A DNA stretch of 64,000 nucleotides. It comes from an uncultured Opitutales bacterium. GTDB lineage: Bacteria; Verrucomicrobiota; Verrucomicrobiia; Opitutales; CAZQIE01. The translations under genes and the position numbers were made by a program. The stretch covers positions 671-64,670 of the forward strand of contig CAZQIE010000007.1 of the NCBI GenBank assembly GCA_964593675.1. Direction: 5' to 3'. Below the pieces are notes generated by a model. The model made no database searches and was not told where the DNA came from. It was given only the letters and a program-made list of their open reading frames with translations. This document shows, piece after piece, positions 1 through 64,000 of the stretch (position 1 is the first letter of the stretch; the number at the start of each line of letters is the position of its first letter).

Positions 1-210
1 GACCAGATTGGCAGGCGTGAGCCAGACCTGCCGGGGCGCGGGCGTACGGGAGGGGCAGGAGCCTGCCATCAGGGACCCGCGTCGGCCTGCGGCAGACTTC
101 CGCTGATTTGCGCGGGAAGGTGCGAGGCCCCGTTTGCACGGAACCGGGGGAAGGGCTTGATTGCCCGAAACCGAGCCGCAGGACAATGGGGTCCGGCGGC
201 TTCGCGAAAA

Positions 211-588
211 ATGGCCATAACCGAATCCTTGGAGATCACCTGCTTATCCGGAGCCACGGACGACAGCGAAGCACTGGCGGACATCCTGGCTGCGGCGGGT
301 GTCCCCTCCCGCGTGATCCCGCTCGATGCCGCCTTGAGCGCGAGCCGCCGGCCCGCAGAGGTTATCTTCGCCGTCATGGACGGCGTGACGGTGGAGAACC
401 TGCTGAAGTTACAGGGAGCCCGCCGGGCCGCGCCCCTGCGGTTTGTGGTCGCCGTGGCGCCGTCCCTTTCCGAGCGGCAGCGGCACGCGGCGGATATCGC
501 GGGAGCGAACGCGTTCCTCCTGATGCCCGTTCAACCGGAGACGGTCGCACGGGTGCTGGATGTGTTGCCGCTGCGTCGGGCGGCGTGA
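211..588 (+). CDS. Stand-alone receiver-like (REC-fold) protein, probably degenerate
   Basis: ORF 157..588. The in-frame ATG at 211 gives MAITESLEITCLSGATDDSE. The pattern TDD ... FAVMDG ... VVAVAPS ... ANAFLLMP resembles CheY-like receivers, but the conserved Lys position reads M. By-eye similarity only. Confidence 0.35.
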   Translation: MAITESLEITCLSGATDDSEALADILAAAGVPSRVIPLDAALSASRRPAEVIFAVMDGVTVENLLKLQGARRAAPLRFVVAVAPSLSERQRHAADIAGANAFLLMPVQPETVARVLDVLPLRRAA

Positions 589-602
589 TTGGACCAGCCC
601 GC

Positions 603-2147
603 TTAGGCCAGGCAGGCGAGGAAGCCGCGGGTCAGCGCGGCGCGGTCGAGGTCTTCGCCGATGAACACGACGGTGTTGCGGCGAGGCTCCGCTCCCCAGG
701 GGCGGTCGATATCGCCGCTGTAGAGCATGTGGACGCTCTGGAAAAGGTAGCGCTTGTCGAGGCCCTTGATGGCAAGGAAGCCCTTCATGCGGTAGAGCTT
801 GGAGCTCTGCTCAGCCAGGAGCTTCTCAAGCCACGTGTTCACCTTGTCGAGGTCCACGTCACCGTCCACTTGTAGTGAGAATGTGGAGACGCGGTCGTCG
901 TGCTTGTGCGTGTGCCGGAAGCGCGCGGTACGCGTGGGGCGCACGCGGTATTCGCCGCGGAAGAGGCCGCCGCCGTGAACGGTGGGATCGTGGTCGGCAA
1001 GGATGCCGTAGTACCCGGGCTTGTCGATTTCGAGGACAAACGCGTTCTTGTCCTCAGGCAGGCTTAGGGCGCGGAGTGACCCGGGCTTGAGGGCTTCGCC
1101 GGGGGCGGACTCCACGAGCGCGGTGGAAAACACGGCTTCGCCTTGGAGCATCGCCTGCTGCCAGGCTTTCTCGGAGTCGTTTTTCACGGGCACCACCGCA
1201 AGGCGGAACGCGTGGCCGCAGCAACCTTTACCGTGGCAGCACTCACCGTGCGCGTGGTCAGCGTCGCACCCGCCAGCAGGCCCGTGGTCAGGCCCGGAGT
1301 CCTTGCAGCAAGCCTCGTCCTTGCGTTCCCCGTGGCAGCAGCCTTGATGGTCGTGGCTGTCGCCGTGGCAGCAGCCTTCCTGGGCGTGCGCGTGGCCGCA
1401 GGCATGGTCGTGGTCGGCAGCCGCTGCCGCGATTTCCAGCCGGTAGGCGGATTTCTCAAGCTGGTAAAGGCCGGCCCACGTGAACGGGTGCTCGGGCGTA
1501 TTGAACTCGGGATCGAGCTCCAGGGCGCGCTCAAGCTGGAAGGCCTCGATCAAAAGGACGTCTTTTGCCGCGATCTCGGCGTTCTTTGTGCGGAAGATGC
1601 GGGCGTTGGCGTTGATGTCGCGCAGCCGACGTTCGATCCGGGTGGCTTCGGCAGGGGACACGAGGTCAACCTTGTTGAGCAACAGGACGTCCGCAAAACC
1701 GACCTGCTTCTGCGCCTGTTCGTTGTCGTGGAGGTGGCGCTCCAGGTTGACGGCGTCAACGAGGGTAACGATGCCGTCGAGCCGGTAATGTTGTTGCAGG
1801 GTCTCGTCGAGAAGGAAGCTTTGCGCGACGGGTGTGGGGTCCGCGAGCCCCGTCGTTTCGATGAGGATATAGTCGTAGCGCTGCCCCTTTTCCCGGAATT
1901 CCTGCAAGACGCGGATGAAGTCGCCGCGGACGGTGCAGCAGATGCAGCCGTTCAGGACTTGCTCCTCCGCCCCGACGACGAGCTGGTTGTCGATACCGAC
2001 TTCCCCAAACTCGTTCTCGATGACGGCGACGCGCTGCCCGGCCTGTTGTTTCAGCAGGTTGTTCAGGAGCGTGGTCTTTCCCGCACCGAGAAAACCGGTG
2101 AGCACGGTGACGGGTGTGCGCGAATCGGGGGTCTTCATGGGCGGCAA
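603..2147 (-). CDS. COG0523 (CobW/ZigA/YeiR-type) metallochaperone GTPase with Cys/His-rich insertion
   Basis: Walker [13 protein letters not shown], CxCC metal motif [15 protein letters not shown] and NKVD G-motifs. The C-terminal CobW_C-like segment reads [11 protein letters not shown]...VVFIGEDLD. At 514 aa it is longer than a typical family member. Confidence 0.9.
1212..1415 (-). other. Cys/His-rich low-complexity insertion (aa 245-312) inside the COG0523 gene
   Basis: The translated stretch is [68 protein letters not shown]. It contains five CC pairs, three of them in CCHG. Confidence 0.9.
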
Positions 2148-2183
2148 GTTAGCCGCGGGAAAACGGGAGCGCCAGCCCAGAGC

Positions 2184-2199
2184 GCGTCAAAAATGACGC
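2184..2199. promoter_or_regulatory. Perfect 16-bp palindrome GCGTCAAAAATGACGC, candidate operator upstream of the COG0523 gene
   Basis: Seen directly in the sequence. It lies 37-52 nt upstream of the start codon at 2147 and downstream of the fur terminator. The function is inferred. Confidence 0.35.
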
Positions 2200-2224
2200 C
2201 CGCCCACCTGATGCTTTAAGCGCA

Positions 2225-2270
2225 AAAAAAACCTGCCGCAAGGGTTGCTGTTATCCCTCAACGGCAGGGT
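2225..2270 (-). terminator. Rho-independent terminator after the Fur-family gene
   Basis: On the minus strand the stem CCTGCCG (2269-2263) pairs with CGGCAGG (2239-2233). It is followed by a run of 8 T (plus-strand A-run 2225-2232). Confidence 0.7.
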
Positions 2271-2324
2271 GAAAAAGGTTACTCAAAATCACCGGAGCCA
2301 CCAAGACGCCGCCCGCGCAGGCTT

Positions 2325-2750
2325 TCATTTACCTTTTACAATCTTACCATTCCGGCGCACCTTCGAGATGCGGGCAGCAGGGTTGATGACTTTGGGGGCA
2401 TGGGCGTCCCCGTATACGACGAGTTCCCAGCGACGGGGCACGAAGCCGTCCGGAAGCTGTGGGAGTTCGAAGCCGTCGGTCGGGATACAGAAGGCGCGAT
2501 CGCTCTTCTCGCACAGGAAGACGATGTTGTTGGTGGTCCGTGGGGGGCAGTATCTCGGCGGCTGGCCCGGAAGGGGAACTTCTTCAACCTCGCCCTGTTC
2601 CACCATCAGGCGAAGGTTCCTGTAGACGGTGGCTATGCCAAGCGAGGGTATCGATTTGCTAGCCAGTTGGAGGATCTCCTTGGGGTGAAGCGGTCGCCCA
2701 GCTGCGGCAAACGCATCGCGGATGGCCTGGCGTTGGCGGGTGTCTCGCAT
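2325..2750 (-). CDS. Fur-family transcriptional regulator, atypical (canonical metal ligands mostly absent)
   Basis: The N-terminal winged helix is Fur-like: RQRQAIRDAF...PLHPKEILQLA...LGIATVYRNLRLMVEQGEVEEV. The C-terminal half lacks the His cluster and both CxxC pairs (NNIVFLCEKSDRAFCI ... YGDAHAPKV). Confidence 0.7.
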   Translation of the reverse strand: MRDTRQRQAIRDAFAAAGRPLHPKEILQLASKSIPSLGIATVYRNLRLMVEQGEVEEVPLPGQPPRYCPPRTTNNIVFLCEKSDRAFCIPTDGFELPQLPDGFVPRRWELVVYGDAHAPKVINPAARISKVRRNGKIVKGK

Positions 2751-2864
2751 TGGGAAATGGGGGATAGGGGTGATAAGAACGGGACCTCGTTATCTTCCGC
2801 GCTTTGCTATTTCTATTTTCGTAAGATTGGGGATTGAGTCAACGTAAATCACTGTCAAAGAAAA

Positions 2865-2880
2865 TGATAGAGCTTTATCA
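2865..2880. promoter_or_regulatory. Fur-box-like inverted repeat TGATAGAGCTTTATCA
   Basis: TGATA-N6-TATCA sits in the AT-rich divergent intergenic region between the fur-like gene and the hydrolase gene. Its role is inferred. Confidence 0.3.
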
Positions 2881-2908
2881 AAAAGCCACAATTCCAGCGG
2901 AATTCTAA

Positions 2909-2931
2909 TTGATATAGCGGTATCATATCAA
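2909..2931. promoter_or_regulatory. Inverted repeat TTGATAT-N9-ATATCAA
   Basis: Seen in the sequence. A related ATATCATATC string recurs near 2977-2988. Confidence 0.3.
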
Positions 2932-3134
2932 TGAGGGCGCTCTCGTTACTTCAGGCGATTTGCAAAAACGAGCACTCAATATCATATCGCCGCTTTAACA
3001 ACCGGATTAATCCATCGTTATTCGGCGGGCGTCAAGGGGTGGAAATCAGATAGACGGGGGGGGGCTGGGCGGGCGTGGAGGGGGGACGGGACTTGACGTG
3101 CGGCGGGAATACCTGTCACTCCCGTGTGAGACGT

Positions 3135-4073
3135 ATGGAGGGGACCGGGAACACGAAAGAGGGGCGCAAAGGAGAGGCCTTGGACTGGCGCGCGCTGGAC
3201 GGGCTCAGGCTGGGGGGCCTGAGCTGGCAGCCCGCGGGACGGCCGCGGTTTGTGGTGATCTGCCTCCACGGGATGGGCGGCATGGCCGAGGATTTCGAGC
3301 CGCTGGGATGCCATTTGGCCTGCTTGGGCGGGGCCGTGTACGCGCCAAACCTGCGGGGGCAGGCCCGGGACCCGCGTCCGGGGAGGCGTGGGGATGTCGA
3401 GAGGGTGGAGCTTTTGTTTGAGGACGCCCTGGCCTTTGGCGGATGGGTGCGCGACAGGGCTGGGGATGTTCCGGTTTTCTGGGTGGGCGAGAGCATGGGG
3501 GCGCTTCTCCTGCTGAACCTAGCCGTGGAGCGTCCAGAGGGCGTGGCGGCGGCCGGGCACCTTTTCCTTTCACCCGTGGTTTGCGTGAGGCTCACGACGC
3601 CGCCGTGGCAGGAGTTTATTGCGCGAATCCTGATGCGGGCGGCCCCCTGGGTGCGCCTGCCGCGCCGTTTTTTTGTGGGAAGCCGCAAGAAAAAGGAGCC
3701 GCCGGGACATGTGTCGCGGGATGCCGCGTGGCAGGAGAAGGTGTCGAAGCCGCCGTACCGGGGCCCGGGCTACACGTTGCGGTTCTACAAAATGCTGGAG
3801 CGGCTGATTGCCGGGGCGGCCGTGGCGCCTGAGCGCCTGCGTGTGCCGTCGCTCCTGATGTACGCCGGGGATGATGTTTTCATCCGCCCGGAGCATTCGG
3901 TGGCGTGGTTCACGCGGATAACGTGCGAAAAGGCCAGCGCCTATTTCCCGCAGTCCTACCACATGCTCCTGCACGATCCCGATACCCCGCGGGCCCTGGA
4001 GGAAATCCGGGGCTTCATCGAGGCACGGCTGCGGGCCCCCGGGAACGATATCACGGGAACAAGCCGCGGCTGA
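3135..4073 (+). CDS. Alpha/beta hydrolase (lysophospholipase / monoacylglycerol-lipase-like)
   Basis: ORF 3075..4073. Oxyanion region VVICLHGMGG, nucleophile elbow GESMG, C-terminal HMLLHD. The start is uncertain (GTG 3075 or ATG 3135). Confidence 0.7.
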   Translation: MEGTGNTKEGRKGEALDWRALDGLRLGGLSWQPAGRPRFVVICLHGMGGMAEDFEPLGCHLACLGGAVYAPNLRGQARDPRPGRRGDVERVELLFEDALAFGGWVRDRAGDVPVFWVGESMGALLLLNLAVERPEGVAAAGHLFLSPVVCVRLTTPPWQEFIARILMRAAPWVRLPRRFFVGSRKKKEPPGHVSRDAAWQEKVSKPPYRGPGYTLRFYKMLERLIAGAAVAPERLRVPSLLMYAGDDVFIRPEHSVAWFTRITCEKASAYFPQSYHMLLHDPDTPRALEEIRGFIEARLRAPGNDITGTSRG

Positions 4074-5304
4074 TTTTGGCTTCGGCGACGCGGGAGATGC
4101 CGATGCGCAGGGCGGCGGAACGGTGGCTGATGCGGCGCTCCGCGGCTTCCTTGAGGACCAGGTTCAGGGAGTATTCGAGGAGGCGGTAGAGACGGTCAAA
4201 GACCTCGACTTCGCTCCAGAAGAAGTTCTGGAGATCCTGCACCCACTCGAAATAGCTCACCACCACGCCCCCGGCGTTGCAGAGGATGTCGGGTATGAGG
4301 AAAACGCCGCGGCTTTCGAGAATCGCGTCGGCCTCGGGCGTCGTGGGGCCGTTGGCGCCTTCGGCAAGGACGCGGCACTTGAGGCGTGGTGCGTTTTCCT
4401 GCGTGATCACGCGTTCCAGCGCGGCGGGGATGAGGATGTCACAGTCCTGTTCCAGGAGCGCCGCGTTTGGCATCCCCTGCCCTTCCGGAAAGCCGCTCAC
4501 CGAGCCTGTGCGCCGGAGGTGCTCCTGAAGCTTTTGCAGATCCAGCCCGTTCTCATTATAAATGCCGCCGATGACGTCGGACACGCCCACGATGCGGGCG
4601 CCGTGGCGGGCAAGCCCCAGGGCGGCGTAGCTGCCGACGTTGCCGAAGCCTTGGACAATGACGCGGGAATTGGTGGGCATTTTCAGGCGGTCCATCACGC
4701 GCGAGACAAGGAACGCGACGCCGCGTCCCGTGGCCTCACGACGGCCTGCTGAGCCCCCGAGGTGCAGGGGTTTCCCGGTGACGATGCCCGGCACGCTGTA
4801 GCCGGCGTGGTTTGAGTAGGTGTCCATCATCCAGGCCATGACCTGCTCGTTTGTGCCAAGGTCCGGCGCCATGACGTCCACCTGCTGCCCGATGAACGGG
4901 ATCATCTCACTCGTGTAGCGCCGGGTAACGCCTTCGAGTTCGCGCAGGCTCAAACGGCGCGGGTCGCAGGCGACGCCGCCTTTGGCGCCGCCGTAAGGCA
5001 GGCCCACGAGGGCGCATTTCCAGCTCATCCACATCGCCAGCGCCGCGACTTCGCCAATCGCAACGTCCGGAGAATAGCGCAGGCCGCCCTTGGTGGGCCC
5101 GAGGGTAAGGTGGTGCTGTACGCGGTGGCCCGTAAACACGCGGACGGCGCCGTCGTCCATCCGCACAGGCACCGAGACGGTGATCAGCCGCTTGGGCCAC
5201 TTCACGCGCTCGCGCACCTGAGGGTCCATTCCCATCATGTCGGCAACGGCGTCAAATTGCTGGCACGCCATCCTGAACACGGGATCCGTCAGAAGGTGTT
5301 CCAT
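4051..5304 (-). CDS. gdh: NAD(P)-dependent glutamate dehydrogenase (Glu/Leu/Phe/Val dehydrogenase family)
   Basis: KGGLRY, catalytic GGAKGG, dinucleotide fold GFGNVGS, 417 aa. The 3' end overlaps the convergent hydrolase gene by 23 nt. Confidence 0.9.
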   Translation of the reverse strand: MEHLLTDPVFRMACQQFDAVADMMGMDPQVRERVKWPKRLITVSVPVRMDDGAVRVFTGHRVQHHLTLGPTKGGLRYSPDVAIGEVAALAMWMSWKCALVGLPYGGAKGGVACDPRRLSLRELEGVTRRYTSEMIPFIGQQVDVMAPDLGTNEQVMAWMMDTYSNHAGYSVPGIVTGKPLHLGGSAGRREATGRGVAFLVSRVMDRLKMPTNSRVIVQGFGNVGSYAALGLARHGARIVGVSDVIGGIYNENGLDLQKLQEHLRRTGSVSGFPEGQGMPNAALLEQDCDILIPAALERVITQENAPRLKCRVLAEGANGPTTPEADAILESRGVFLIPDILCNAGGVVVSYFEWVQDLQNFFWSEVEVFDRLYRLLEYSLNLVLKEAAERRISHRSAALRIGISRVAEAKISRGLFP

Positions 5305-5585
5305 GGGAGACCTCGGGGAAAAAGAGGGAGGAACGAAGGCGCGCCTGCCTGGGTGGAAGGGTGCGGTGAACGCGCTCAGCCAGCATGACCCGAATCTGGC
5401 GCGGGAGCAAGCCCAAGAAACCCTCCAGTACCGAAGACAAGGATAATGTGACAGCGGTTGCAGCGCCGTTGCGGTTTTTGGTGGTCTTTTTACGCAATGT
5501 CCTCACAATGAACACGGTCTGTCTGGCACCAAAAAAGACTGTACCCCCTTGAACTTGAGAACCAGCGGTCGAAAGAATCCTGTAC

Positions 5586-6440
5586 ATGCAGCTCTGGCCT
5601 GACAATACCCCTCCCCCGGTCGTCCACACCGGCCCAATGATATCCGAGAAGGAGTACGAGTTCATCCGGCAACTCGTCTACCAGCACAGCCGGATAAACC
5701 TTGGGCCGAACAAGAAAGAGTTGGTGATGGCGCGTCTTTCGAAGCGCCTGCGCGCCTGCAATCTTCCCTCGTTCAAAGCCTATTGCGACTACCTGCAGAG
5801 CCCGTCGGGCGAAGAGGAGCTGGGCAACCTGATTGACGCGATTTCCACGAACCACACGTTCTTTTTCCGCGAGAACGTGCATTTTGAGTTCCTCGTCAAC
5901 ACGGTCCTGCCCGAGCTCGCAAAGACCTCGCAGCAGTTCCGGGTCTGGAGTGCGGCGTCCTCCTCCGGCGAGGAGCCCTACTCGATCGCCATCAGCCTTG
6001 CGGAAAGCCTGGGCCTGAACAACCGGTGGCACGTTGAGTGCTCGGACATTTCGTCGAAGGTCCTTCAGAAGGCCTCGGACGGGATATTCGCGGAGGACCG
6101 GGTGTCAAAAATGCCGCAAAACCTCCTGAAAACGTATTTTCAAAAGGGGCAAGGCCGGTGGGAAGGCTACTACCGGGTGAAACCACAGCTGCGGCAGAAC
6201 CTGACTTTCCAGCTCCTGAACCTGATGGACCCATCGTTCCCGTTCCGGGAGCCGTTCCAGGTCATCTTCTGCCGGAACGTGATGATCTACTTTGACCGCC
6301 CGACCCAAGAGGATCTCGTTAACCGGTTGGCGCGGTATATCGTGCCCGGCGGGTATCTGATGATCGGGCATGCTGAAAGTTTGACGGGCATTAAGCACCC
6401 CCTCAAGATGATCAAGCCCGCCATTTACAAGAAACCCTGA
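5586..6440 (+). CDS. cheR: Chemotaxis protein methyltransferase CheR
   Basis: N-terminal helical domain EKEYEFIRQLVYQHSRINL, SAM-binding motif VWSAASSSGEEPYSIA, and IFCRNVMIYF. The start may be ATG 5637. Confidence 0.9.
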   Translation: MQLWPDNTPPPVVHTGPMISEKEYEFIRQLVYQHSRINLGPNKKELVMARLSKRLRACNLPSFKAYCDYLQSPSGEEELGNLIDAISTNHTFFFRENVHFEFLVNTVLPELAKTSQQFRVWSAASSSGEEPYSIAISLAESLGLNNRWHVECSDISSKVLQKASDGIFAEDRVSKMPQNLLKTYFQKGQGRWEGYYRVKPQLRQNLTFQLLNLMDPSFPFREPFQVIFCRNVMIYFDRPTQEDLVNRLARYIVPGGYLMIGHAESLTGIKHPLKMIKPAIYKKP

Positions 6441-6460
6441 TTCCCGCGCACCGCGCCGCA

Positions 6461-7630
6461 ATGCTGCCGGAAAAGAAGAAGACACGCGTGCTGATCGTCG
6501 ACGACTCCGCTGTCGTCCGGCAGATGGTCACCCGCATTCTCAACGACGATCCCGACCTTGAAGTGGTCGGCTCCGCGCCTGACCCGTATTTTGCCCGGGA
6601 CAAGATCCTGGAACTCAAGCCGGACGTCCTGACGCTGGACATTGAAATGCCGCGCATGGACGGGCTGACGTTCCTGAAGATCCTGATGGAGCACCACCCG
6701 ATCCCGGTGGTGGTAATGAGTTCTCTTTCGCAGGCGGGGTCCGAAGTGGCGATGGAGGCCCTGGGGCTCGGCGCGGTCGACGTGCTGGGCAAGCCGGACG
6801 GCTCGTTCTCGGTTGGCGACCTTGGTCCCCAGCTCGTGCAGAAAGTGAAGGCGGCGGCGCTTTCCAGGAGGCTTCCGCGGAAACCGGCGAGCACGCCTGC
6901 GGCGCCGAACAAAAAGGGCGCGACGCCGACGGGCAAAGTCACCCCGGTGCCCACACGCCCTGGAACCTCGATCGTCTCCCCGTTGAGACCTGCGGCGCCC
7001 GTGACCCACGACGACGAACCTCCCCACAAGTACCACCCGCGTCAGATCGTGCTGCTTGGCGCGAGCACGGGCGGGACGGAGGCGTTGAAGGACGTCTTGA
7101 CGGCGCTGCCCGCGGATATGCCGGGCATTTGCGTCGTCCAGCACATCCCCGCGTATTTTTCGGGCGCCTTCGCACGCCGGCTTGATTCCCTTTGCGCGCT
7201 GCGCGTGAAAGAGGCCGTGGACGGGGACAAGGTGGAGCCGGGGCTTGTGCTCGTTGCGCCGGGCAACTTTCACATGGTGCTTTCGTGGACGGGTGGAGCG
7301 TACCGGGTCTCGCTCAAGCAGGGGCCTATGGTGTGGCACCAGCGTCCCGCGGTGGACGTGCTGTTCAAGTCGGCGGCGGATCTGGCAAAAGGCTTCGCCG
7401 TCGGCGCGGTGATGACAGGGATGGGCAAGGATGGCGCGGAAGGGCTCCTGATGCTTAAGCAGCGCGGCGCGCGGACTTTTGCGCAGTCTGAAGAAACGTG
7501 CGTGGTTTACGGCATGCCCAAAGCGTGCTTTGAACTGGGCGCAGCGGAACGGATGGTCCCCCTTCCGCGGATGGCTGACGCCGTCCTGCAGGCCGTCCGG
7601 CAAATCGAGACGTCCCCCCCCGCCCCATGA
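6461..7630 (+). CDS. cheB: Chemotaxis response regulator protein-glutamate methylesterase CheB
   Basis: REC domain (VLIVDDS ... LTLDIEMPRMDG), a Pro/Ala-rich linker, and the esterase triad context GASTGG / VQHIP / MTGMGKDGA. Confidence 0.9.
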   Translation: MLPEKKKTRVLIVDDSAVVRQMVTRILNDDPDLEVVGSAPDPYFARDKILELKPDVLTLDIEMPRMDGLTFLKILMEHHPIPVVVMSSLSQAGSEVAMEALGLGAVDVLGKPDGSFSVGDLGPQLVQKVKAAALSRRLPRKPASTPAAPNKKGATPTGKVTPVPTRPGTSIVSPLRPAAPVTHDDEPPHKYHPRQIVLLGASTGGTEALKDVLTALPADMPGICVVQHIPAYFSGAFARRLDSLCALRVKEAVDGDKVEPGLVLVAPGNFHMVLSWTGGAYRVSLKQGPMVWHQRPAVDVLFKSAADLAKGFAVGAVMTGMGKDGAEGLLMLKQRGARTFAQSEETCVVYGMPKACFELGAAERMVPLPRMADAVLQAVRQIETSPPAP

Positions 7631-9570
7631 AACCGGAAGTCTCGTTGATCCCCCAGTTCAAGACCTGCCAGTTCGTGCTCGACGCGGCAGGGCTGATCCT
7701 ACAGGCGGACCCGGATGCGGCGGACCGCATCGGCTACCCACACCGGGACATCTGCGGGCGCGCGTTCCGGGACGTGCTCGTGGGCATCAACGCAGGCTGG
7801 GCCGACCTTGTTCCGGCGGACTGGGCAAACAGCCCGGAACCGACCTTCCTGCCGTGGATCGAGGGCGACAAGGCGGCTCCGACGGGCCTGTGCCTCCACC
7901 ACATGACGCGTGGGGAGCTCGTGTATGCGACGCTTACGCCCTCGCTGGCTCCCTTCCGCGAGCTGCAAAAGTCGTCGCTGATGGACTTTCCGGCGCACCC
8001 GGAAGGGATGGCGCAGATGGCGCTCCGGCTAATTACGGCGGAAAGCCGGCTTGAGAACTACATGCACCACTTCCCGGGCGTGTTTTTCGGCCAGCGTCCG
8101 GACCTTTCCTTCTCCTTCATTGGTCCCGGTTTTCAGGAAAAATTTGGCCAGCCCTCGCAGAGCCTGCTGCGCAGCGGAGCGGCGTTCCTTGGCCTGCTTT
8201 TCGACAAGGACTGCGATTTCTTCCTGCAGGAACTGGAGAAGAATTCGAAAGAGAAGAAGACCTTCAACCTGACCTACCGCGTCAAGCACCCCATTGACGG
8301 CACGTTCGTGTACCTGCTCGACGTGCGCACGCCCCTCTTCAGCCCGACGGGCCTGCTGCTCGGCTACGAAGGCGTGTGGCTGGACATCACGCGCCAGTCC
8401 ATCGCCGAGGCCCGCCTCACCTCCTCCGCGTGGAAGGAGAGCCTCGCGACGATTACCTCGGGGCTGGTTCACGACTTTTCGAACATCATGGCGGGCATCT
8501 ACTCGTTGTCGGAACTGTATTACGACACGATGGACCCGAACAACTCCATGTATGCGGGCATGGGGCAGATCAAAAAGAGCTCCATGCAGGCGCAGAAGCT
8601 CGTGCGCCGCATCATAGACCTGAACCGCGACCTCGCCGGCCAGCGCAATTACCACAACATCGAGACGCTGATCAAAGACCAGATGGACCTGGTGCGGATC
8701 GTGTTCCCCAAGAGCACGAAGATCGAAACCACGTTCACGGAAGAGGACCTGCCCGTGTACCTCGACGACGTGGCGTTCCGCCAGATGTTGCTGAACCTGT
8801 GCATCAACTCGCGCGACGCCATGAACAAGACGGGCGAAATCTCCATCAGCGTCCGCCATGTGCGGCCCGGGGACGTCGTGCTGGAGAAGGCGCATGTGGG
8901 GACGCTGTGCGTGGAGCGCGAAGGCGTGGAGATCCATTTCAGCGACACGGGCTCCGGTATTGACGAGAAACACCTGACGAAGATTTTCGACCCGTTCTTC
9001 ACGACCAAGGAGGCCACCAAAGGCTCCGGGTTTGGCCTGTACAACGCCCGCCTGTTTGTTGAGAACAACAAGGGCCGCATCGGTGTGCATTCCGTGAAAG
9101 GCCAAGGCACCACGTTCTTCATCTACCTGCCCCTGGCCGATTTCACCGAAATGGCGGAAGCGGAGGAGCCGCAGACCCCCGCAAAAACGTCCGATCACCG
9201 GCGCCCGTCATTCCTGGTCTATGCGGCGCAGGACCCCGAGAATTTCGACCTCGTGCAACAGCTCCGGGAGCAGGAGTGGGAGGTTATCACGTTCGACCAG
9301 CTCACCCACGTGAAGAAGTACCTGCAAACGGCCGAAATGCTCCCACACATCGTGTTGGCGCTCGACGTTGGTCAGGATGCCTCGGTGGAGCCGCTGCTCG
9401 ACCACATTCACCGGGATTACTCGGGCATGAAAATCGTGCTGCGCGAGCTTTCCCGCCCCCTGGATCAGTTGCCTTCCCTAACCCGGAATAAGGTTGATCT
9501 TCTGCTCGACGAGAGCACGATGGACAGGGAGGTCGTAAAACAACTTGGGCAGTTGATTTCCAAGCTCTAA
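7627..9570 (+). CDS. Cytoplasmic PAS-containing sensor histidine kinase with C-terminal receiver-like domain
   Basis: The start ATG overlaps the cheB stop (ATGA at 7627-7630). H-box GLVHDFSNIMAGI, HATPase motifs DTGSGID and GSGFGLY. No obvious TM segment. The C-terminal 140 aa are REC-like (HIVLALDVG). Confidence 0.85.
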   Translation: MKPEVSLIPQFKTCQFVLDAAGLILQADPDAADRIGYPHRDICGRAFRDVLVGINAGWADLVPADWANSPEPTFLPWIEGDKAAPTGLCLHHMTRGELVYATLTPSLAPFRELQKSSLMDFPAHPEGMAQMALRLITAESRLENYMHHFPGVFFGQRPDLSFSFIGPGFQEKFGQPSQSLLRSGAAFLGLLFDKDCDFFLQELEKNSKEKKTFNLTYRVKHPIDGTFVYLLDVRTPLFSPTGLLLGYEGVWLDITRQSIAEARLTSSAWKESLATITSGLVHDFSNIMAGIYSLSELYYDTMDPNNSMYAGMGQIKKSSMQAQKLVRRIIDLNRDLAGQRNYHNIETLIKDQMDLVRIVFPKSTKIETTFTEEDLPVYLDDVAFRQMLLNLCINSRDAMNKTGEISISVRHVRPGDVVLEKAHVGTLCVEREGVEIHFSDTGSGIDEKHLTKIFDPFFTTKEATKGSGFGLYNARLFVENNKGRIGVHSVKGQGTTFFIYLPLADFTEMAEAEEPQTPAKTSDHRRPSFLVYAAQDPENFDLVQQLREQEWEVITFDQLTHVKKYLQTAEMLPHIVLALDVGQDASVEPLLDHIHRDYSGMKIVLRELSRPLDQLPSLTRNKVDLLLDESTMDREVVKQLGQLISKL

Positions 9571-9704
9571 GCGCGAGTCCTAACGAACCCGTTTTCCGAA
9601 AATAAAAGCCGGTCCAGACACGTTCTGATTCCCCTACCCTTCACCCCCACCGATTCAGGAATCCCAGCCCCGCCCGCCCGGCGCCGGGCTGTGCCCCCCA
9701 GGCA

Positions 9705-10970
9705 ATGAGCGAGAATCCCCCGAACCTTCCCGTGCTGGTCGTGGATGACGAGGAAATCATCCTCCTCGCGCTCCGCGAGACGCTTGCGCAGGAAGGCTAC
9801 CAGGTGGTCACGGTGAACAGCCCGGTGGAGGGGTTGGAAAAACTGAAGGAACAACCCTTTGCCGTCATCTTGTCAGACCAGCGTATGGCAGAGATGACGG
9901 GTCTCGAATTCCTCGCGGAGGCGAAGAAGCTCCAGCCGAGCGCAAGCCGCATCCTGATTACAGGTGTCCTCACGCTCAAGACGGTGATTGATGCCGTCAA
10001 CAAGGGCGAAATCTTCCGTTTCCTGGCGAAGCCGTGGATCCGGGAGGAACTCGTGGCGACGCTCCGGAACGCGTATCAGCGGTACGTGCTGATGGAGGCC
10101 AATGAGCGCCTTCAGGCCGACACGCTGAAGCTCAACACGCAGCTTCAAGCCGCGAACGAGGAACTGCGCCGCCGCATCCAGGAAATCTCGCAGCAGAAAA
10201 CCGAGTCGGAAGTGGCGCAGGAAGCGCTGAGACGCAATTTCGACCACTCGATCGAGCTTTGTTACCGCCTCATTTCGACGTTCTACCCGATCCTCGGTGC
10301 CCAGACGAAGGCGATCGTTGATATCTGCCAGTTGATCTGCGACAGCGGGCACCTTGATGAAACGGAGCAGCGCGTCCTGAAAGTCGCGGCTTGGCTGCAA
10401 AATATCGGGCTTATCGGCATTTCCCGTGAAGTGCTGTCGCGCTATTTCAAGAGCCCCGAGACGCTCACGGAGCGGGAGGAAGCGCTCATACAGCACCACC
10501 CGGTTTACGGGCAGACGCTCGCCGGGTTTGTGGACAACCTCCAGGAGGTCGGAGCGACCATCCGGGCGCACCACGAGCGTTGGGACGGCCAAGGCTTTCC
10601 CGACGGGCTTGCCGCGGAAATGATTCCCCGGCCGGCGCGCTTCCTTGCCGTAGCGGTTTACTACGTTGAGTCGGGTCTCGACCGCGACCCCGCCCTGGAG
10701 GCGATTGTGGAGCAGTCGGGCAAAGCCTTTGACCCGGAAGCCGTGCGCCTCTTCCTGAAGGTCACACGGCTGGCGGCCCTGCCCAAGGCGGTGCGGGAAG
10801 TCCTTTTCTCGGAACTGCGTCCGGGCATGGTGCTGGCGCGGGGGATTTACAGCCCCGGCGGCCTGTTACTTATTCCAGAAGGTGCCTTGCTCACGGAGCA
10901 GACGTTATACAAAATCAGGGAACACAATCAAGTGGACCCGCTCGATCAACGCCTTATGGTGTTTGCCTAA
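9705..10970 (+). CDS. Response regulator with degenerate HD-GYP domain
   Basis: REC domain: VLVVDDEE, ILSDQRMAEMTG, FLAKPW. HD-GYP-like domain: HHERWDGQGFPDGL, but the HD dyad region reads AAWLQNIGLIGI and GYP reads GFP. Confidence 0.85.
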   Translation: MSENPPNLPVLVVDDEEIILLALRETLAQEGYQVVTVNSPVEGLEKLKEQPFAVILSDQRMAEMTGLEFLAEAKKLQPSASRILITGVLTLKTVIDAVNKGEIFRFLAKPWIREELVATLRNAYQRYVLMEANERLQADTLKLNTQLQAANEELRRRIQEISQQKTESEVAQEALRRNFDHSIELCYRLISTFYPILGAQTKAIVDICQLICDSGHLDETEQRVLKVAAWLQNIGLIGISREVLSRYFKSPETLTEREEALIQHHPVYGQTLAGFVDNLQEVGATIRAHHERWDGQGFPDGLAAEMIPRPARFLAVAVYYVESGLDRDPALEAIVEQSGKAFDPEAVRLFLKVTRLAALPKAVREVLFSELRPGMVLARGIYSPGGLLLIPEGALLTEQTLYKIREHNQVDPLDQRLMVFA

Positions 10971-10988
10971 CCCCGCGCAACCGCCGCG

Positions 10989-13307
10989 ATGAAAAACATC
11001 AAAGCCCTCATCGTAGAGGACGACCTGAACTCCGCCTACATCCTGAAGAAGATTCTTCTGACGGCGGGGCACGAGGTCGTTGCTGTCGCTGAGACAGGCG
11101 AGGACGCTTTGAACCGGGCGCGGGAACTGAAGCCGGACATCGTGCTGATGGACATCAACATCAAGGGCACCATGGACGGCGTGGAGGCGGCGGACGTGAT
11201 CGCGCGGGAGCAGGATCTTCCGATAATCTACCTGACGGGTTATTCGGACGATTACACGATTGAGCGCGCCAAGCGCACGGCCCCGTTCGCGTACATCCTC
11301 AAGCCGCTGCGCGAAAAGGAAGTCCTGATCACCATCCAGATGGCCATCTACAAGGCCCAGATGGACAGGAAACTCAAGGAAAGCGAGCACCGGCTTGCCG
11401 TCACGCTGGGAAGCCTGCATGACGCGGTCGTGGCCACGACGAACCAGGGCCTCATCACTTACCTGAACCCTCAAGCCGAGCGCCTGTTGAGCCTCGAACG
11501 GAAGCTTGCGGAGGGCAAAGCGCTGTCACAGGTCGTCCACATCTCCTACCGGGACACGAACGAGAAGATCCCGGACATCTACAGTTTCCTGTTCCGTGAA
11601 TCCTTTGAAAAGGCGAGGTCCCGCCCGCTCCAGCTCAACCAGCCGGGCCAACCTGCCCGCATCCTGAGCCTCAAGAGCACACCGCTCCGCGATCCGGAAG
11701 GACAGAACACGGGCTACGTGGTTGTGTTCAACGAGATCACGGACCACTACGAGGCTGAGGAAAACAACCGCATCCTCGCCACGGCGCTCGCGTCGCTGGA
11801 AGACGCCGTCATCATCACGGACGCCGACCTTTCCGAAGGCAACCCACGCATCATTTACGCCAACGCCGCGTTTGAAAAGATCACCGGCTACCCGCAGGTT
11901 GAAGCGGTAGGCCGGACGCTGGACCTGATCAGCGGGCCACGCACGGACAACGCGTTCCGGGGCCTGCTCAAGCACTCGATTGGCGCCGGGGTGCCGTTCG
12001 AAAACGAGACGTGCAATTACCGGAAGGACAAGCAGGAGTTCACCGCGCAGTGGACGGTCTCCCCGGTACATGCGGAAGACGGCCAGCTGCGCCGGCTGGT
12101 CTTCGTGCTGCGCGATATCACGCGCCTGCGCAACCTTGAGGACAACATCCGGCAAAGCCAGAAGATCGAGGCCGTGGGGCGCCTGGCAGGCGGTATCGCG
12201 CACGACTTCAACAATCTGCTGTCGGTCATCAACTCGTATTCGGACCTGCTGTCGCTGAAGCTCGATCCGGACTCGCCCTTCAACAAGTACGTCAAGAACA
12301 TCCGCACCGCCGGTCAGCGCGGAGCGGACCTGGTTTCCCAGTTGATGACGTTCAGCCGCCGGGAGTCCCACAGCCCCACGGTTGTGGACCTGGGCGAGAC
12401 GATTCAGGAGACGCAGAAACTGCTGCACCCGCTGATCCGCGAAAACATCGAGCTGGAAATCCGGATCGAAGAGAACCTGAAGCCCGTAAAGGTCGATCCC
12501 GGCCAGATCGAACAGGTACTCGTGAACCTTTGCGTCAACGCGCGCGACGCCATGTCGGGCAGCGGCCACATTACGATCGAGGTGCGGAACGTCACGCACC
12601 GGCTCGAAGCGGGCGTCACGCCCCCGCCGAACCCGCGCGCCCCGGGCGAATATGTGACGATCAGCGTCACGGACTCGGGCCACGGCATCGACGAGAAGGT
12701 GCTGCCGCACATCTTCGAGCCCTTCTTCACGACCAAGGCCGCGGGCAAGGGCACGGGCCTCGGGCTCGCCGTCGTGTATGGCATCGTCAAGCAGAGCGGT
12801 GGCTATCTGGACGTGCAGAGCAAAGTGGGCGAAGGCACGACGTTCCGCGTCTACCTGCCCGCCTACCATGCGCCGGATAACAAGCCGGTGAAAGCCGAGT
12901 CGGCCACCCCCGCCCTACCGACTCCAGAGCCCCATGGGGACGAGACGGTCCTCATTGTCGAGGACGATGAAACCTTCGCCGACTGCATTTCCGGCCTGCT
13001 AAGCCTGCACGGCTATCAGGTGCTCGTCTCCGGCGAAGGCCAGGACGCCCTTGACCGGTTTGGCGGCAAAGCGGACGAGATCAAGCTCCTGATCACCGAC
13101 ATTGTCCTGCCGAAAATTTCGGGCCGCGAAGTCGCCAGCAAGTTCCTCGAGAAGAACCCGAAGATGAAGATCCTCTTCATGTCCGGGTACGACGACGAGC
13201 TGGATTCTTTCTACTCGTTCCCGAGCGACAGCGTGCTCCTGCAGAAACCTTTCTCCCTAAACACTATTTTGGGCAAAGTACGCGAACTCCTCGACCACCC
13301 CGCCTGA
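10989..13307 (+). CDS. Hybrid sensor kinase: REC-PAS-PAS-HisKA-HATPase-REC
   Basis: N-terminal REC (ALIVEDD, VLMDINIKGTMDG), H-box GIAHDFNNLLSVI, HATPase (DSGHGID, GTGLGLA), C-terminal REC (VLIVEDDE, LLITDIVLPKISG). Confidence 0.9.
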   Translation: MKNIKALIVEDDLNSAYILKKILLTAGHEVVAVAETGEDALNRARELKPDIVLMDINIKGTMDGVEAADVIAREQDLPIIYLTGYSDDYTIERAKRTAPFAYILKPLREKEVLITIQMAIYKAQMDRKLKESEHRLAVTLGSLHDAVVATTNQGLITYLNPQAERLLSLERKLAEGKALSQVVHISYRDTNEKIPDIYSFLFRESFEKARSRPLQLNQPGQPARILSLKSTPLRDPEGQNTGYVVVFNEITDHYEAEENNRILATALASLEDAVIITDADLSEGNPRIIYANAAFEKITGYPQVEAVGRTLDLISGPRTDNAFRGLLKHSIGAGVPFENETCNYRKDKQEFTAQWTVSPVHAEDGQLRRLVFVLRDITRLRNLEDNIRQSQKIEAVGRLAGGIAHDFNNLLSVINSYSDLLSLKLDPDSPFNKYVKNIRTAGQRGADLVSQLMTFSRRESHSPTVVDLGETIQETQKLLHPLIRENIELEIRIEENLKPVKVDPGQIEQVLVNLCVNARDAMSGSGHITIEVRNVTHRLEAGVTPPPNPRAPGEYVTISVTDSGHGIDEKVLPHIFEPFFTTKAAGKGTGLGLAVVYGIVKQSGGYLDVQSKVGEGTTFRVYLPAYHAPDNKPVKAESATPALPTPEPHGDETVLIVEDDETFADCISGLLSLHGYQVLVSGEGQDALDRFGGKADEIKLLITDIVLPKISGREVASKFLEKNPKMKILFMSGYDDELDSFYSFPSDSVLLQKPFSLNTILGKVRELLDHPA

Positions 13308-13350
13308 GCTCCGTGCGCCGCCCTCCATCGCAGCCACCTCCTTCCCTACC

Positions 13351-15912
13351 ATGCCCCTCAGCGAAAAACTGCTCACCGACCTTGAGTCCACGCTCAACAA
13401 GATCGCCACGGAGATGGTTCTGGCGCAGCCGGGAAAGGACGACGGCATGGTCCCGGTGTACGCGCTGTTGCGCGAGATCGAACCGATCGGCGTGGATGAC
13501 GCCATTGTGGGCGAATCCGTCAGCAACGTGCAGCAGGCGATGGATGCGCTGATGGACGCAGGCCAGCCTTTCGACCAGGCCACCCTGGATTACGTCACCC
13601 AGTTTGTTTCGTGGGCGGAGGCTGCAATCCGGGCCTACCGGCAAGGGCAGGAGGATGAGATCGGGCCGTTCCCGCCCATGCACGCGGGGCCGATAGCCGT
13701 GGCTTCCCACGGCGCGACGTCGGACAACGCCGTCGAAGACGCCGCAAGCCGCATCGCCACCGAGATTTCACTCGCCCAGGCGGGAACGGATCAGGGCCTC
13801 ATCCCCACTTACTCGCTCGCGGGTGACCTCGCCGACACCAGCGCCGGCAACCCTTCGCTCGCGCAGTCTGCGCAGAACCTGCGCGCGGCCCTGGGCGCGC
13901 TGCTTGATCAGGGCAAGCCCTGGGACCAGCCAACACTGGACTACGCCACCGCCTTCTCCGCCTGGGCCGAGAAGCACATGGCGAACCTGAAGGCCGGCAA
14001 GGAAGTCCCGGCATTTGCGCCAATGCCCGGCCTGGAAACAGCCCCGGCCGCGCCTGCAGCCCCGGAAGCCGCGCCCCTCGCGGCGGCAACGGACGCCGTT
14101 GAACAGGGATGCGCCCTCGACGGTGAGGTCGACGTCCTGCTGGACCTGAACCTTGGCGCCGATACCGAACTGCTTTCCGAGTTCCACTCCGAGGCGCTCG
14201 ACCACCTGGAGCAGATTGAGGCCGCCTTGCTCGTCCTCGAAAATTCCCCGCGCGACAAGGAAAGCCTCAATTCCATTTTCCGTTCGTTCCACACCATCAA
14301 AGGTGTGTCGGGGTTCCTCCACCTCGTGCCGATCCAGGCGTTGTCCCACGAAGTCGAGTCCCTCCTCGACCACGCGCGCAACGCGAAGCTGGTGCTGAAT
14401 TCGGCGATGATCACGGCCATTCTGCAAAGCCGCGACGCGATCCAGGCACTCGTACACCAGATTACCGATGCGCTTGAGAAGGGCGCGGTGCCCGACAAGA
14501 TTGTCCCCGTCTCGCACCTGATAAAGAAGGTGAAGCAGGCTGCCGCGGAAGGGCTTCAGCGCGGAGTAACGGCGGCAACCGAGACGGCGTCTGCCGCCCC
14601 GTCTGCCGCGGCCGCTGCAAAGGAAACCGCCCAGGAAGCCGCATTCTTTGGAGATTCCCGCGCAAATGGCGCCGCCGTGGAGGTCGCAGACGAACCTGCT
14701 GCCGCCGCGGAAGCCCCCGCTGCGGAGGGCGAACCGTCCGCCAAGGCCACCGGCGAGCGCTCCACCATCCGCGTCAACACGCTGAAGCTCGACAACCTCA
14801 TGGACACGGTGGGCGAGCTCGTGATCGTGCAAAGCCAGCTTGAGGAAAGCGCGCGGGAAGTGGCGACGGAGAACTCGAACCTGCAGCGCAACCTGGCCCA
14901 GCTTTCGCGCATCACCAAAGAGCTGCAGCACACCTCGATGGCCCTCCGCATGGTGCCCATCAAGCCGACCTTCCAGAAGACCAGCCGCATCGTGCGCGAC
15001 CTCGCGCGCCAGATGAAAAAGAAGGTCAACTACCACGTGGAAGGTGAGGACACCGAACTCGACCGCAACGTGGTGGAGCAGATTGGAGACCCGCTCGTTC
15101 ACATGGTGCGCAACGCCATTGACCACGGCATCGAGGACCCCACGGACCGCGTGGCCAGCGGCAAGGAGGAGACGGGGAACTTCTATCTGAAGGCCTACCA
15201 CATGGGCAGCAACATCGTGATCGAGGTCGGCGACGACGGCCGCGGCATCGACACGACCAAGGTGCTTGCCAAGGCGCGGAACAAGGGCCTTGTGCCCGAG
15301 AACCAGCAGTTCTCCCGCGAGGAGATTTACCAGTTCCTGTTCCTGCCGGGTTTCTCGACCGCGGAGAAGATCACGGAAGTTTCGGGCCGGGGCGTGGGCA
15401 TGGACGTCGTGAAGCGCAACATCGAGAAGCTGCGTGGCACGATCGAGATCGAATCGGAACTCGGCAAGGGCTCCGTATTCAAGATCAAGCTGCCGCTCAC
15501 CATGGCCATCATTGACGGCCTCGTGGTGCGCGTGGGCGCGGACAAGTTCATCCTCCCGACGACCTCGGTGAGCCTGGCGCTGCGTTGCACAAAGGAGCAG
15601 ATCACGAAGATCCAGGGGCGTGCGGAGGTGCTCGACCTGCGCGGCAAGACCGTCCCGATCATCCGCCTGCATCAGCGCTTCAACATCCCGACCGAGATCA
15701 CGAGCGTCACTGACGGCATCGTGGTGATTATCGAGAGTTTCGGGAAACTCTACGGCCTGCTCGTGGACGACATGGTCAGCAAGCAGGAAGTCGTCATCAA
15801 GTCCCTGGGGAACCTGTTCCACCAGCTCCCGGGTGTGGCGGGTGGCGCCATCCTGGGCGACGGCACGATCGCGCTGATCCTCGACCCGTCCTCGCTCGTC
15901 GCCGCACGGTAA
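13351..15912 (+). CDS. cheA: Chemotaxis histidine kinase CheA with extended duplicated N-terminus
   Basis: Hpt FRSFHTIKGVSGF, kinase core HMVRNAIDHGIE / GDDGRGID / GRGVGMDVV, C-terminal CheW-like domain IIDGLVVRVG...GDGTIALILD. Confidence 0.9.
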   Translation: MPLSEKLLTDLESTLNKIATEMVLAQPGKDDGMVPVYALLREIEPIGVDDAIVGESVSNVQQAMDALMDAGQPFDQATLDYVTQFVSWAEAAIRAYRQGQEDEIGPFPPMHAGPIAVASHGATSDNAVEDAASRIATEISLAQAGTDQGLIPTYSLAGDLADTSAGNPSLAQSAQNLRAALGALLDQGKPWDQPTLDYATAFSAWAEKHMANLKAGKEVPAFAPMPGLETAPAAPAAPEAAPLAAATDAVEQGCALDGEVDVLLDLNLGADTELLSEFHSEALDHLEQIEAALLVLENSPRDKESLNSIFRSFHTIKGVSGFLHLVPIQALSHEVESLLDHARNAKLVLNSAMITAILQSRDAIQALVHQITDALEKGAVPDKIVPVSHLIKKVKQAAAEGLQRGVTAATETASAAPSAAAAAKETAQEAAFFGDSRANGAAVEVADEPAAAAEAPAAEGEPSAKATGERSTIRVNTLKLDNLMDTVGELVIVQSQLEESAREVATENSNLQRNLAQLSRITKELQHTSMALRMVPIKPTFQKTSRIVRDLARQMKKKVNYHVEGEDTELDRNVVEQIGDPLVHMVRNAIDHGIEDPTDRVASGKEETGNFYLKAYHMGSNIVIEVGDDGRGIDTTKVLAKARNKGLVPENQQFSREEIYQFLFLPGFSTAEKITEVSGRGVGMDVVKRNIEKLRGTIEIESELGKGSVFKIKLPLTMAIIDGLVVRVGADKFILPTTSVSLALRCTKEQITKIQGRAEVLDLRGKTVPIIRLHQRFNIPTEITSVTDGIVVIIESFGKLYGLLVDDMVSKQEVVIKSLGNLFHQLPGVAGGAILGDGTIALILDPSSLVAAR
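13360..13680 (+). repeat. CheA N-terminal repeat 1 (aa 4-110)
   Basis: KIATEMVLAQPGKDDGMVPVYAL...GQPFDQATLDYVTQFVSWAE aligns by eye with repeat 2. Confidence 0.75.
13720..14025 (+). repeat. CheA N-terminal repeat 2 (aa 124-225)
   Basis: RIATEISLAQAGTDQGLIPTYSL...GKPWDQPTLDYATAFSAWAE. There is no His at an Hpt-like position. Confidence 0.75.
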
Positions 15913-16111
15913 CGGGTCGAGGCGCCCACTCAGTCCCCCACCCCGGGTGCCCGGCGACGGGAGCTGCGCTGGGGCGTCGCAGAAAGGCGGCGTGGCGGAA
16001 GCATGCCAGAGCGCCCTGCGATTCCCGTGGTGGAAGCCCAAAGGCGGAGCTTGGAATGCGGGGAAAAACCTGCCATATTCCGCCGCCAATCAAACCTTTC
16101 CGGACATTGTT

Positions 16112-16813
16112 ATGAAGCGCCTGCTGTACGTCGCCTTGGCCCTCGCTGCCTGTGCCCTCCCCTCCGCCGCGCAAGTGGTGGCGCCCACTCCGGCCACGCC
16201 GGATGTGAAAAAGCCCGCCACCCCTGCGGAACAGCCCGTCACCACGCCGGCGCCCACCCAGATTTTCCAGTATAAGAACGGCACCCGTTCCAAGGGCATC
16301 CTCGCCCGCACGAACTGGACCTACGATGCCGCGACGGACTCTTTCATCCAGCGCGGAACCAGCATGGTCTTTCCGGGCCGTATCGGCGAGTTCGTACGTG
16401 TCCGCGTCACCTACTTCGACGACGACGGCAACAACACCAGTTTCTCTTACGTTCACCCGCAGAGCCGCGCCCTCGTCACGCTTCACACCTACCAGGCCAA
16501 GGGCGGGACGAGTCTGGAGGACAATGTTGAGGTCCACTTCAAGGACCACCAGAAGGACGTAGGCGACCGACACGACGGCAAGTTTGTCGCCACCGGCGAG
16601 GCCACCCTCGTCCGCGAAGGCACGACGTATCCGGGCAAGGCCGGCCATTACGAGACCAGCGTGGCCCGCCAGAAGGCTGAAGGTGACCTGTTCATCTTCA
16701 AGATGAAGGACCGCTACCTGAAGGTCCGCGCCGTCCACCCGGCGTCGGATGCCAACGCGAAACAGCAAGTGCAGGATTTCCTCGCCAAGTGGGGCATCCA
16801 GCGCGCGAGCTAG
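16112..16813 (+). CDS. Secreted hypothetical protein
   Basis: The internal ATG at 16112 of ORF 15947..16813 gives the signal peptide MKRLLYVALALAACALPSAAQ, followed by a Pro/Thr-rich linker. I recognise no family. Confidence 0.55.
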   Translation: MKRLLYVALALAACALPSAAQVVAPTPATPDVKKPATPAEQPVTTPAPTQIFQYKNGTRSKGILARTNWTYDAATDSFIQRGTSMVFPGRIGEFVRVRVTYFDDDGNNTSFSYVHPQSRALVTLHTYQAKGGTSLEDNVEVHFKDHQKDVGDRHDGKFVATGEATLVREGTTYPGKAGHYETSVARQKAEGDLFIFKMKDRYLKVRAVHPASDANAKQQVQDFLAKWGIQRAS

Positions 16814-16893
16814 GCCGCCCGTTCTCCATCCCCGCCCGCTTTAGCAGCCCCCGGGTCGCCCGGAGGCACAACCTTCCGATTTCTCCCCCTGCC

Positions 16894-18315
16894 ATGGACC
16901 AGATTCCCAACGTACTCGCCAGCCGCTATGCCTCCCGTGACATGCAGGCCATTTGGAGCGCCCGCGGCCGCATCGTCCTCGAACGCGAATTCTGGATCGC
17001 CATCCTCAAGGCCCAGCGCGACCTCGGCCTGAACATTCCGGCTGAAGCCATCACCGCCTACGAGCGGGCCAAGGACAACGTCGATCTGTCCTCCATCCGC
17101 AACCGCGAACAGGTGACGCGGCACGATGTGAAGGCACGCATCGAGGAGTTCTGCGATCTGGCGGGGCACGAGCACATACACAAGGGCCTGACGAGCCGGG
17201 ACCTGACCGAGAGCGTGGAACAGCTCCAGGTATACCACGCGCTTGAGTTCACCCGCAAAAAGGCGGTGGCCGCCGCAAACGCGCTCGCCCGCCGCGCCGA
17301 CGAGACCCGCGCCATCGTCCTTACCGCGCGCACGCACAACGTCGCCGCGCAACCCACCACTTTCGGCAAGCGTCTGGCGATGTTCGGGGAAGACCTGCTT
17401 CGCGGCATCGACCGCGTGGACCAGAGCTTCAACACCTACGCCGTCCGCGGGCTCAAAGGCGCCGTCGGCACGCAGCTCGACCAGCTTACGCTTTTCGCTG
17501 GCGACGCCGCGAAGGTGGCCGCCCTCGAGCAGCGCGTGCTCGCGCACCTCGGCATTCCCCGCGTGTTTGAGAACGTGGGCCAGGTGTACCCGCGGAGCCT
17601 CGACTTTGAAATCGTCAGCGCGCTGTACCAACTCGGCAGCGGCCCGTCGTGCTTCGCGAAGACGCTGCGCCTGATGGCCGGCCACGAGCTTGCCAGCGAA
17701 GGCTTCGCGCCCGGCCAGGTCGGGTCCTCCGCGATGCCGCACAAGATGAACAGCCGCAGCTGCGAGCGCCTGAATGGCCTCCACGTGATCCTGCGCGGTT
17801 ACATGGAAATGGCAGCGGGCCTAGCGGGCGACCAGTGGAACGAGGGCGACGTGTCCTGCTCTGTCGTCCGGCGCGTGATGCTGCCCGACAGTTTCTTTGC
17901 CATCGATGGGCTTTTTGAAACCTTCCTCGTCATCCTCGCGCAGATGGAGGTGAACCCGGCCGTCGTAGACCGCGAGCTTCGCCATTACCTGCCGTTCCTC
18001 GCCACAACGACCGTGCTCATGGAAGCCGTCAAGGCGGGCGTCGGCCGTGAAACCGCGCACGAGGCAATCAAGGAACACGCGGTGGCGGCCTCGAGAGCCC
18101 TGCGCTCCGGTGCGCCTGAGAACGACCTTGTTGACCGACTCGCCGCGGACGCGCGCCTGAACCTGTCGAAGGCGCGACTCGGTGCGATCATGGAGGAGGC
18201 GCGCCGCGCGACCGGTGCGGCCTCGGCCCAGGTGGACGCCTATGTGCGCCAGGCGGCATCGTGGATGGACCGCGTGCCCGGCGCACGGGACATCAAGGCC
18301 GGCCGCATCCTGTAA
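16894..18315 (+). CDS. purB: Adenylosuccinate lyase
   Basis: ATG at 16894 (MDQIPNVLASRYAS). Fumarate-lyase signature SSAMPHKMNSRSCE. About 473 aa. Confidence 0.9.
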   Translation: MDQIPNVLASRYASRDMQAIWSARGRIVLEREFWIAILKAQRDLGLNIPAEAITAYERAKDNVDLSSIRNREQVTRHDVKARIEEFCDLAGHEHIHKGLTSRDLTESVEQLQVYHALEFTRKKAVAAANALARRADETRAIVLTARTHNVAAQPTTFGKRLAMFGEDLLRGIDRVDQSFNTYAVRGLKGAVGTQLDQLTLFAGDAAKVAALEQRVLAHLGIPRVFENVGQVYPRSLDFEIVSALYQLGSGPSCFAKTLRLMAGHELASEGFAPGQVGSSAMPHKMNSRSCERLNGLHVILRGYMEMAAGLAGDQWNEGDVSCSVVRRVMLPDSFFAIDGLFETFLVILAQMEVNPAVVDRELRHYLPFLATTTVLMEAVKAGVGRETAHEAIKEHAVAASRALRSGAPENDLVDRLAADARLNLSKARLGAIMEEARRATGAASAQVDAYVRQAASWMDRVPGARDIKAGRIL

Positions 18316-18565
18316 GACGAGCGGCGGCGTCACGGCGCCCGCACACCTGCGTCCCCGGACCAAAGAAAGTACCCGGGGCTGGCTGTGATCCGGCTGCGCC
18401 GCCCCAAAGCAGTTCCACTTCAGGTTGTCGCTCGTGCCGATGCCGCGGCGAGCGTGGACGCCCTCGCATCGGCGCTGGCGAAAAAGGCCCAGCTATTGAT
18501 GCGACAATTAAACTGTGTGTGCTCCACGGGGTTGGGCTTTCTCTTTTGGCGAAGCCCGAAAAGGG

Positions 18566-18952
18566 TCAGCTCGCCTGGCGCAACGGGCGTTCATTGCCCT
18601 CGTCACGCGAGCGCAGGAAATTCGCCCACTCGAGGTCGAGCAACTGCAAGACCCAGCCCAAACCCGGACGGCTTCCGGTCGCACGCTCCATGGCGTAGAA
18701 GGCGGCCTCTGCTGTCCAGTGCTGGGCATCGTGCGGGTCGTCAACACTCTCGGTATCCAGTGCCGCGCGAACGCGCTCAAGGCGACGCGCCAGAAAGGCG
18801 CGGTCTTCGTTGGCCAGCCCCAGCTCCGTCGCGAGGGCCTGCTCCGCAGCCCGAAGCCGCCGGGAGAGGATGGCACGGGCGTTGGAGGCCCCGCGGGAAG
18901 TCGGGGCTTCGGACAACGGTATGCATGTCTCTTCAGGTGACGCGGTGCTCAT
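18566..18952 (-). CDS. Hypothetical small protein
   Basis: ATG at 18952 (MSTASPEETCIPL...). Codon usage is compatible with neighbouring genes. No recognisable motif. Confidence 0.3.
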   Translation of the reverse strand: MSTASPEETCIPLSEAPTSRGASNARAILSRRLRAAEQALATELGLANEDRAFLARRLERVRAALDTESVDDPHDAQHWTAEAAFYAMERATGSRPGLGWVLQLLDLEWANFLRSRDEGNERPLRQAS

Positions 18953-19165
18953 GGGGGGAGTATATTCGATTGCAGCGGAAGGGCGCGCGGTCATGTGCGA
19001 CCGGGCCCACGTAGAATTGGATACAGCAATCGGCCAATTATTCCCGCGCTTGAAGGGCCAGTGACGTTTTTCCCCGGCGCCTCGGGGCAGGCGCAATAAA
19101 TCAGCACAGCGAGCGGAACGCTCAAGAGGCTTGGGAATACCGGGTCGGTCTTTCCCGCTGGCGCG

Positions 19166-21091
19166 TCACACCGGCAGGTCCGGAACCTCGGGTTCTCCGG
19201 CAAGCGGCCGGCTCAGGTCGAGCGTGACCCGCACGGTCCGCTCGTCATCGTCGCGATCGAGCTTTGCCCCGAATTTATGGAAGACATGGAGCATCGGCTG
19301 GTTGTCCTGACCGCAAAGAGCCCAGAGGCTTTTGAGCCCACGTTTCCGCGCCACTTCCACCATATGTCTCAGTAGCAGGCTGCACATGCCGTGGCGCTGC
19401 TTCGACTCTCGCACGACAAAGGCCATTTCCCCGGACGTCTCGTTGGCGTCGAGGAAGTACCGGCCCACCGCGTGGATGACCTGCCGCGGCCCTTGCACCT
19501 CAAACACCGCCAGCGCGAGATCCTTGGACTGGTCCACACTGACGAGATGGTAGGCGCGCTCGCGGGTCATGCGGCTCACCGGGTGGCCGTAACGCCGCAG
19601 GATGGTTTCTGGCGAATGGGAATAAAAGAATTCCTGCAGTCGGCGCTCGTCCGACGGGTGCAAGGGGCGAAGCTGGCAGGTCTCGCCTTTAAGCGTCACC
19701 CATTGGCTTTCAACGTCCCCAATCTCCGTAACTGGAATGGGAGAGACAGCCTGATAGGCTGGCACGAGCCGGCGGCGCCGCGCTTCCTCAAGCAGGCTGT
19801 CGCGGAATTTTGGATGGGCTACCTGTATGAGCTCCAGCACGCGCTCGCGGACGCTGCGGCCCCGGAGCGTGGCTACGCCGTATTCCGTGACGACAAAATG
19901 GACGTCCGTGCGGGTCGCAGACACCGACACCCCTTCGGCGAGAGCCGGCACGATGGTCGAGACTTCGCCGCGGCATGCCGTGGAGCGCAGGCAGACAATG
20001 GCGCGCCCGCCGGGAGCCAGGGAGGCGCCCCGGAGAAAATCGGGGTGGCCGCCAATCCCGCTGTGCAAGCGCGTGCCGATGGTGTCGGCCACGGCTTGCC
20101 CGGTAAGGTCGACCTGAAGGGCGCCGTTTATTGCGACCATCTTGTGTTGGCTCGCGATCGTGAAGGGCGCGTTAACGTACTCCGTCGGGTGAAAAGCAAT
20201 GTGCGGGTTATTGTTAACGTGGGCGTAGAGCCGGCGCGTGCCCAGGCACATCGCGGCAACGGTTTGGCCTGTATGGGATGTCTTGCAACTGTTGTCTACG
20301 GAGCCGCAGAGGATGAGGTCCAGCAGGTCTTCCGTGAGCAACTCGGTATGGACGCCGAGCCGCCGGTGGCCCGCAAGGGCCGCGCAAACTGCGGCCGCCA
20401 CCTTGCCCATCCCAAGCTGGAGCGTGCTGCCGTCCTCGATAAGCTGCGCGACGTAAGCCCCGATGCGTGCCGTCACGGAGTCCCGAGGCGTAGCGGGAAC
20501 CTCGGGAGGCGCCTCGGAGTGCTCCATGATGCGCGATATGCGGGACTGGTGGATGAAGCTGTCCCCCAGCGTGCGGGGCAGCAGGGGATTGACTTGCGCG
20601 ATCACGGTGCGGGCGACTCGGGCCGCCGCGGAAACGACGTCCACGCTCGGCCCAAGCGAGCAGTAGCCGGAGGCATCCGGCGGCGTAACCGCGATCAGCG
20701 CGACATCGACAGGCACCATGCCCTGCGCAAACAGCCCAGGGATTTCCGACAAGGGCATGGGGGTGTAATCCGCGCCCGCGTGATTTACGCTGTCGCGCAG
20801 ACCGGGCCCGACAAAATACGTGTTCACCCGGAAGCTCGCGCGGAAGCGGGCGTCCGCCCACGGTGCTGGCCCGAGTGTGAGGCCGTGGAAAAGCTCAACG
20901 TCCTTCAGCGCGTCCGCGTGTGAGAGAAGGGAGCCCATCAAGCCGCCGGGAAACGCCGCTCCGGACCCGATGAACACGCGGCTTCCGGGTCGAATCAGGT
21001 GGGGCCATTCCTTGGGATCAAGGGGCTTCATTTTCAGGTGCGAACGGGCGCGCCCGAGCATCGGGGGGACGCCGTCCGCAGGCGGTTTCAC
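19166..21091 (-). CDS. Acetyl-CoA hydrolase/transferase family protein fused to a C-terminal GNAT acetyltransferase domain
   Basis: The N-terminal ~430 aa carry SGIGGHPDFLRGA, typical of the acetyl-CoA hydrolase/CoA-transferase family. The C-terminal ~170 aa are GNAT-like (LRPLHPSDERRLQEFF...QRHGMCSLLLRHMVEVARKRGL). The start may be ATG 21031. Confidence 0.75.
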   Translation of the reverse strand: MKPPADGVPPMLGRARSHLKMKPLDPKEWPHLIRPGSRVFIGSGAAFPGGLMGSLLSHADALKDVELFHGLTLGPAPWADARFRASFRVNTYFVGPGLRDSVNHAGADYTPMPLSEIPGLFAQGMVPVDVALIAVTPPDASGYCSLGPSVDVVSAAARVARTVIAQVNPLLPRTLGDSFIHQSRISRIMEHSEAPPEVPATPRDSVTARIGAYVAQLIEDGSTLQLGMGKVAAAVCAALAGHRRLGVHTELLTEDLLDLILCGSVDNSCKTSHTGQTVAAMCLGTRRLYAHVNNNPHIAFHPTEYVNAPFTIASQHKMVAINGALQVDLTGQAVADTIGTRLHSGIGGHPDFLRGASLAPGGRAIVCLRSTACRGEVSTIVPALAEGVSVSATRTDVHFVVTEYGVATLRGRSVRERVLELIQVAHPKFRDSLLEEARRRRLVPAYQAVSPIPVTEIGDVESQWVTLKGETCQLRPLHPSDERRLQEFFYSHSPETILRRYGHPVSRMTRERAYHLVSVDQSKDLALAVFEVQGPRQVIHAVGRYFLDANETSGEMAFVVRESKQRHGMCSLLLRHMVEVARKRGLKSLWALCGQDNQPMLHVFHKFGAKLDRDDDERTVRVTLDLSRPLAGEPEVPDLPV

Positions 21092-21153
21092 AGCGGCTTC
21101 AGCCGAGTAAGGTTGCGGGCGCGGCCGGTTGAGTCAAAGGTATCACCTGCACC

Positions 21154-22266
21154 GTGAAGCCGGAAGCAAATAGTGGTGAGGCCATGGCAGCCCGCGAGGC
21201 CGCCGCACGAGCGCCGTTTTGGGGCAAGACGCCCCATCAGCGCAAGGCTCCCTCCTGCCCGGCCACACGCGAGAACCTGGCCGCAGAGGCGGCGCGGCTG
21301 GGCTTTGCGGAAGTGGCCGTGGCCCCGGTGGACGTCCCCCTGCGCCGCGCATATTATGAGCGCTGGATCGCGGAAGGCCGCCACGGGGAAATGCGCTGGC
21401 TGGAGGAAAACAACGCCCGCAGGCTCAACCCGCGCAGAATCCTGCCGGAAGCCCGCAGCATCCTTTGCCTCGGGTTCTCCTATTTCCAACCCCAACCCGG
21501 TCGGCGCGGCACCATTGCACGTTACGCTCTTGGCGGCGACTACCACGACCTCGTCTACAAGCGCATGAAGAAGCTGTGCGCGTGGCTGCGCCAGCACGGC
21601 GGGGACCAGAAGCCCTATCTCGATACGGGGCCCGTGCTTGAACGCGCCCTCGCCGCCGTTGCCGGGCTCGGGTGGCAGGGCAAAAGCACCATGCTCATCC
21701 ACCCACGCCATGGGACGTGGCTTTTTCTAGGCGTCATCCTCACGACGCTTGAATTCCAGCCTGACAGCGCGATGCCGGACCATTGTGGACGCTGCACGCG
21801 CTGCATAACGGCGTGCCCCACGGGCGCCATCACCGCGCCCTATGAACTCGATGCACGCCGGTGCATCTCGTACCTCACGATTGAGAACCCTGGCTCAATT
21901 CCCGTTGAGTTCCGGCGCGCCGTGGGAGACAGGCTGTACGGGTGCGATGCGTGCCTGGACGCCTGCCCGTGGAACCGCTGGGCCGCAACCACACGCGAGG
22001 CCAAGTTGCAGGCGAGGAGCTACCCGGATGTGCGTGATCTCCTTGGGCTCGATGAGGCCGCTTTCGAGACCCTGTTCACAGCAACGCCCCTCAAGCGTCT
22101 TGGGCGAGCCCGGCTCCTGCGGAACGCCTGTGTCGTGCTCGGAAATATCGGAGGTGCGGAAGACCTGCCTGCACTCGCCAAAGCCGCTGCCGATCCCGAC
22201 GCGCTCATCGCCGAACACGCCGCCTGGGCGGGGTCAGAGATCCGGCAACGCACAGGCCGGGCCTGA
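21154..22266 (+). CDS. queG: Epoxyqueuosine reductase
   Basis: HGEMRWLEEN, ferredoxin-type clusters CGRCTRCITACPTGAI and CDACLDACPWN, plus CISYLTIE. Confidence 0.85.
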   Translation: MKPEANSGEAMAAREAAARAPFWGKTPHQRKAPSCPATRENLAAEAARLGFAEVAVAPVDVPLRRAYYERWIAEGRHGEMRWLEENNARRLNPRRILPEARSILCLGFSYFQPQPGRRGTIARYALGGDYHDLVYKRMKKLCAWLRQHGGDQKPYLDTGPVLERALAAVAGLGWQGKSTMLIHPRHGTWLFLGVILTTLEFQPDSAMPDHCGRCTRCITACPTGAITAPYELDARRCISYLTIENPGSIPVEFRRAVGDRLYGCDACLDACPWNRWAATTREAKLQARSYPDVRDLLGLDEAAFETLFTATPLKRLGRARLLRNACVVLGNIGGAEDLPALAKAAADPDALIAEHAAWAGSEIRQRTGRA

Positions 22267-22307
22267 TTGCTCGTTGGGTTAAGCGGCCCCCACTTCATTG
22301 CCGCCCG

Positions 22308-22322
22308 CTGAACGTTTTCAGC
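22308..22322 (+). promoter_or_regulatory. Glycan-locus box CTGAACGTTTTCAGC
   Basis: AACG lies 71 nt upstream of ATG 22382. See the finding on the recurrent box. Confidence 0.45.
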
Positions 22323-22381
22323 GCCGCTGGTGTTTCCGCGCACCGACCGCGCCCAGATAATGCTCCACGCAATTTCATGCC

Positions 22382-24580
22382 ATGGAGCCTTCACCCCCAG
22401 AAACCTATAACGTCTCCTTTCACGAGTTGGGCAACGGGTCCGCAGACAGCCTGCCCCTGGGGAATGGCGACGCTGCTGCAAATGTCTGGGTCGACAAAAA
22501 GGGGGACATCGGGATCTATCTGGCGAAAAGCGACGCCTGGGACGAACATGGGCGCCTCGTAAAGGTTGGCAGGATCAGCCTCAGTTTCAGACCGAACATC
22601 TTTCTCGACGCCCGTAGGGTCCGGCTCTGCCTTACCATTTCCCGAGCGGAAGTGGGGTTATACTGCCGAAACGGGAAACACGCCGCCTACGTCCGACTGC
22701 GCGTGGATGCGCACCATCCGGTTCTCGTTGCCGAGGTCTTTTCCAAGACGCCCGTCCACGTGACGGCATGCCTGTCGCCCTGGCGGGAAAAGGAGCGCGA
22801 ACTTGAACGTAAAGAGATGCACGGTGTCGATCCGTGGACGTCGAAAATCGTATCCCGTCCCGACAAGCCCTGCACACTGGGCCAACACAGCATTGCCTGG
22901 TTCCGCTCAAACCCGGGCAAAACCATCGCCTCGGAGTCGCTCCGCCGGGAAGGCCTTGAGGGCCAGCGAAACGGCGCCGATGCACTGGCCTACCATTCCT
23001 TCGGGGCCGTCGTATCCGCGAATTCCGCGCTCAAGCGCTCAGGAACGACGAGGCTTGTTTCCTCCACGCGCCTGAAGCGGGCTCAGCTTCGGATCGCCCT
23101 GGGAACTTTCAAGGCTGCACATGTGCCTGAGGCCAAACGGGCCTTGCGGGACCTCAGGCACGTCGCGGAGTCCATCGACCCTTCGGCCACACGCAAAGAG
23201 CACCTGCGCTGGTGGAGGTGCTTCTGGCGGCGGAGCTACATTAACGCGACGAACGCGGAATGGCAGGCCCGCGGGGTGTCCGCTGCGTACGCGCGTCAGC
23301 GTTATCTCAGCGCGTGCGCCGGGCGCGGTTCGCACCCGATCAAGTTCAACGGCTCCCTCTTTACCTGTGATTGGCGCGTCTCAGGGGAAGACTTTGACGC
23401 GGACTACCGGCGCTGGGGCGGCGCCTACTGGCTGCAAAACACGCGCCTGATCTACTGGCCCATGCTTGCGGCGGGCGACTACGACCTGATGCTACCGTTC
23501 TTCCGCATGTATCAGGAGACCCTGCCCGTGGCGAAGGAGCGCGTGCAGAAGTGGTTCGGCCACGCCGGCGCCTGGTTCCCCGAGACGATGTATTTTTGGA
23601 GAGCCTTCAGGATGGTTGACTACGGGCTCGTCCGTGAGGGACGTCCGTTGGCGCACGTCGAGAACACTTACATGGCGCGCTATTGGTCGCCGATGCTTGA
23701 GGTCGCCATCATGATGGCAGACTACGTTGAGCACACCGCGGACTCCGGGTTCCTCCATCGCGTCTTCCTTCCTTTGGCACGCGAGGTGTTGCAGTTCTAC
23801 CTTGCCCATTTTCCACGGGACGCGCACGGCCGCCTGTGTATTGAAAACTCACATACAATCGAGCAGTTCCACCATTGCGACAACCCGCTCCCCGACATCG
23901 CGGGCTTGAAGGATCTCACCGCGCGGGTGCGGAAGCTTTCCAGGCGTTCCGGCGATCGCACGCTCGCCCAGGCGTTTGAGGACATCCTTCCGCAGCTCCC
24001 TCGCGAACCTTTCGAAAACACGCATGTTCTCAAGGTCGCAGACCGGGTGTATGACAAGCCGCGAAACACGGAGAACCCGGAGCTTTATGCTGTTTTCCCC
24101 TTCCGGCATTTCGGCGTGCATCGGCCCCATTTGGAACAGGGGCGCGCGACCTTCCACAAGCGCACTTATCAGGCCACCGGCGGTTGGCGTCAGGATGCCG
24201 TGCAAGCCGCGTGCCTCGGGTTCGCCGAGACCGCCGCGGCGTCCGTGATCCAGAACGCCTTCACGAAATGCGCTTCCAGTTTCCCCGCCTTCTGGGGACC
24301 GAATTTCGACTGGATTCCTGACCAGGACCACGGCTGCGTCATTCAGTTGGCGCTCCAGACCATGCTCCTGCAAAACGTGGACCAAAAGATTCTGCTCTTC
24401 CCTGCCTGGCCACGGCAGTGGGATGTCGATTTCAAGCTCCACGCGCCTCGGCAAACCACGATCGAGGCCTCACTGAGGCAGGGAAAGCTGGAGCGCATCG
24501 AGATTACGCCGCGCTCGCGCCGCAAAGACGTCTTCGTGTGCCTGCCAGATTGCGTGAACGGTTACGCGCTTGAAGGCTGA
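22382..24580 (+). CDS. Glycoside-hydrolase-like protein (DUF5703 N-terminal type)
   Basis: N-terminus SLPLGNGDAAANVWVDKKGDIGIYLAKSDAWDEHGRLVKVGRISL resembles the DUF5703/GH95-like N-domain. No signal peptide. By-eye call. Confidence 0.55.
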   Translation: MEPSPPETYNVSFHELGNGSADSLPLGNGDAAANVWVDKKGDIGIYLAKSDAWDEHGRLVKVGRISLSFRPNIFLDARRVRLCLTISRAEVGLYCRNGKHAAYVRLRVDAHHPVLVAEVFSKTPVHVTACLSPWREKERELERKEMHGVDPWTSKIVSRPDKPCTLGQHSIAWFRSNPGKTIASESLRREGLEGQRNGADALAYHSFGAVVSANSALKRSGTTRLVSSTRLKRAQLRIALGTFKAAHVPEAKRALRDLRHVAESIDPSATRKEHLRWWRCFWRRSYINATNAEWQARGVSAAYARQRYLSACAGRGSHPIKFNGSLFTCDWRVSGEDFDADYRRWGGAYWLQNTRLIYWPMLAAGDYDLMLPFFRMYQETLPVAKERVQKWFGHAGAWFPETMYFWRAFRMVDYGLVREGRPLAHVENTYMARYWSPMLEVAIMMADYVEHTADSGFLHRVFLPLAREVLQFYLAHFPRDAHGRLCIENSHTIEQFHHCDNPLPDIAGLKDLTARVRKLSRRSGDRTLAQAFEDILPQLPREPFENTHVLKVADRVYDKPRNTENPELYAVFPFRHFGVHRPHLEQGRATFHKRTYQATGGWRQDAVQAACLGFAETAAASVIQNAFTKCASSFPAFWGPNFDWIPDQDHGCVIQLALQTMLLQNVDQKILLFPAWPRQWDVDFKLHAPRQTTIEASLRQGKLERIEITPRSRRKDVFVCLPDCVNGYALEG

Positions 24581-24628
24581 CGGCACCCAGCTGCGCGCAC
24601 GCCGACCAGCCCATAGTTTCGGAGAATT

Positions 24629-24654
24629 CAGGTGTGAGCCCACACACCTGTTTG
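24629..24654 (+). terminator. Hairpin CAGGTGTG-N6-CACACCTG followed by TTT, between convergent genes
   Basis: Seen in the sequence. The T-tail is short. Confidence 0.45.
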
Positions 24655-24700
24655 CCGCGAGGCCTGGGCAGCGCGTAGCGTGGGATTTCCGGCCAGCGGG

Positions 24701-27700
24701 CTACCAGCGGAAGTACCGCGCCGGATCGTCCCCAAGCTCCTTTTCCTCAATGAAGCCGGGGACGTAGAAGGGCGACGCTCCCTTTCCGCCAAATGGCGTG
24801 TTTTCGCCCGCAAAGGCGGCCCCCATGTTGGCGAGGATCTGGGACAGCGCCCGCGTCATGCGCCATTCCGAGTATTTCAGGTACGGGTACTTTGCGACCT
24901 TGAGCATCGGGGGCGTCATCTGAAAATAGACCGCCGTGCCTGAGCCGCAGGAGGCACGCGCCAGAATGCCCTCTCCGCTTATGTCCTTCGTCACGCCGGG
25001 AACCGCGTCGCCGGTATCTACAACGAGCGGCGCGAAAACATCAACGCGCGTGCGCAGGTCCGAATACGACAGCCCGCGTAGTTCGGGCCAATCCGCCAGC
25101 TCACGCGCCCGCGTGAAGGTGTCCGCCCGGTTTACGACAAAGCCCAGGGGAAGCCTGGCCTGGCGGCGGGCCAAAAAGAAAATGCGGCCGCCTTGCTGCA
25201 GGAAACGGGTGCATGCCTCATCAGAGACCGCTGCGTCAGGCCCAGCCACAACGAGTGTGTCGGGCGCAGGCAACGTCGTGGAGGCCTCATGCACGACGCC
25301 CATCCTGGTCAGGAGTTCCTGACCTTCAGGACCGCCCAGGTACGCGACGGCGCGCGTATCCGCCTTGGGCGCGGTTTGCGCGTATGCGATAAGGCGGTGC
25401 ACGACGAGAGCCGCCACGGGCTCGTCGCGTTCGCGACCCTCGACATCCAGTCCGCAATAGAGGACGCGGCCCGCGCCGCAAGTGGCTTCCAAAAGGGGCG
25501 AATAGGCGAGGTCGAACTCGCCCTCAAGAAGAGGCGTCCACGGGCCATAGTGGGGCTTTTCCACAACGGAACTGCTGACGCTCCCCCGATTTCCCCAGTG
25601 CCAACCGTATTTCGGCGCATGTGCGATCGGGCGCTTCAGCTCGGCATCCGCGGTGGAGGCCGGGACAAGGGTTCCCGCACCGCGCCAATCCCGGAAATCT
25701 TCGGCATCTAGCCCGGTAACAACCGGGTGCGCGGTCTGCGTGGGCACAGGCCAGAAGCGGCGCGAGACGTACCGGCTGACACGAAAGCCCTTTTCGCGCA
25801 GCCAGTCCGGGTCCTGCCCAAACACGATAACAGCAGCACCTGCGTTGGCGAAGGCCATTGCCTGCGCAACCAGCTCCCCGTTCTGTTTAAACGCGCCACG
25901 GCCGACAACCAGCACCGTACCCGGCGCAGGCTTTGTCGCGGGTCCCGGTTCGTCCACCGCGATATTGAGGTTCGCAAGCATGCGGGCGGTATCCGCGAGC
26001 GGGTCCACGATCACGACCTTAAGTCCGGGCGCGGGTTGAAGCTTTGGATAGATGCGGAGCTTGAACTCGTCCTGCAGAAGCTGGCCCCCTACCCTGCATT
26101 CCAATCTAAGCAAGGCTTCCGTCGGTTCCGTGACAGCAGGCAGCACCGCTTCGAAAGGCACGAACTTCGTCTCCGCCACAGCCAGCGTCTCGGCGAAACT
26201 GCCGCCCGCGAGCCTGTTACTCGCCGTGACAAGCGACCATGTGCCCGAGGCCTGGGCCCTTTCGCGGCTATCATTCAGGAGCACGATCTGCTTTTTGAGC
26301 GTTTCGCCCGCGTAGTAATGGTGGTCTTTCGCCGTGAATGCCGCCGGATCTCCCGGCACCGCGCCACCTGCAAGGTAGGCCAATACCGGGCCGTTGTTTT
26401 TCAAAAGCGCGACGCCCGCGGGCAGGGTAACATTTTCCGGGGACTTGAAGGGCCGCAGCAGGTCTGCCGGAAGCTCGCGGAGGTAGCCGCCACGTCGGCC
26501 CGGCTCCCACTGGGGGGCCTGTACGGTCGGAAATTTCGCGCCCCAGCCCCCCTTCCACTTGCCTTCCCAGCCATGCGCGGCCCCCCACGGGACCATTCCA
26601 CCCGAAATGCCAAATGCCCGCCAACTGCGCCAGGTTGCAGGGATGAAGATGCCCAGCATTTCCTGAAATGCGGCCTCATTCTCACCGATCACGCCGGCCC
26701 AGTCGGGCTTTTGTGGCGGGTTGCTTTGGCGGTCGGCGACAGCCGTACGGTACGCCTTGCTTTCAAGATCATAGGCGCGGCTCCCAAGATAACTCGCCGT
26801 GAACTCGGTCATAAGCGGCTCGCTTATGCCGGCGCGGTGACCGCCATTGCGGCCCCGCATCATGGTCGTGGACAAGGGCACCCCGAACTCCACAGCCATG
26901 TAGGGCATCTCGCCGTGCTGGGCCCACGCGCTCAGCCACTCCTCGCGCTCCTGAAGCGGGATGAGGTTCGGGTAGGTGTTTGCGGCATAGACGTCGCCAA
27001 CCGATGCCCCCTGGTGGACGAGGACGGGGCGGGTCGGGTCAAGCGCCTTTATCGTCGCCACAGCGGCCTCCCCGATCTTTGCCCGGAACTTCCACAACGG
27101 CGCCTCCGCGCCCTTCTTCATGCCAATGCGTAATGGGTTCTGGTCATCACCGTGCCCGAACATGTTGGGACTCGTCGCCCACATGATGATGGACGGATGA
27201 TTGCGCATACGCCGCAGTTCTGCCCGCAGGGCGGCCTCCCAGCCTTCCCTTACGCCCGGTTTCTGCCACTCGTTGACCAGATGGGCCATGGACGTGGCGT
27301 TTCCGAGCAACGGCATGCCGACGCGGTCTGCCAGGGATGCCTCAAGCTGCCGACTTGCCATGCGACCCCGCTCGGTATCGGGCTCCGGCCAGCACTCCAG
27401 GACGTTGAATCCTGCGTCGAGCGACGAGCGGAAAAGGCCCTCGATCAGCTCGGGCACGCCTCCCCCGTAACGCGTGCCCGCGAGCCAGGGCCTCATCCGG
27501 AATTCCGTTCCATTGAGAAAAACTTTGCGGCCTTCCACCCAGCACTCCCTAAACCCGAAGAGCTGCGAATACTCGTCGGCGAGCCCTTTGCCAGTGACCT
27601 TCAGCCGCAGGCGGTACAGGTTTGGCTGACCGACATCCCAAAGCTTTGGCGCGATCCAATCGAGCGACAGCCCCTTGAGAACAGTCTCCTTCCCGCCAGA

Positions 27701-28369
27701 GGCCTCCGTGACGGCCTTAAGCAGGACCCGCTTCTGTTCCACTCCCTGAAGGTCGAATACCGCGATCTCCGCGTTTACAGGAAGGTCTGCAGGCACGCCC
27801 TCAAGCTCAAGGTCCACAAAGAGTTTTTTCTGCCGCACAGAGGGCCGAATGAAGATGCCGGCGAGGCGGGAGCCCTGGGGCATGCTGGACAAGATGACGT
27901 CGCCGATAATACCACGGCTGGCGAGGCGTGCGACCCTGACCGAATTATGGCCAGCCTCCGTTCCCATGAGGTCCACGACCTCCTTTTCTTCCTGCACCGC
28001 AATGACGAGAACGAGAAGCTCGTTGGACTGGCCTATGCGCACGGCCTTCGTGATGTCCACCACCCCACCCGGCCACGCTGTGCGCCCGCACTCCTGCCCA
28101 TTAACGAAGACCACGCTGTCGGTGCTGATCCGCTGAAAGTCCAGTTCTATGGCGCGGCCCGCCCAGTCTTCTGGCACATTGAACGTGCGGCGGTACCACA
28201 CGCGGGAAACCTGCTTTCCATCCTGTCCCGGATAGGCAGCCCAGGAAGCCCCGGAACCGATGCTCAGGGGCCCGCCCGGCGCAGACCAGTTCTGATCCCA
28301 AGTGCCCGGAACGCGCACCCAGCCCCAATCGCCGTCCGGAGCCTGCGCGGACGGACCGATGGCGGGCAC
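24701..28369 (-). CDS. Glycoside hydrolase family 2-like protein (body of the gene, 1222 codons from GTG)
   Basis: GH2 sugar-binding region WYRRTFNVPEDWAGRAIELDFQRISTDSVVFVNGQECG and TIM-barrel region RNHPSIIMW. This ORF carries no signal peptide. See the fragment at 28379..28555. Confidence 0.8.
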   Translation of the reverse strand: MPAIGPSAQAPDGDWGWVRVPGTWDQNWSAPGGPLSIGSGASWAAYPGQDGKQVSRVWYRRTFNVPEDWAGRAIELDFQRISTDSVVFVNGQECGRTAWPGGVVDITKAVRIGQSNELLVLVIAVQEEKEVVDLMGTEAGHNSVRVARLASRGIIGDVILSSMPQGSRLAGIFIRPSVRQKKLFVDLELEGVPADLPVNAEIAVFDLQGVEQKRVLLKAVTEASGGKETVLKGLSLDWIAPKLWDVGQPNLYRLRLKVTGKGLADEYSQLFGFRECWVEGRKVFLNGTEFRMRPWLAGTRYGGGVPELIEGLFRSSLDAGFNVLECWPEPDTERGRMASRQLEASLADRVGMPLLGNATSMAHLVNEWQKPGVREGWEAALRAELRRMRNHPSIIMWATSPNMFGHGDDQNPLRIGMKKGAEAPLWKFRAKIGEAAVATIKALDPTRPVLVHQGASVGDVYAANTYPNLIPLQEREEWLSAWAQHGEMPYMAVEFGVPLSTTMMRGRNGGHRAGISEPLMTEFTASYLGSRAYDLESKAYRTAVADRQSNPPQKPDWAGVIGENEAAFQEMLGIFIPATWRSWRAFGISGGMVPWGAAHGWEGKWKGGWGAKFPTVQAPQWEPGRRGGYLRELPADLLRPFKSPENVTLPAGVALLKNNGPVLAYLAGGAVPGDPAAFTAKDHHYYAGETLKKQIVLLNDSRERAQASGTWSLVTASNRLAGGSFAETLAVAETKFVPFEAVLPAVTEPTEALLRLECRVGGQLLQDEFKLRIYPKLQPAPGLKVVIVDPLADTARMLANLNIAVDEPGPATKPAPGTVLVVGRGAFKQNGELVAQAMAFANAGAAVIVFGQDPDWLREKGFRVSRYVSRRFWPVPTQTAHPVVTGLDAEDFRDWRGAGTLVPASTADAELKRPIAHAPKYGWHWGNRGSVSSSVVEKPHYGPWTPLLEGEFDLAYSPLLEATCGAGRVLYCGLDVEGRERDEPVAALVVHRLIAYAQTAPKADTRAVAYLGGPEGQELLTRMGVVHEASTTLPAPDTLVVAGPDAAVSDEACTRFLQQGGRIFFLARRQARLPLGFVVNRADTFTRARELADWPELRGLSYSDLRTRVDVFAPLVVDTGDAVPGVTKDISGEGILARASCGSGTAVYFQMTPPMLKVAKYPYLKYSEWRMTRALSQILANMGAAFAGENTPFGGKGASPFYVPGFIEEKELGDDPARYFRW

Positions 28370-28375
28370 GAAATT

Positions 28376-28378
28376 CTA
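28376..28378 (-). other. In-frame TAG between the GH2 N-terminal fragment and the GH2 body
   Basis: Plus-strand cta at 28376-28378. Same frame as the ATG at 28555 and the GTG at 28369 (186 nt = 62 codons apart). Confidence 0.9.
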
Positions 28379-28555
28379 GACCCCGTTCAGGCAAATCTGA
28401 GCCCGAACGGGGCTGACAACCTCCGTCGGCTCCCGCCCCCACGTGTTCGCAACTCCGGCTGGGAGCTTGCCGTCGCGAGGCAACGCAGGTTGTGCGGCGG
28501 CAGCAACGCAGGACAGGAGCAGGAGGCAGGGAAGAAGAAGCCGACGTAGGCGCAT
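28379..28555 (-). pseudogene. Signal-peptide-bearing N-terminal fragment of the GH2 gene (59 codons)
   Basis: Translates to MRLRRLLLPCLLLLSCVAAAAQPALPRDGKLPAGVANTWGREPTEVVSPVRAQICLNGV then TAG. It is below the 60-aa cutoff of the supplied ORF track. Confidence 0.6.
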
Positions 28556-28600
28556 TTCTATCAGGGGAGAAGGGGTGAACGCGTGTGAAGGTAGCCGCGG

Positions 28601-29422
28601 CTACGGAGCCACGGGCATGACCTCGTCGTAGGTCAGTCCGAGACGCACTTCATCAAACTTCGCCACCGAGGCCGCTGGCGAAAGGTGTCGCACCTGCACG
28701 GTATCAAACGCGAGTCCGGTTGCGTCCGCCGTTGTCGACACTGTTGCCATCTTGCCGTCCGGCTGATCCCCGCCGACCGTGGGGTTGAGCCAGAGGGTCA
28801 CCGTGTCGGTGCGCGTTTCGTTTTGAACGTCGCCAAACTGCACGCGGAACAGCATGAGGGCAGGCTTTTCGGGATCGAGCGTCCCCGGGCTTCCGCTGGC
28901 GCGATGGTTGTAGCTGGGAAGACGCACGCGCGTATCTTTTGCGTCGAAGTCAAAGATGATGGCGGCACCCCCGGAGGACTGCAGGGTCACCGAACAACGT
29001 CCATTCGGGGCCTGCGGCCGCTGGACGAGGAAGCTGCCCCAGAGCGTCTTGCCGGGCTTGCCGATGAGGCCCTTGGCGTCCACCAGCGAAGCGAACTTGC
29101 CCTTCAGGTCAACGAGGCGCCACGCGCGGTCGCTGGCGCCCGTGATCACGGCTGCCCCACCGCTTGTCGCCAGCTTTTTATCACCGGAGGCGTAGGAGAG
29201 GCTCTCAGCCTGGATGTTGAAGTTGGTCGGCACGCCAGAAGTGGTGGTCCAGGCCCCTCCCCAGCCCTTGCCACCCTCACCGCCGATGAAGGCTTCGCCC
29301 GCAGGATATTCGAAAGACTCCTGCGTGTATGCGTGCACCTGCGAGGCGAAAATCGGGCCCGCCGAAACGGCGCAGAGGGTCATAAGGGATCGGACTTTGG
29401 CAGCAACGGATGTCGGTTTCAT
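28601..29422 (-). CDS. Secreted protein consisting of one copy of the ~260-aa GWGGxW...FDExRxG domain
   Basis: Signal peptide MKPTSVAAKVRSLMTLCAVSAGPIFASQVHA. ESFEYPAG...GGKGWGGAW...KTLWGSF...FDEVRLGLTYDEV aligns by eye with two modules of the giant protein. Confidence 0.7.
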   Translation of the reverse strand: MKPTSVAAKVRSLMTLCAVSAGPIFASQVHAYTQESFEYPAGEAFIGGEGGKGWGGAWTTTSGVPTNFNIQAESLSYASGDKKLATSGGAAVITGASDRAWRLVDLKGKFASLVDAKGLIGKPGKTLWGSFLVQRPQAPNGRCSVTLQSSGGAAIIFDFDAKDTRVRLPSYNHRASGSPGTLDPEKPALMLFRVQFGDVQNETRTDTVTLWLNPTVGGDQPDGKMATVSTTADATGLAFDTVQVRHLSPAASVAKFDEVRLGLTYDEVMPVAP

Positions 29423-29472
29423 GCGTCCCTTATCATCCGGTTTCCGGCCCCCGCTATCAACGTGCGCCCGCG

Positions 29473-29486
29473 CGAAACCGTTGACA
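29473..29486 (-). promoter_or_regulatory. Glycan-locus box TGTCAACGGTTTCG
   Basis: 61 nt upstream of the start at 29422. CGTTGA follows 17 nt after AAC. Confidence 0.5.
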
Positions 29487-29512
29487 ATCGGGAGACCGAG
29501 CCGTCCGCTTGC

Positions 29513-31603
29513 CTACGGCTGAGACGCCGCTTCCTTTTTCGCGTCGGCTTCGGCGGCTTTTGCACCTGCTTCCGGATGGCGGTTCGCAAGCACCTGACCG
29601 TCGTCCTCCGGATCGGGAACGGCCGACTCGAGCTTGCGGATCAACCGCACGACGTCGCGGCACGCGCCGATACCAAACCAGAAGATGTTCACCACGCAGA
29701 TAATCAGGGGAACAATGATGTTCTGGATGAGGATGTAGCGCCACCACCAGACATCCGGCCAGCGTTGGAAGCCGAGGTTCCAGATCAGGGCCACGACGAA
29801 CATGACGCTCCAGAATGTGGAGTAGAAGAACACGGAGTAGGCGAAGATCTTGTCCCACTTGGTGTAGTGCTCGTCGACCTGGAGGAAGCGGGCGAGCCAG
29901 CCACGCTTATCAAGGATCGCCGCCGCCTTGCTTTCCGTGCCATCGAGATCCTCTTTCACCGCATAGGCCCCGCGATGGAGGAGCTTGTCCATATTGTGGG
30001 GTTCCCGGCAGGTGAGGATGGAAGTGATGATGTAGACGGAACTGGCGAGACCGGCCGCGATGAGGCTCATAATCTGGCCGTTCACGGGAAACCGTCCGGC
30101 ATTGGCGGCAGCCCAGTCGCGGACCCCTTCCCAGGGCGCGTGCGCCGCGCACAGCGGCTGCAGCTCCTTCCAGAAAGTTTGCAGGCCCCACCCGATAAGG
30201 GCACAACCGGCGCCCGTGATTAATGCCGCCCAGGCAGCTTTGGTGGTGCCGCGTTTCCAGTAGAGCCCCCCGAAAAACACCACACCTGCGCCACCGAGGG
30301 AGATCGAGCCGATCAGTGCCATGAGCAACTGGAGGTAGTCCGACGGCCGGTAAATCATGCTGAAGCCAACCGTAAAGGCGCCCGCGCCAAAGACCGCCAA
30401 CCGCAGCCAGCGCACCTGACGGTCCGGCTCAATGGGCTTGTTGCGGATCGGCAGAAGGACGTCCTGAATGAAAGTTGACCCGAGGAACATGCAGTAGGCA
30501 CCCATGCCCGCGATCGACCGCAGGAGGCCGATCGCGACGAAACACCCGCGGACGCCTGTCGGCAACAGGTGGCCCAACGCACTCGGCATCTGCATCTGCG
30601 TGCGAAGTTGTGCATTGTCGATGTGGGACAGCGACGCCGCGACAGAGGCCTGCTGCTGGGCAAAATCGGGATGCCGAAGGATCGTGAAAGCACCCACCGC
30701 TACCAGTGAGGTCAGGGCAACCACGCCGAAACCGCGCCACGTGCCGAGCACCGCAGCCATGCGGCTTTCGTGAGCCGTAGCCGCCGAGGCCGAACCGTTT
30801 CCGCGGAAGTAATAGAGCGCCAGCATGAACCCGATTACAATGAACCAGCCGTTGAAATCCTGTCTTGCCGCGATGTCCAACGGGTTCACGTAAGAGCTTC
30901 CCGCCGAACCCGACAGGAGCGCCTGCTCAACCTGATCCAGGCGAACCAGCGGCAGCGTGAAGACGCCGAGGATGGCCGTGATGACCACAAGGTATAAGGC
31001 GCCGGAGATGACATACTCCAGGCTGTCAGAGATGATCACGCCGACCTGGCCGCTGACCATCGTGGAGGTGATGGCCAGAGCCGTCATGGCGACCATGACC
31101 ACGAAGATTGTGGGAACCTCCATGGAGAACAGGGCGATCTCAGCCGGCAGTCCCAGGAAATACACGAAAAACCGCGCCGTTACACCTGGCACGACACCGA
31201 AGAAAAAGAGTCCGGACGTGAAGCTCAGCACGCTGGCAAAGATGCGGAGCCCCTTGCTGTACCGCTGCTCCAGGAACTGATTCAGCGTATAAACGCGCGT
31301 CTCGCGCATGCGGAACGTCACAAACCCCGAGATCGTGATGAACAGCCAGATCAGCCCGGTGAAGGCGCCCCAAAACTGCATCGAAAAGCCGGCCCGGGAG
31401 AAGACCTCCATCATCGAGACCGTCCCCATGACGCCCGCCGTGGCCTCGCCCGTGGCGGTGGCGAGCAGGAAGCGCCCCGCTCCACGCCCGGCGGCCAGGA
31501 AGCCGGCAACGCCGCGCATGTAGCGGCGCAGGTACACCGTGAACGCCGTGGTCAATACCAGCGGGAGTAGCATGATCACCAGATCCAAAGTAGTCAGTTT
31601 CAT
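29513..31603 (-). CDS. Sodium:solute symporter (SSS) family transporter
   Basis: 696 aa and highly hydrophobic with many predicted TM helices. The N-terminus LDLVIMLLPLVLTTAFTVYLRRYMRGVAGFLAAGR is typical of SSS proteins. Confidence 0.8.
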   Translation of the reverse strand: MKLTTLDLVIMLLPLVLTTAFTVYLRRYMRGVAGFLAAGRGAGRFLLATATGEATAGVMGTVSMMEVFSRAGFSMQFWGAFTGLIWLFITISGFVTFRMRETRVYTLNQFLEQRYSKGLRIFASVLSFTSGLFFFGVVPGVTARFFVYFLGLPAEIALFSMEVPTIFVVMVAMTALAITSTMVSGQVGVIISDSLEYVISGALYLVVITAILGVFTLPLVRLDQVEQALLSGSAGSSYVNPLDIAARQDFNGWFIVIGFMLALYYFRGNGSASAATAHESRMAAVLGTWRGFGVVALTSLVAVGAFTILRHPDFAQQQASVAASLSHIDNAQLRTQMQMPSALGHLLPTGVRGCFVAIGLLRSIAGMGAYCMFLGSTFIQDVLLPIRNKPIEPDRQVRWLRLAVFGAGAFTVGFSMIYRPSDYLQLLMALIGSISLGGAGVVFFGGLYWKRGTTKAAWAALITGAGCALIGWGLQTFWKELQPLCAAHAPWEGVRDWAAANAGRFPVNGQIMSLIAAGLASSVYIITSILTCREPHNMDKLLHRGAYAVKEDLDGTESKAAAILDKRGWLARFLQVDEHYTKWDKIFAYSVFFYSTFWSVMFVVALIWNLGFQRWPDVWWWRYILIQNIIVPLIICVVNIFWFGIGACRDVVRLIRKLESAVPDPEDDGQVLANRHPEAGAKAAEADAKKEAASQP

Positions 31604-31740
31604 GGATGCTGAGCCTCGATAGGGAAATAGGGTTTGACCGTCTTTGGTGCCTCAACGGGGTCCTGGCGTTTGAAGCAGTGGGATTTCAGCCGTCTAGTTC
31701 ATTCTGCACAGGGCAGGCCTCCCGGAAATGCTGCAACAGG

Positions 31741-31753
31741 CGAAACCGTTGAT
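31741..31753 (-). promoter_or_regulatory. Glycan-locus box ATCAACGGTTTCG
   Basis: 147 nt upstream of the start at 31603. On the coding strand it is preceded by a small hairpin GGGCTaaaAGCCC plus TTTT (31774-31790). Confidence 0.5.
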
Positions 31754-31949
31754 TCAAAAAGCCTCTCAGGGAAAAGGGCTTTTAGCCCGTGCGTTGGCCG
31801 CAAGTTGGGAGGCGCCTCTCATTGGGAGGGCTCCGCCTTCCACGGCGGTCGAAGGCGGCCATGGCAGGCTTGCGCCAGGGGGGTAAGGACCTTGTGCCAG
31901 CGCTTAAAAGGTGGCTGGCACGGCACGGGTATTTTCATGCGATGCTCCG

Positions 31950-33911
31950 TCATGCCTCGGCTAAAATCAGGAAGGCACAGGTTTGGGGTTTGAGAGAGCA
32001 TTCGCAGGTATACGTTGTTCCCGTGAGCGCGTCCTTCGCTGGCGAGGTCAGCGGGAACGAGACGGCCTCGGTGCCCCAGTTCGCGACAGCGAGGGCGCGG
32101 CCGCGGTCTGGGCTGTCCATGGGGATAACCGTGGTGTTGGGCAGCGCTGGCAGCCTCGGGACGCCGCTGCGCTGGGCAACGCCTGCGAAAAGCGCGACAT
32201 TGGCTTCGGGAGGTAGATGCGTCCCGATCAAGTAAAGGGTGCCCTTGCCCACCGGGACCGCTATGCCCCAGGCCTCCCCAGACTGGCGGCCGGTTTTATA
32301 GCACCCCAAGACTTCTATGCCCGGGCCTTCAGCGAAGGAAACAGTCTCGCCCGCCGGCACGTCCAGTGCACGGCCCTGGTATTCGATCGTCGTCGCACCG
32401 GCCCATTCCCAATGCCGGGTGGAAAACCCGAAACGCTCCTCTAGCTTACCGAGAAGCCCGTTCGTGTGCGCCGTATTCTCGGGCGTCCTTGTACCGCTAC
32501 ACGGGCCGAGCACCGCGGCGCCCCCGCGCTCCAGCCACGGCCCGAGGCGCGCCACGAAAGCGTCTTCCACACAGGTAAGGTACGGGACGATGAGCATGGC
32601 GTAGCGGGAGAAATCGGCCTCCGCCCAGATGACGTCCCTCCAGAGGCCCGCATCGCCCAGCGCGCGGTGCTGCCGGCTCATTGAGCCGAAGTATTCAAAT
32701 TTTGGAGACGGCGGGGTGTCTTCATGCAGGTAGCGGCTGAAGCGGTCCGACCGTACGAGCGCGACAGGAGCGGGTGCCGGCGAGAACGTCCCCAGAAGCG
32801 GCTCGAGAGCCCGGTGCAGCGCCGACAGCTGGGGAAGCTCAAGTCCGCCACGTGTGGGCGCCCCGTGGGCGTAGAGGAAGGAAGGGTGCGGGATCTCCAT
32901 GCCCGCGCGTTGTTGACGCCAGAGCCAATACAGGACGGCCTGACTCCCGGAGCACCACATGAGGAACGCCTGCACAGCCAGATAACCCGCGGGATGGTTG
33001 CCCCAGAGGTTGAAATCGGGGCTGGTCTCCATGATCCAGAATTTCCGGCCGGGCTTGATTGCCCGCAGCCAATCCAAATCCCACTGGAGCACCCAGGACT
33101 CGGCGGCGGAATGGTAAAAGTCGGACGAAGCGAAGTCCAGGGGCGCAAAGAGAGACGGGTTATCCGCCGAGCTCACCGTGTTTGTGGTGATGGGCGCTGC
33201 GCTGTGCTCCCGGACTGCGTCGGCTTGCAGGTGGATCAGTTCGTTTGCCTGGTCGGCCTGGAAACGCAGGTAGGACGCGCGCAGGGGCGGGCTCTGCCAA
33301 CCTTCAAGCACAGGGACTTCCGCGAAAGCGCCATAGGTCATGCTCCAAACGGAAGTGCCCCAGGCCTCATTGAGGGCGTCGATTGAGCCATAGTGCTGTG
33401 CGAGCCACTTCGGCCACGCCGCACGGCAGGCTTCGCAGATGCACGGCCGCAGCTTCGGCTCATTATCCACCTGCCACGCCACGAGTCCGGGGTGGCGCCC
33501 AAACTCCCGCGCCATCCAGCGCGCGATGCGCACGGCGTGTTGCCGGAAGATGGGGTTGCCGGGACACGGGTGCTGTCGGCCCCCGTGGAGGGCACGTTCT
33601 CCTTTCGCGTTAACCCAGCCTATCTCGGGGTGGCGCACGGTAAGCCAGCGGGGCGGCGTCGCCGTGGGCGTGCCCAGGACGGTCGAAAGTCCCTCCGCGT
33701 GAAGCTCATCCATCACGGCCCGCATCCAGTCCGCCTTCAGCTCGTTTTCCTTCGGCTCGAAAGTGCTCCAGGCAAACTCGCCCATACGGACAACGTTCAA
33801 GCCTGCATCGCGGATGCGGCGGATGTCTTCGCGAACGACGTCGCGGCTCCACGCTTCAGGATACAGCGCGGCGCCCAGCCAGAGCCGGTTCTTGTGAGCT
33901 TGTTCTGCCAT
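31950..33911 (-). CDS. Beta-galactosidase, glycoside hydrolase family 42
   Basis: LGAALYPEAWSRDVVREDIRRIRDAGLNVVRMGEFAWSTFEP, WQVDNEP, 653 aa, no signal peptide. Confidence 0.85.
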   Translation of the reverse strand: MAEQAHKNRLWLGAALYPEAWSRDVVREDIRRIRDAGLNVVRMGEFAWSTFEPKENELKADWMRAVMDELHAEGLSTVLGTPTATPPRWLTVRHPEIGWVNAKGERALHGGRQHPCPGNPIFRQHAVRIARWMAREFGRHPGLVAWQVDNEPKLRPCICEACRAAWPKWLAQHYGSIDALNEAWGTSVWSMTYGAFAEVPVLEGWQSPPLRASYLRFQADQANELIHLQADAVREHSAAPITTNTVSSADNPSLFAPLDFASSDFYHSAAESWVLQWDLDWLRAIKPGRKFWIMETSPDFNLWGNHPAGYLAVQAFLMWCSGSQAVLYWLWRQQRAGMEIPHPSFLYAHGAPTRGGLELPQLSALHRALEPLLGTFSPAPAPVALVRSDRFSRYLHEDTPPSPKFEYFGSMSRQHRALGDAGLWRDVIWAEADFSRYAMLIVPYLTCVEDAFVARLGPWLERGGAAVLGPCSGTRTPENTAHTNGLLGKLEERFGFSTRHWEWAGATTIEYQGRALDVPAGETVSFAEGPGIEVLGCYKTGRQSGEAWGIAVPVGKGTLYLIGTHLPPEANVALFAGVAQRSGVPRLPALPNTTVIPMDSPDRGRALAVANWGTEAVSFPLTSPAKDALTGTTYTCECSLKPQTCAFLILAEA

Positions 33912-33960
33912 GGAAGAGGTGCGGGGGTGAATTCAGGAAGCGTGGCGCGGCTAAGGAAGA

Positions 33961-36765
33961 TCAACGCGGCCGGGGTCCTTGGCGGGCATCCGCCGGCACA
34001 CGGCCCTGGAGGACTTCGGCTACGGATGCGGGGGTTGCGGTCGTTTCGAAGTAGAGCAGATCGGCAGAGGCCTCACAGGGCCCGGAAATCCTGTTTCCCC
34101 AAAGATCGCGGGCCACCCAACCTCTGGGCACCTTCGCGAGCTTCCATGCCGAAAAGGACGGAGCGGTCGTCACGACGGCAACGGTGCGGCCCTTTCCTGC
34201 GAAGACCCACGCGTAGACGCCCTCGGCCAGCGAAACCTGGCGGTCGAACTTCAGGTCCTCAAGAAGCCACTGCATTGCCGCATCGGCCACTGCAGTGGGA
34301 TGCACGGCGCCCCCGTTGCCGCGCGCTTCCCGAAAACCTGCAACCGTCTGGCTGCCGTCGAAGAGATCGAACCCATGCATCGCGTAGGCGAAATACTTCT
34401 CGCCGCCAGCTGCCAGCGTCGAGAGGCGGTAGCGCACCTCTTCGCGCGAAGCCATGCGCCAGTCGTCCTTGTTCTCGTAGGGAAGCGTGTGCTTCCAGAG
34501 GCCGTCCCGCGTCGAATCGCGGTTTGAGCCGCCCTCCGTCATCCAGACGAGCATGCCGAGGGTCCCGTCTGCCCGCGCGGCGCGCACTGGCCCGGACACC
34601 AAAGGCAGGCCATTCCTGAAAACGGCATCGTCGGGGTAGCCGCTCGGCGAGGACACATACGAGTGGTATGAGAACCCCGAAGGCGCGGGCGCCTTGAGCC
34701 CGTGTGCGTCGACAAGCGCCTTCACCCAAGCCACGCCTTCGTGGTCGCCGGTCGCATTGAAGCCGAATACCGGTTTGCCAGGAACGGTCTCGCCTGCGAC
34801 GCGCACGGCGCGCTGGGTGAGGTCCGCGTAAGCGGCGGCGACTGTGGGCAAGGGGTCGCGCACGCCACGTGGAAACTGCTTTAGCTGCGCGGGGTCCCAG
34901 CGGCGCCAGAAGTTTGGCAGCCACGGCTCGTTCCATACTTCCCAGGCCGCGACCTGCCCAGCGTAGCGCGTGGTGATCGTCCTCACGTAGTTTTCCCAGT
35001 CAGGCAGGTGCTCAGGCTTTGGCTGAAGGTAAGCGTGATCCCAGAACGCCGTGCCGGGGCTGCCATTGGCCCAACCGGGCGAAGTGGACAACATCCCGAG
35101 GACAAGAAGGTTTTGGTCTCTGTACTTTTTGAGAAGCTCGTCGCGCCAGACCCACTGGCCGGCCTTGGGCTCCACATGGTACCAGCTCGTGATCGTGTTG
35201 CCCGTGTCGTGCAGACGCACCCAATTGTGGCCTGTGGCCTTGGCCAGCACGAGGCTGCGGTTGAGGTGCCCCACGTGTACGCCGAAAGGTGACTCCGGAG
35301 CGTCCTTGCCCCAATAACGCGGGCGCGGCAGCCTCGCGACGACAGTCTCGGCAATCGGGCTTATGACCTTGCCGGCTGCATCCACGACCGAGGCCTCAAC
35401 GCGAAACAGGCCTGCTGAGCGTGAAGGATCGACGAGCCCGCCGAAGTCCAGCGCCAAGGTCTCCAGCTTCGTCCCGGCCTGAAGCCCACGCAGCGGCGCC
35501 TTGCGCGTGTTGCCGTAAAGGTCGGTCGCCGAAATCGCGAGGCGGCAACCGGCAGGCAAAGGGCCGCACACGGCGAGGTTCAGGGCTGCCGGCTCATCCA
35601 AGAACTGGATGCCCGCCGCCGACGCATCACTCCGCGGAATCGCCAGCGCGACTTCAGCCTCCGCGGACGGTGCCCAGGCAGAAGGCGCCTCGCCCACTTC
35701 AAGCTGAAGGGCGTCCAGCCAGACGGGCCCGGCCGTCTCCAGTGCGAAAAGGTGAACCGGTCCGCGCAACTGCGGCAGGAACGGCAACACCACCCGTTGC
35801 CACTGATCGCTTGCAGAGAAGCCCGCCCGCCCGAGAATGTTTGCGCGATTACGGGGGTCCCCGCCCTTCAACACCAGAAGCTCGCCCGGGGCTTTGGCCT
35901 TCACGTACAGGCTCAAGACGTGATTCGAAAACGTCCATTGGACGGGCAAGGGCGCGGAGTAGAAGGCGGCCTTTTCATTTGGCGCAAACTTCAGGGCAGG
36001 CAAACCGCTTGGCCCACTGGTCTCAGCAGGGTCAGCGGCGAACTCAGCCTCCGCGTCGTCGAGATTATACGCCAACACCCAGGCCGGAGGTGCGCCCAAT
36101 GGGAAGCGCGAGCTCGTCGCCCGGTTGCCGGGCTTGCCACCATCCGGGAACGCCGCTTTCAGGTCCGCCACAATCTCGTCGCGGCTGAAACGCTCGATTC
36201 TGATCGACTGGATCTCGACGGTGCCGGCACCCCCGCCGGGCAACTGGAACTGGAAGTACGGCTTGGCCTGCTCGCCCACGGCCGGCGCGATGAACTCATA
36301 GACAAATGTGTTCCATTCGGCGTACAGGTTAACGTCCGTGCGCCACGGTGCCTTCTGCTTGGGCACGATGATGATTGCGTGGAAATTGCGGCTGTCCGGC
36401 GTACGTGCGCGAATCGAAACGCGGTAGAGGCAAAGGTCCGGTTGCGTCAGGCCCGGGTCAAAACGGATCTGCGCGTGGCCTTTGTCGCCGCGCCGGATGC
36501 GGAGGAATTTCACCCCCGCTTCCTCTTCCACCGTGTAGGCCACTTCGACTTCCTTGTTGAAAGCAGAGTCGTCCTTCCAGCCCTTCGGAAGCACGCCCTG
36601 GATTGACTTGCCGGGCGCGGAAACCCGATTAAGCGGCTCGAGGTTTTCCGCGAAAACGGTGTCCACGATGACCTCCGCACGCGCAGGCGTTCTCCCGGCC
36701 GCAAGCAGCACGCCGAGCGCAAACAGCGGGAGCAGGACGAGATAATAAGCCTGACGAGTTTTCAT
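33961..36765 (-). CDS. Secreted glycoside hydrolase, clan GH-A TIM barrel with N-terminal beta-sandwich modules
   Basis: ATG at 36765 gives the signal peptide MKTRQAYYLVLLPLFALGVLLAAGRTPARA. The C-terminal part has HNWVRLHD and WEVWNEPW (NEP acid/base motif). The exact family is not assignable by eye. Confidence 0.6.
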   Translation of the reverse strand: MKTRQAYYLVLLPLFALGVLLAAGRTPARAEVIVDTVFAENLEPLNRVSAPGKSIQGVLPKGWKDDSAFNKEVEVAYTVEEEAGVKFLRIRRGDKGHAQIRFDPGLTQPDLCLYRVSIRARTPDSRNFHAIIIVPKQKAPWRTDVNLYAEWNTFVYEFIAPAVGEQAKPYFQFQLPGGGAGTVEIQSIRIERFSRDEIVADLKAAFPDGGKPGNRATSSRFPLGAPPAWVLAYNLDDAEAEFAADPAETSGPSGLPALKFAPNEKAAFYSAPLPVQWTFSNHVLSLYVKAKAPGELLVLKGGDPRNRANILGRAGFSASDQWQRVVLPFLPQLRGPVHLFALETAGPVWLDALQLEVGEAPSAWAPSAEAEVALAIPRSDASAAGIQFLDEPAALNLAVCGPLPAGCRLAISATDLYGNTRKAPLRGLQAGTKLETLALDFGGLVDPSRSAGLFRVEASVVDAAGKVISPIAETVVARLPRPRYWGKDAPESPFGVHVGHLNRSLVLAKATGHNWVRLHDTGNTITSWYHVEPKAGQWVWRDELLKKYRDQNLLVLGMLSTSPGWANGSPGTAFWDHAYLQPKPEHLPDWENYVRTITTRYAGQVAAWEVWNEPWLPNFWRRWDPAQLKQFPRGVRDPLPTVAAAYADLTQRAVRVAGETVPGKPVFGFNATGDHEGVAWVKALVDAHGLKAPAPSGFSYHSYVSSPSGYPDDAVFRNGLPLVSGPVRAARADGTLGMLVWMTEGGSNRDSTRDGLWKHTLPYENKDDWRMASREEVRYRLSTLAAGGEKYFAYAMHGFDLFDGSQTVAGFREARGNGGAVHPTAVADAAMQWLLEDLKFDRQVSLAEGVYAWVFAGKGRTVAVVTTAPSFSAWKLAKVPRGWVARDLWGNRISGPCEASADLLYFETTATPASVAEVLQGRVPADARQGPRPR

Positions 36766-36891
36766 GGGTAGACGGGGTTGCTCGCGATTGCGGACAAAAC
36801 CGGGCTTGCGGGGTGGGCCGGTTGTCCAGCGCGGGACTATCTCCGCTTCTGATCTTATATTCTTAGGGACAAACGGGAACGTTCGCCACGT

Positions 36892-36904
36892 TGAAACCGT
36901 TGAC
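36892..36904 (-). promoter_or_regulatory. Glycan-locus box GTCAACGGTTTCA
   Basis: 136 nt upstream of the start at 36765. Two more AACG copies follow at 9-nt spacing, and CGTTCC lies 17 nt after AAC. Confidence 0.5.
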
Positions 36905-37055
36905 CCTGGCTGAACCCTACGCACGGTCAAAAAGAAGAGAGCACATTCCGGTGGTCGCCCTCCCCACTTTTGTTTGCTGCCCTGCTCCACGATTTCAGCT
37001 ACAGCCCGGTTGTGGCAGCCAGTGCCCTTTTGAGAAATTACCCACGCGCGCGGAC

Positions 37056-37069
37056 GTGAACGCTTTTTT
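37056..37069 (+). promoter_or_regulatory. Glycan-locus box variant GTGAACGCTTTTTT
   Basis: 94 nt upstream of ATG 37153. This is the weakest match in the set. Confidence 0.35.
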
Positions 37070-37152
37070 GTGGGCGCCGCCCAACCGGCCCGGCCACCGT
37101 GCACCCAATGCTCGCCGCAGAGCGTTCCTCATCCCCGTTTCGCACAAAGATC

Positions 37153-38763
37153 ATGACCTACCGGACGCCCCAATGGCTCGAAAAAGCCGTCATTTATAAC
37201 CTCTACCCACAGTCGTTCCTCGACACCAACGGCGACGGCATTGGGGACCTCGCCGGGGTCATTGAGAAACTTGATTATATAAAATCACTGGGCTGCAACG
37301 CGGTTTGGCTGAACCCAATTTACCAGTCCCCGTTCCAGGACGCCGGCTACGACGTGACCAACCACTACGCCGTGGCCCCCCGGTATGGCTCGATCGAGGA
37401 TGCGCGACGGCTTTTCGCTGAGGCCCACAAGCGCGACATGAAGGTGCTGCTTGATTTGGTGCCGGGTCACACGTCGGTTGAACACCCGTGGTTCCGGAAG
37501 GCTGCCAGCGCAAACCCAGGCTGCATGCGGGACCGTTATATCTGGACATCGAACGTCTGGGAATCAGCCCCCGCGGGCCTGACGGCCGTCCACGGCTACG
37601 CCGAGCGCGACGGAAACTACCTGACGAACTTCTTCTGGTTCCAGCCAGCTTTGAACTACGGCTTCGCGCCGGTCGATCCCGCAAAGCCGTGGCAGCTCCC
37701 GCCGGAGCATCCGGCATGTCTTCAGACGCGCAAGGAGATGATGAAGGTGATGCGGTTCTGGCTGGAATGCGGCGCCGACGGGTTCCGCGTGGACATGGCC
37801 GCGTCACTCGTCAAGGGCCCCGCCGCCTACCCGGTCCTCCAGGCCTTGTGGGGCGAAGTCCGGGACTGGCTTGAGCGCGAGTATCCCGAGGCCGTGCTGG
37901 TATCTGAGTGGTCGAACCCGAAACAGTCCGTAGGCGCGGGCTTTCACATGGACTTCCTGATCCACTTCGTAAGCACGGCCTACACCTCCCTCTTCCGCAA
38001 GGAAGCCATGATGGGCGAAGGCGCAAACCGTTACGCGGCGTCGTATTTCAGCCGGCACGGCCGCGGCAATATCCGCGAATTTCTGGACACCTTCCTCACA
38101 GAGTACCGGGCCACGCTCGGAAAGGGATTCGTCTGCGTGCCATCTGGCAACCATGACATTTGCCCGCGGCTCGCGGACGGGCGTTCCATCCAGGACCTAA
38201 AGGTCGCCTTCGCGTTCCTGCTCACGCTGCCCGGTGTGCCCTACCTTTATTATGGAGATGAGATTGGGATGCGGTCCGTCCGCGGCCTCCCGTCCAAAGA
38301 AGGTGGCTACGTCCGGACCATGGTGCGTACACCAATGCAATGGAACGCCGGGAAAAACGCGGGGTTCTCCAGCGCGTCGGCCGAAAACCTCTATCTCCCG
38401 ATCGACCCGCAGGCCGACCGCCCATGCGTGGAACAGCAGGAGGGCGACCCCGACTCGTTGCTCAACTTCGTCCGCGCCTGCGCAGCCTTGCGCCGCGAAA
38501 GGCCTCAGTTGGCGGCCTCGTCGCCTTTTGAACTCGTGCATGGTGACGGCGATGGCCCGTTAATCTTCAGACGTGGTGGAAGCGGGAGTGGCATCGTGGT
38601 TGCAGTGAACCCGAAAGACGCCCCTGCACGTGTGGAGCTTCCCACCGTTGCCGCGGCAGACTTGCGCCCCCTTCTGGGGGAACGCGACGCGTTCCAGAAG
38701 GAAGGCAAGGGCTGGGTTGCCAAAATGAAGGGTACGTCTTACGCGATCGTTCAGGAAGGATAG
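37153..38763 (+). CDS. Alpha-amylase family (GH13) alpha-glucosidase-like enzyme
   Basis: YNLYPQSFLDTNGDGIGDLAGVIEKLDYIKSLGCNAVWLNPIY, DLVPGHTS, DGFRVDMA, SGNHD. The start is taken at ATG 37153 within ORF 37099..38763. Confidence 0.85.
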   Translation: MTYRTPQWLEKAVIYNLYPQSFLDTNGDGIGDLAGVIEKLDYIKSLGCNAVWLNPIYQSPFQDAGYDVTNHYAVAPRYGSIEDARRLFAEAHKRDMKVLLDLVPGHTSVEHPWFRKAASANPGCMRDRYIWTSNVWESAPAGLTAVHGYAERDGNYLTNFFWFQPALNYGFAPVDPAKPWQLPPEHPACLQTRKEMMKVMRFWLECGADGFRVDMAASLVKGPAAYPVLQALWGEVRDWLEREYPEAVLVSEWSNPKQSVGAGFHMDFLIHFVSTAYTSLFRKEAMMGEGANRYAASYFSRHGRGNIREFLDTFLTEYRATLGKGFVCVPSGNHDICPRLADGRSIQDLKVAFAFLLTLPGVPYLYYGDEIGMRSVRGLPSKEGGYVRTMVRTPMQWNAGKNAGFSSASAENLYLPIDPQADRPCVEQQEGDPDSLLNFVRACAALRRERPQLAASSPFELVHGDGDGPLIFRRGGSGSGIVVAVNPKDAPARVELPTVAAADLRPLLGERDAFQKEGKGWVAKMKGTSYAIVQEG

Positions 38764-38987
38764 TGGGGCGTAGCGGGAGGACGTTCTGTCCGCCGCGATA
38801 CCTGCCACCAAGTTTGCCCGGCTGCACGCCATGCCGCCGGTTCGGCCAAAATTGGCATCTGGCTTCACGTGGAGGTTCTCCGGGCGCCCGGAGAAACCCC
38901 TCAAGCCCGCGTGTAACCGAGCCTTCGCGCGGGCGCTCGTTGCGCACCTACGGTCGGGGCCGCCTCGAGGTTGTGGTGCGTACAAAA

Positions 38988-39026
38988 GGAATCCGGCAGC
39001 CCTTTCAAGCTGCCGGATTCTTCATT
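38988..39026. terminator. Bidirectional rho-independent terminator between convergent GH13 and PEP-CTERM genes
   Basis: GGAATCCGGCAGC-cctttcaa-GCTGCCGGATTC, with a T-rich tail on the plus strand and an A-run (T-run on the minus strand) on the other side. Confidence 0.75.
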
Positions 39027-39050
39027 ATCGAGCGACCTGGACCGAGGTGT

Positions 39051-39884
39051 TTAGGCCGAAAGGCGACGACGGAGCGCGGCGGCCAGTAGCGCCACAACGC
39101 CAAGCCCGGCTGCGTAGGTGGAGGGCTCAGGAACCGGGCTGCCCAGATTCTGGCCGCTCACGTCGACGTAGATGTTGTCGATCCAGAACGGGTCCTGCCC
39201 CGCGCTTGCGCCACCACTGCGCGCAGCGAAGTACCGGAGCGTGCCGACCGCTGAGTCCGTAGCGAACGCAACGTTCGTGGCAAGCGCCGTTTGGGTGGCG
39301 TAGGCGCCGGAGCCGCCCTGGATGTAGACGTCGTAAGTGCCGGCGGTGTTGTTCAGCACGAACCATACGCTGTAGAGCGTGCTCGCGACGATCGTGTTGT
39401 TGGCAATAATGGTGCCCGTATAGCCCGCCCCCGACCGGTCGGAGAGGGAGTAGTTCGGGCCACCGCCAGAGATGTAAAGCTGGGCGCCACGAACCGTGGA
39501 AGCGGAGTTGAAATTGAAGGCGTTAGACAGGTCAGAGATACCGAACGACAGCGTGGGCGACTGGCTGCCCGTATCGTCGATTTGGAACTGCATGAACAGT
39601 GTGCCTGTGGTGCTGGTCGCGACACCTTGCGCGGCACCCATGTCCAGGCGGCTGCGCATGTTCGCCGCAGTCCACTGAACGGCCTTGCCGCTTCCGAAAG
39701 TGGCAACCGTCGGGTCCGCACCGACATTTCCGGTCCACGCCGTGCCGACGGCGGAGGTCTGGCCGTTGACGGCGCCAAGCGTGTCACCATCGAAATTATC
39801 TACCAGCACGAAGGCAGCACTGGCGGCCTGGGTGGTAGCGAGCAGGGATACCAGTGCGATGAACTTGTTGATGGGCGTATTCAT
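39051..39884 (-). CDS. PEP-CTERM sorting-domain protein with lectin/LamG-like N-terminal domain (paralogue 1)
   Basis: Signal peptide MNTPINKFIALVSLLATTQAASA. C-terminus VPEPSTYAAGLGVVALLAAALRRRLSA (PEP motif, TM helix, basic tail). Confidence 0.85.
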   Translation of the reverse strand: MNTPINKFIALVSLLATTQAASAAFVLVDNFDGDTLGAVNGQTSAVGTAWTGNVGADPTVATFGSGKAVQWTAANMRSRLDMGAAQGVATSTTGTLFMQFQIDDTGSQSPTLSFGISDLSNAFNFNSASTVRGAQLYISGGGPNYSLSDRSGAGYTGTIIANNTIVASTLYSVWFVLNNTAGTYDVYIQGGSGAYATQTALATNVAFATDSAVGTLRYFAARSGGASAGQDPFWIDNIYVDVSGQNLGSPVPEPSTYAAGLGVVALLAAALRRRLSA

Positions 39885-39959
39885 TTTTTTGAAAAGGGGG
39901 ATTTGGAAATCGACGTTATTATCCGCGAAACCGCGGTCCGTAGAAATTCATGGCGTTGT

Positions 39960-39971
39960 GAAAGCGTTGAG
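39960..39971 (-). promoter_or_regulatory. Glycan-locus box CTCAACGCTTTC
   Basis: 84 nt upstream of the start at 39884. Flanking AACG copies lie at 39954-39957 and 39975-39978 (plus-strand cgtt). Confidence 0.45.
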
Positions 39972-40012
39972 CACCGTTACCATTCCGAAACCCTGGCCCT
40001 CGGTTTAGGCGT

Positions 40013-42247
40013 CTATTCCAAAGAGTACATACGCCCGACGGTTACGGCGCGTCCGCTCCCGCTGACTTCGACCGCGGCATCGTCACCGCCCGCCTTGCGT
40101 AGTGAAAAGGCGGTGACGCCCTGCGCCGTCCTTAGGCGGGCACTGAGCTCGCAGGGGCCAAGCTCCAGGACGTCGGCACCTTCCTGAGCCCAGCAGAAGT
40201 CGAGGACCGCGCCGTCCGCGAAGGAAATCGAGGCCTGGAGGCTGCCCTCCGCCGGGGGCGACGCCGTGCTCACCTTTACGCAACCGGCTGCCTCGCCGCT
40301 CGCACGCGGCTGTATCCACGTTCCCACTACTTGCACACCCTTTCCCGTCCAGCGCACGTGGACGTCCGTCTTCGGCACCCGTTCCTGATATTCCCGAACG
40401 TACCAGCCGCGGGCTGGGTCCTCTTCTGCACGGTGCAGTTCGACTACGAACGTGGAAGGGACGATGGGAACAAGGGTGAGGTTGGGTCCGGCGGAGCAGG
40501 TCTCTACCTTTCCGCCGTCAGCACATACTTCCTCTGCGGCGAAGTCCGGCGCCAACGGCCAGACCTGTGTGTAGGCGTGCTCGGCGCCGGGGCACCAGGT
40601 ATCGCGGAGCACGTCGATCACCAGCCAGCCGCGCCCCTTGACGTCGAGGACCTTCCTTTCGTGCCGCACCTGGAGGGCATTTCCGGGTCCGTAGCCATCA
40701 TCATAGAAACCTTCTGCGTATGCGAAGGCGCTCCCGTCGAGAGCCCGGTTCGGGAGAGGCCGGAAATCCTTGGCGTGGAATTCCGGGAGGTCGCAAATCT
40801 GGCGGTCCGGCACCGTCTTGCGCCAAAGGCCCGTGCGCTGCTGGCCCTCACCGTCAACAAGCACCGTCGCATGCGAAACCGAACAGGGGGAGTAGAGGCG
40901 CATCGCCCGGTCCACAGCGGTGCCGTCGCTGTAGCTGTAATTTCCGGTAAAGACAATCAGGTTGCGGCTAAAGGCGCAGACTGCCAGCGCGCAGCAATCT
41001 TCAGCCAGGTGCCCTTGGCCCCTCGGGCTGGCCTTCATCAGGAGAAAGCGTGCCTGATCGGTCCAGTCACTGCGGAAGACGTAGTAGCCGCCGTAGTTCA
41101 ACGCGCAGTTGAGGAAATTGGGAGGGGCGCCCTCGCTTCCACGCGAGGCCACCCACGCCACATGCGGCACTTTGAACAGGCGCGAGAATTTGAGGAGGTC
41201 CGGAGCCATCGAGTGCGCCGCATGCGTCTTTGCGATATCGATGAAATGCAGGTCCGGCGTGCAAACGTTCAGGAGAAACAGCAAGCGCCTGCGTGCGGCC
41301 CGGTCGAAATGCTTCCGTCGTGACTCAGGCGCGTCCTTCAGCGCACTGAGGGCCCGCTCGACCATGCGCAAAAGGTTCGTGTTGTAATTTGGCGACTGCT
41401 CGAGATCCGAGCCGTCCTTGAGCATCTGTGAGTCTATGGCGTCCTCGACGCGCGACAGGCCAAGAAGGAAGGCGCTGGACCCGTTTTTCAGCTCCGGGAA
41501 AGTCAGCCCGAGCATGAGCAGGCTGAAGGAGGTCGCGATATACTGGTTGGGCGTATTCGCCCTCGGGTTGCCAACCAGGCAGTAGTAATGGTCCCCATTG
41601 AGCGATTCCAGCATGCGGAAGAGCCGCACGGGCGTCAGCGCCTTGCTCCGCGACAGAAGGATCAGCCCGTCAATCCACGCCTCGAGACGCTGGTGGGCGG
41701 AAAGGGAGATCCAGTGCGCCGGGCTGCTGTGGTCAGATTCGCCGTTGTCGCAGGTCTTGCGGTCGTTGAGCACCATCGGCCGCGACGGGAAATAGGTCAG
41801 TTCCGGCGTGCCATACGGCATCCGGTCGATGAAGTCCTCCACATACTGGAACCACTTTTCGGCGTAACGCTCATCTCCCGTTGCGTGGTAGCGCCGCGCG
41901 AGCGCATTGAAGCGATAGAAGTACCCGAGGTGCGCCGTCCACTGGCTGTGCTCTTTTATGTGATGATGCCAATCAACAGGGCAGCCGACGTCTTCAGGGG
42001 CACCATTCAGCAGCCGCACCCGATTCTGGAGAAGGTCGTCCGCGTCTTTGGCGTCTTGCGTCGCGTCGCCGTGTAATGGCAGAGGCTGTCGCGCGCGGAG
42101 TTTCTCCAGAAGCTTCTCATACAGGAGCTCCGCGGCTTCGTCCGCACGGCCTGTAAATGCAAGTTCACGAGCCTCCTCAAAGCCCACCATGAGGAGATCG
42201 AAAAGGCGGATATACTTCCCACATTCAACAGCGTGCGTGGTCTGCAT
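40013..42247 (-). CDS. Heparinase II/III-like (polysaccharide lyase-like) protein
   Basis: DWHHHIKEHSQWTAHLGYFYRFNALARRYHATGDERYAEKWFQYVEDFIDR resembles the heparinase II/III N-terminal toroid. 744 aa, no signal peptide. By-eye call. Confidence 0.6.
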   Translation of the reverse strand: MQTTHAVECGKYIRLFDLLMVGFEEARELAFTGRADEAAELLYEKLLEKLRARQPLPLHGDATQDAKDADDLLQNRVRLLNGAPEDVGCPVDWHHHIKEHSQWTAHLGYFYRFNALARRYHATGDERYAEKWFQYVEDFIDRMPYGTPELTYFPSRPMVLNDRKTCDNGESDHSSPAHWISLSAHQRLEAWIDGLILLSRSKALTPVRLFRMLESLNGDHYYCLVGNPRANTPNQYIATSFSLLMLGLTFPELKNGSSAFLLGLSRVEDAIDSQMLKDGSDLEQSPNYNTNLLRMVERALSALKDAPESRRKHFDRAARRRLLFLLNVCTPDLHFIDIAKTHAAHSMAPDLLKFSRLFKVPHVAWVASRGSEGAPPNFLNCALNYGGYYVFRSDWTDQARFLLMKASPRGQGHLAEDCCALAVCAFSRNLIVFTGNYSYSDGTAVDRAMRLYSPCSVSHATVLVDGEGQQRTGLWRKTVPDRQICDLPEFHAKDFRPLPNRALDGSAFAYAEGFYDDGYGPGNALQVRHERKVLDVKGRGWLVIDVLRDTWCPGAEHAYTQVWPLAPDFAAEEVCADGGKVETCSAGPNLTLVPIVPSTFVVELHRAEEDPARGWYVREYQERVPKTDVHVRWTGKGVQVVGTWIQPRASGEAAGCVKVSTASPPAEGSLQASISFADGAVLDFCWAQEGADVLELGPCELSARLRTAQGVTAFSLRKAGGDDAAVEVSGSGRAVTVGRMYSLE

Positions 42248-42307
42248 AAGGAGGGATTTTCGCCCTATCTTATGCGATCCATCCCAACGGATGAATTTCG
42301 CTGCTTT

Positions 42308-42320
42308 CGAAAGCGTTGAC
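42308..42320 (-). promoter_or_regulatory. Glycan-locus box GTCAACGCTTTCG
   Basis: 70 nt upstream of the start at 42247. A second half-copy, CCACCGTTTTC, lies at 42321-42331. Confidence 0.5.
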
Positions 42321-42357
42321 GAAAACGGTGGTCACGGTCTCCGGGCACGCATCGCCT

Positions 42358-43620
42358 TCATAAGCCCGCACCGTCGCTCCGCAGGAGCTCATCAAGCCAC
42401 AGGTAGGTCGCAGCGGTCCAGCCCATCATTGGCGGCGTGGCGTACTCGGAGGATGTGTCCTTCAGCGGGTCATTGCCGTTGTACTTTTCCCACAATTGTC
42501 CCGTTTCCCGGAAACTCAGGTTCATGCCTTCGAGAAACTTCCGTGCGAGGCGCAGCGCATCGTCCCTGAAGCCGTATTTGAGCAGACCTGAGATTGCGAT
42601 GTATTGCAGCGGTGCCCAAACGTTTGGCGCGTCCCATTGGTACTCGCCAACGCGAGGCCCGGGCGCACACGTGAGAAGCCCGTAGCGTGCTTCGAAGAGG
42701 GGCAGATTGTTCGCCACCGCAGCCGCCTGCTGCGCGGTTGCGATGTCTGCCCAGAGCGGAAAGAACGTGGCAAGGCTTGGAATCTCCGGATGGGTGTTCC
42801 GCTCGAAATTCCAGTCTGCAAAAAGCTGCTGCTTCGCGGACCAGCACAACACGCACACGGCCCCGGCGATCTCCCTCGCACGTGCCCGCCATTGCTCGGC
42901 TTCTTCGCGCGCTCCCACCTGATCGCAGAGCTGGGCCATCACACCGCGGGCCTTGTACAGGATGCAGTTGAGGTCCACCGGTGCGTGCTTTACGCAGGCG
43001 CCCCCAAAGCGTGGCGTGAAGTCCCAACCGCTCTCGCCCTCCGCTCGCAGGCTTTCGACGATGCGCTGCTTTTCCGCATCCGTGTGCTCGGTTTTCCACT
43101 TCAGACGCGTACGTGCCCACGCGTAGAAGTCGCGAAAGTCCGAGCCGGGAAGCGTCGTCCCATACCGGCAAAGGCCGCTCGGGTCCACGACCCGGGTGTC
43201 CCAAAACTTCATTTCCACGCGCAGGGCCGGAAGCGCCCGCTCCGCGAACTTTACGTCAGGCGCGGCGTCGAACAGGTCCCCGACCGCCAGGGCCGTGAGC
43301 GGAGGCTGGGAACTGGAAAGTCCCCAGAAAGTGTTCGAGCCCGGTACGTACCCAAACGTCTGCGCTTCAAAAAGGAGGTTCTCGACGTTGTCTGCCGCCC
43401 AGTCCCGCCGCCCTGAAAGCAAGAGGCCGACGTTTGTGAAATACGTGTCCCAATAGTAAAACGCCTGAAGGTCGTCGCTCACGCACGGGACCAGGTAGGG
43501 CTTCGGCAAAGCGAAAACCCCGAACGCTTCACCCGCCTCTTTGTTGCGGCGGCAGCGTCCCCAGTTCTCCGAAATATATCCGATTACCTGGTCGTTCGTC
43601 GTGGCTGTGGCTGTAGTCAT
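42358..43620 (-). CDS. Trehalase-like glycoside hydrolase (GH37-like)
   Basis: FYYWDTYFTNVG and QWDAPNVWAPLQ match the two trehalase signature regions. 420 aa, no signal peptide. Confidence 0.75.
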   Translation of the reverse strand: MTTATATTNDQVIGYISENWGRCRRNKEAGEAFGVFALPKPYLVPCVSDDLQAFYYWDTYFTNVGLLLSGRRDWAADNVENLLFEAQTFGYVPGSNTFWGLSSSQPPLTALAVGDLFDAAPDVKFAERALPALRVEMKFWDTRVVDPSGLCRYGTTLPGSDFRDFYAWARTRLKWKTEHTDAEKQRIVESLRAEGESGWDFTPRFGGACVKHAPVDLNCILYKARGVMAQLCDQVGAREEAEQWRARAREIAGAVCVLCWSAKQQLFADWNFERNTHPEIPSLATFFPLWADIATAQQAAAVANNLPLFEARYGLLTCAPGPRVGEYQWDAPNVWAPLQYIAISGLLKYGFRDDALRLARKFLEGMNLSFRETGQLWEKYNGNDPLKDTSSEYATPPMMGWTAATYLWLDELLRSDGAGL

Positions 43621-43657
43621 TTCTGGGAGTCAAAAGCTGCGTGACCGTGAACCGCCG

Positions 43658-46600
43658 TCAGTTACCGGTGATCTTCAGGCGCAGGAAGCGCGGGCCGGTT
43701 CCAAGCGTCGTCGAATCCGTCACCTGGACCGTGCGCGCTCCGATCCCCGTGTCACTTACGGAACTGAGGCCACTGAGCGGCACGGTGGCGCCGCCGCCAG
43801 TGCTGCGGGCTACGTCCGTCCAAGGTCCGTTCACGTCCGTGGACGCCTGCACGGTGTACACAAGGTCAGTCCTGGCCGCGTTGCATTTGAAGGATAGGCG
43901 CAGTGCGCCGGAAGACGCCGCGATGGCCGGGTTCGTGGAGTATACGTCCGCGACAGATGGATTTCCGCCAAGCGCGTATTCCTCGAGGTTGGTAAGGCCG
44001 TCGTGGTCAGGATCGGCGAGGTCCGCGGCATTGCCACCGTTCAGGTAGGTCGCGAAATTCGAGAACCGCCACGCGTCAAGCGGGGTCGCCGCCGCCGTCG
44101 TCGCCGAGACAACGGCGCTGTATGGCGAATTTCCGTCGGCGCTCGTCGCCCTGACCCGGTAATGATACGCAGTCGCGGGCGTCAGACCCGCATCAGCAAA
44201 GGCCGTAGTGGCTGCACCGGGCGGTGTGGCCACTTCTGAGAACGGCCCGGTCGGGGAAGTGGCGCGCTCAACGCGGTAGCCCGTTACCCACGTGGCATCG
44301 CTGGCGTTCGTCCATGACACGTTGGCTCCGGTTGCGCCATTGGCGGAGACCTGGAGGTTCGAGGGCGCCGCCGGCACCGTGGGCACGACGCTGGCGTAGG
44401 TCGGCCCGGCCCGTATTTCGTCGAACAGGAAGGGCGTCCCGCTTGCAGTCCGAACCAGCACCCGGTCAAACGAGATGTCTCCGGTTGTCGTGTAACTGCG
44501 GGTCGCCGTGGCGTTGGCCGGCGCAGACCCACGAGGGTCGGGGTTCACATAGAACGTCACGGTCCCTCCGGCCACCCCGCCTCCCGCGCCAAACTCGATT
44601 TTTGCCACGAGCAACAGCGGCACCCCTTGTGTCGAGGTCGTGGATGTGAACGTGTTCTGCATCGAGACCGTGACACCTTGTGCAGACTTGTTGCAGGCCA
44701 CACCCAGATTCACATTGCTGCCGTCAATGCGCCCCATGTTGAAGGCCGTTCCTGCCACCGAGCCACCGCCGGCCGCAGAACGGTCGCACTGGAGGATGGC
44801 GTAGTCGTTCGTCACGGCATTGTTGTCTGTCATGACTACCGCAACCCAAAGCGTCTTGTTGGCAGCCCCGACGCGCCCGTTAGCATCAAGGAAGCCGCCG
44901 AGCGCGAGGGCGCCGCTTCCCGATGCGTCGAGAAGACGGTGCGCGATTGCTCCGTCCGAGGTTGCCTGGTTTCCGCTTGTGGCGACGGCCGCGCCATTTT
45001 TTGAAAATTCTGCGGACCCCTCCGTCGCGTTTACGCGAACGATCGTGTAATTGAAGCTCAGCCATCCGCCGCTCCAACCGCTCCCACCCGTCTGGCCCGG
45101 ATTCGTCGCATGGTTGGCGACAACCGCGCTGGTCGCGTAGTTGAAACCCTCATACGCGAAAGGCGCCACAACCTGGCTCGCTGCCGAAGCTTCGGCAGAA
45201 TAGGTCGAGGAGACGCCGGACATCGTGGCCTTCACGCGGTAGTAATACGTCGTCCCGGAAACGACGCTGAGATCCGTGTATGCCGTTGCGTTGGCACTCG
45301 TGGTTGTCAGCGGAGAAAACCCGCTGCCCGACTGCGTGCTGCGCTCCACGATAAAGCCCGTCTCATTGCCACTGTTGTCAACCCACGATAGATCGACGCG
45401 CGCATTGCCGACCGCCTGTGCCGTCACCCCTGTGGGCGCCGCAGGCGGCGTGATCTGAAGCGTGGCGCTGGCGCTGGTCGTCGTCCCCCCCGTGTTGGTC
45501 ACAAGACAACGGAATTGGGAGCCATGATCCGAGACGCCAACCGCGGCTGTCGTGTAGTTTGCGGTCAATCCGCCGGTTCCCGAAGACACGTTGGCCCACT
45601 CGCCGCTCCCATTGGGACGGCGCTGCCACTGATAAGTGAGGAAGCCGTTCGAAGCCGTGACGCCGAAGCTCGCCGTCGCGCCGACGTCAACGGTGGTCCC
45701 CTGAGGCTGAGCCGTGATCGACAGCGCCGGCGGCGGCCCATACGTGATGGTTGCGGTGCCGAAGACTGCGCCGCTTTGCGCCCGGACCGTGGCCGTGCCG
45801 GAACCGCTTGCCGGCGCGGTGTACAAGCCCGACGCGCCAACCGTGCCCGCCCCAGTCGGGAGGGACCACGTGAACGCGGGAGCCGGTGTCATTTCGACGC
45901 CATTCTGGTCCAGGGGAGTCGCGGTCAGTTGCTGAGCTTCGTTCCAGAAAATGCTCGCTGAGGCAGGGCTGACCGTGATGGACGTAAGCGTGCCGTTCGT
46001 CGACGGTGTAGTCACGGAAACCGTGTTCGAATACGCGGAGGTACCGTCAGCGCTGTCCGCGCGGACGCGGTACGCATACTCGGTTGCCGGGGTGAGCTGG
46101 GCGTCCGTGTACACGGCATCCGTCGGCGTGGCAATTTGGACGAAGCCGCCGCCGCTGTTGCGCTCCAGCTTGTAGCCCGTGGCCCAACCCGAGGCCGCCG
46201 TCCAGGACAGGTCCACAAGGGTCGCGCCCGTGGCAGCGGCCTGCAGAGCCGTCGGCGAGGCCGGGCGTGTCGGCAGCACCGACGCGTAACTCGTGCCTAC
46301 CCGCAGTTCGTCGAAGAGGAACGGGGTGCTCCCTGTGCGGACGTAGATGCGGTCAAAGGAGATGTCACCCGTCGTCGTGTACGTCTGCGTCGATTCGGCA
46401 TTCTGGGGGACCGACCCGCGCGGATCTGGGTTGTAGTAGACCGTGACGGTACCCCCGGCAGTCCCACCCGTGGCGCCAAATTCCACCTTGGCGACGACGA
46501 GCACCGGAATCCCTTGGCTGGTTGTCTGCGAGGTGTAGTTCTTTTGCAGCGCGACCGCTACCCCCAAAGCAGACTTGTTTACCGACAACCCTAGATTTGC

Positions 46601-49600
46601 GTTCGTGCCGTCAATGCGGCCAACAGCGAAAGCAGCGCCCGCGGCGGCACCGCCAGCCGTACCGGAGCGGTCAGCCTGAATGATCGCGTAATCGTCGGTT
46701 CCTGCATTGTTGTCTGTGATTACCGCAGACAGCCAGAGCGTCTTGTTTGCGGCGCCCACCCGCGCGTTGGCGTCGATATAGCCAGCCAGACCGAGGCCCC
46801 CGGAAGGCGATGTGTCGAGCATGCGGGTCGCGATAGAGTTGTTCAAACTCGCCTGATTGCCGGCCGCGACGACTGTCGCTCCGGCTTTTGAAAACTGCGC
46901 CGACCCGTTCCCGTCGACGGTCGAAGTGCTGTAGTTGAAACTCAACCACGAACCGCCCCAGCCGCTCCCGCCGTTCTGGCCGGCATTCGTCGCGTGGTTT
47001 GCAAGAACGGCGCCTCCGGCGTAGTCGAAGTTTTCCACCACAAGGGCCGCAGGTGCGGTCACCGTGATGGACGCCTCGTTGCTGTAGGCGGAGCTTCCGG
47101 CGTTGCTCAGCGCTTTCACGCGGTAGTAGTAGGTCGCGCCCGGAGTGAGCCCCTCGTCCGTGTAGGACAGCGCTCCTCCGGTGCCGAGCGAGAACGGGAT
47201 CTGGCTGGAAACCACCGCATACGTGCCACCGACGCCGAGCTTACGCTCCACCGCGAAACCGGTCTCGTTTGTCCCGTTGTCCGTCCAGGTAAGATCGACG
47301 CGCGAACTGCCCACCACGCTCGCGGCGAGCCCGGAAGGTGCGGTCGGAGCAACAGCCACGGCATTTATGCGCAGGCGCGCGGCGCCGTTCTGCCAGTCGG
47401 AGCCTTCCCCTATGATCTGCACCGTCGCATCTTTCTCGCAGAAGCTGGCATCCGGGCTGGTCGTCGTGTCGCCCACAAGGATGAACGTGAGCTTCTTTGC
47501 GCCGGTGCGTGTATTGATGAACGTGACAAGCGGAGATCCTGCCTCGCCCGAGACCGTGAGCCTCGTACCCTTCGCCATGGAGGGCGAGACCGTCAGCTTC
47601 CCGATCAGCGTGCACTTTGCTTCAACCACGCCATTGGCGCTGGCGTTGGCCGGCGCGTTATTCCAGGTGATGGAGGTCTCGGACCAGCCGTCGAGGCTGT
47701 GGTCCGTCATCCCGTATACGCGAACCACGCGGTCTACGCTGGCGGTGCCGACGGAGACCAGTTCCAGCGCGGCACTCTGCACAGTTCCGGTGAAGGAGGA
47801 GGCATCAAATTTGACGTAGCTCTTCAGGTTCAGCGCAGTCCCAATATCCGGCGGCACGTAGCCCACCCGGAGGATGGTTACCCCGTTCTGGTTGCTGTCC
47901 CCCAAAGTGCCGCCGTCATAGCGTTGCACAAAGGAGTCCTCTGCCGCCAACAAGCGCACCGTTCCGGTCGTCCAGGTCGTATCGCCCGCAACGTCGCAGG
48001 GGGCGGACGTGCCGCCACCGGCGTTGGCGTTTACCGCGCTCACGCGGAAGTAATAGGTCGTGTCGGACGAAAGTCCCGTGACGGTGTGCGTGATGAGGCC
48101 GCCCGTGGCTGAGCTCGTGGTGCTCGTCTTGGTTGTCAGAGTGGACCATGTCCCGCCGCTCCCCATCTTGTACTCGATCAGGAAGCCGGTCTCGTTGACC
48201 GAATTGTCGGTCCACTTCAGCGCGATTGAGGAGTCGTTCGTGGCGGTCGCAAACAGCGACGACGGCGAGGTTGGAACCGGATTGGGAAGCGTGGAGACGG
48301 ACGCTGATACACTGCTGTAGGCGGAATTCCCGAAGTCGTTCTGCGCGCGGACGCGGAACACGTAAGCCTGGTTGGGCAGCAGGCCGGTCGCTGAAAGGGA
48401 TGTGGTGCCCGCCGTGACCGTCGCCAGGTCCACCCACGAGCTTCCGGCGTTCGTGCTGCTCTGGACCTTAAACGTCATTTCGTTGGTGGAGTTATCCGCC
48501 CAAACCAAGTCGATCCTGCTGTTCGAGATCACGGTAGCCGTAGGCGCACCGGGCACCGCGGGTGCCGCAAGGGCCGCAGATGGCGTCGCGGATGCTTCCG
48601 CTGAATACGCGGAGTAGGCGTCAAGCGTGAGGACCCGCACACGGTAGTAATACGTGGTTCCCGCGACGACGGTCGTGTCGGCATACACGGTGGCAGCGGC
48701 CGCAAGGCGGGCGATTTGCGCAAAGGTCCCGCCTGCCCCTTGTTTGCGCTCAACAAAGACGTCCGTGATGTTACTGGCCGAGTTTGTCCAGGACAGGTTT
48801 ATTTGGCTGCTCGTTACGGCATTGGCCGCAGGCGACGCCGGCGCAGGAGGCGCGCTCACCGTGCCCGCCAAGTACGACACCGTTCCGCTGTAAGCGGAGT
48901 CCCCGTGCATGTTGAACGCGCAGATCCGCCAAGAGTAGTTTGTGCCCGCGGTGAGCGCGTTTGCCGCATAGGAAGTCGTGTTCTCAGGCAGGATCGCCAA
49001 CGTGGTCCACCCGGTCCCCGTGTTCTGCTCGAGGCGATATCCCAGTTCGTTCACCGCATTGTCGGTCCAGGAGACCACTGCACGGGAAGCCGACGGATTT
49101 GTATATCCCAGGGCCGTCGGGGCAGCAGGGATTGGAATATAGGGAGAGAGCACCGACGCGGGGATGACCTCGTCGGGCTGCTCCGCGTTGGGTCCCCCGC
49201 CGTTCGGCTTTGACCAGGCCAGGGTCGCGCAGTCCTTGCCGTCATGGCTCGCAACCAGCAGCTCAAAATAATACGACTGCCCCGCGGTGAGAGTGACCCA
49301 CGAAACGGGAATAGCAGGCGTCTGGCCGCTCGAGTTCTGGTCGGCGCGGGAATTCCAGACCTGGTACGTGCCATTCACGATTTTCCCGATCGCCTGGGAT
49401 CGCAAATTCGCCGGGCTGGCATCCGAGGAGAGCCAGAACTCGCCGTTGAAGTTACCAGCCACCCAGAACTTATACTGCCCCGTAACGGGCGCGGTAATGT
49501 ACCCGCGGATGCGTTCGCCGAATTTCCCAGTCGTGTTGCGGGGCGCATTGGCTCCATTTGCAACGAAGGACCTTCCATGGGGCTGGTTCGGGTAGTCCGC

Positions 49601-51994
49601 AAAGGCTTTCAGGTTGATGACGCTGAGCGCACCAGCCTGATTGAGCGGCACGTTCCACCAGTAATCTCGCATAAGCGCGTTGGCCTTGCCGTCTCCCGTG
49701 GTCGTGCTGTACGGGCGTATCGCGGACGCCGGAATCACCTCCCGGCTCTGAGCGGTCGAGGTATCGCTTCCCGGCAATTGCCAGGCCAGGGAGAAATGGT
49801 GCCCGTAGTCTGAAATGCCCCGATGGCGAATCTCAAAGTAATACTCCTGACCCGCAACGAGCGTGAAGCCCGCCGGAAAGAGGGCATCACTTGAGCGTTC
49901 GGCTGCAAGGTCCCAGGCGCGCAGCGGCACGTTCATTGAGCCGGTGACCTTTGCCGCCAATGTGCCCGGCGTTGCCGTCCCTGCGGCATTAAAATAGAAC
50001 TCCGCCGCACCCTCGGCGCTGAGCCAGAAGCGGTAGGTGCCCGATATCGGCGCGCGCAAATAGCCGCGGACAACTTCCGCGCCGCGTGTCTCGAAGACCC
50101 CTGGCGTGCTTTCGAGGATGGTCTGGTAGAAGTACGCGCGAGGCAGGTTGTCGCGGTACGCGGCATCATTGAGCACACTGAAGAAACCGTTGGACGCCGG
50201 CCCGTTGCCGCCCAGGGCGGTAAACACCTGTAGCTCGATGTTGCCGAGAGCCGTCCGGCGGGGCGTCTCCGGCTTGTACGGAACCAGTGTCGAGTTTGCA
50301 TCCAGTGTTACGCCGCCAAGCCCGCTCAGGGCTCTCCAGGCGCTCCAGAAGGTGCGGGTGCTGTTGTTGATCACAAAGCCTAGACCCGAATCGTGCTGAT
50401 ACGTATTGCCGCTCGCGGTGAGCGTGTTGATGGCGTCGGGGTCCGTTGGGAAGAGGATAAGCGGGATGTGCGGGCTCGGTGACACCACCGTGTTCCCCTG
50501 GATCACCCATTCGCGCGAGTGGATCTGGTCGGACGTGCCATAGCTGACGAGCGTGCTCAAGTTTGGATCATTGTCCGTGTAGATACGGAATTGCAGCGGG
50601 TCGGCACGATCGAAGGCCACGCGGGACCGGATCTGGTAGCCGCCGTTGTTCGCGATCGTGTTGTTGAGCAACTGCACCTTCTCGGAACTCATCGCCGTAA
50701 CGCCGATTCCGTTGTTCGTGATGGTGGAGTTCTTCACCACGTACGGGGCCTGTCCGGGAATGACGCTGCTGATCTCAAAGGCCACGCCATCCTGGTTGCC
50801 CGATACCGTGCAGCCGTCCACGGTTATGCCACCCGCGCAGGTATCGAACCAGAAACCTTTGGTCAGGTTGTCCCGGACGGTGAGGTTCCTGAAGGTGGAG
50901 TTGTAGATGTTGTTGAAGCGCAGGGTGCCGTCCGTCCACCCGTAGTAGTTGCCCCAAAGCCACCGCCAGCCATTGCGTTCAAACGTCGAGTTTTCAACCA
51001 CTGTGTTCGGCCCCACCTGAGCGATGCCGCCGCCCCCGTTGTCGGACGACACGACATTGCGCACCGTGGTGTTCATCGCCTGGAGCTGCATGCCGGACGA
51101 GTTGTTCCAACTTGAGGTGACGTTCTCAACCAGCAGGCCCTTGGGCCTAACATGGTTGCTGGAGTCGTAGGGCTTGCTTCGGACGCAGAAGGCGATGTCG
51201 TCGTTTTCGACCCAGCTCGCAAAGCGCTGAAACACGAGGTTTCGGACCACCAGGTTCGAGATCCCCAGGATGAGCAGCCCTTTCGTACGCGTCGCGATTT
51301 TTACGTCGGCTGTGGACGGGTTCAGGCCGGAGGGCGGCTGGATGTAGATGCGCTGGTTTGTATCGTCGACGTAGAACGTGCCCCACGTCATCTCGCCAAG
51401 CGAAAGCTTCTGCTCCAGCAGCTTCCCGTTCACAAAGACCATCTCGCGCCGGTAGGCCAGGTCATTTGGGGTGGAGACGCCCGCAGTCACCCCGGACAGC
51501 ACGCTAGGCAGCTTACCCCAACCCTTGTTCCACGCAGTGTAGTACCGTGGGGTTCCTCCGTCCTGCGTCCAGCTCGTGTACGCATCGGCGCCTTCCAGAA
51601 TCACACCACCCGCGCTTTCACCTTCAATGACGAGGCAGGCGCCGACGTTCCGGGCTTGCGTGGCCATGTAGGCGCCGCTGCCTGCAATGGTGTACGAGTT
51701 CGCGCTCCCGCCGATGTCCAGGGTTGCCGACTCCTTATACGTGCCGTTGCGGATGATGACCTTCGACTTCTCTGGGGTCGCTGCCGTGTACTTTGCCTTG
51801 GCCGCATTCAGGCCCTCCTGAATCGTTTTGAACGGGCTGGCCGCCGTTCCGGTGCCCGTCACGGGAACCGAGCCGTCCACATAAAAAATATTTGCGGCCG
51901 GTATGCTGGTTTCGTCTATGGCCGCCCCCTGGGGGTCTGCCGCCAGAGGTAGAGCGAGCAGGGCAAGCCAGAGGCAAAGGAGTAGTGCCTTCAT
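43658..51994 (-). CDS. Giant secreted multidomain protein: beta-helix, 2x PA14, 8x Fn3, DNRLRE-like, 2x ~260-aa GWxGxW domain, BIG2/Ig, acidic DPDHDG motif
   Basis: 2778 aa with signal peptide MKALLLCLWLALLALPLAADP. Approximate domain boundaries from my own residue counting:
- Parallel beta-helix repeats (NLVVRNLVF, NSTFERNG, VKNSTITNNG), about 50400-51900.
- PA14-like 49775-50250 and 49200-49675 (GTYRFWLSAEGAAEFYFN; GQYKFWVAGNFNGEFWLS).
- Fn3 x4, 47978-49135.
- DNRLRE-like 47351-47977.
- Fn3-domain-Fn3 super-repeats.
- BIG2 plus Ig 45446-45991.
- C-terminal DPDHDGLTNLEEYALGGNP. Confidence 0.9.
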   Translation of the reverse strand: MKALLLCLWLALLALPLAADPQGAAIDETSIPAANIFYVDGSVPVTGTGTAASPFKTIQEGLNAAKAKYTAATPEKSKVIIRNGTYKESATLDIGGSANSYTIAGSGAYMATQARNVGACLVIEGESAGGVILEGADAYTSWTQDGGTPRYYTAWNKGWGKLPSVLSGVTAGVSTPNDLAYRREMVFVNGKLLEQKLSLGEMTWGTFYVDDTNQRIYIQPPSGLNPSTADVKIATRTKGLLILGISNLVVRNLVFQRFASWVENDDIAFCVRSKPYDSSNHVRPKGLLVENVTSSWNNSSGMQLQAMNTTVRNVVSSDNGGGGIAQVGPNTVVENSTFERNGWRWLWGNYYGWTDGTLRFNNIYNSTFRNLTVRDNLTKGFWFDTCAGGITVDGCTVSGNQDGVAFEISSVIPGQAPYVVKNSTITNNGIGVTAMSSEKVQLLNNTIANNGGYQIRSRVAFDRADPLQFRIYTDNDPNLSTLVSYGTSDQIHSREWVIQGNTVVSPSPHIPLILFPTDPDAINTLTASGNTYQHDSGLGFVINNSTRTFWSAWRALSGLGGVTLDANSTLVPYKPETPRRTALGNIELQVFTALGGNGPASNGFFSVLNDAAYRDNLPRAYFYQTILESTPGVFETRGAEVVRGYLRAPISGTYRFWLSAEGAAEFYFNAAGTATPGTLAAKVTGSMNVPLRAWDLAAERSSDALFPAGFTLVAGQEYYFEIRHRGISDYGHHFSLAWQLPGSDTSTAQSREVIPASAIRPYSTTTGDGKANALMRDYWWNVPLNQAGALSVINLKAFADYPNQPHGRSFVANGANAPRNTTGKFGERIRGYITAPVTGQYKFWVAGNFNGEFWLSSDASPANLRSQAIGKIVNGTYQVWNSRADQNSSGQTPAIPVSWVTLTAGQSYYFELLVASHDGKDCATLAWSKPNGGGPNAEQPDEVIPASVLSPYIPIPAAPTALGYTNPSASRAVVSWTDNAVNELGYRLEQNTGTGWTTLAILPENTTSYAANALTAGTNYSWRICAFNMHGDSAYSGTVSYLAGTVSAPPAPASPAANAVTSSQINLSWTNSASNITDVFVERKQGAGGTFAQIARLAAAATVYADTTVVAGTTYYYRVRVLTLDAYSAYSAEASATPSAALAAPAVPGAPTATVISNSRIDLVWADNSTNEMTFKVQSSTNAGSSWVDLATVTAGTTSLSATGLLPNQAYVFRVRAQNDFGNSAYSSVSASVSTLPNPVPTSPSSLFATATNDSSIALKWTDNSVNETGFLIEYKMGSGGTWSTLTTKTSTTSSATGGLITHTVTGLSSDTTYYFRVSAVNANAGGGTSAPCDVAGDTTWTTGTVRLLAAEDSFVQRYDGGTLGDSNQNGVTILRVGYVPPDIGTALNLKSYVKFDASSFTGTVQSAALELVSVGTASVDRVVRVYGMTDHSLDGWSETSITWNNAPANASANGVVEAKCTLIGKLTVSPSMAKGTRLTVSGEAGSPLVTFINTRTGAKKLTFILVGDTTTSPDASFCEKDATVQIIGEGSDWQNGAARLRINAVAVAPTAPSGLAASVVGSSRVDLTWTDNGTNETGFAVERKLGVGGTYAVVSSQIPFSLGTGGALSYTDEGLTPGATYYYRVKALSNAGSSAYSNEASITVTAPAALVVENFDYAGGAVLANHATNAGQNGGSGWGGSWLSFNYSTSTVDGNGSAQFSKAGATVVAAGNQASLNNSIATRMLDTSPSGGLGLAGYIDANARVGAANKTLWLSAVITDNNAGTDDYAIIQADRSGTAGGAAAGAAFAVGRIDGTNANLGLSVNKSALGVAVALQKNYTSQTTSQGIPVLVVAKVEFGATGGTAGGTVTVYYNPDPRGSVPQNAESTQTYTTTGDISFDRIYVRTGSTPFLFDELRVGTSYASVLPTRPASPTALQAAATGATLVDLSWTAASGWATGYKLERNSGGGFVQIATPTDAVYTDAQLTPATEYAYRVRADSADGTSAYSNTVSVTTPSTNGTLTSITVSPASASIFWNEAQQLTATPLDQNGVEMTPAPAFTWSLPTGAGTVGASGLYTAPASGSGTATVRAQSGAVFGTATITYGPPPALSITAQPQGTTVDVGATASFGVTASNGFLTYQWQRRPNGSGEWANVSSGTGGLTANYTTAAVGVSDHGSQFRCLVTNTGGTTTSASATLQITPPAAPTGVTAQAVGNARVDLSWVDNSGNETGFIVERSTQSGSGFSPLTTTSANATAYTDLSVVSGTTYYYRVKATMSGVSSTYSAEASAASQVVAPFAYEGFNYATSAVVANHATNPGQTGGSGWSGGWLSFNYTIVRVNATEGSAEFSKNGAAVATSGNQATSDGAIAHRLLDASGSGALALGGFLDANGRVGAANKTLWVAVVMTDNNAVTNDYAILQCDRSAAGGGSVAGTAFNMGRIDGSNVNLGVACNKSAQGVTVSMQNTFTSTTSTQGVPLLLVAKIEFGAGGGVAGGTVTFYVNPDPRGSAPANATATRSYTTTGDISFDRVLVRTASGTPFLFDEIRAGPTYASVVPTVPAAPSNLQVSANGATGANVSWTNASDATWVTGYRVERATSPTGPFSEVATPPGAATTAFADAGLTPATAYHYRVRATSADGNSPYSAVVSATTAAATPLDAWRFSNFATYLNGGNAADLADPDHDGLTNLEEYALGGNPSVADVYSTNPAIAASSGALRLSFKCNAARTDLVYTVQASTDVNGPWTDVARSTGGGATVPLSGLSSVSDTGIGARTVQVTDSTTLGTGPRFLRLKITGN
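44381..45175 (-). repeat. Giant protein module B of the ~260-aa domain (aa 2274-2538)
   Basis: QVVAPFAYEGFNYATSAVVANHATNPGQTGGSGWSGGWLSFNY...KTLWVAVVMTDNN...FLFDEIRAGPTYASVVP. Collinear with module A along the whole length. Confidence 0.85.
46271..47047 (-). repeat. Giant protein module A of the ~260-aa domain (aa 1650-1908)
   Basis: ALVVENFDYAGGAVLANHATNAGQNGGSGWGGSWLSFNY...KTLWLSAVITDNN...FLFDELRVGTSYASVLP. Confidence 0.85.
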
Positions 51995-52103
51995 GTTTGG
52001 GGGTAGAAACTGGGTAGAAGGCGCCGAAGGGCAGACGAACCCACACCTCCGGTCGCTAATGGATTATTTCACCACCTGCCCGCTTTGGAACGACATCGTC
52101 TGT

Positions 52104-52116
52104 CGAAACCGTTGAC
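52104..52116 (-). promoter_or_regulatory. Glycan-locus box GTCAACGGTTTCG
   Basis: 119 nt upstream of the giant-gene start at 51994. CGTTCC lies 18 nt after AAC. Confidence 0.5.
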
Positions 52117-52195
52117 TAACCTAGCTGGATCGCACCCCCTTCGGCGAGCCCTTATCAAACCCAGCCCACCCTACCCACGCTTGTACAGGGGCTGC

Positions 52196-52969
52196 TTATT
52201 TCGCCAAACCCGGGAGCCAGCTCCTGAGAACGGCTGCGTCCTCAAGGAGTTGCGCCACCGTGTCCCCGCGCACGAATTCAAGGAGCGCGTAGCCTTCTGG
52301 CGACGCTTTGTTCGCGGCACCCAGGTATCGCGGCCATCGCGAGGCCCCCTCGCTCAAGGGCTTGCGCTCATGAAGGCTGGGCCACCAGTGGAACACATGC
52401 ACATTCGACAACAGGGGCGCCGCCACCTCCAGTCCCGCTTCGCAATAACTCAGATCCTGGTAATGATTCGGCTGCCAATAAAAGCGCAAGGCGGGGTGCG
52501 CCGCCTCCGTAGCGAAGTCCCGGGCGGAAGCGTTAGTGGAGAGCAAGGTTCCCATGTGCCACTCGCACGATACCGTAAGGCCGACCGCGTGCGCCCGGTC
52601 ACAGTCGCGAAGCATCTGCTCAACAATCACCTGGCGGGCGGCTTGGGACACCCGTTCGGCGTCCTCCGTGCCCACCCAAACGCGCACCGTCGGGGCTCCC
52701 AGCGCAAGTGCCGTCTCCAGCACCCGCGCAAAGGTGGCGGGATCCGCAGCCTCCGGAGCTCCAAGCTTGTAATACGAACCATAGGCGGCCACCGCCAGGC
52801 CAGCATCTGCGGTAACGCGGGCGACGTCGCGGGCCCGATCAAGTTGCCCAACCGGCACGTGGACGTCCCCACCCCACTCCACCCCGGACAGCTTGGCACG
52901 CGCCGCCAGTGCCGCAACCTCGGCAGGCTGCAATCCGCGGAACGCGATGGAGCAAAGGCCTGGCTTCAT
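52196..52969 (-). CDS. Sugar phosphate isomerase/epimerase (xylose-isomerase-like TIM barrel)
   Basis: MKPGLCSIAFRGLQPAEVAALAARAKLSGVEWGGDVHVP... is typical of the AP-endonuclease-2/xylose-isomerase-like fold family. By-eye call. Confidence 0.6.
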   Translation of the reverse strand: MKPGLCSIAFRGLQPAEVAALAARAKLSGVEWGGDVHVPVGQLDRARDVARVTADAGLAVAAYGSYYKLGAPEAADPATFARVLETALALGAPTVRVWVGTEDAERVSQAARQVIVEQMLRDCDRAHAVGLTVSCEWHMGTLLSTNASARDFATEAAHPALRFYWQPNHYQDLSYCEAGLEVAAPLLSNVHVFHWWPSLHERKPLSEGASRWPRYLGAANKASPEGYALLEFVRGDTVAQLLEDAAVLRSWLPGLAK

Positions 52970-52971
52970 GA

Positions 52972-53967
52972 CTACGCCTGCACCGCCAAAAGTTCCTGGC
53001 GCACGAGCCCCACGGGCTCCTGGCCGGCAAGGTAGCGCTTCAGGTCATCCACCGCCATGGCGCCCATGCGGCGGCACTCCAGCCCCATGGAGCCCGCGAT
53101 GTGCGGGGTGACGACGACGTTGGGCAGGTCAAACAGGCGGGAGTCCGGGGACGGTGGCTCCGGATATGTCACGTCGAGCACCGCGAACAGGTCGGGACGC
53201 TCGGCCAGCACGTCCAGTAGCTCCTCCTCAGCCACAACCTGACCCCGCGCCGTGTTTAGGAAAGTCGAGCCCGGCTTCATGGCCGCAAAATGCTCGCGTC
53301 GCAGCATCTTTTCCGTGGCCGGGAGCGCTGGCGTGTGGCAACTCACGAGATCACTGCGCCGGAAAATGTCCTCCAGCGAGACGCGCTCAACCTGCTCCTC
53401 GCGGGCCTGCACCTCCGTCAGGAACGGGTCGTAAACAAGTACGTTGTGGCAGAAGGGCAGCAGCTTCCGCCGCAGGCTGCGCGCTATGGCGCCGTACGAA
53501 ATCAGGCCGATGGTTGAGCCGAAATTACCGGGGCCAGCGTCCCGTGGCGCGTAGGTCCTGCGCGACCGCGTGCGGCTGGCAAGCTGCCAGGTATGTTTGA
53601 GACAGAGCAGCACCTGCCCCAGTGCGTATTCGGCGACGGACTCCGCAAGCGCCAGATTCGTCGTCGAAAGGATGATCCCGCGTTCCCAGAGCGCGTCGCT
53701 GACGATGCCGCGCACACTACCGCCCGCGTAGAAGACCGCCCGCAGCGCGGGTGTCCGCTCCAGAAAGGCCGCGTCCAGCTTCGGGCAGCCCCACCCCGTC
53801 ATGAAAACTTCAGCCCTGGCGAGACGTTCGGCCCCCGGCGTGGTCAGGTCCACCTGGCCAGACAGGTCCACACAAGCGTCCAAAGCGGCCCGTTGCGGCG
53901 GACCGTAGAGCATATCCACATGCTCGGCGCCAACCAGCATCGCGGCGAAAGGTTTTGATGTCTTCAT
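52972..53967 (-). CDS. D-isomer-specific 2-hydroxyacid dehydrogenase family protein
   Basis: NAD-binding IGLISYGAIARSL, catalytic region LDVTYPEP...VVVTPHIAGS. The start ATG 53967 overlaps the upstream stop (ATGA). Confidence 0.8.
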   Translation of the reverse strand: MKTSKPFAAMLVGAEHVDMLYGPPQRAALDACVDLSGQVDLTTPGAERLARAEVFMTGWGCPKLDAAFLERTPALRAVFYAGGSVRGIVSDALWERGIILSTTNLALAESVAEYALGQVLLCLKHTWQLASRTRSRRTYAPRDAGPGNFGSTIGLISYGAIARSLRRKLLPFCHNVLVYDPFLTEVQAREEQVERVSLEDIFRRSDLVSCHTPALPATEKMLRREHFAAMKPGSTFLNTARGQVVAEEELLDVLAERPDLFAVLDVTYPEPPSPDSRLFDLPNVVVTPHIAGSMGLECRRMGAMAVDDLKRYLAGQEPVGLVRQELLAVQA

Positions 53968-56159
53968 AGGAGCGAAATTTTGTGGCCGTTGCGCAACGTG
54001 ACGAGCCGCGGCAAGGCCGCAGCCGCAGGTCTTCCGCTGCACAAGCCTAGTGTTTCGTCGGAGCCCCCCGTGACGTCCAGCCTAACCAGCCGATCGTCCT
54101 CAAAGACGACATCGACGCGGTGCCCGCCTTCGACAACCAGCCCTTGCGCCGAACACGACCGCCAGCGCTGAGGAAGGCCGGGGAGCACATGGAGGGTGTT
54201 GCCGGCGCGGTGGACAAGCATTTCAGCAACGGCTGCCGGGACCATGAGACCGGCTTCCAGCGTGAAGGCCGCATTGGCGGCACCCGCGGAGTTTCCCGAG
54301 GCCGCCAAAATCCCCACCCGGAAGGCATCCCCGTTGACCGTAAACGTATTCCCGGACCGGAAGCCCCGAAGGTAAATCTCGAGCATCAGATCCGCCATTT
54401 CGCCCCTGCCCGCGCGGGCTGCGAGGATAGCCAGGTATGGAAAGGACCACGAAGCGAATTCACCCGTGCCGAGCCGTGTAAGGTGGTCCAGCGAGGCCTG
54501 GATCAGCGCGTCATCGTCCGGGTTTGCACGGTCCAGTTCATTGAGCGGGAAAACTGGGAAGAAGTGTCCGAAGTGCCGATGCGAAACCCAAAGGTCGCGG
54601 TCCGCAAAAAGGGACAGGCCCGCGTTCGAGACCTTGGGGACCACGAGCTTTTCCTTGAACCGCACCCAACGGGGCTGCAGCGAAGCGTCGGTTTCCCACG
54701 CCGCCAGCCGGCCCAAAACATGGTGGAGACAGGAGAGGGCGTAGGTGGAGTCATGGCCCATGAGCATACGCCCGTCCTCGAAGACCTCCGGCGAATGTGT
54801 CAGCGGGACGTGCAGGCGCCCATCGGCTCCGGGCTCGGCAACGTGTTCGTAGGTCGCTGCCACGCGTCTCAGGAATGGCAGGACCCAGTCAATCAGCCGC
54901 TTCCTGTCCTGGGTAAATTCGAAGTACCAGCAGAAATCCGCCGCAACGAGAAGCTCGCAACCTGTAAGGGCGTTCCAAAAACACCAGTCAACGGGGACGC
55001 CGTAGCCGTCCGGGCTCATGCAGAGCGGCACATGCAGGACATCCTCTACTCCATAAAACGCACGCCCACGTCGCCCGAAAGCCTCCAGCAACGCGGCGTA
55101 GCGCCCGAGGTACGTGTCAACCAGATCGAAACAGCCGAACCGGAAGGCCGCCCAATAGCAGGCCTGCACATTGAGGTTGTTGTGCAGGTCCCCGCACCAA
55201 GGGGGCATCTCGACGTCGCTGTTGAAAAGGCCTTGCAGCGTGATCGTGCTTCCACCGCGACGACAGTTGCAGAACAGTTTGTAGCGTTCCGCATCCATGG
55301 CCTCCTTCAGGCGCTCCTCTGGAACTGTGATGTCCGCGCCGCTCCAGCACTGCGCCCACAAGGCGAGATGCTCCGCCCAGGCCCGTCCGCGGAAGCGCGC
55401 ATGGGTCTTCAGGCGTTCACCGTTCGCCGCGGCGAGCGCGTCTGCCTCGCTGCTCGCGCCCACGCCCATAGTGCAGAGAAGCCTGTAATGGCTGTCCGAG
55501 CGGATTTCCTTCAGGGAGACGACGGCAACCTTGGTCCCGGAAAATGCCTGCATGAAGTGCCTCACGCCCTGCCCCGGCTGTTCGTGCGGCGGCTCATACC
55601 CCATCCGGGACAACGCCTCCAGCCCGGGCTTGTCCAGGCGCCAGCCGTCGAAGTCCGCCACAGCCGCCGCACACACGGGGCCTCGGAGCGTCAGATCCAG
55701 AACATCATTGTGCCGCCCCACCCAAAGCTCACCGGCAACCTTCACGCCGGCGGCGTCTGCACACTGGAAGCGCGCCCGGCCGGCCCCGATATCTATGCTC
55801 CCGGTAAAACTGGCGGGCTCAAACTTCAGCCCCACGGACAGAGCCAAAGCGGGCAGGCGCGTCCGTCCGAAGCCTGGAGGGATGCCCCCCGAATGGTCAC
55901 AAGCGTAGAAGCCCTCAGGATGCTTCCGCACCTGGGCGTAAGTTGCCGGCAACAGGCCCGATGTCGAATCGCGTTCTTCCCAAAGACACGGATCGTCGAG
56001 GGTCAGGCGCAGCCTGGAACCTTCGAAATAGCACAGGCTCCCAAGCCCGCCGCTCCCGACAAAAAGCGCTTCCGCGCACGTCTTCGGAACGCGTTCGAAA
56101 AGGACTGGGGACCGCAGAGGCTGAAGCCGTCTCGCAGCGACTGGAGGGCGGGACCGCAT
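53964..56159 (-). CDS. GH95-like / six-hairpin glycoside hydrolase-like protein
   Basis: N-terminus ALFVGSGGLGSLCYFEGSRLRLTLDDPCLWEE resembles the GH95-type N-domain. 731 aa, no signal peptide. By-eye call. Confidence 0.5.
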   Translation of the reverse strand: MRSRPPVAARRLQPLRSPVLFERVPKTCAEALFVGSGGLGSLCYFEGSRLRLTLDDPCLWEERDSTSGLLPATYAQVRKHPEGFYACDHSGGIPPGFGRTRLPALALSVGLKFEPASFTGSIDIGAGRARFQCADAAGVKVAGELWVGRHNDVLDLTLRGPVCAAAVADFDGWRLDKPGLEALSRMGYEPPHEQPGQGVRHFMQAFSGTKVAVVSLKEIRSDSHYRLLCTMGVGASSEADALAAANGERLKTHARFRGRAWAEHLALWAQCWSGADITVPEERLKEAMDAERYKLFCNCRRGGSTITLQGLFNSDVEMPPWCGDLHNNLNVQACYWAAFRFGCFDLVDTYLGRYAALLEAFGRRGRAFYGVEDVLHVPLCMSPDGYGVPVDWCFWNALTGCELLVAADFCWYFEFTQDRKRLIDWVLPFLRRVAATYEHVAEPGADGRLHVPLTHSPEVFEDGRMLMGHDSTYALSCLHHVLGRLAAWETDASLQPRWVRFKEKLVVPKVSNAGLSLFADRDLWVSHRHFGHFFPVFPLNELDRANPDDDALIQASLDHLTRLGTGEFASWSFPYLAILAARAGRGEMADLMLEIYLRGFRSGNTFTVNGDAFRVGILAASGNSAGAANAAFTLEAGLMVPAAVAEMLVHRAGNTLHVLPGLPQRWRSCSAQGLVVEGGHRVDVVFEDDRLVRLDVTGGSDETLGLCSGRPAAAALPRLVTLRNGHKISLL

Positions 56160-56208
56160 GACGCCAAGCCTAAGGCTGGGCCAGCGTCCCGCACAAAGCC
56201 TTGAGCAT

Positions 56209-56220
56209 CGAAAGCGTTAA
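56209..56220 (-). promoter_or_regulatory. Glycan-locus box TTAACGCTTTCG
   Basis: 59 nt upstream of the start at 56159. Confidence 0.45.
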
Positions 56221-56238
56221 GCGTCCCAACTGGGCACC

Positions 56239-57063
56239 TCAGGACCTACGGCGCCGCAGAGCCACGCCCAAAGCCGCGGCACCCGCAAGGAGGGCATACG
56301 TGGAAGGCTCAGGAACCGGCGTGCCCAGGTTCTGTCCGCTGGCATCAAAATACAAGTTGTCGATCCACTGAGCGTCCTGCGCCGTGCCCGAACCCGCGCT
56401 CCGGGCGGCAAAGTAGCGCAGCGTGCCTACCGCGGAGTCCGAGGCAAACTGCACGCTGCTGGCGATCGCTGTCTGGGCGGAGTAGGAGCCGCCTTGGATG
56501 TAGACGTCACTCGTGCCGGCGTTGTTGTTCAGCACGATCCACATGTTGTAGAGCGTCCCAGCGTCGATGGTCCCATTCGCGATGGTCGTCTGGGTGAAGG
56601 ACGAGCCCGCACGGGTGCGAAGCGTGTAGGTTGGGCCCGAGCCTGAAAGCTCGATAATCGCACCGCGCACCGAGGCCGCGGAATTGAAATTGAAGACGCC
56701 GCTCAGATCTGAAAACCCGAAAGAAAACGCCACCGCATCGGAGCCGGTGTTATCTACCTGAAACTGCATGAAGAGCGTCCCGGTAGAGCCCACCGTGACG
56801 CTCTGCGCAGCGCCAAAGTCGAGGCGACTGCGGTAATTCGCGGAGGTCCACTTCACAGCATTTCCCCCACCGAACGCAGCCACCGTCGGGTCCGCGCCCG
56901 CGTTGCCCAGCCAGGTTGTGCTGACGGCGGAGGTCTGCCCGTTCAAGGCCCCCGGCGTATCGCCGTTGAAATTATCCACGAGAACGAAAGCGGCATTCGC
57001 AGCAAGCGGCACCAGGAGCGAGACCGCGGAAAGACCAAGCTTCGACAGGCAATGGGTAGTCAT
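56239..57063 (-). CDS. PEP-CTERM sorting-domain protein with lectin/LamG-like N-terminal domain (paralogue 2)
   Basis: Collinear with 39051..39884 (AFVLVDNFNGDTPGALNGQTSAV...GTLRYFAARS...WIDNLYFDASGQNLGTPVPEPSTYALLAGAAALGVALRRRRS). Confidence 0.85.
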   Translation of the reverse strand: MTTHCLSKLGLSAVSLLVPLAANAAFVLVDNFNGDTPGALNGQTSAVSTTWLGNAGADPTVAAFGGGNAVKWTSANYRSRLDFGAAQSVTVGSTGTLFMQFQVDNTGSDAVAFSFGFSDLSGVFNFNSAASVRGAIIELSGSGPTYTLRTRAGSSFTQTTIANGTIDAGTLYNMWIVLNNNAGTSDVYIQGGSYSAQTAIASSVQFASDSAVGTLRYFAARSAGSGTAQDAQWIDNLYFDASGQNLGTPVPEPSTYALLAGAAALGVALRRRRS

Positions 57064-57118
57064 AAGGGGGGACCCCTAGGCTGCCATTTTGAAAAGACAT
57101 TCTCAAGCCCAATGCAGC

Positions 57119-57129
57119 CGAAACGTTGC
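57119..57129 (-). promoter_or_regulatory. Glycan-locus box variant GCAACGTTTCG (one nt shorter)
   Basis: 64 nt upstream of the start at 57063. Confidence 0.4.
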
Positions 57130-57157
57130 CCAAAAACGAGGCAAATCTAACGTGCGT

Positions 57158-58180
57158 TTACGTTGTAAAGCCAACCTTCCACTTCCCCCGGATGTAAATC
57201 TCCTTGGGGCTCTCCGGAATGCCCCGTTCATTGCTGCTTGCCTGCGCCACGACTGCATCCACGGCCGCTGCCGCAACAAGCTTCTCCAGCGGGTCGACGC
57301 CCGACCAGCCTTCGACGTCCGGTGAGAGCGCCGTATGGATGAGGGCGACGTCTTCAGGCACACGCACGCCGATGCTCTTCAGGGCATCAAGGACGCGATA
57401 ATCCCGACACACGACAACCTGTGGCTTGTGCTTCTTGAACCAGTCCAGAAAGCTCGCGACGTACTCAGGAGACGGCAGGTTCGGGCGGTGGATGGGTATG
57501 CGCTTGTTCTCCGGCAAGGTCGCATTCATGAGCCCGTACCGCATCGAGTAGCATTGCTCATAGGACTCATCCACAACCTTGGCCACCGTAAGGCCCACGG
57601 TCGCACGCCGAAGCTTGATCGCCCGCCGCAGGGCCTCGGACACGTTCGCGGCCTCGAAGATGTCCGCACGACTCAGGGAAGGACGGAACACCCCGCGCCC
57701 CAGACACACGGCTGAAAGCTGGTCCCACGGCAAACACAGGCGCGAGCGTGGCGCCCGCATCGGGGGGATGAGCACGCACCGGATTCCCCGCGCCACCAGG
57801 ATCTTCCCCAGGCGCGATTGCGTCATCTGCGGCTGTCCCAACCAAAAGTTCTCCAGCTTGTAGCCCAATTGCAGGGCCCGGTTCTTTGCCCCTTCCCAAA
57901 AATCCCGCACCCACGGCGTCTTTTCGAAAAAGTCCTTCTCCGGATATGGGTTTACCCAGGCAACGACCTCCGAGTCTTGCGGGCGCCTTCCCGCGCGGAT
58001 GTGGGCCATAAGGGCAGCGACCTGCGCGTTCGGGCAATAGCCCACCTCTTCCGCGACTTTCTGGATGCGTTCGCGGGTGGCGACGGGGATCCGCGGGTGG
58101 TTTCTCAGCGCGTACGAGACGGTGGAGACGGTCACCCCGGCTGCCCGGGCAACAGTGTGTAACGTAGGACGCGGTTCCAT
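57158..58180 (-). CDS. LacI-family transcriptional regulator
   Basis: ATG at 58180. HTH TLHTVARAAGVTVSTVSYALRNHPRIPVATRERI followed by a periplasmic-binding-protein-like sugar-binding fold. Confidence 0.85.
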   Translation of the reverse strand: MEPRPTLHTVARAAGVTVSTVSYALRNHPRIPVATRERIQKVAEEVGYCPNAQVAALMAHIRAGRRPQDSEVVAWVNPYPEKDFFEKTPWVRDFWEGAKNRALQLGYKLENFWLGQPQMTQSRLGKILVARGIRCVLIPPMRAPRSRLCLPWDQLSAVCLGRGVFRPSLSRADIFEAANVSEALRRAIKLRRATVGLTVAKVVDESYEQCYSMRYGLMNATLPENKRIPIHRPNLPSPEYVASFLDWFKKHKPQVVVCRDYRVLDALKSIGVRVPEDVALIHTALSPDVEGWSGVDPLEKLVAAAAVDAVVAQASSNERGIPESPKEIYIRGKWKVGFTT

Positions 58181-58284
58181 GCGCTCTTGGGTGGGCGCAT
58201 GATGCCGACAATCCCGCCGCCCCCGCAATTCTATTTCATCATCTCGGAAGCGGCTTGAGGCTTACTAAGCCACGTCACATGGCG

Positions 58285-59424
58285 TCAGCGCGTGTAGCGG
58301 CAACGGTCCTGCACGAGCTTCATGAACCAGCGCATGCGCCCGATGCCCGTCCCCGCCACGAGTGAACCCGCCGTCGCGATACGCAGCCCACCGGTGCCAC
58401 CGGCCTTCCTGAAGGATTCCTCGACGCTCGCCGCAATCTCCTCGGCCGTGCCGTTCCGCAGCAGGAAGGGCGGCACATGCCCCCAGATATACGCCTTGGG
58501 CATTTTCTCACGGATCAGCGCCACGTCGATCGTCGGCCCGTAGTTGACGGCGTTGATGCCGAGCGCGCGCTGCTGGTCCAGAAGGTGGCTCATCGCGCTA
58601 TCGGAATGCTGAAAACGCCAGGCGTCACCGGGGGCCATTTCCGCGAGCACGCGTTCAAGCACCGGGTAACAAAACTCCTTGTACAGGGACGGGTTGAACA
58701 GGGAGCAGTTGTCGTCCGTGATCCACCAGCCCCGATCCTTGTTGCCTGAAAAGCCCCGGAAGAACGTGTTCAGCTCTATCATCTTGCGCGCCAGCACATC
58801 CGCAAACCGGGAAACGAGCTCCGGCTCATCATAACACCACATGAAGAGGACTTCCGGATTGATGACGGACGTCATGACCGTGGCTGGGCCGCGGCTTCCG
58901 GTTCCCAGTTTCGGCAGCGGCTTTCCGGCCTCCTTGCGGGCCTCCCATTCTTTCAGATACGGGGCCGGAAGCGCCCATTTGGTCACGTCCGTCGCCTCGG
59001 CCTCATCGAGGATCGCGGCAAAAGCGGCGGGATCGTCAGTCACGGGGACGAACCAGGGCGTTCCGCCTTCGTGGTACGCAAACTCGCACCGGAAAAGGTT
59101 TTCGATGCGGCGCGGCTCATTCTCCCACGTATCCTCATCAAAAAACGCCTTGCCGACTCCGGCGAGTGTGATGCGGTTTGCCGTGCGGTGCAGTTCGTCC
59201 CGGTAAGCCTTCTCGCGATAGTACCGCAATGTACTGGGCACGCTCAGGAACTCGAACAACCAGTGATCGTCCGGCGAGAAGCTGAGCGCACAGCGTGGCT
59301 TGTCCAAGGTAAAGCGATCACAAACCGCGTTCTCTTGCCAGAACGCGCTGACATTAAGGTCTTCGGTGAGCGCCATGAACTCGGGCTCAACAATGCCGGT
59401 TTCGGGAAACGTTGTGTCTTTCAC
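58285..59424 (-). CDS. Uroporphyrinogen-decarboxylase (URO-D/MtaA-like) fold protein 1
   Basis: SRGPATVMTSVINPEVLFMWCYDEPELV, DDNCSLFNPSLYKEFCYPVLERV and HSDSAMSHLLD resemble the URO-D family. By-eye call. Confidence 0.45.
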   Translation of the reverse strand: MKDTTFPETGIVEPEFMALTEDLNVSAFWQENAVCDRFTLDKPRCALSFSPDDHWLFEFLSVPSTLRYYREKAYRDELHRTANRITLAGVGKAFFDEDTWENEPRRIENLFRCEFAYHEGGTPWFVPVTDDPAAFAAILDEAEATDVTKWALPAPYLKEWEARKEAGKPLPKLGTGSRGPATVMTSVINPEVLFMWCYDEPELVSRFADVLARKMIELNTFFRGFSGNKDRGWWITDDNCSLFNPSLYKEFCYPVLERVLAEMAPGDAWRFQHSDSAMSHLLDQQRALGINAVNYGPTIDVALIREKMPKAYIWGHVPPFLLRNGTAEEIAASVEESFRKAGGTGGLRIATAGSLVAGTGIGRMRWFMKLVQDRCRYTR

Positions 59425-59505
59425 GGGTGATGGGGATTTGAAGAAGTTGCGCGAGGACCAGGCACACGGTTGCTAAGCCAGCGGGACCGCCGTAGGCACG
59501 GAGCT

Positions 59506-61128
59506 TCACACCTCGACCACCGCCGGCATCGTGAAGGGCGCCGTCGCGATGGGCTGCGTCTCGCCAAGCCAGGCCCGCACGGCCGCGATCTGCGATACGG
59601 CGGGGAAGCCGTACGTCGCGTAAAAGTTCGGCAGGTGCGGCAGCTCGTACAAGGTGTACGGATTACCGAAGGAGGTGAAAACGGCGTTCGGGCAACGGAG
59701 CCAGAAGCCACGCCAGAACGGCATGATGAGGTCCCCCGTCAGGCGCACCGTGCCCATGTGGGAATGCGGGACGACGGCAAAGTTCACGAAAACTGCGTCG
59801 AACTCCGGCGCCTTCTCGATGAGCCAGCTGTGCGACGGGTTGTCGACGTGCTCGACGCTCATCCCGCGCTTGCGCAATTCCTCGTCCACAAGCGGGAGCG
59901 ACGAGGTCATGTGCAGGTGGAACCCCGGATAACGGATCGTAACCGTGAGGACGCGCGCGCCAGGCTTGAGCTTAAGCGGCGTGGCTGCATTCCGGCGCAG
60001 CAGCGTCACACTCTGATCCGCCATCTGCTGGGCTGCTTTTTCCGCGTTTGCACGCTCCTGCGGCGAGGCCATCGGAATGCTCAGGCGTTCGTGCAGACCC
60101 AGGCGCGCCTTCATTTCCAGCACGCGGCGCACGGACGTCCGCAGGCGTTCCTCAGTAAGTTCTCCTTCCCGCAGCGCACGCTTAAGACGCGCGAAATCCT
60201 GCCGTGCATCCGAAAACAGGAAGACGTCCGAGCCCGCCAGGACGTTGCGCAAAGCAAGGTCCTCGGCGGGGCACCGCGAGGTGAGTCCGATCATCGGCGC
60301 GGCATCGGAAACGAGCACGCCGTCGAACCCGAACTCCCCGCGCAGCAAGTCCATTTGAAGCCGCCGGCTGAGCGTTGCAGGCATGGCCTCGGCAACGTGG
60401 CGGCATTGTTCGTACGCCGGCAGGCTGATATGGCCAGCCATCACGCTCATCACCCCGGCATCGAAGGCGGCGCGCCACATGGGCCCAAAATAGCTGCGCC
60501 ACTCATACATGGACAGGCCGTTGACAGACGTGCAGAGGTGTTGGTCACGGTCATCTATGCCATCGCCGGGCCAGTGCTTCGCCGTCGCCGCCACCCGTCC
60601 GTGTTCCTGGATGCCGCGTATCCATGCGCTCAGGATGGGCACGGCGCGCTTGGGATCGTCACCGAGGCTCCGGATGTTTGTAACCGGGTTATTGACGTTC
60701 CGGTTGAGGTCGGCGACCGGCCCAAACGTCCAGTGTATGCCGTGGGCGCGCCCATCCTGGCCCGTGGAAAGCCCCATCTGGTAGGCCAGCTCCACCGAGT
60801 TCGCGGCGCCGCACGCCATCGCCCACGGAAAGTCCACGCCGCCATCCGCAATCATGCACCCGGCGCCGTGCTCCAGATCCGAGGCCACGAGCACCGGAAT
60901 TTCCGAAGCGCCCTGTATGGCCGCAGTCTTGGCAAGCCAGTCCGCCGAATTGTGGCGGGAAAGGAACACGCTGCCCACCGGCACGTCGCGCAACAGCGCC
61001 GCCCATTGCTCCGGGGTGTATTTGCGGTCCTCAGGGCACAGGAGATGACCGAGGCACTGGTCGTCGGACATGCCGCTCAAGGTCTTTTCGACCCACTGTT
61101 TTGCGGTGGCAGAGAGTGGCGGGATCAT
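59506..61128 (-). CDS. Glycoside hydrolase family 3 (NagZ / beta-glucosidase-like)
   Basis: IPVLVASDLEHGAG, KHWPGDGIDDRDQH, GVLVSDA. No signal peptide. Confidence 0.8.
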   Translation of the reverse strand: MIPPLSATAKQWVEKTLSGMSDDQCLGHLLCPEDRKYTPEQWAALLRDVPVGSVFLSRHNSADWLAKTAAIQGASEIPVLVASDLEHGAGCMIADGGVDFPWAMACGAANSVELAYQMGLSTGQDGRAHGIHWTFGPVADLNRNVNNPVTNIRSLGDDPKRAVPILSAWIRGIQEHGRVAATAKHWPGDGIDDRDQHLCTSVNGLSMYEWRSYFGPMWRAAFDAGVMSVMAGHISLPAYEQCRHVAEAMPATLSRRLQMDLLRGEFGFDGVLVSDAAPMIGLTSRCPAEDLALRNVLAGSDVFLFSDARQDFARLKRALREGELTEERLRTSVRRVLEMKARLGLHERLSIPMASPQERANAEKAAQQMADQSVTLLRRNAATPLKLKPGARVLTVTIRYPGFHLHMTSSLPLVDEELRKRGMSVEHVDNPSHSWLIEKAPEFDAVFVNFAVVPHSHMGTVRLTGDLIMPFWRGFWLRCPNAVFTSFGNPYTLYELPHLPNFYATYGFPAVSQIAAVRAWLGETQPIATAPFTMPAVVEV

Positions 61129-61287
61129 TAGGAAATGCGGTTGTTTCTGGGGCTTCAGGAGCCCGGCAAGCGAGCAGACAGAGGGCGAGCAGGCTGTGTC
61201 AAACGGCGAATAATGGGGGCCCCAGCGGCTTGGTTAAGATGCGGCAATTTTGCACTTTTTAATCCGGAGTTCAGAGCCCAGGCCCGT

Positions 61288-61300
61288 CGAAAGCGTTGAT
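61288..61300 (-). promoter_or_regulatory. Glycan-locus box ATCAACGCTTTCG
   Basis: 169 nt upstream of the start at 61128. Confidence 0.5.
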
Positions 61301-61359
61301 CCGAAACTCCGCCCAAAAAGCCACGGCTGTTGCGGCGACCCGCCCAGGCTCAGATCAGC

Positions 61360-62385
61360 CTAAAGGCCAAGAACGGCCTGAAGGAATGCCGGCTCGCAGT
61401 CGTATGGGACGACACCCGTGCCCAGCTCAACAGCCGCCCTCGCCGACAGGATGCGCCGCCTCTCGGCAACGATTTCCGTGTACGCAGCAAGGTCGCCCGC
61501 CGCAAGCAGGCTTGCGGGCAAGTTGGCACGGAGCGTCACCTCGGGACGCGCCTCGAAGGCTTGCAGGAAGGCCGCCTGATTGGTTTCAGCCGGACAGATC
61601 ATGTAACCCGCGGGCACGCCGCACAGATCGCGTGCGATGAGCGCCGTATCGCCTCCCAGGATCAGGGCTCCGGTTTCCCCGATAGCGCCCCTTATGCCCT
61701 CAAACAAGTGGACCAAAGCGGGCAGCTCGATTTCCCGGAACAGCTCGGGAGACATGAGCGGGGGAGCCGCCGAGGACTCGAACACCATCACCCCGAGACC
61801 TTCCCTGGCTGCGGCTTCCACGTAGCGCAATTGGCCATCAACGAGGCGGCGCAACGCCGAGCAGGCGAGGTCAGGCTCCTCCAAGGCGTCCATAAGAAGC
61901 GTTTCAAAGCCGACGAGTCCGCTGGCCAGCGCCAACGGGCCACAAAGCGGCACGCGTACATCGGCCTCCGGGCAATCCCGTTTCAGACGCGACGCAGCAC
62001 TCAGAATAAGGGGAATCCGACCGGCACTGACCTCCAGCTCCGGAAGCTTCAGGAGGTCACCGAGGCTCTCGCAAAGATGGGCCTCCAGGACCGGCGTGCC
62101 GTTCCCGTGGGGTTCGCGGACTTTCGCCCCGTAGGCCTCAGGCTCGACGTTGTATAGGTCCACCCCCACCACAACATGCCGGTGCCGGTAACGCTCCCAC
62201 GCGGCCCTGTGTGCGGCGTAAAGGAACTCGCCCGATCGGGAGCAGGCCCACGGCGACACGTTGATGAGACGAGCGGCGTGCTCGTAAATCGCGGGAACCA
62301 CCGGAATGTTCGGCGGGATAATCTGGGGGACCGGGCTTTGCCGGCCCAATTTGCTGTTCATTGCGTTACAAAAGCTTTGGCCCAC
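61360..62385 (-). CDS. Uroporphyrinogen-decarboxylase (URO-D/MtaA-like) fold protein 2
   Basis: CGPLALASGLVGFETLLMDALEEPD and FESSAAPPLMSPELFREIELPAL. The start is GTG 62385 or ATG 62361. By-eye call. Confidence 0.45.
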   Translation of the reverse strand: MGQSFCNAMNSKLGRQSPVPQIIPPNIPVVPAIYEHAARLINVSPWACSRSGEFLYAAHRAAWERYRHRHVVVGVDLYNVEPEAYGAKVREPHGNGTPVLEAHLCESLGDLLKLPELEVSAGRIPLILSAASRLKRDCPEADVRVPLCGPLALASGLVGFETLLMDALEEPDLACSALRRLVDGQLRYVEAAAREGLGVMVFESSAAPPLMSPELFREIELPALVHLFEGIRGAIGETGALILGGDTALIARDLCGVPAGYMICPAETNQAAFLQAFEARPEVTLRANLPASLLAAGDLAAYTEIVAERRRILSARAAVELGTGVVPYDCEPAFLQAVLGL

Positions 62386-62388
62386 CCT

Positions 62389-63102
62389 CTAGAGCTGAGG
62401 CAGTGGTATGCGGTGGAGCATCCAGCCGGTCTCTTCATCGCCTTCTGTTGCGACGAACAGGATACGGTGTTCAGGGTAGACGACGTTCACACTCGAGAAA
62501 AAGGGCTTCCAGTCCTCTTCCTCGTCCCCCATCGCGGCTGTCATGACCGGCATCGCGTAATCGGTGACCTTGCTGATGTCCACACGCCGGGACGCGCCGG
62601 GAGCCAGCACGGCTTCGGTTGCGATGGTCTTCAGGGCAATTGGCTTTGAACCGGTGTTGATGAAAAGCGCGGTCCCGTTGGGCACTTTCTTCGCCGTGAC
62701 GTCATAGCTCACGCACTTGAAGCGTTTCCCGTCCGGTGAGCTTGTCACCACGATGAACACATCCGAGGCCTCCGGGTCGAAGCGGATATCGCCCGCCTTT
62801 ACGGGTTGCGCGTCCACGGTCTTGAGTGGCTGGAGAGAGAGCCTCAGGGGCTGGCCTCCGGCATAGTCAAGGTCCAGGGCCACATCGCCGACGGCGAGTT
62901 CGGTTTTGGTGCCGGCGCCAAGGTCCGCGCTGAAGGGGCCTTCCGAGCGCAGGCGGGCGCATTGCTCGAAGGAAAGCGTGCCGGTCGACCAGAACAGGTG
63001 GCATCGCACGCTTGCGGCGTGCGCGAAGCTGGCGGTCACGCCTAGGCAGAGGACAACCCCCGCCGCCCACCGTGCGAAAGTGTGTCTGTTAAATTTCATC
63101 AT
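62389..63102 (-). CDS. Secreted hypothetical protein
   Basis: Signal peptide MMKFNRHTFARWAAGVVLCLGVTASFAHA. The start overlaps the upstream gene end by 14 nt. I recognise no family. Confidence 0.55.
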   Translation of the reverse strand: MMKFNRHTFARWAAGVVLCLGVTASFAHAASVRCHLFWSTGTLSFEQCARLRSEGPFSADLGAGTKTELAVGDVALDLDYAGGQPLRLSLQPLKTVDAQPVKAGDIRFDPEASDVFIVVTSSPDGKRFKCVSYDVTAKKVPNGTALFINTGSKPIALKTIATEAVLAPGASRRVDISKVTDYAMPVMTAAMGDEEEDWKPFFSSVNVVYPEHRILFVATEGDEETGWMLHRIPLPQL

Positions 63103-64000
63103 AGGAAAGCCAACGGAAGGACACTATGACGAACCGGCGCCCCAGGTTCCGGTTGGTCGCGTTGAGGCTCGGCGAAGTCGAATTGGGCGAGAGGGCGTTC
63201 CCGGCATCCCCGTCCCCATCGGAGCGCACGGCGCGGTCGGACTGGTCCACATAATCCGGCACGCGCTGCACGACGGCCTCGCACCAGGCGCGCGCCTGCA
63301 CGCCCTTTGTGTTCGGCTTGAGGCTTTCCCCGTAAGCGCGGACGACAAATGTGTCGGACCTTGTGGAGAGAAAGGGGCCGATTTTGGCGAGGATGTCCGC
63401 CTGGCTGAGGTAACCGGGCAGGTTGGCGCCGACGGGGCCCGCGAGCTCCGCGTCGCCCGCTGTGTAAGTGGTCGAGCCCAGATAGGGGGTGGCGGTGTTG
63501 CGCGTCTTGCCGCGTGCCGCGCCGGACCTCCATTCAACGGGGAAGCCTGTTGTATAATAGGACAACTGGTCGTTGAAATTGCTGTTCAGCCCGCCGGAAC
63601 GCCCACGGACCTGCGCCAGGTCAATCGCTTCCTGGAGGATACCGCGCAGGCGCGGGTTCCCCCGGGTCGTGGTGGCGTCTTTTTCGTTCACCGACCGGTT
63701 CACAAACTCGCCAAGCGTGAAGAACGGCCCGTTGTAGCTGTTGCCCCGGCCAGTTCTGCGGGACCGGATGCTGTCCACAATGCTCTTCGCGAGAGCGTCC
63801 ACTTCGGCATCCGTAAGCTTCCTGAAGCTGTTGTACGCCGCCGCGTTTTCCGTGGCTTTGTTAACGGTGTTGGCCATCGCCTTGCCAAGGGGCCTGTCAA
63901 AGCGGCTGTAAGGCGTGGTCTGGTCTGAACTCGCCCCGTCCGTGCCGCCGGTAACGAGGTCTACGGACTCGCCCGACAGGCCGGAAAGGACGGCTTTCCA
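63089..64000 (-). CDS. 3' part of a larger gene; pseudopilin/GspK-like C-terminal region (possibly a Verru_Chthon-cassette-A-type protein)
   Basis: The reading frame stays open from 63877 to the window edge at 64000 (I found no stop in that frame). The C-terminal pattern LSTRSDTFVVRAYGE...ARAWCEAVVQRVPDYVD resembles minor-pseudopilin C-termini. The family assignment is tentative. Confidence 0.45.
   Translation of the reverse strand, partial: WKAVLSGLSGESVDLVTGGTDGASSDQTTPYSRFDRPLGKAMANTVNKATENAAAYNSFRKLTDAEVDALAKSIVDSIRSRRTGRGNSYNGPFFTLGEFVNRSVNEKDATTTRGNPRLRGILQEAIDLAQVRGRSGGLNSNFNDQLSYYTTGFPVEWRSGAARGKTRNTATPYLGSTTYTAGDAELAGPVGANLPGYLSQADILAKIGPFLSTRSDTFVVRAYGESLKPNTKGVQARAWCEAVVQRVPDYVDQSDRAVRSDGDGDAGNALSPNSTSPSLNATNRNLGRRFVIVSFRWLSYDEI

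Follow-up and report, generated by a model that had tools for sequence, protein, structure and literature searches.

What kind of pathway is served by an operon that encodes CheR, CheB and CheA, in a stretch of DNA where neither a methyl-accepting chemotaxis protein (MCP) nor a stand-alone CheW is seen? The operon lies in a window of 64,000 nucleotides, the whole stretch that was analysed, and the organism is an Opitutales verrucomicrobium; the homologs of its CheA are likewise all from Opitutales. Six tightly packed genes on the + strand encode CheR, CheB, a PAS kinase (HK3), a REC-HD-GYP response regulator (RR), a REC-PAS-PAS-kinase-REC hybrid (HK5) and CheA, with spacings of 20, -4, 134, 18 and 43 nt between the ORFs. 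Our ORF calls match exactly the strand, order and gaps given in an earlier note on this DNA, and the gene and domain calls made there are borne out by Pfam and NCBIfam, from which the domains of all six products were assigned. The operon comprises:

5305-5585, + strand: region upstream of cheR, 281 nt, presumed promoter region
5586-6440, + strand: cheR, 284 aa, MCP methyltransferase with CheR_N and a CheR SAM-binding domain (Pfam 6.8e-57 and 1.5e-17)
6461-7630, + strand: cheB, 389 aa, REC and CheB_methylest (Pfam; NCBIfam CheB subfamily)
7627-9570, + strand: HK3, 647 aa, soluble kinase (Pfam PAS_3, weak, and HATPase_c; ortholog alignment)
9705-10970, + strand: RR, 421 aa, REC, HD_5 and a C-terminal extension of about 70 aa (Pfam; NCBIfam; structure alignment)
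10989-13307, + strand: HK5, 772 aa, REC (D55)-PAS-PAS-HisKA (H405)-HATPase-REC (D704) (Pfam)
13351-15912, + strand: cheA, 853 aa (Pfam Hpt, H-kinase_dim, HATPase_c, CheW)

In agreement with the earlier note, all six products lack transmembrane segments; the Kyte-Doolittle mean over 19 residues peaks at 1.61, in a conserved strand of the P5 domain of CheA. The absence of an MCP, a stand-alone CheW and a single-domain CheY from the window was also confirmed: Pfam searches of 38 ORFs revealed none of these and no CheD, HDOD or flagellar genes, and tblastn searches of the 64 kb gave no match with Tsr, CheW and CheY as queries, nor with CheW, CheD, HDOD, CheY, MCP, FlgB and FliG of Opitutales. A glutamate dehydrogenase gene (gdh) lies upstream of the operon, and flagellar genes are not adjacent. 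Within 5305-5585, no sigma-70-like site was found and pattern checks for sigma-28 and sigma-54 gave no convincing site; GCCGATAA-like boxes are present upstream of cheR in the related loci L088, L085 and L089.

The catalytic and phospho-acceptor residues of CheR, CheB, CheA, HK3, HK5 and the RR receiver are intact. CheR carries the SAM motif WSAASSSGEEPYS as well as FCRNVMIYF, and CheB, which scores 411 bits against the NCBIfam CheB subfamily (cutoff 293), has its phospho-Asp at D60 and the catalytic residues S202, H228 and D299. CheA has an extended N-terminal region and is arranged as follows:

13351-13650, + strand: N-terminal repeat 1 (aa 1-100), His-less, P1-like four-helix bundle (AlphaFold2, Foldseek)
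13708-13995, + strand: N-terminal repeat 2 (aa 120-215), second His-less four-helix bundle (alignment, AlphaFold2)
14167-14448, + strand: P1/Hpt (Pfam Hpt 273-366) with phospho-His H314 (nt 14290-14292)
14761-15903, + strand: P3 (471-531), P4 (580-717) and CheW-like P5 (723-851) (Pfam)

AlphaFold2 predicts repeat 1 with a pLDDT of about 90 as four helices (residues 5-24, 33-47, 51-69 and 76-97), and Foldseek aligns it with the CheA P1 domains 1i5n and 3kyi (TM about 0.65, rmsd about 2.1 Å), albeit with a weak E of 0.3. Repeat 2 is the copy shared with CheAs that have one repeat, and the family is rare, with 158 clusters among 1.84 billion representatives. The functional P1 is followed by an Ala/Pro-rich linker, with no P2 domain, and Pfam finds no C-terminal REC. 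H314 and the N, G1, F and G2 boxes are invariant in alignment A1, in which P5 is also nearly invariant between both types of CheA, including those encoded next to cheW or MCP genes.

The two kinases are soluble, as the earlier note had proposed, although its description of both as multi-PAS applies to HK5 and not clearly to HK3, for which Pfam gives a single, weak PAS match. HK3 comprises an N-terminal domain without a family match (about 1-150), PAS (164-254), DHp with H282, CA (380-504) and, at the C-terminus (about 520-647), a pseudo-receiver whose Asp position is not maintained among the aligned orthologs. The window protein retains the H-box His, but type I relatives have Asn, Gln or Asp instead, such that hk3 lacks the phospho-His in five type I genomes. 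Orthologs of HK5, whose genes precede type II cheA, conserve the H-box and the C-terminal REC and vary in the N-terminal REC, which several of them lack or have in degenerate form.

The receiver of RR is intact (phospho-Asp D58), and its HD_5 domain (185-345; Pfam 4e-26) matches 4mcw at 3.4e-14. Alignment to 4mcw, 5z7c and 4r8z shows that the metal site is degenerate, with Q232-N233 in place of the HD dyad, a Lys to Leu exchange, and loss of the first His and the last Asp of the site; the His of the dyad is absent in 34 of 34 RR orthologs. The HHExxDGxGYP motif reads HHERWDGQGFP in the window, with the same Tyr to Phe exchange as in PA4781 (4r8z), and most orthologs retain GYP. The exchange of HD for QN and the loss of further metal ligands rule out an ordinary c-di-GMP phosphodiesterase of the RpfG/PmGH type. 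Thus, of the HD-GYP-type output proposed in the earlier note, a receiver with a c-di-GMP-type domain remains, and it is a constant companion of cheR-cheB (in 30 of the 65 type I loci and also in L069, L087, L088 and L089), whether or not hk3 is present. RR aligns over its full length with the NCBIfam NosR family NF053512 at 350 bits, below the cutoff of 400, and no FIST/NosP domain was found by Pfam in any window ORF scanned, whereas NosR belongs with an operon that has a NosP (FIST) sensor and the kinase NosK.

To place the operon, we compared 80 species-representative loci of related genomes, counting neighbours within 10 kb. In the 65 type I cheA loci, hdod lies directly downstream in 60, and the neighbourhood includes a separate cheW (54), cheD (35), an MCP (20), cheR, cheB and rr together (30) and flgB (29). 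Two modules recur. In one, cheR-cheB-(hk3)-rr, the next genes are usually cheW/cheD/hdod, and flgB-flgC-fliE-fliF usually lies on the other side in divergent orientation; the other is cheA with either cheW/hdod/MCP or hk5. The combination of hk5 with cheA typifies the type II CheA clade, within which the CheAs of the window and of L069 fall in an NJ tree. The closest relative, L089, and L090 share the arrangement fliI..flgB divergent from cheR-cheB-hk3-rr-hk5-dCache MCP, with identities of 68% for RR, 56% for HK5 and 45% for HK3. L088 reads fliI..flgB divergent from cheR-cheB-hk3-rr-cheW-x-cheD-hdod, and L085 reads MCP, cheW, cheA, hdod, cheD, rr, hk3, cheB, cheR divergent from flgB-flgC-fliE-fliF. 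Linkage to flagellar genes, which the window lacks, was observed at 29 of the 65 type I loci as well as at L085, L088, L089 and L090. In the type II genome DG1235, cheR-hk-rr-cheW-cheD-hdod-...-122-aa CheY-like REC lies about 38 kb from hk5-cheA. It is DG1235, L088 and L089 that link the type II clade to flagellar, MCP and CheW genes.

The six genes are a real, conserved operon. A chance juxtaposition, in which unrelated two-component genes were inserted among che genes or an assembly chimera arose, could draw on the 134-nt gap before RR, which could accommodate an internal promoter, and on the origin of the window in a draft contig (65,875 bp). We consider it extremely improbable, and it is already contradicted by the synteny data: L069 (45% GC) repeats the whole operon, gene for gene, with 7-24 nt between the genes and proteins 45-59% identical, L089 and L090, from two independent samples, keep five of the six genes in order, and HK3 is flanked by cheB and rr in at least 11 loci, with the stop and start codons overlapping (ATGA in the window) in the window, L089 and L085. 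Base composition is uniform along the operon. Nor are the kinases unrelated insertions, the case that the earlier note had set against itself, since HK5 also follows RR in the window, L069 and L089. From the modules of the relatives, above all the six-gene operon of L069 and the L089 arrangement, we read the operon as a piece of flagellum-linked chemotaxis. On the sequence evidence, it is probably a relocated and fused part of a dispersed, MCP-dependent Opitutales chemotaxis system, the remaining genes of which would be located elsewhere. Counting against this reading are the absence of MCP, CheW, CheD, HDOD, CheY and flagellar genes from the 64-kb window and the fact that, in each of the 14 type II loci, the 10 kb around cheA are free of cheW and MCP genes.

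The latter observation, together with the lack of MCP and CheW in the 64 kb and the presence of a kinase gene directly upstream of cheA in 14 of 14 type II loci, would be in line with a receptor-independent phosphorelay, where the genome would have neither MCPs nor CheW, phosphate would pass from the C-terminal REC of HK5 via CheA P1 to RR and CheB, and CheR and CheB would act on a non-MCP substrate or be relics; the conserved C-terminal REC of HK5 needs an Hpt, and CheA P1 is the only one nearby. We regard this as very unlikely, given that P5 is almost unchanged relative to CheAs adjoining cheW or MCP genes, that CheR and CheB keep all of their catalytic residues, that the rr operon of DG1235 includes cheW, cheD and hdod, and that a dCache MCP gene directly follows hk5 in L089. 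Somewhat less doubtful, but still unlikely, is a Wsp-like pathway of alternative cellular function (ACF), where MCP/CheW arrays encoded elsewhere would drive CheA and the output, via REC-HD-GYP, would be c-di-GMP-related (biofilm, surface behaviour) rather than flagellar taxis. The constant pairing of RR with cheR-cheB and the lack of a single-domain CheY in the window would suit such a pathway, as would a CheA without P2 and with extra Hpt-like domains, which has been reported mostly for ACF/Tfp classes (PMC10782961), and Nibricoccus aquaticus (L001) has cheW-cheA-hdod with no cheR/cheB or flagellar genes within 10 kb. However, 29 type I loci, L088 and L089 have cheR and flgB-flgC-fliE-fliF pointing away from each other, the DG1235 operon holds cheD and the CheY-like REC, and RR, being catalytically degenerate, cannot itself change c-di-GMP levels. 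The interpretation in the earlier note is thus partly supported: its Wsp/Chp-like pathway without MCP or CheW, with a CheR/CheB substrate that it left unnamed, does not fit relatives whose modules adjoin cheW, cheD, hdod, MCP and flgB-fliF, and the finding that it held would mark an ordinary motility system, MCP and CheW genes located apart from the same class of CheA, is closely approached in DG1235, although in a relative and not in the organism of the window.

If the operon belongs to a dispersed, flagellum-linked system, it would join two conserved modules, cheR-cheB-hk3-rr and hk5-cheA, and CheA would be controlled through P5 by CheW and transmembrane MCPs whose genes lie in other parts of the genome. 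We infer every phosphotransfer step of the wiring that we consider most likely. CheA would autophosphorylate on H314 and pass the phosphate to D60 of CheB, which, together with CheR acting on the MCPs, would provide adaptation, as well as to D58 in the REC of the degenerate HD-GYP regulator. Because RR stays with cheR-cheB regardless of hk3, and hk3 is His-less in five type I genomes, CheA appears to be the only conserved candidate donor for RR. The soluble PAS kinases HK3 and HK5 may feed cytoplasmic signals into the CheA phospho-network, HK3 by acting on RR. HK5 may be a target, whereby CheA would phosphorylate an HK5 REC, as R. centenum CheA3 does with CheS3, or a donor, whereby its C-terminal REC would transfer phosphate to CheA P1 serving as Hpt; the loss or degeneration of the N-terminal REC in several orthologs means that the former is no general rule. 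Phosphorylated RR would not hydrolyse c-di-GMP, but rather act as a nucleotide- or protein-binding regulator, like HnoD and NosR. More tentatively, and with rather low confidence, we suggest that Opitutales flagellar chemotaxis may employ parts absent from model systems: RR, with HDOD, could be an output or a c-di-GMP sensor coupling taxis to the motor or to c-di-GMP enzymes, and CheA P1, flanked by His-less docking bundles, could also be the Hpt of HK5, so that cytoplasmic (redox or energy) signals bypass the receptors, in the extreme form as a relay in a genome without any MCPs.

For a Che cluster that seems receptor-less in a 64-kb view, gene dispersal is a better explanation than a new kind of pathway, which calls for caution in such scans. 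The comparison outlines an uncharacterised, order-wide chemotaxis variant within Verrucomicrobiota, an abundant and little-studied phylum, where a receiver with a dead HD-GYP domain permanently accompanies cheR-cheB, a PAS kinase, in some lineages a pseudokinase, is a frequent addition, HDOD is a conserved partner, and a CheA with His-less P1-like domains is paired with a hybrid kinase. The HK3 pseudo-receiver with loss of the phospho-His in some relatives, the degenerate HD-GYP domain of RR, and the CheA that lacks P2 and has two His-less P1-like four-helix bundles are genuinely unusual, and conserved across the order. Were the cross-talk true, the variant would offer a natural setting in which to study how a flagellar chemotaxis phosphorelay integrates c-di-GMP-type modules and classical two-component kinases.

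The intact P1, P3, P4 and P5 of CheA and the intact CheR and CheB resemble the MCP-CheW-CheA-CheY chemotaxis system (with CheR, CheB and CheD) of E. coli and B. subtilis, as does the proximity of the Opitutales modules to cheW, cheD, MCPs and the flgB-fliF operon. This contrasts with the lack of MCP, CheW and CheY in the operon and window, the two PAS kinases and the REC-degenerate-HD-GYP protein embedded in the operon, the HDOD partner in relatives, and a CheA without P2 that bears one or two His-less P1-like bundles. Pseudomonas Wsp (ACF class), where WspE phosphorylates the REC-GGDEF protein WspR, likewise combines CheR/CheB with a receiver fused to a c-di-GMP-type domain, but the Wsp operon has its own MCP and two CheW, neither of which is found here by Pfam or tblastn, WspE combines CheA with a REC, and WspR has cyclase activity, whereas the HD-GYP here is dead and the locus is flagellum-linked in relatives. 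RR also resembles NosR of B. pseudomallei and, as cited in the same source, HnoD of Shewanella, degenerate HD-GYP receivers that act without hydrolysis (PMC12570481); they share the intact receiver and lost metal ligands, presumably for binding. Their motif pattern is HG...GTP, compared with QN...GFP or CD...GYP in Opitutales, and the window RR, which falls short of the NosR family cutoff, is partnered by cheR, cheB, HK3, HK5 and cheA in an operon without a NosP/H-NOX sensor gene.

The Che3 cluster of R. centenum likewise encodes, next to CheA, a further soluble histidine kinase with REC and PAS domains: CheS3 (REC-REC-PAS-kinase), whose REC1 is phosphorylated by CheA3 (PMC3868531), a precedent for transfer from CheA to a kinase receiver. 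Nevertheless, CheS3 belongs to the HWE kinases and has no REC at its C-terminus, HK5 is of the HisKA type, CheA3 is a CheA-REC hybrid, unlike the window CheA, and the Che3 cluster, which controls cyst formation, includes an MCP, two CheW and CheY3. In M. xanthus, Che3 and the kinase CrdS jointly control CrdA (PMC3147164), so that, in a pathway that likewise has no CheY, a single output regulator receives input from both CheA and a separate classical kinase; however, CrdA is a transcription factor of the NtrC type, CrdS is bound to the membrane, and MCPs and CheW are encoded in the cluster. His-less Hpt-like domains have been described for R. sphaeroides CheA3 and P. aeruginosa ChpA (PMC10782961), which similarly combine P1-like four-helix bundles lacking a phospho-His with the absence of P2, whereas the one or two bundles of the Opitutales proteins are missed by Pfam Hpt, precede a functional P1, and reside in a CheA without a C-terminal receiver.

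The earlier note had described six closely spaced genes on one strand, from cheR to cheA, and their positions, the intergenic gaps of 20, -4, 134, 18 and 43 nt and the domain content of the products are all borne out, the last by Pfam and NCBIfam.

Six-gene operon of the window (63% GC)
5586-6440, + strand: CheR, with CheR_N and CheR domains (Pfam/NCBIfam)
6461-7630, + strand: CheB, with REC and methylesterase domains (NCBIfam CheB subfamily, 411 bits, above cutoff)
7627-9570, + strand: HK3, soluble PAS kinase of 647 aa, with PAS_3 (weak match), DHp and HATPase_c
9705-10970, + strand: RR, response regulator of 421 aa, with REC and HD_5
10989-13307, + strand: HK5, hybrid kinase of 772 aa, with REC-PAS-PAS-HisKA-HATPase-REC
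13351-15912, + strand: CheA, 853 aa, with Hpt (273-366), dimerisation (471-531), HATPase (580-717) and CheW-like (723-851) domains

The catalytic and phospho-acceptor residues of CheB (D60, S202, H228 and D299) and the SAM motif of CheR are present, and the phospho-sites of CheA (H314), HK3 (H282), HK5 (H405, D55 and D704) and RR (D58) are kept. In agreement with the earlier note, none of the six proteins has a segment with the hydrophobicity of a membrane helix.

Scanning of 4900-17000 for sigma-70 promoters and terminators was uninformative, with no promoter-like site, fewer terminator-like sites than expected from shuffling and none of these within the intergenic gaps. A pattern check for sigma-28 and sigma-54 boxes revealed GCCGATAA-like -10 boxes upstream of cheR in three relatives (loci L088, L085 and L089), but nothing convincing and no clear equivalent in the window region upstream of cheR (5305-5585). 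In these three loci cheR is divergent from flgB and has upstream boxes of the form GCCGATAA, GCCGATAT or TCGATAA that are similar to the -10 element of sigma-28.

Regions upstream of cheR with sigma-28-like boxes
L088, 5398-6072
L085, 19737-19973
L089, 5246-5845

Downstream of cheA, a 288-aa ORF (15947-16813, + strand) was considered as a seventh member of the operon and rejected, since it has no Pfam match and a homolog in none of the loci, and since its internal start at 16112, probably the true one, is followed by the signal-peptide-like MKRLLYVALALAACALPSAAQ. The ORF sits where type I relatives, one of two CheA clades described below, carry hdod, and at its 3' end it runs into the start of an adenylosuccinate-lyase ORF.

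Within the 64-kb window, neither a Pfam scan of 38 ORFs spanning its whole length nor tblastn (queries: Tsr, CheW and CheY of E. coli; CheW, CheD, HDOD, CheY, MCP, FlgB and FliG of Opitutales) detects an MCP, a separate CheW or a single-domain receiver, in agreement with the earlier note, or a CheD, HDOD or flagellar gene. Searches for Rfam families and tRNAs in the window gave no match. Outside the operon the window is devoted to polysaccharide degradation, with dense carbohydrate-degradation genes at 22382-43620 and 53964-58228 that encode a DUF5703/GH95-like and a GH2-like protein (the latter of 1222 aa), a GH42 beta-galactosidase and a GH13 alpha-amylase. The same stretches encode heparinase II/III, trehalase and GH95, together with a transporter of SSF-like type, a LacI regulator and, at 39051-39884 and 56239-57063, two PEP-CTERM proteins. 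A giant protein of 2778 aa (43658-51994, - strand) with at least six FN3 repeats, PA14, CBM96, purple-acid-phosphatase-N-like and right-handed beta-helix domains probably acts on polysaccharides, either secreted or at the cell surface. Within the glycoside-hydrolase cluster lies a 1047-aa ORF (33961-37104, - strand) whose GC3 is high (0.75) and for which Pfam gives nothing at E<=1e-3. Two nearby genes of the uroporphyrinogen decarboxylase family (URO-D-like; 58285-59424 and 61360-62385, both - strand) enclose a + strand ORF of 553 aa (59470-61131), which may be spurious in that its GC3 is low and it lacks a Pfam match. At 19166-21091 (- strand), a 641-aa fusion combines acetyl-CoA hydrolase/transferase with a C-terminal GNAT acetyltransferase domain.

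All homologs of the CheA that were found come from the Opitutales/Opitutaceae (Verrucomicrobiota), including Nibricoccus aquaticus, Pelagicoccus and strain DG1235, with identities of at most 57-60%, and the window's own proteins are singletons by cluster look-up. A CheA-alignment scan of species-representative genomes provided 80 Opitutales loci with 10-kb flanks, which were mapped by tblastn with each window domain and with reference Che and flagellar proteins. Two gene arrangements among the loci match two clades of the CheA-core tree. In type I (65 loci), CheA has one N-terminal repeat.

Neighbours of type I cheA
hdod directly downstream: 60/65 loci
separate cheW within 10 kb, mostly divergent upstream: 54/65 loci
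cheD within 10 kb: 35/65 loci
convergent cheR-cheB-(hk3)-rr operon within 10 kb: 30/65 loci
flgB within 10 kb: 29/65 loci
MCP within 10 kb: 20/65 loci

Gene calls for the type I locus L085 give HDOD, PAS-HK-REC, MCP, HK-REC, cheW (- strand), cheA and hdod, with cheR-cheB-hk3-rr-cheD on the other strand, divergent from flgB-flgC-fliE-fliF. The complete genome of N. aquaticus (L001; CP023344.1, 2429330-2451507) groups HDOD, PAS-HK-REC, HK-REC, cheW, cheA and hdod, and cheR, cheB, rr and flagellar genes are absent within 10 kb; the composition of the system therefore varies within the family.

Type II comprises 14 loci, including Pelagicoccus and DG1235, where the N-terminal repeat of CheA is usually present twice. 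In all 14, cheA directly follows the gene for a PAS hybrid kinase of the HK5 family, and in none does a cheW or MCP occur within 10 kb of cheA. Both the window and L069 (Opitutia bacterium UBA3534, 45% GC) fall within this clade, and L069 has the same order of six genes, with gaps of 14, 11, 17, 7 and 24 nt and unrelated housekeeping genes on its flanks. The closest relatives, two independent samples reached by an RR search (L089/L090; identity to the window 68% for RR, 56% for HK5 and 45% for HK3), carry fliI-fliH-fliG-fliF-fliE-flgC-flgB divergent from cheR-cheB-hk3-rr-hk5, followed by a dCache_1 MCP. The kinases are thus integral members of the operon and not insertions, given the shared order in L069 and the five genes in L089/L090. 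In L088, fliI...flgB is divergent from cheR-cheB-hk3-rr-cheW-x-cheD-hdod, and in DG1235 the set cheR-hk-rr-cheW-cheD-hdod-x-REC231-REC122-PAS/SpoIIE is located ~38 kb from the hk5-cheA pair. As judged from these gene orders, the window operon is a cheR-cheB-hk3-rr module joined to an hk5-cheA module.

In relatives, the system's conserved members include cheW, cheD, hdod, CheY-like and MCP genes, which adjoin the flagellar basal-body operon; this speaks against a Che pathway devoid of receptors, as the earlier note had implied. The apparent lack of receptors most likely reflects dispersal of the genes, and the window system would work like MCP-dependent flagellar chemotaxis and probably belongs to it.

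An HD-GYP-type output had been suggested for RR, and while the REC and HD_5 domains are indeed found, the latter is catalytically degenerate. Aligned to the solved HD-GYP enzymes PmGH (4mcw), V-cGAP3 (5z7c) and PA4781 (4r8z), RR reads QNIGL at the HDIGK motif and has also lost the first His and last Asp of the metal site, retaining HHERWDGQGFP. The His is absent (CD, SD, QD or QN) in 34/34 RR orthologs taken from the loci, all of which have Leu for Lys and lack the last Asp; their receivers conserve DD, D, T/A and K. RR aligns over its full length with the NCBIfam NosR family at 350 bits, below the cutoff of 400; the protein on which this family was founded is likewise a receiver with a degenerate HD-GYP domain, and other c-di-GMP enzymes are its presumed targets (PMC12570481). 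Lost metal-site residues, the orthologs and the likeness to NosR together indicate that RR, and hence the predicted output, is not a phosphodiesterase.

Orthologs of HK3 have in common a PAS domain, a DHp with the signature AGIYSLSELY and an intact ATP-binding domain, as well as an N-terminal domain that only L069 lacks. The H-box His (window 8470-8472) is retained in the window, L069, L088, L089 and DG1235 and replaced by N, Q or D in the five type I genomes with hk3 (L008/L085, L006, L073, L074 and L077). These His-less orthologs retain the N, G1 and G2 ATP-binding boxes and are apparently pseudokinases inside the cheR-cheB operon. The C-terminal domain of ~125 aa (residues about 520-647; window 9172-9567) has a receiver-like alpha/beta pattern and no Pfam match, and looks like a pseudo-receiver since orthologs differ in the residue at its Asp position (D, Y, K, R). 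In HK5, the H-box and C-terminal receiver are conserved in all orthologs, and the N-terminal receiver is present in only one subgroup, which includes the window.

CheA lacks a P2 domain. Its residues 1-100 and 120-215 are repeats of one domain, with neither a Pfam match nor a conserved His, that AlphaFold2 predicts as two confident four-helix bundles (pLDDT 90). Among single-domain structures, Foldseek ranks CheA P1 domains highest (1i5n, 3kyi and 8c5v; TM ~0.65, rmsd ~2.1 A), although their E-values are weak and designed bundles score about equally. The repeat family is rare (158 clusters among 1.84 billion representatives) and N-terminal in every case. His-less Hpt-like domains of unknown role occur in R. 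sphaeroides CheA3 and in ChpA (PMC10782961).

We suggest that arrays of MCP and CheW encoded elsewhere would regulate CheA via P5, which is nearly invariant between type I and type II CheA. Action of CheR and CheB on HK3 or HK5 rather than on MCPs was judged unlikely, the dCache MCP being encoded in the same operon in L089; this MCP carries a conserved QAASLEETSASMEE stretch, which we take to be typical of an MCP methylation region. Phosphorylated CheA would supply phosphate to CheB and RR, and is the only conserved candidate donor for RR because RR accompanies cheR-cheB regardless of the presence of hk3 or of its His. HK3 could bring cytoplasmic PAS input to RR, as kinase or phosphatase. HK5 and CheA may exchange phosphate, either in the manner of R. 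centenum CheA3 and the REC-PAS kinase CheS3 (PMC3868531) or with CheA P1 serving as the Hpt of HK5. Phosphorylated RR might act as a binding protein, with a nucleotide, an enzyme of c-di-GMP metabolism or a motor/HDOD partner as its target. Joint control of one regulator by a Che system and a classical kinase is seen in M. xanthus Che3/CrdS/CrdA (PMC3147164).

A non-motility (ACF-type) role would accord with the domain types and with the lack of a CheY in the window, but is unlikely in light of the flagellar linkage and the cheD genes of relatives. That the operon forms a receptor-free relay is highly improbable, as CheR and CheB are intact, P5 is conserved and the genes present in DG1235 and L089 point the other way. 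Chance juxtaposition or mis-assembly is effectively excluded by the synteny in L069 and L089/L090.

A search of the accessible literature found no paper describing the Opitutales arrangement. Real and as yet uncharacterised features are the dead HD-GYP receiver, which is conserved, HK3 as a kinase or pseudokinase, the pairing of HK5 with CheA and the P1-like bundles without His. The Wsp-like wiring suggested earlier does not hold, since the window operon, unlike Wsp-type systems, has neither MCP nor CheW, its CheA is not a REC hybrid and it encodes no active enzyme of c-di-GMP metabolism. RR stands apart from the HD-GYP phosphodiesterases and resembles the NosR family while scoring below its cutoff.

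Follow-up and report, generated by a model that had tools for sequence, protein, structure and literature searches.

GalR works through an operator that lies upstream of the -35 element. Position also matters for CcpA, a LacI-family protein whose regulation depends on the location and helical face of its cre boxes: activation comes from boxes located upstream of -35 (ackA, pta, ilvB) and repression from overlapping boxes (PMC3463425). Of LacI-family binding motifs, 96% are palindromes of even length (16-22 nt) with a CG on the dyad (PMC4052901), and the 4% of odd length include those of LacR, GalR and EbgR (Ravcheev et al., PMC4052901). Here we analyze a 12-base box that recurs upstream of transcription units of a 40-kb sugar-degradation cluster in a 64-kb stretch of DNA, called the window throughout, from a Verrucomicrobia bacterium. 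The box lies at a fixed distance and in a fixed direction upstream of promoter-like sequences, which is unusual for the LacI family, and it is very probably the operator of a LacI-family protein encoded in the same cluster.

Results

A shared asymmetric box upstream of glycan units had been predicted at 11 sites, eight of which were borne out as strong. With at most one mismatch, TCAACGSTTTCR occurs eight times in the window, scoring 20-27 bits where the background reaches 15 at most. We derived a PWM from the eight minus-strand matches to the 12-mer TCAACGSTTTCG (at most one mismatch; 29473, 31741, 36892, 39959, 42308, 52104, 56209 and 61288) and scanned it across the 64 kb; no other match exceeded 15 bits. 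The core AACGSTTTC was observed nine times against 1.43 expected, and nine or more copies were reached in 0 of 100 shuffles. This PWM check, proposed with the original prediction and run here on the window, returned both intergenic enrichment (8/8 boxes, with 8.1% of the window intergenic; p about 2e-9) and a fixed orientation, all eight boxes lying on the coding strand of the next gene. The ninth exact AACGGTTTC is found at 50183, within the 2778-aa ORF. No PWM match of at least 16 bits occurs between 1 and 22.3 kb, and the predicted absence of the box upstream of gdh, cheR, purB, queG and the other genes named held. Because the flanks of the box sites are unrelated, the sites are not recent duplications. 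The extra half-copies that had been reported are not above chance, and no consistent auxiliary site was found within 80 nt of any box.

Downstream of the box, promoter-like sequence recurs at constant spacing. Over the nine sites taken into the geometry statistics, a -10-like hexamer (A2, T6 and at least 4/6 matches to TATAAT) begins at +35-37 in eight (p about 4e-13), and TT stands at +13/14 in seven (p about 9e-8). Past the box, AT content reaches a maximum of 0.79 at +35-38 and drops to 0.23-0.25 at +19-24. The spacing from box to promoter is rigid within 1 bp, and the box overlaps the core promoter at none of the nine window sites. We infer that TTnnnn and nAnAAT form a sigma-70-like promoter at a fixed distance downstream of the box, which would place the transcription start near +49 and the box at about -59 to -48, centered at about -54. 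Start codons are found at +50/51 for two window genes, at +48 in locus L001 and at +51 in L164, and never closer; the two window positions imply leaderless mRNAs, and several of the nine promoters would be leaderless. The -35-like hexamers are poor, and equally so at promoters that lack the box, so that they do not discriminate. The -10-like element is clear in this genome only and not in its higher-GC relatives, which counts against the reading favored below.

All eight strong boxes read on the minus strand. The box at 29473..29484 (TCAACGGTTTCG) precedes the unit encoding a 273-aa secreted protein and GH2, whose ATG (29422) begins 51 nt after it; the pair TTGATA-17-GATGAT (29460..29432) was found independently. 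The same sequence at 31741..31752 lies upstream of the SSS transporter gene (29513-31603), followed by a -35-like TTTCCG (31723-31728) and a -10-like CAGAAT (31701-31706). A terminator-like hairpin (31788-31776) sits immediately upstream of this box. Box TCAACGGTTTCA at 36892..36903, with TTCCCG (36874-36879) and TAAGAT (36852-36857), precedes the genes for a secreted 900-aa protein (ATG 36765) and GH42, and box TCAACGCTTTCA at 39959..39970, with TTTCTA (39941-39946) and GATAAT (39918-39923), precedes PEP-CTERM protein 1 (39051-39884). The heparinase II/III-like gene (40013-42247) follows box TCAACGCTTTCG at 42308..42319, with TTCATC (42290-42295) and TAAGAT (42267-42272). A third copy of TCAACGGTTTCG (52104..52115), with TTCCAA (52085-52090) and AATAAT (52063-52068), is upstream of the genes for the 2778-aa protein and a trehalase-like protein. 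Box TTAACGCTTTCG at 56209..56220, with TTGTGC (56191-56196) and TAGGCT (56167-56172), stands 50 nt before the ATG (56159) of the GH95-like, 2-hydroxyacid dehydrogenase and TIM-barrel isomerase unit. Finally, TCAACGCTTTCG recurs at 61288..61299 upstream of the GH3, URO-D-like and LacI unit, with TCTGAA (61270-61275) and CAAAAT (61247-61252). This distribution supports the predicted single regulon joining the hydrolases, the SSS transporter, the PEP-CTERM proteins and the 2778-aa protein.

The three remaining predicted sites (22308-22322, 57119-57129 and 37056-37069) are by sequence alone inseparable from background, and they fared differently when context was considered. The variant box TGAACGTTTTCA at 22309..22320 (plus strand), upstream of a DUF5703/GH95-like gene (22382-24580), scores only 9.4 bits. 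It matches the promoter geometry exactly, with TTTCCG at +13 (22333-22338) and GATAAT at +36 (22356-22361), and its core is the exact variant adjoining LacI homologues in loci L168 and L170; it is probably genuine. A degenerate candidate at 57119..57129 (minus strand), GCAACG-TTTCG with 1 nt missing, is located after the LacI stop codon and before PEP-CTERM protein 2. TTGAGA stands at +13, the ATG of that protein follows after 56 nt, and the gene order LacI, box, PEP-CTERM-type is the same as in L001; the candidate is a possible copy of the box. The plus-strand GH13 site at 37056..37069 (GTGAACGCTTTTTT) was rejected: its PWM score is below 8 bits, it has no TT at +13, and an in-frame ATG (37108) follows after only 40 nt.

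The LacI-family regulator encoded at 57158..58180 on the minus strand (Pfam PF00356, E = 2.9e-16) is the sole DNA-binding protein found in the window. Its HTH is GVTVSTVSYALRN and its hinge AALMAHIR; its clade is confined to the Verrucomicrobiota and has the HTH consensus AGVxxxTVSxALRNHPRIP. The comparisons that follow suggest that this protein very probably binds the box, although no box was found at its own promoter in the window, which counts against that reading.

In eight other assemblies, LacI-subfamily genes are flanked by this box or by a co-varying form. Across 2.1 Mb of loci of this subfamily from related Verrucomicrobia, intergenic matches of at least 20 bits occur only flanking the LacI gene of locus L077, all others being inside ORFs, and the intergenic box is found only beside LacI homologues with the same recognition-helix residues (V17, S18). 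The L077 protein (35% identical, S18) is accompanied by the window's exact box, and L161 and L162 retain its sites; orthologous sites in divergent gene pairs should not be counted as independent. In a blind test of four homologues of the P0044 group, chosen only for V17/S18, all four had T(C/G)AACG(G/T)TTTCA beside the LacI gene. The box is TCAACGGTTTCA in L164, TCAACGTTTTCA in L166 and TGAACGTTTTCA in both L168 and L170, always located in the gap that precedes the LacI gene and pointing the same way as the divergent target gene. Three of these four loci have TT at +13/14 (L164 has TC), and the flanks differ. Homologue P0002, 48% identical overall and carrying T18, has the variant box ATCCAACG(G/A)TTAAGAT twice, and the L001 ortholog of the heparinase-like gene (49% identity) stands behind the variant box. 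Against this pattern, the 7.5-kb contig of P0007, a V17/S18 homologue with A19 instead of T19, has no box. The distant LacI protein P0091, with the same HTH, is associated with the perfect palindrome TCAAACGTTTGA, of which the box is a one-base-shifted derivative. The original prediction had correctly described the box as asymmetric and had taken this to speak against a LacI operator; that conclusion is overturned both by the boxes beside LacI-subfamily genes in the other assemblies and by this palindrome.

Discussion

We favor the reading that the box is an operator of the LacI-family protein 57158..58180, which would probably activate by contacting RNA polymerase rather than act by occlusion. 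As a whole we hold this tentatively, at somewhat less than an even chance; provided that the protein binds the box, activation has about an even chance or slightly better. The operator would be a 12-bp pseudo-palindrome, TCAA-CGST-TTCR, derived from the symmetric TCAA-ACGT-TTGA by a shift of the CpG, the predicted hinge-helix insertion point, one base off the dyad, giving the site its polarity. A single copy would lie upstream of at least nine sigma-70-type promoters, its TTTCR half always turned towards the promoter and separated by 12 bp from the -35 position, and the nine units together would form one glycan-degradation regulon. Because the box never overlaps the core promoter and the spacing varies by no more than 1 bp, we infer that the bound dimer contacts polymerase or bends DNA towards it, in class-I-like activation such as that by CcpA from cre boxes upstream of -35. 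The polarity has no obvious reason in a symmetric dimer, which counts against this reading.

The same protein and operator could instead form a conventional repressor, released by sugar so that a glycan inducer frees the promoter; this is quite possible, although we would not expect it. At -54 such a repressor might contact or displace the alpha C-terminal domain, bend upstream DNA or block read-through from the unit upstream, and GalR at its upstream operator reportedly inhibits galP1 through polymerase contact. In L077, L161, L162, L168 and L170 the box is followed after 13-29 nt by the LacI start codon and adjoins a CCAAAT -10-like hexamer. Abutting the putative -10 of the regulator's own gene, it would serve there for repression, and other paralogue groups have an operator overlapping the LacI gene's -10. 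Nearly all LacI-family members are repressors (PMC4052901), and an upstream cre mediates CcpA repression of the lev operon (PMC3463425). Yet the core promoter is left clear at all nine window sites, no second operator for looping is nearby, and neither occlusion nor a roadblock requires the fixed position and orientation seen here.

Asymmetric sites in a fixed orientation typify monomeric or tandem binders more than LacI dimers, and a different factor encoded outside the window might bind the box, its nearness to LacI genes reflecting shared membership of glycan loci. This is unlikely: the box tracks the LacI recognition helix, as in the homologues picked by helix residues, and not locus content, LacI being the sole gene common to loci with MFS, FAD oxidoreductase, TonB receptor, GH16 or heparinase-like genes, and the palindromic relative TCAAACGTTTGA is a textbook LacI operator. 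Co-orientation with genes would also be expected of an RNA-level signal in 5' leaders, for which TCAACG...CGTTGA pairing is possible at 29473. No Rfam family matches, however, no pairing partner is conserved across sites, two genes begin just 50-51 nt past the box with a -10-like hexamer intervening, and divergent gene pairs have the box upstream of both genes; the unrelated flanks argue against chance similarity plus duplicated promoter cassettes. We regard either account as scarcely credible. The originally proposed ECF-type promoter, with AAC at -35 and CGT at -10, is very improbable. Like such promoters, the box has an invariant AAC co-oriented with the genes, and CGTTGA or CGTTCC does follow AAC by 17-18 nt at 29473, 36892 and 52104, as had been noted. 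The other five of the eight sites have no CGT there, and the sigma-70-like pair lies further downstream. The TATAAT-like hexamer and the start codons fit a start near +49 and not +22, for which start codons at +50/51 leave no space. As predicted, no sigma factor gene was found in the window, nor was an anti-sigma gene; an ECF promoter would also leave unexplained why the box stands beside LacI genes elsewhere and co-varies with their HTH.

Compared with canonical LacI/GalR operators such as those of PurR and the TCAAACGTTTGA sites of L165, the proposed LacI operator shares an HTH and hinge-helix protein encoded beside its targets, an invariant CpG within outer TCAA...TT blocks, and co-variation with recognition-helix residues 17/18. 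It differs in that conservation covers only 12-13 nt, the CG is displaced by one base from the dyad, and the asymmetry is identical at every site and persists in several regulator lineages. Operators lac O1 and gal OE are also natural pseudo-palindromes whose halves are unequal, although these systems rely on two or three operators with DNA looping, whereas a single operator per promoter is found here. A further likeness is to CcpA/cre of Bacillus subtilis, where a LacI-family dimer recognizes a degenerate pseudo-palindrome with a central CG upstream of -35; the center of the ackA cre reportedly lies near -56.5, close to the -54 proposed here. CcpA is global, needs HPr-Ser-P and at most of its sites represses, from many positions, whereas the box regulator would be local to its cluster and at every known site its box occupies one upstream position in one orientation.

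A co-oriented box before the units of the glycan cluster

The core AACGSTTTC occurs nine times in the window where 1.43 copies are expected, and no shuffled sequence reached nine. With one mismatch or fewer, TCAACGSTTTCG is found eight times, at 29473, 31741, 36892, 39959, 42308, 52104, 56209 and 61288, always on the minus strand and in each case on the coding strand of the gene behind it. Intergenic DNA makes up 8.1% of the window, which has a GC content of 63%, and all eight copies fall within it (p ~2e-9). Judged by the encoded proteins and their nearest relatives, the window belongs to Verrucomicrobiota, in or near the family Opitutaceae. We built a weight matrix (PWM) from these eight strong sites and scored it on the same window; the boxes reached 20-27 bits on this matrix of their own, and the rest of the 64 kb at most 15 bits. 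The information in the matrix is limited to 12-13 positions. The box finding is genuine.

Pfam agrees with the gene map on which the original prediction was based (GH2, GH42, GH13, two GH95-like proteins, GH3, heparinase II/III-like, trehalase-like, SSS transporter and two PEP-CTERM proteins). Genes such as gdh, cheR, purB and queG had been said to lack the box, and the first 22 kb, which hold housekeeping and chemotaxis-like genes, contain no site of 16 bits or more. The proposal of a single regulon is upheld for nine, possibly ten, transcription units. Three weaker sites named in the same prediction, at 22309, 57119 and 37056, are inseparable from background by sequence alone, and other grounds divide them. 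The plus-strand site at 22309-22320 precedes a plus-strand gene with the exact promoter geometry of the strong sites and is the same variant as in the homologue loci L168 and L170; it is probably genuine. The site at 57119-57129 has one base missing, but TTGAGA begins at +13 and an ATG lies at +56 (offsets are counted downstream from the box), and the order of LacI gene, box and PEP-CTERM gene is that of homologue locus L001, so that membership is possible. Score, geometry and distance to the ATG at 37108 rule out the site at 37056. The extra half-copies reported near some boxes were not borne out, as a search for auxiliary or half-sites around each box gave none that was consistent; there is one operator per promoter.

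Several local features accompany individual boxes. At 42305-42325, and at this site only, the 42308 box merges through its TTTCG half and flank into a perfect 12-bp palindrome, GCTTTCGAAAGC. The 36892 site contains an overlap, TCAACGGTTTCAACG, like that of the boxes before TonB-receptor genes in two homologue loci (L161:4688-4768 and L077:11281-11300), where a second TCAACGG overlaps the box 9 nt later (GTCAACGMTTTCAACGGWTC); on its TonB-receptor side L161 has an additional box-like GTCAACGCGTTCCA 69 nt upstream. A chance in-frame copy of the box core lies at 50182-50193 within the 2778-aa ORF (43658-51994), which itself stands behind the 52104 box.

The neighboring genes also have features of their own. 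Paralogous PEP-CTERM proteins of ~275 aa, with the N-termini FVLVDNFDGDT and FVLVDNFNGDT, are encoded at 39051-39884 and 56239-57063, each behind a box in the GH cluster. Two URO-D (uroporphyrinogen decarboxylase-like, PF01208) genes, an odd family for a glycan locus, are found at 58285-59424 and 61360-62385, inside the box-controlled GH3 unit or just upstream of it; their products may be methyltransferase- or decarboxylase-type enzymes acting on a modified sugar. In the gap before the GH2 ORF (28370-28600; GTG at 28369) there is a putative signal peptide, MRLRRLLLPCLLLLSCVAAAAQ, and the GH2 gene may therefore begin ahead of its called ORF, in keeping with an operon shared with the gene for the 273-aa protein. 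The chemotaxis-like genes at 5586-15912 encode CheR, CheB, a histidine kinase, an HD-domain response regulator, a hybrid PAS kinase and a CheA-CheW fusion, with no DNA-binding output and no box.

Promoter geometry downstream of the box

When the sites are aligned on the box, AT content is low (0.23-0.25) at +19 to +24 and reaches its maximum, 0.79, in hexamers that begin at +35 to +38, with a lesser peak at +9 to +13. The -10-like hexamers at +35-37 are GATGAT, CAGAAT, TAAGAT, GATAAT, TAAGAT, AATAAT and CAAAAT, together with GATAAT at the 22309 site. Hexamers that have A2 and T6 and match TATAAT at four or more of six positions occupy +35-37 at eight of nine sites, against an intergenic background of 2.1% (p ~4e-13). 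At seven of nine sites, TT at +13/14 (p ~9e-8) begins a weak -35-like hexamer; the spacer measures 16-18 nt, and the 12 nt between box and -35 are GC-rich. A generic promoter scanner, which uses the E. coli consensus, separately found TTGATA-17-GATGAT at 29460..29432. This was the only one of the nine promoters that it recovered, because the -35 hexamers are weak, and -35 quality does not discriminate between promoters with and without a box. A search for a promoter ahead of the box or overlapping it, in which the box would be the -10 or -35, gave no conserved partner element. A UP element, an alpha-CTD site at -40 to -60, was set aside: the position fits, but the box is ~42-50% GC and has no A-tract.

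Start codons lie 50-160 nt from the end of the box. The nearest in the window are the ATGs at +51 (29422, followed by a good signal peptide) and +50 (56159), and in other genomes those at +48 (L001) and +51 (L164); no gene starts nearer to a box than these four. At all four (29422-29437, 56159-56172, L001:4066 and L164:9542) the start codon follows the -10-like hexamer by 7-10 nt and leaves no space for a Shine-Dalgarno sequence, which suggests leaderless mRNAs. The simplest reading is that a sigma-70-type promoter would initiate ~49 nt past the box, placing the box at about -59 to -48, and that several transcripts behind it would be leaderless. The LacI genes of several Verrucomicrobia loci also look leaderless (for example, TAACGT-N8-ATG in L028, L054 and L078), and start codons 48-56 nt past the box suggest that such mRNAs may be common in the phylum. 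A terminator-like hairpin immediately upstream of the 31741 box fits separate transcription units.

A LacI-family regulator in the cluster

The protein encoded at 57158..58180 (P0001) matches PF00356 (E = 2.9e-16), and no other DNA-binding domain was found among the 35 window proteins. LacI-family hinge helices insert at the operator CpG, and the hinge sequence AALMAHIR is present in P0001. Its relatives form a large clade, drawn from Verrucomicrobiota MAGs only, with the HTH consensus AGVxxxTVSxALRNHPRIP. The best LacI match in the genome collection searched is 39% identical. The two closest LacI sequences gave no matches in a metagenome scan, a second scan gave relatives of at most 40% identity, and a homology search with a 77-aa HTH fragment returned a single uninformative match. 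The P0001 gene has its own -10-like TAGAAT and no box in the gap at 58181-58285, unlike the related loci examined, in every one of which the box abuts the LacI promoter; the window regulator may be co-transcribed from the 61288 unit instead.

The box beside LacI homologues in other genomes

We scanned 160 loci (2.1 Mb) centered on members of the LacI clade for the box. With the sole exception of L077, matches of at least 20 bits lay inside ORFs; exact boxes in L044, L068, L074, L079, L125, L130 and L156 (for example, over the codons L-N-G-F) were set aside on these grounds. In L077 a copy 18 nt ahead of the LacI start codon points the same way as a divergent gene for an MFS transporter, and another, past the LacI gene, the same way as a gene for a TonB-dependent receptor. 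Both copies are kept in L161 and the first in L162. The closest homologue of P0001, P0002 in L001 (48% identical), adjoins an ortholog of the window heparinase-like gene (49% identical) and a PEP-CTERM-type gene, and is flanked by two variant boxes, ATCCAACG(G/A)TTAAGAT. As in the window, this PEP-CTERM-type gene comes after the LacI gene.

The window protein has the recognition helix T-V-S-T-V-S-Y; its counterparts are S-V-S-T-V-S-M in L077 and S-V-T-T-V-S-Y in P0002. P0001 is 48% identical to P0002 and 35% to the L077 protein, yet it has its box in common with L077, with which it agrees at residues 17 and 18 (LacI numbering). Further homologues were therefore fetched for V17/S18 alone. This search yielded P0044 (L164), P0096 of the cultured Oleiharenicola lentus (L166), P0116 (L168) and P0119 (L170), with the boxes TCAACGGTTTCA, TCAACGTTTTCA, TGAACGTTTTCA and again TGAACGTTTTCA, respectively, beside their LacI genes. 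Each box occupies the gap ahead of its LacI gene and reads in the direction of the divergent target gene; the flanks have otherwise diverged, and +13/14 holds TT in L166, L168 and L170 and TC in L164. Identity among these four proteins, and between them and the L077 protein, is ~50-57%; they therefore form one orthologous group, and this part of the cross-genome evidence counts as a phylogenetic footprint and not as four separate events.

Altogether, the box accompanies the regulator in L077, L161, L162, L164, L166, L168 and L170, and a variant does so in L001, with diverged flanks. The motif co-varies with the recognition helix (LacI positions 17, 18 and 22): seven regulators with V17/S18 have T(C/G)AACG.TTTCR, and V17/T18 (P0002) is paired with CCAACG.TTAAG. 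P0007, which has V17/S18 but A19, has no box within its own 7.5-kb contig. Other helix types and paralogue groups have 12-14-nt motifs of their own (for example, GCTTAACGTTAAGC, TTGTACAGTTCAA and CTAACWWTAGAC), which lie over the LacI-gene -10. Because the motif differs from one paralogue group to the next, searching the surroundings of all LacI genes for a generic AACGNTT gave no useful information. Group-specific operators over the LacI-gene -10 are seen in L021, L029, L036, L038, L046, L055 (upstream of LacI), L019, L022 and L023, and include TTGGCA-N-TTATACAGTTCAA and the pair GCTTGACGTTAAGC and GCTTAACGTTGA, separated by 12 nt (24 nt from start to start). In paralogue group C the geometry of the target sites is ambiguous. 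A helix-to-operator code for the LacI clade looks derivable.

Taken together, the cross-genome linkage of the box, its co-variation with the helix and the presence of a single regulator in the window make it very probable that P0001 binds the box.

A putative operator of asymmetric form

In a symmetric frame the box reads TCAA-CGST-TTCR against TCAA-ACGT-TTGA, so that the spacing of the outer blocks is kept; the polar form TCAACGGTTTCG has the symmetric counterpart TCAAACGTTTGA. The invariant CpG at positions 5-6 is one base off the dyad, and the promoter-proximal half is yGAA, not TCAA. The site departs from the even palindrome, 16-22 nt long and centered on CG, that is usual in the family: symmetry is confined to A3A4/T9T10, and the asymmetry is identical at all sites. 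At L168, L170 and 22309 the outer blocks are perfectly symmetric (TGAA...TTCA), and the inner CGTT is the sole asymmetry. Polarity toward the target gene is the same at nine window sites, both L077 sites, both L001 sites and in the P0044 group, which argues that it is selected rather than noise.

The same helix recurs in a distant LacI protein, P0091, from an organism of 68% GC (L165); its MFS-LacI operon is preceded by TCAAACGTTTGA, a perfect palindrome, and by a further copy, TCAAAGGTTTGA. The two canonical palindromes stand 13 nt apart at L165:150-190, and the helix of the regulator, SVSTVSY, is described as the same as the window's. Even palindromes with a central CG make up 96% of the 1303 LacI-family motifs surveyed by Ravcheev et al., whose coverage lay outside the phylum Verrucomicrobia (PMC4052901). 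The box is best filed as a putative LacI-family operator of unusual form and placement.

Discussion

The placement of the box points to a class-I-type position: -35-like TT at +13/14 and -10-like hexamers at +35-37 (8/9) follow it with a spread of +/-1 bp, ahead of a putative start. A single operator that does not overlap the core promoter, in fixed orientation and with spacing rigid within 1 bp, suggests a factor working with RNA polymerase rather than occlusion or a roadblock, and the bound regulator would then activate in a class-I-like manner from about -54. A conventional repressor acting from -54, by contacting or displacing the alpha subunit, is only slightly less likely than activation, given that repressors dominate the family; the same rigid spacing, fixed orientation and lack of core-promoter overlap speak against repression by occlusion or roadblock.

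The original prediction had also offered the AAC of the box as an ECF-type -35 element; with CGT as -10, such a promoter would start near +22. This reading is poorly supported. CGTT stands at the right spacing in three of eight sites, so that a 16-17-nt spacer and a CGT -10 are not general; a start near +22 cannot be reconciled with the downstream -10 hexamers and the start codons; the window has no sigma or anti-sigma gene; and the linkage to LacI would be left without explanation. An RNA element is unlikely, as Rfam gave no match at gathering score across the whole window.

Within the class-I-like reading, we tentatively propose that a Verrucomicrobiota-specific LacI clade comprises orientation-dependent class-I-type activators. 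Their operator would be intrinsically polar, with its CpG kink one base off the dyad, and would stand in single copy at about -54, always turning the same half toward the promoter, before every promoter of large glycan-degradation regulons, many of which would give leaderless mRNAs. At the divergent LacI promoter of related loci, this site adjoins a -10-like CCAAAT and would repress the regulator's own gene, a LysR-like dual logic in a LacI scaffold.

The regulation of the very large glycan-degrading gene sets of Verrucomicrobia is almost unstudied; the papers searched contained no operator or regulon study for the phylum, and the box strings matched primers only. The box delimits a regulon that spans ~40 kb and comprises nine or more transcription units, and ties substrate-orphan hydrolases, two PEP-CTERM proteins and the 2778-aa protein to one regulator. 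The rule linking helix residues to operator has already predicted sites in four other genomes. If the placement does mean activation, it would offer a route from a symmetric-dimer family to polar, position-locked control.

A precedent within the family is CcpA, a LacI-family protein with activating sites upstream of -35, as proposed here for the window regulator. The ackA cre is centered near -56.5. A cre upstream of -35 activates (ackA, pta, ilvB), an overlapping cre represses, and the helical face matters (PMC3463425); set beside the geometry of the window, this position rule favors class-I-like activation.

Follow-up and report, generated by a model that had tools for sequence, protein, structure and literature searches.

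Large GH2-like 'beta-galactosidase' proteins are found in Verrucomicrobiota, Planctomycetota, Cyanobacteria and Acidobacteriota (for example, P0011, P0002, P0030 and P0037; 1260-1770 aa). They consist of a leader, a GH2_N domain, a GH2 immunoglobulin-like domain and a TIM barrel, and they carry a long C-terminal region that ends in …YYRW. The gene described here has the same domain order and the same kind of C-terminal region, and its product shares 35-45% identity with these proteins over 94-100% of the length. It differs from them in that a TAG codon stands in place of the invariant Trp60, and in that it belongs to an isolated lineage whose best identity is 43%.

Known bacterial pseudogenes or null alleles that arose by a single nonsense substitution (the 'internal stop' class, which annotation pipelines flag) contain one in-frame stop that is one substitution away from the ancestral sense codon. 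Both flanks of the stop are homologous to and colinear with intact relatives. The present gene shares all of these features, its change is a G:C>A:T transition, and nothing essential sets it apart from typical members of the class. However, it is unusually fresh, has no second lesion and is known from a consensus sequence only. Old pseudogenes are expected to show secondary decay, whereas this gene shows none.

The features of the locus are listed in Table 1, with positions given in the window, which is the whole 64-kb stretch of DNA that was analysed. The coordinates and sequences reported in the original prediction were re-read from the sequence, and every one is correct.

Table 1. Features of the interrupted GH2-like gene and of the genes upstream of it
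Feature	Position	Strand	Basis or remark
Reconstructed full gene, putative exported GH2-like glycosidase with one internal TAG	24701..28555	-	1284 codons plus stop
59-codon N-terminal fragment: leader and first GH2 sugar-binding strand(s), to L-N-G-V	28379..28555	-	
Signal-peptide-like leader, MRLRRLLLPCLLLLSCVAAAAQ	28490..28555	-	Judged by eye
Hairpin GCCCCGUUCGGGC-UCAGAUUU-GCCUGAACGGGGU	28379..28414	-	13 bp, 8-nt loop, -27.3 kcal/mol
In-frame TAG (plus-strand CTA) replacing the invariant Trp	28376..28378	-	Alignment to homologues
Codons AAT TTC (Asn-Phe) between TAG and GTG, with the x-F of the W-x-F motif	28370..28375	-	
Deposited 1222-codon ORF, the same protein as NCBI P0001	24701..28369	-	GTG 28369 to TAG 24703-24701
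Upstream same-strand genes, probable operon	28601..33932	-	Pfam and ORF map
273-aa secreted protein, family not assigned	28601-29422	-	Pfam and ORF map
SSF-type transporter, weak match	29513-31651	-	Pfam
GH42 beta-galactosidase	31950-33932	-	Pfam

The two pieces had been read as a single gene split by one amber codon, and this reading is borne out by homologues. The 59-codon ORF, MRLRRLLLPCLLLLSCVAAAAQPALPRDGKLPAGVANTWGREPTEVVSPVRAQICLNGV, opens at ATG 28555 and stops at TAG 28378-28376, and it is colinear with the N termini of more than 100 homologues. Just before the stop, its residues 37-58 are identical to those of P0011 at 17 of 22 positions (TWGREP.E.VSPVR..ICLNG). By eye, the leader runs from a basic n-region through a hydrophobic core to a c-region that reads AAA/AQ or, in a lipobox-like arrangement, LLSC. 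All homologues likewise reach further upstream with a leader; several of these are obvious Sec or Tat signals, and that of P0043 matches PF10518. Orthologues starting at the position equivalent to 28369 would have refuted the original prediction, but not one of the 110 homologues covering the site starts there.

The deposited ORF starts two in-frame sense codons past the internal TAG, and so has neither a leader nor the first ~60 profile positions of GH2_N. One of the two codons skipped encodes F62, which is conserved in at least 90% of 101 homologues. When the upstream fragment and a Trp are restored, the Glyco_hydro_2_N match (the sugar-binding jelly-roll) grows across the junction from profile positions 63-145 to 4-145 (residues 56-196), and its score rises from 36.6 to 42.0 bits against a cut-off of 28. 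At the other end, the C terminus, …PARYFRW followed by the stop codon, matches the family end …YYRW in 101 of 102 sequences. Homologues of 1259-1766 aa align colinearly with the reconstructed product over 94-100% of its length. A colinear fragment combined with a stop on an invariant residue places the junction, as judged by alignment, far beyond chance as a gene interruption.

The assignment to GH2 that accompanied the original prediction also agrees with Pfam, in which Glyco_hydro_2_N, Glyco_hydro_2 and Glyco_hydro_2_C all score above their cut-offs. Glyco_hydro_2, the immunoglobulin-like beta-sandwich, is matched at profile positions 3-109 of 109 (43.2 bits, cut-off 23). The TIM-barrel catalytic domain, Glyco_hydro_2_C, scores 25.9 bits (cut-off 21), with only positions 97-212 of 302 matched. 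GH2 enzymes in the PDB are matched at 1e-13 to 1e-8.

In LacZ, the catalytic acid/base Glu directly follows a conserved Asn, forming an N-E motif after NHPS..W. By motif alignment, this Glu is absent from the present protein, which reads NHPSIIMWATSPN-M-F. The Asn, N464, is invariant in 101 homologues, and the residue after it is F (in 62), R, L or Y. The alignment thus indicates that the missing N-E motif is a property of the whole subfamily and not a defect of this copy. E556 in a V-E-F-G-T-P motif is present here and in 101 of 101 homologues, and is a candidate nucleophile. Because the acid/base assignment is by motif alignment only, the protein is named GH2-like and not as a proven GH2 hydrolase.

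The internal TAG takes the place of the Trp in L-N-G-x-W-x-F, an N-terminal motif of GH2. In the orthologue alignment that had been proposed as a check, the residue at this codon is Trp in 110 of 110 homologues. The position, W60, is an invariant column of alignment A1 and pairs with a Trp of the solved GH2 structure 6hpd, and the equivalent codon is TGG in three homologous loci (L001-L003). Trp has one codon only, and TGG to TAG is a single transition. The alignment therefore points to one G>A change (C>T at plus-strand base 28377), and G:C>A:T transitions are the commonest spontaneous change in bacteria.

We favor the interpretation, at a probability of about 0.55, that the locus carries a very recent nonsense allele, TGG>TAG, in an otherwise intact gene for an exported GH2-like protein. 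The base would then be real in the organism's DNA, and the truncated product is presumed to be non-functional. The G>A transition would turn the invariant Trp codon into TAG, and translation from ATG 28555 would end after 59 residues, leaving a signal peptide and a stub. Re-initiation at GTG 28369 would at best allow weak translation of the remaining 1222 codons. A re-initiated product would have no export signal and no first strand of the sugar-binding domain, so the allele would most likely be null. The outcome would be a loss-of-function mutation at the level of a strain or population, or a first step towards a pseudogene.

A real mutation whose product is still useful, as a cytoplasmic 1222-aa enzyme made by re-initiation, is very unlikely. 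GTG 28369 lies 7 nt (two codons) beyond the stop, a geometry compatible with bacterial termination-reinitiation coupling, and the 1222-codon ORF is intact and was accepted by the depositor's gene caller. However, such a product would lack positions 1-62 of the GH2_N profile, and with them the invariant Trp and the strand that bears L-N-G. The equivalent start is used by none of the 110 homologues that span the site, and all those inspected have leaders. Moreover, no Shine-Dalgarno-like GGAG or GAGG occurs within 20 nt of GTG 28369, and the sole G-run near this codon is locked in a hairpin stem.

Apart from the TAG, the gene has no defect. There is no further stop or frameshift in the 1284 codons, and 236 of 270 highly conserved columns (87%) are kept, compared with 82-90% in other equally isolated family members. 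Because the gene shows no other decay, the event, if real, must be very recent. An artefact, too, would be expected to look exactly like this, with no secondary decay at all. All of the approximately 30 neighboring genes that were checked have full-length domain matches, and no frameshifts or truncated domains were found in these ~30 genes, or ~55 kb of coding sequence. Thus errors are not widespread in the contig, nor is the genome in a state of broad decay.

It is possible, if somewhat doubtful, that the gene is really intact, with TGG at this codon, and encodes an ordinary secreted GH2-like enzyme of 1284 aa. The A opposite plus-strand base 28377 would then be a consensus error, possibly promoted by the strong inverted repeat beside it or by low or strand-biased coverage. 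Only a single base is affected and the remainder of the gene is pristine. The genome appears once in the public data searched, consistent with a rare and possibly low-coverage MAG. P0001 forms a singleton cluster, with the nearest other protein 43% identical. The junction with the middle base of the stop left free has no match in genome_contigs, and a junction pattern degenerate at third codon positions has none in metagenome_contigs; two neighboring peptides that were searched are both missing from the protein collection.

Of all 36-nt hairpins on the two strands of the window, the most stable one abuts the stop; for any given site, the probability of abutting one of the four best hairpins is roughly 3e-3. 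It has been documented that inverted repeats can trigger sequence-specific Illumina miscalls (Nakamura et al. 2011, PMC3141275). Such miscalls can mimic SNPs if one read direction dominates, and they usually repeat the one or two bases just before them. The position of the stop at the foot of the hairpin therefore raises the odds of an artefact. Like those errors, the present case is a single-base oddity beside a strong inverted repeat, here of 13 bp in a high-GC genome. However, Illumina errors of this type occur as direction-specific, low-quality runs that seldom reach the consensus, whereas the present change is one clean consensus substitution. The copying pattern fits weakly, with a T two bases before the site on the plus strand and no fit on the minus strand, and the ~55 kb of neighboring coding sequence bears no other error signature. 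Also, we estimate that a given gene more often carries a real nonsense allele than a consensus substitution that happens to create a stop.

The hairpin is part of the coding sequence, where it spans the codons for S-P-V-R-A-Q-I-C-L-N-G-V and directly adjoins the 5' side of the TAG. It contains, at 28381-28412, the perfect inverted repeat CCCCGTTC/GAACGGGG of 8 bp, which ends 2 nt before the TAG, as originally described. Perfect repeats of this kind (8-bp arms with loops of 3-20 nt) occur at chance frequency, numbering 33 in the entire window and 29 +/- 7.5 in shuffles. The 13-bp stem includes two G-U pairs. In a predicted fold of 101 nt, it extends onto the U and G of the UAG and leaves the A bulged out. 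Restoring TGG gives a hairpin of -30.2 kcal/mol.

Several roles for the hairpin were considered and rejected. It is not a conserved element, because it is absent from homologous loci: the equivalent regions of L001-L003 reach only -12 to -16 kcal/mol. Nor is it an intrinsic terminator, because it has no T-run. A genuine terminator elsewhere in the window (38987-39022, minus strand) has a 12-bp stem followed by CTTTTGT. An origin by template switching within a quasi-palindrome was discarded because the change weakens the extended stem (-27.3 vs -30.2 kcal/mol with TGG). At most, the hairpin suggests a local hotspot of error or mutation.

The original prediction had also raised stop-codon read-through as a control on export of the enzyme. 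In-frame UAG codons whose decoding extends a protein, as it would here, are found in pyrrolysine/PYLIS systems, in leaky-stop read-through and at the amber/W site of HDV. In HDV, editing within a helix changes the UAG to a Trp codon. The decoding routes weighed here were a suppressor or near-cognate tRNA, pyrrolysine-type recoding, A-to-I editing (UAG to UIG) and ribosomal bypass. It is highly improbable that the level of export-competent enzyme is governed by a programmed decoding of the UAG in which the hairpin forms part of the signal. We regard it as equally remote that a real UAG is read as Trp in a small, regulated fraction of cases, by read-through or by editing.

An unusually strong hairpin does adjoin the stop, the A of the UAG is predicted to be the single bulged base at the foot of its helix, and A-to-I editing would give back exactly the ancestral Trp. 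In contrast to programmed systems, however, the stop is not conserved, given the Trp in every homologue covering the site, and a 3' element is lacking. Counted from the stop codon onwards, 83 nt give a folding z-score of +0.77, with 151 of 200 shuffles folding just as well. The signals known for read-through, Sec and Pyl are located 3' of the stop. This hairpin lies 5' of it and would be unwound inside the ribosome, and it is missing in homologues. TadA, the mRNA-editing enzyme known from bacteria, requires UACG as a loop motif, whereas the site reads CUAGA, is not in a loop and has no TadA-type motif. ADAR is not known from bacteria. No tRNA gene was found within the window, and because the protein is colinear with its homologues, bypass is not needed. 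The proposed control of export is unsupported.

TAG is also an ordinary terminator in this genome segment. It ends ~10 of the ~32 coding ORFs in the window, including the gene immediately upstream, and it ends the interrupted gene itself at the family-conserved C terminus. Reassignment of TAG was rejected on these grounds. A second candidate for a TAG-interrupted gene, at 61360-63123 (minus strand), was rejected because the upstream ORF is unrelated; the URO-D match begins at the start of the downstream ORF. The locus is most likely an ordinary pseudogene of very recent origin or the product of a base-call error, and not a new decoding mechanism. Regulated decoding of the UAG, if true, would be post-transcriptional control of an export-competent enzyme, of a new kind for a bacterial secreted CAZyme.

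No open biological question depends on the locus, and its practical value lies in annotation. The deposited 1222-aa protein that begins at GTG 28369 is a shortened call that is not flagged as interrupted. It shows how a gene caller can silently rescue an interrupted gene by taking the next start codon. The entry should either carry a pseudogene flag that notes the internal stop or, should the codon prove to be TGG, be corrected to an exported enzyme of 1284 aa. Either change bears on CAZyme and secretome inventories of an otherwise unsampled lineage of Verrucomicrobiota. The gene is the last of a galactoside-utilisation cluster in this uncultured Verrucomicrobiota bacterium and, judging from strand and spacing only, probably forms an operon with the genes upstream. 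If the mutation is real, this cluster has lost one extracellular glycosidase.

The interrupted GH2-like gene consists of a 59-codon fragment and a 1222-codon ORF in the same frame, and the original prediction described this locus correctly to the single base, as rechecked on the sequence. The longer ORF is identical to the deposited NCBI protein P0001, which comes from a contig of 65,875 bp, so the depositor's gene caller just used the next start codon. Pfam matches within this ORF are Glyco_hydro_2_N (36.6 bits), Glyco_hydro_2 (43.2) and Glyco_hydro_2_C (25.9), all above cut-off. The Glyco_hydro_2_N match starts only at profile position 63; the annotated protein lacks about 60 positions of this domain.

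Features of the interrupted GH2-like gene and of the surrounding sequence
Feature	Coordinates	Strand	Remarks
59-codon ORF	ATG 28555 to TAG 28378-28376	-	MRLRRLLLPCLLLLSCVAAAAQPALPRDGKLPAGVANTWGREPTEVVSPVRAQICLNGV
Two in-frame codons	between TAG 28378-28376 and GTG 28369	-	AAT TTC
1222-codon ORF	GTG 28369 to TAG 24703-24701	-
Acid/base motif region	27160-27200	-	residues 452-466 of joined protein
Putative nucleophile E556	26888-26890	-	invariant residue, within V-E-F-G-T-P
Stop-to-stop segment	29513-31651	-	transporter-like
Stop-to-stop segment	28601-29512	-	273-aa secreted protein
Stop-to-stop segment	28376-28600	-	GH2 leader fragment
Stop-to-stop segment	24701-28375	-	GH2 body
Second-ranked hairpin	14573-14608	-	-26.2 kcal/mol; inside cheA, antisense
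Third-ranked hairpin	38987-39022	-	-25.7 kcal/mol; textbook intrinsic terminator downstream of gene 39051-39947
Fourth-ranked hairpin	41123-41158	-	-24.2 kcal/mol; inside heparinase II/III-like gene, sense
Chemotaxis cluster	5559-15912		cheR, cheB, cheA, hybrid kinases
ORF with coding-type GC3	28601-29422	-	273 aa; signal-peptide-like N-terminus; directly upstream of GH2 gene; no Pfam match
ORF with coding-type GC3	33961-37128	-	1055 aa; upstream of GH42; no Pfam match
ORF with coding-type GC3	43658-52063	-	giant, 2801 codons

A search with the joined sequence, its stop masked as X, recovered 146 homologues, of which the best besides P0001 is 43% identical; most span 94-100% of the query, the short upstream fragment included. 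Aligned locally over the first 140 residues, 110 homologues cover the TAG position, and every one has Trp there, within the motif (I/V)-x-L-(N/D)-G-x-W-x-F-x-P-A. W60 is likewise an invariant column in a MAFFT alignment of 38 sequences, the codon is TGG in each of three homologous loci fetched as DNA, and the solved GH2 structure 6hpd has an aligned Trp (FNVDWKF versus LNGVWNF). Directly before the TAG, the fragment matches the homologue P0011 at 17 of 22 residues (TWGREP.E.VSPVR..ICLNG), well above the whole-protein average. When the Trp is restored, the GH2_N match covers profile positions 4-145, crossing the junction, with a higher score of 42.0 bits. The fragment and the ORF thus form one gene carrying a single amber codon, as had been proposed; the finding that would have contradicted this, orthologues that begin at the equivalent of 28369, was not obtained. 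Judged from these homologues, the lesion is a TGG-to-TAG change, a single G-to-A transition (C to T at plus-strand base 28377).

TAG is a stop codon in the source organism. With coding frames chosen by third-position GC, it terminates about 10 of the window's roughly 32 coding ORFs, among them the gene next upstream (TAG 28603-28601). The GH2 gene itself ends in …PARYFRW-TAG, and the C-terminal …Y-x-(R/N)-W is common to 101 of 102 family members, so TAG does not encode an amino acid 1224 codons earlier. This use of the codon, together with the absence of tRNA genes from the 64-kb window, counts against programmed decoding of the TAG by read-through, Pyl, editing or bypass, the least probable explanation. 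From the transporter-like gene to the end of the GH2 gene, four successive stop-to-stop segments share one frame, with a single TAG between each. Of these boundaries, the first two mark true gene ends, since each gene that follows has a start and a leader of its own. The arrangement looks like a coincidence. The only other place with coding ORFs that abut across a TAG, at 61360-63123, was rejected as a second TAG-interrupted gene; it holds two separate genes.

As the sequence stands, translation from the ATG would yield only 59 residues. Re-initiation at the GTG 7 nt (two codons) past the TAG would be possible, as known translational coupling suggests. However, a functional product of such re-initiation is very unlikely. 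It would have no signal for export, and its sugar-binding domain would be missing the first strand or strands and with them the invariant Trp. No homologue among the 110 covering the site starts at the equivalent of this GTG, and the GTG has no Shine-Dalgarno-like motif, the sole G-run lying within the hairpin stem. Given these losses and the homologue starts, we regard the TAG allele as presumptively null.

No further stop or frameshift occurs in the 1284 codons of the gene. Among 101 homologues, 270 alignment columns show conservation of at least 90%, and the gene keeps 236 of them (87%). Equally isolated family members, none more than 46% identical to any other sequence, keep 82-90%, so there is no sign of relaxed constraint. 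The remaining genes of the window all match domains at full length (cobW, gdh, cheR/B/A, response regulators, purB-like, acetyl-CoA hydrolase, queG, two GH95-like genes, GH42, alpha-amylase family, heparinase-like, trehalase-like, GH3, LacI and URO-D-like). Thus, the contig is not error-ridden and the genome is not decaying. We consider the TAG to be a real, very recent nonsense allele, with a probability of about 0.55. A base-call or assembly error is a possible, less favored explanation, toward which the total absence of secondary decay shifts weight, as does the adjacent hairpin. Against it, a given gene more often carries a real nonsense allele than a consensus substitution that by chance creates a stop.

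The predicted hairpin beside the TAG exists, but its stem is longer than the 8 bp originally described: it comprises 13 bp, including two G-U pairs, and an 8-nt loop (-27.3 kcal/mol). Within the window, perfect 8-bp inverted repeats with short loops are about as frequent as chance predicts (33, versus 29 +/- 7.5 in shuffles). No other 36-nt hairpin on either strand of the window is as stable as the structure at the TAG. In a 101-nt fold (z = -2.6), the stem takes in two bases of the UAG, the U and the G, while the A bulges out; restoring TGG makes it contiguous (-30.2 kcal/mol). No functional interpretation of the hairpin suggests itself, because it is not conserved (only -12 to -16 kcal/mol in three homologues, among them two with the same encoded peptide, SPVR…CLNG), has no T-tail, which excludes a terminator, and lies 5' of the stop, where a terminating ribosome would have unwound it. 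Real terminators in this genome are exemplified by the third-ranked hairpin (GAATCCGGCAGC-TTGAAAGG-GCTGCCGGATTC), whose 12-bp stem, followed by CTTTTGT, lies about 30 nt past a TAA. Read-through, SECIS or PYLIS-type signals are expected 3', from the stop codon onwards; here, these 83 nt are no more stably folded than shuffles (z +0.77), which also argues against programmed decoding.

The chance that one of the four best hairpins adjoins the lesion is roughly 3e-3, and the adjacency is better explained as a local error or mutation hotspot. Since TGG to TAG weakens the extended stem, a template-switch (quasi-palindrome) mutation is unlikely. Inverted repeats can set off sequence-specific Illumina miscalls (Nakamura et al. 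2011, PMC3141275); the pattern described there, in which the preceding one or two bases are copied, fits the site only weakly. A nonsense allele and an error can be told apart only with reads.

In classical GH2 enzymes, the acid/base Glu follows a conserved Asn. In contrast, this Glu is absent from the whole subfamily (101 homologues and this gene), whose motif is NHPS..W....N-(F/M/R/L)-F, with N464 invariant and F the most frequent next residue. The subfamily may use an acid/base residue or chemistry unlike that of classical GH2 enzymes.

The window is dense in glycoside hydrolases (GH2, GH42, two GH95-like, GH3, GH13, trehalase-like and heparinase-like) and also encodes a PEP-CTERM protein. 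Across 185,579 species-representative genomes, its glutamate dehydrogenase has no match above 69% identity and no close orthologue for finer comparison, and the top matches are overwhelmingly Verrucomicrobiota MAGs; the source therefore belongs to a verrucomicrobial lineage that is poorly sampled. Several "MAG TPA_asm" records (loci L025, L037, L059, L060, L064 and L083) are titled Bifidobacteriaceae, Bifidobacterium, Klebsiella or Chromatiaceae. Their glutamate dehydrogenases are 62-65% identical to that of the window and fall among the Verrucomicrobiota matches, and these taxonomic labels look doubtful.

The GH2 gene is last in a same-strand run that comprises, in order, the 1055-aa unknown, GH42, a weak SSF-type transporter match, the 273-aa secreted unknown and GH2. 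We infer that this run is an operon, in which a premature stop in the last gene would leave the others free of polar effects. The locus is a standard internal-stop gene in a populous GH2-like family and nothing new in kind; what it usefully yields is a corrected annotation and a clear test at read level.
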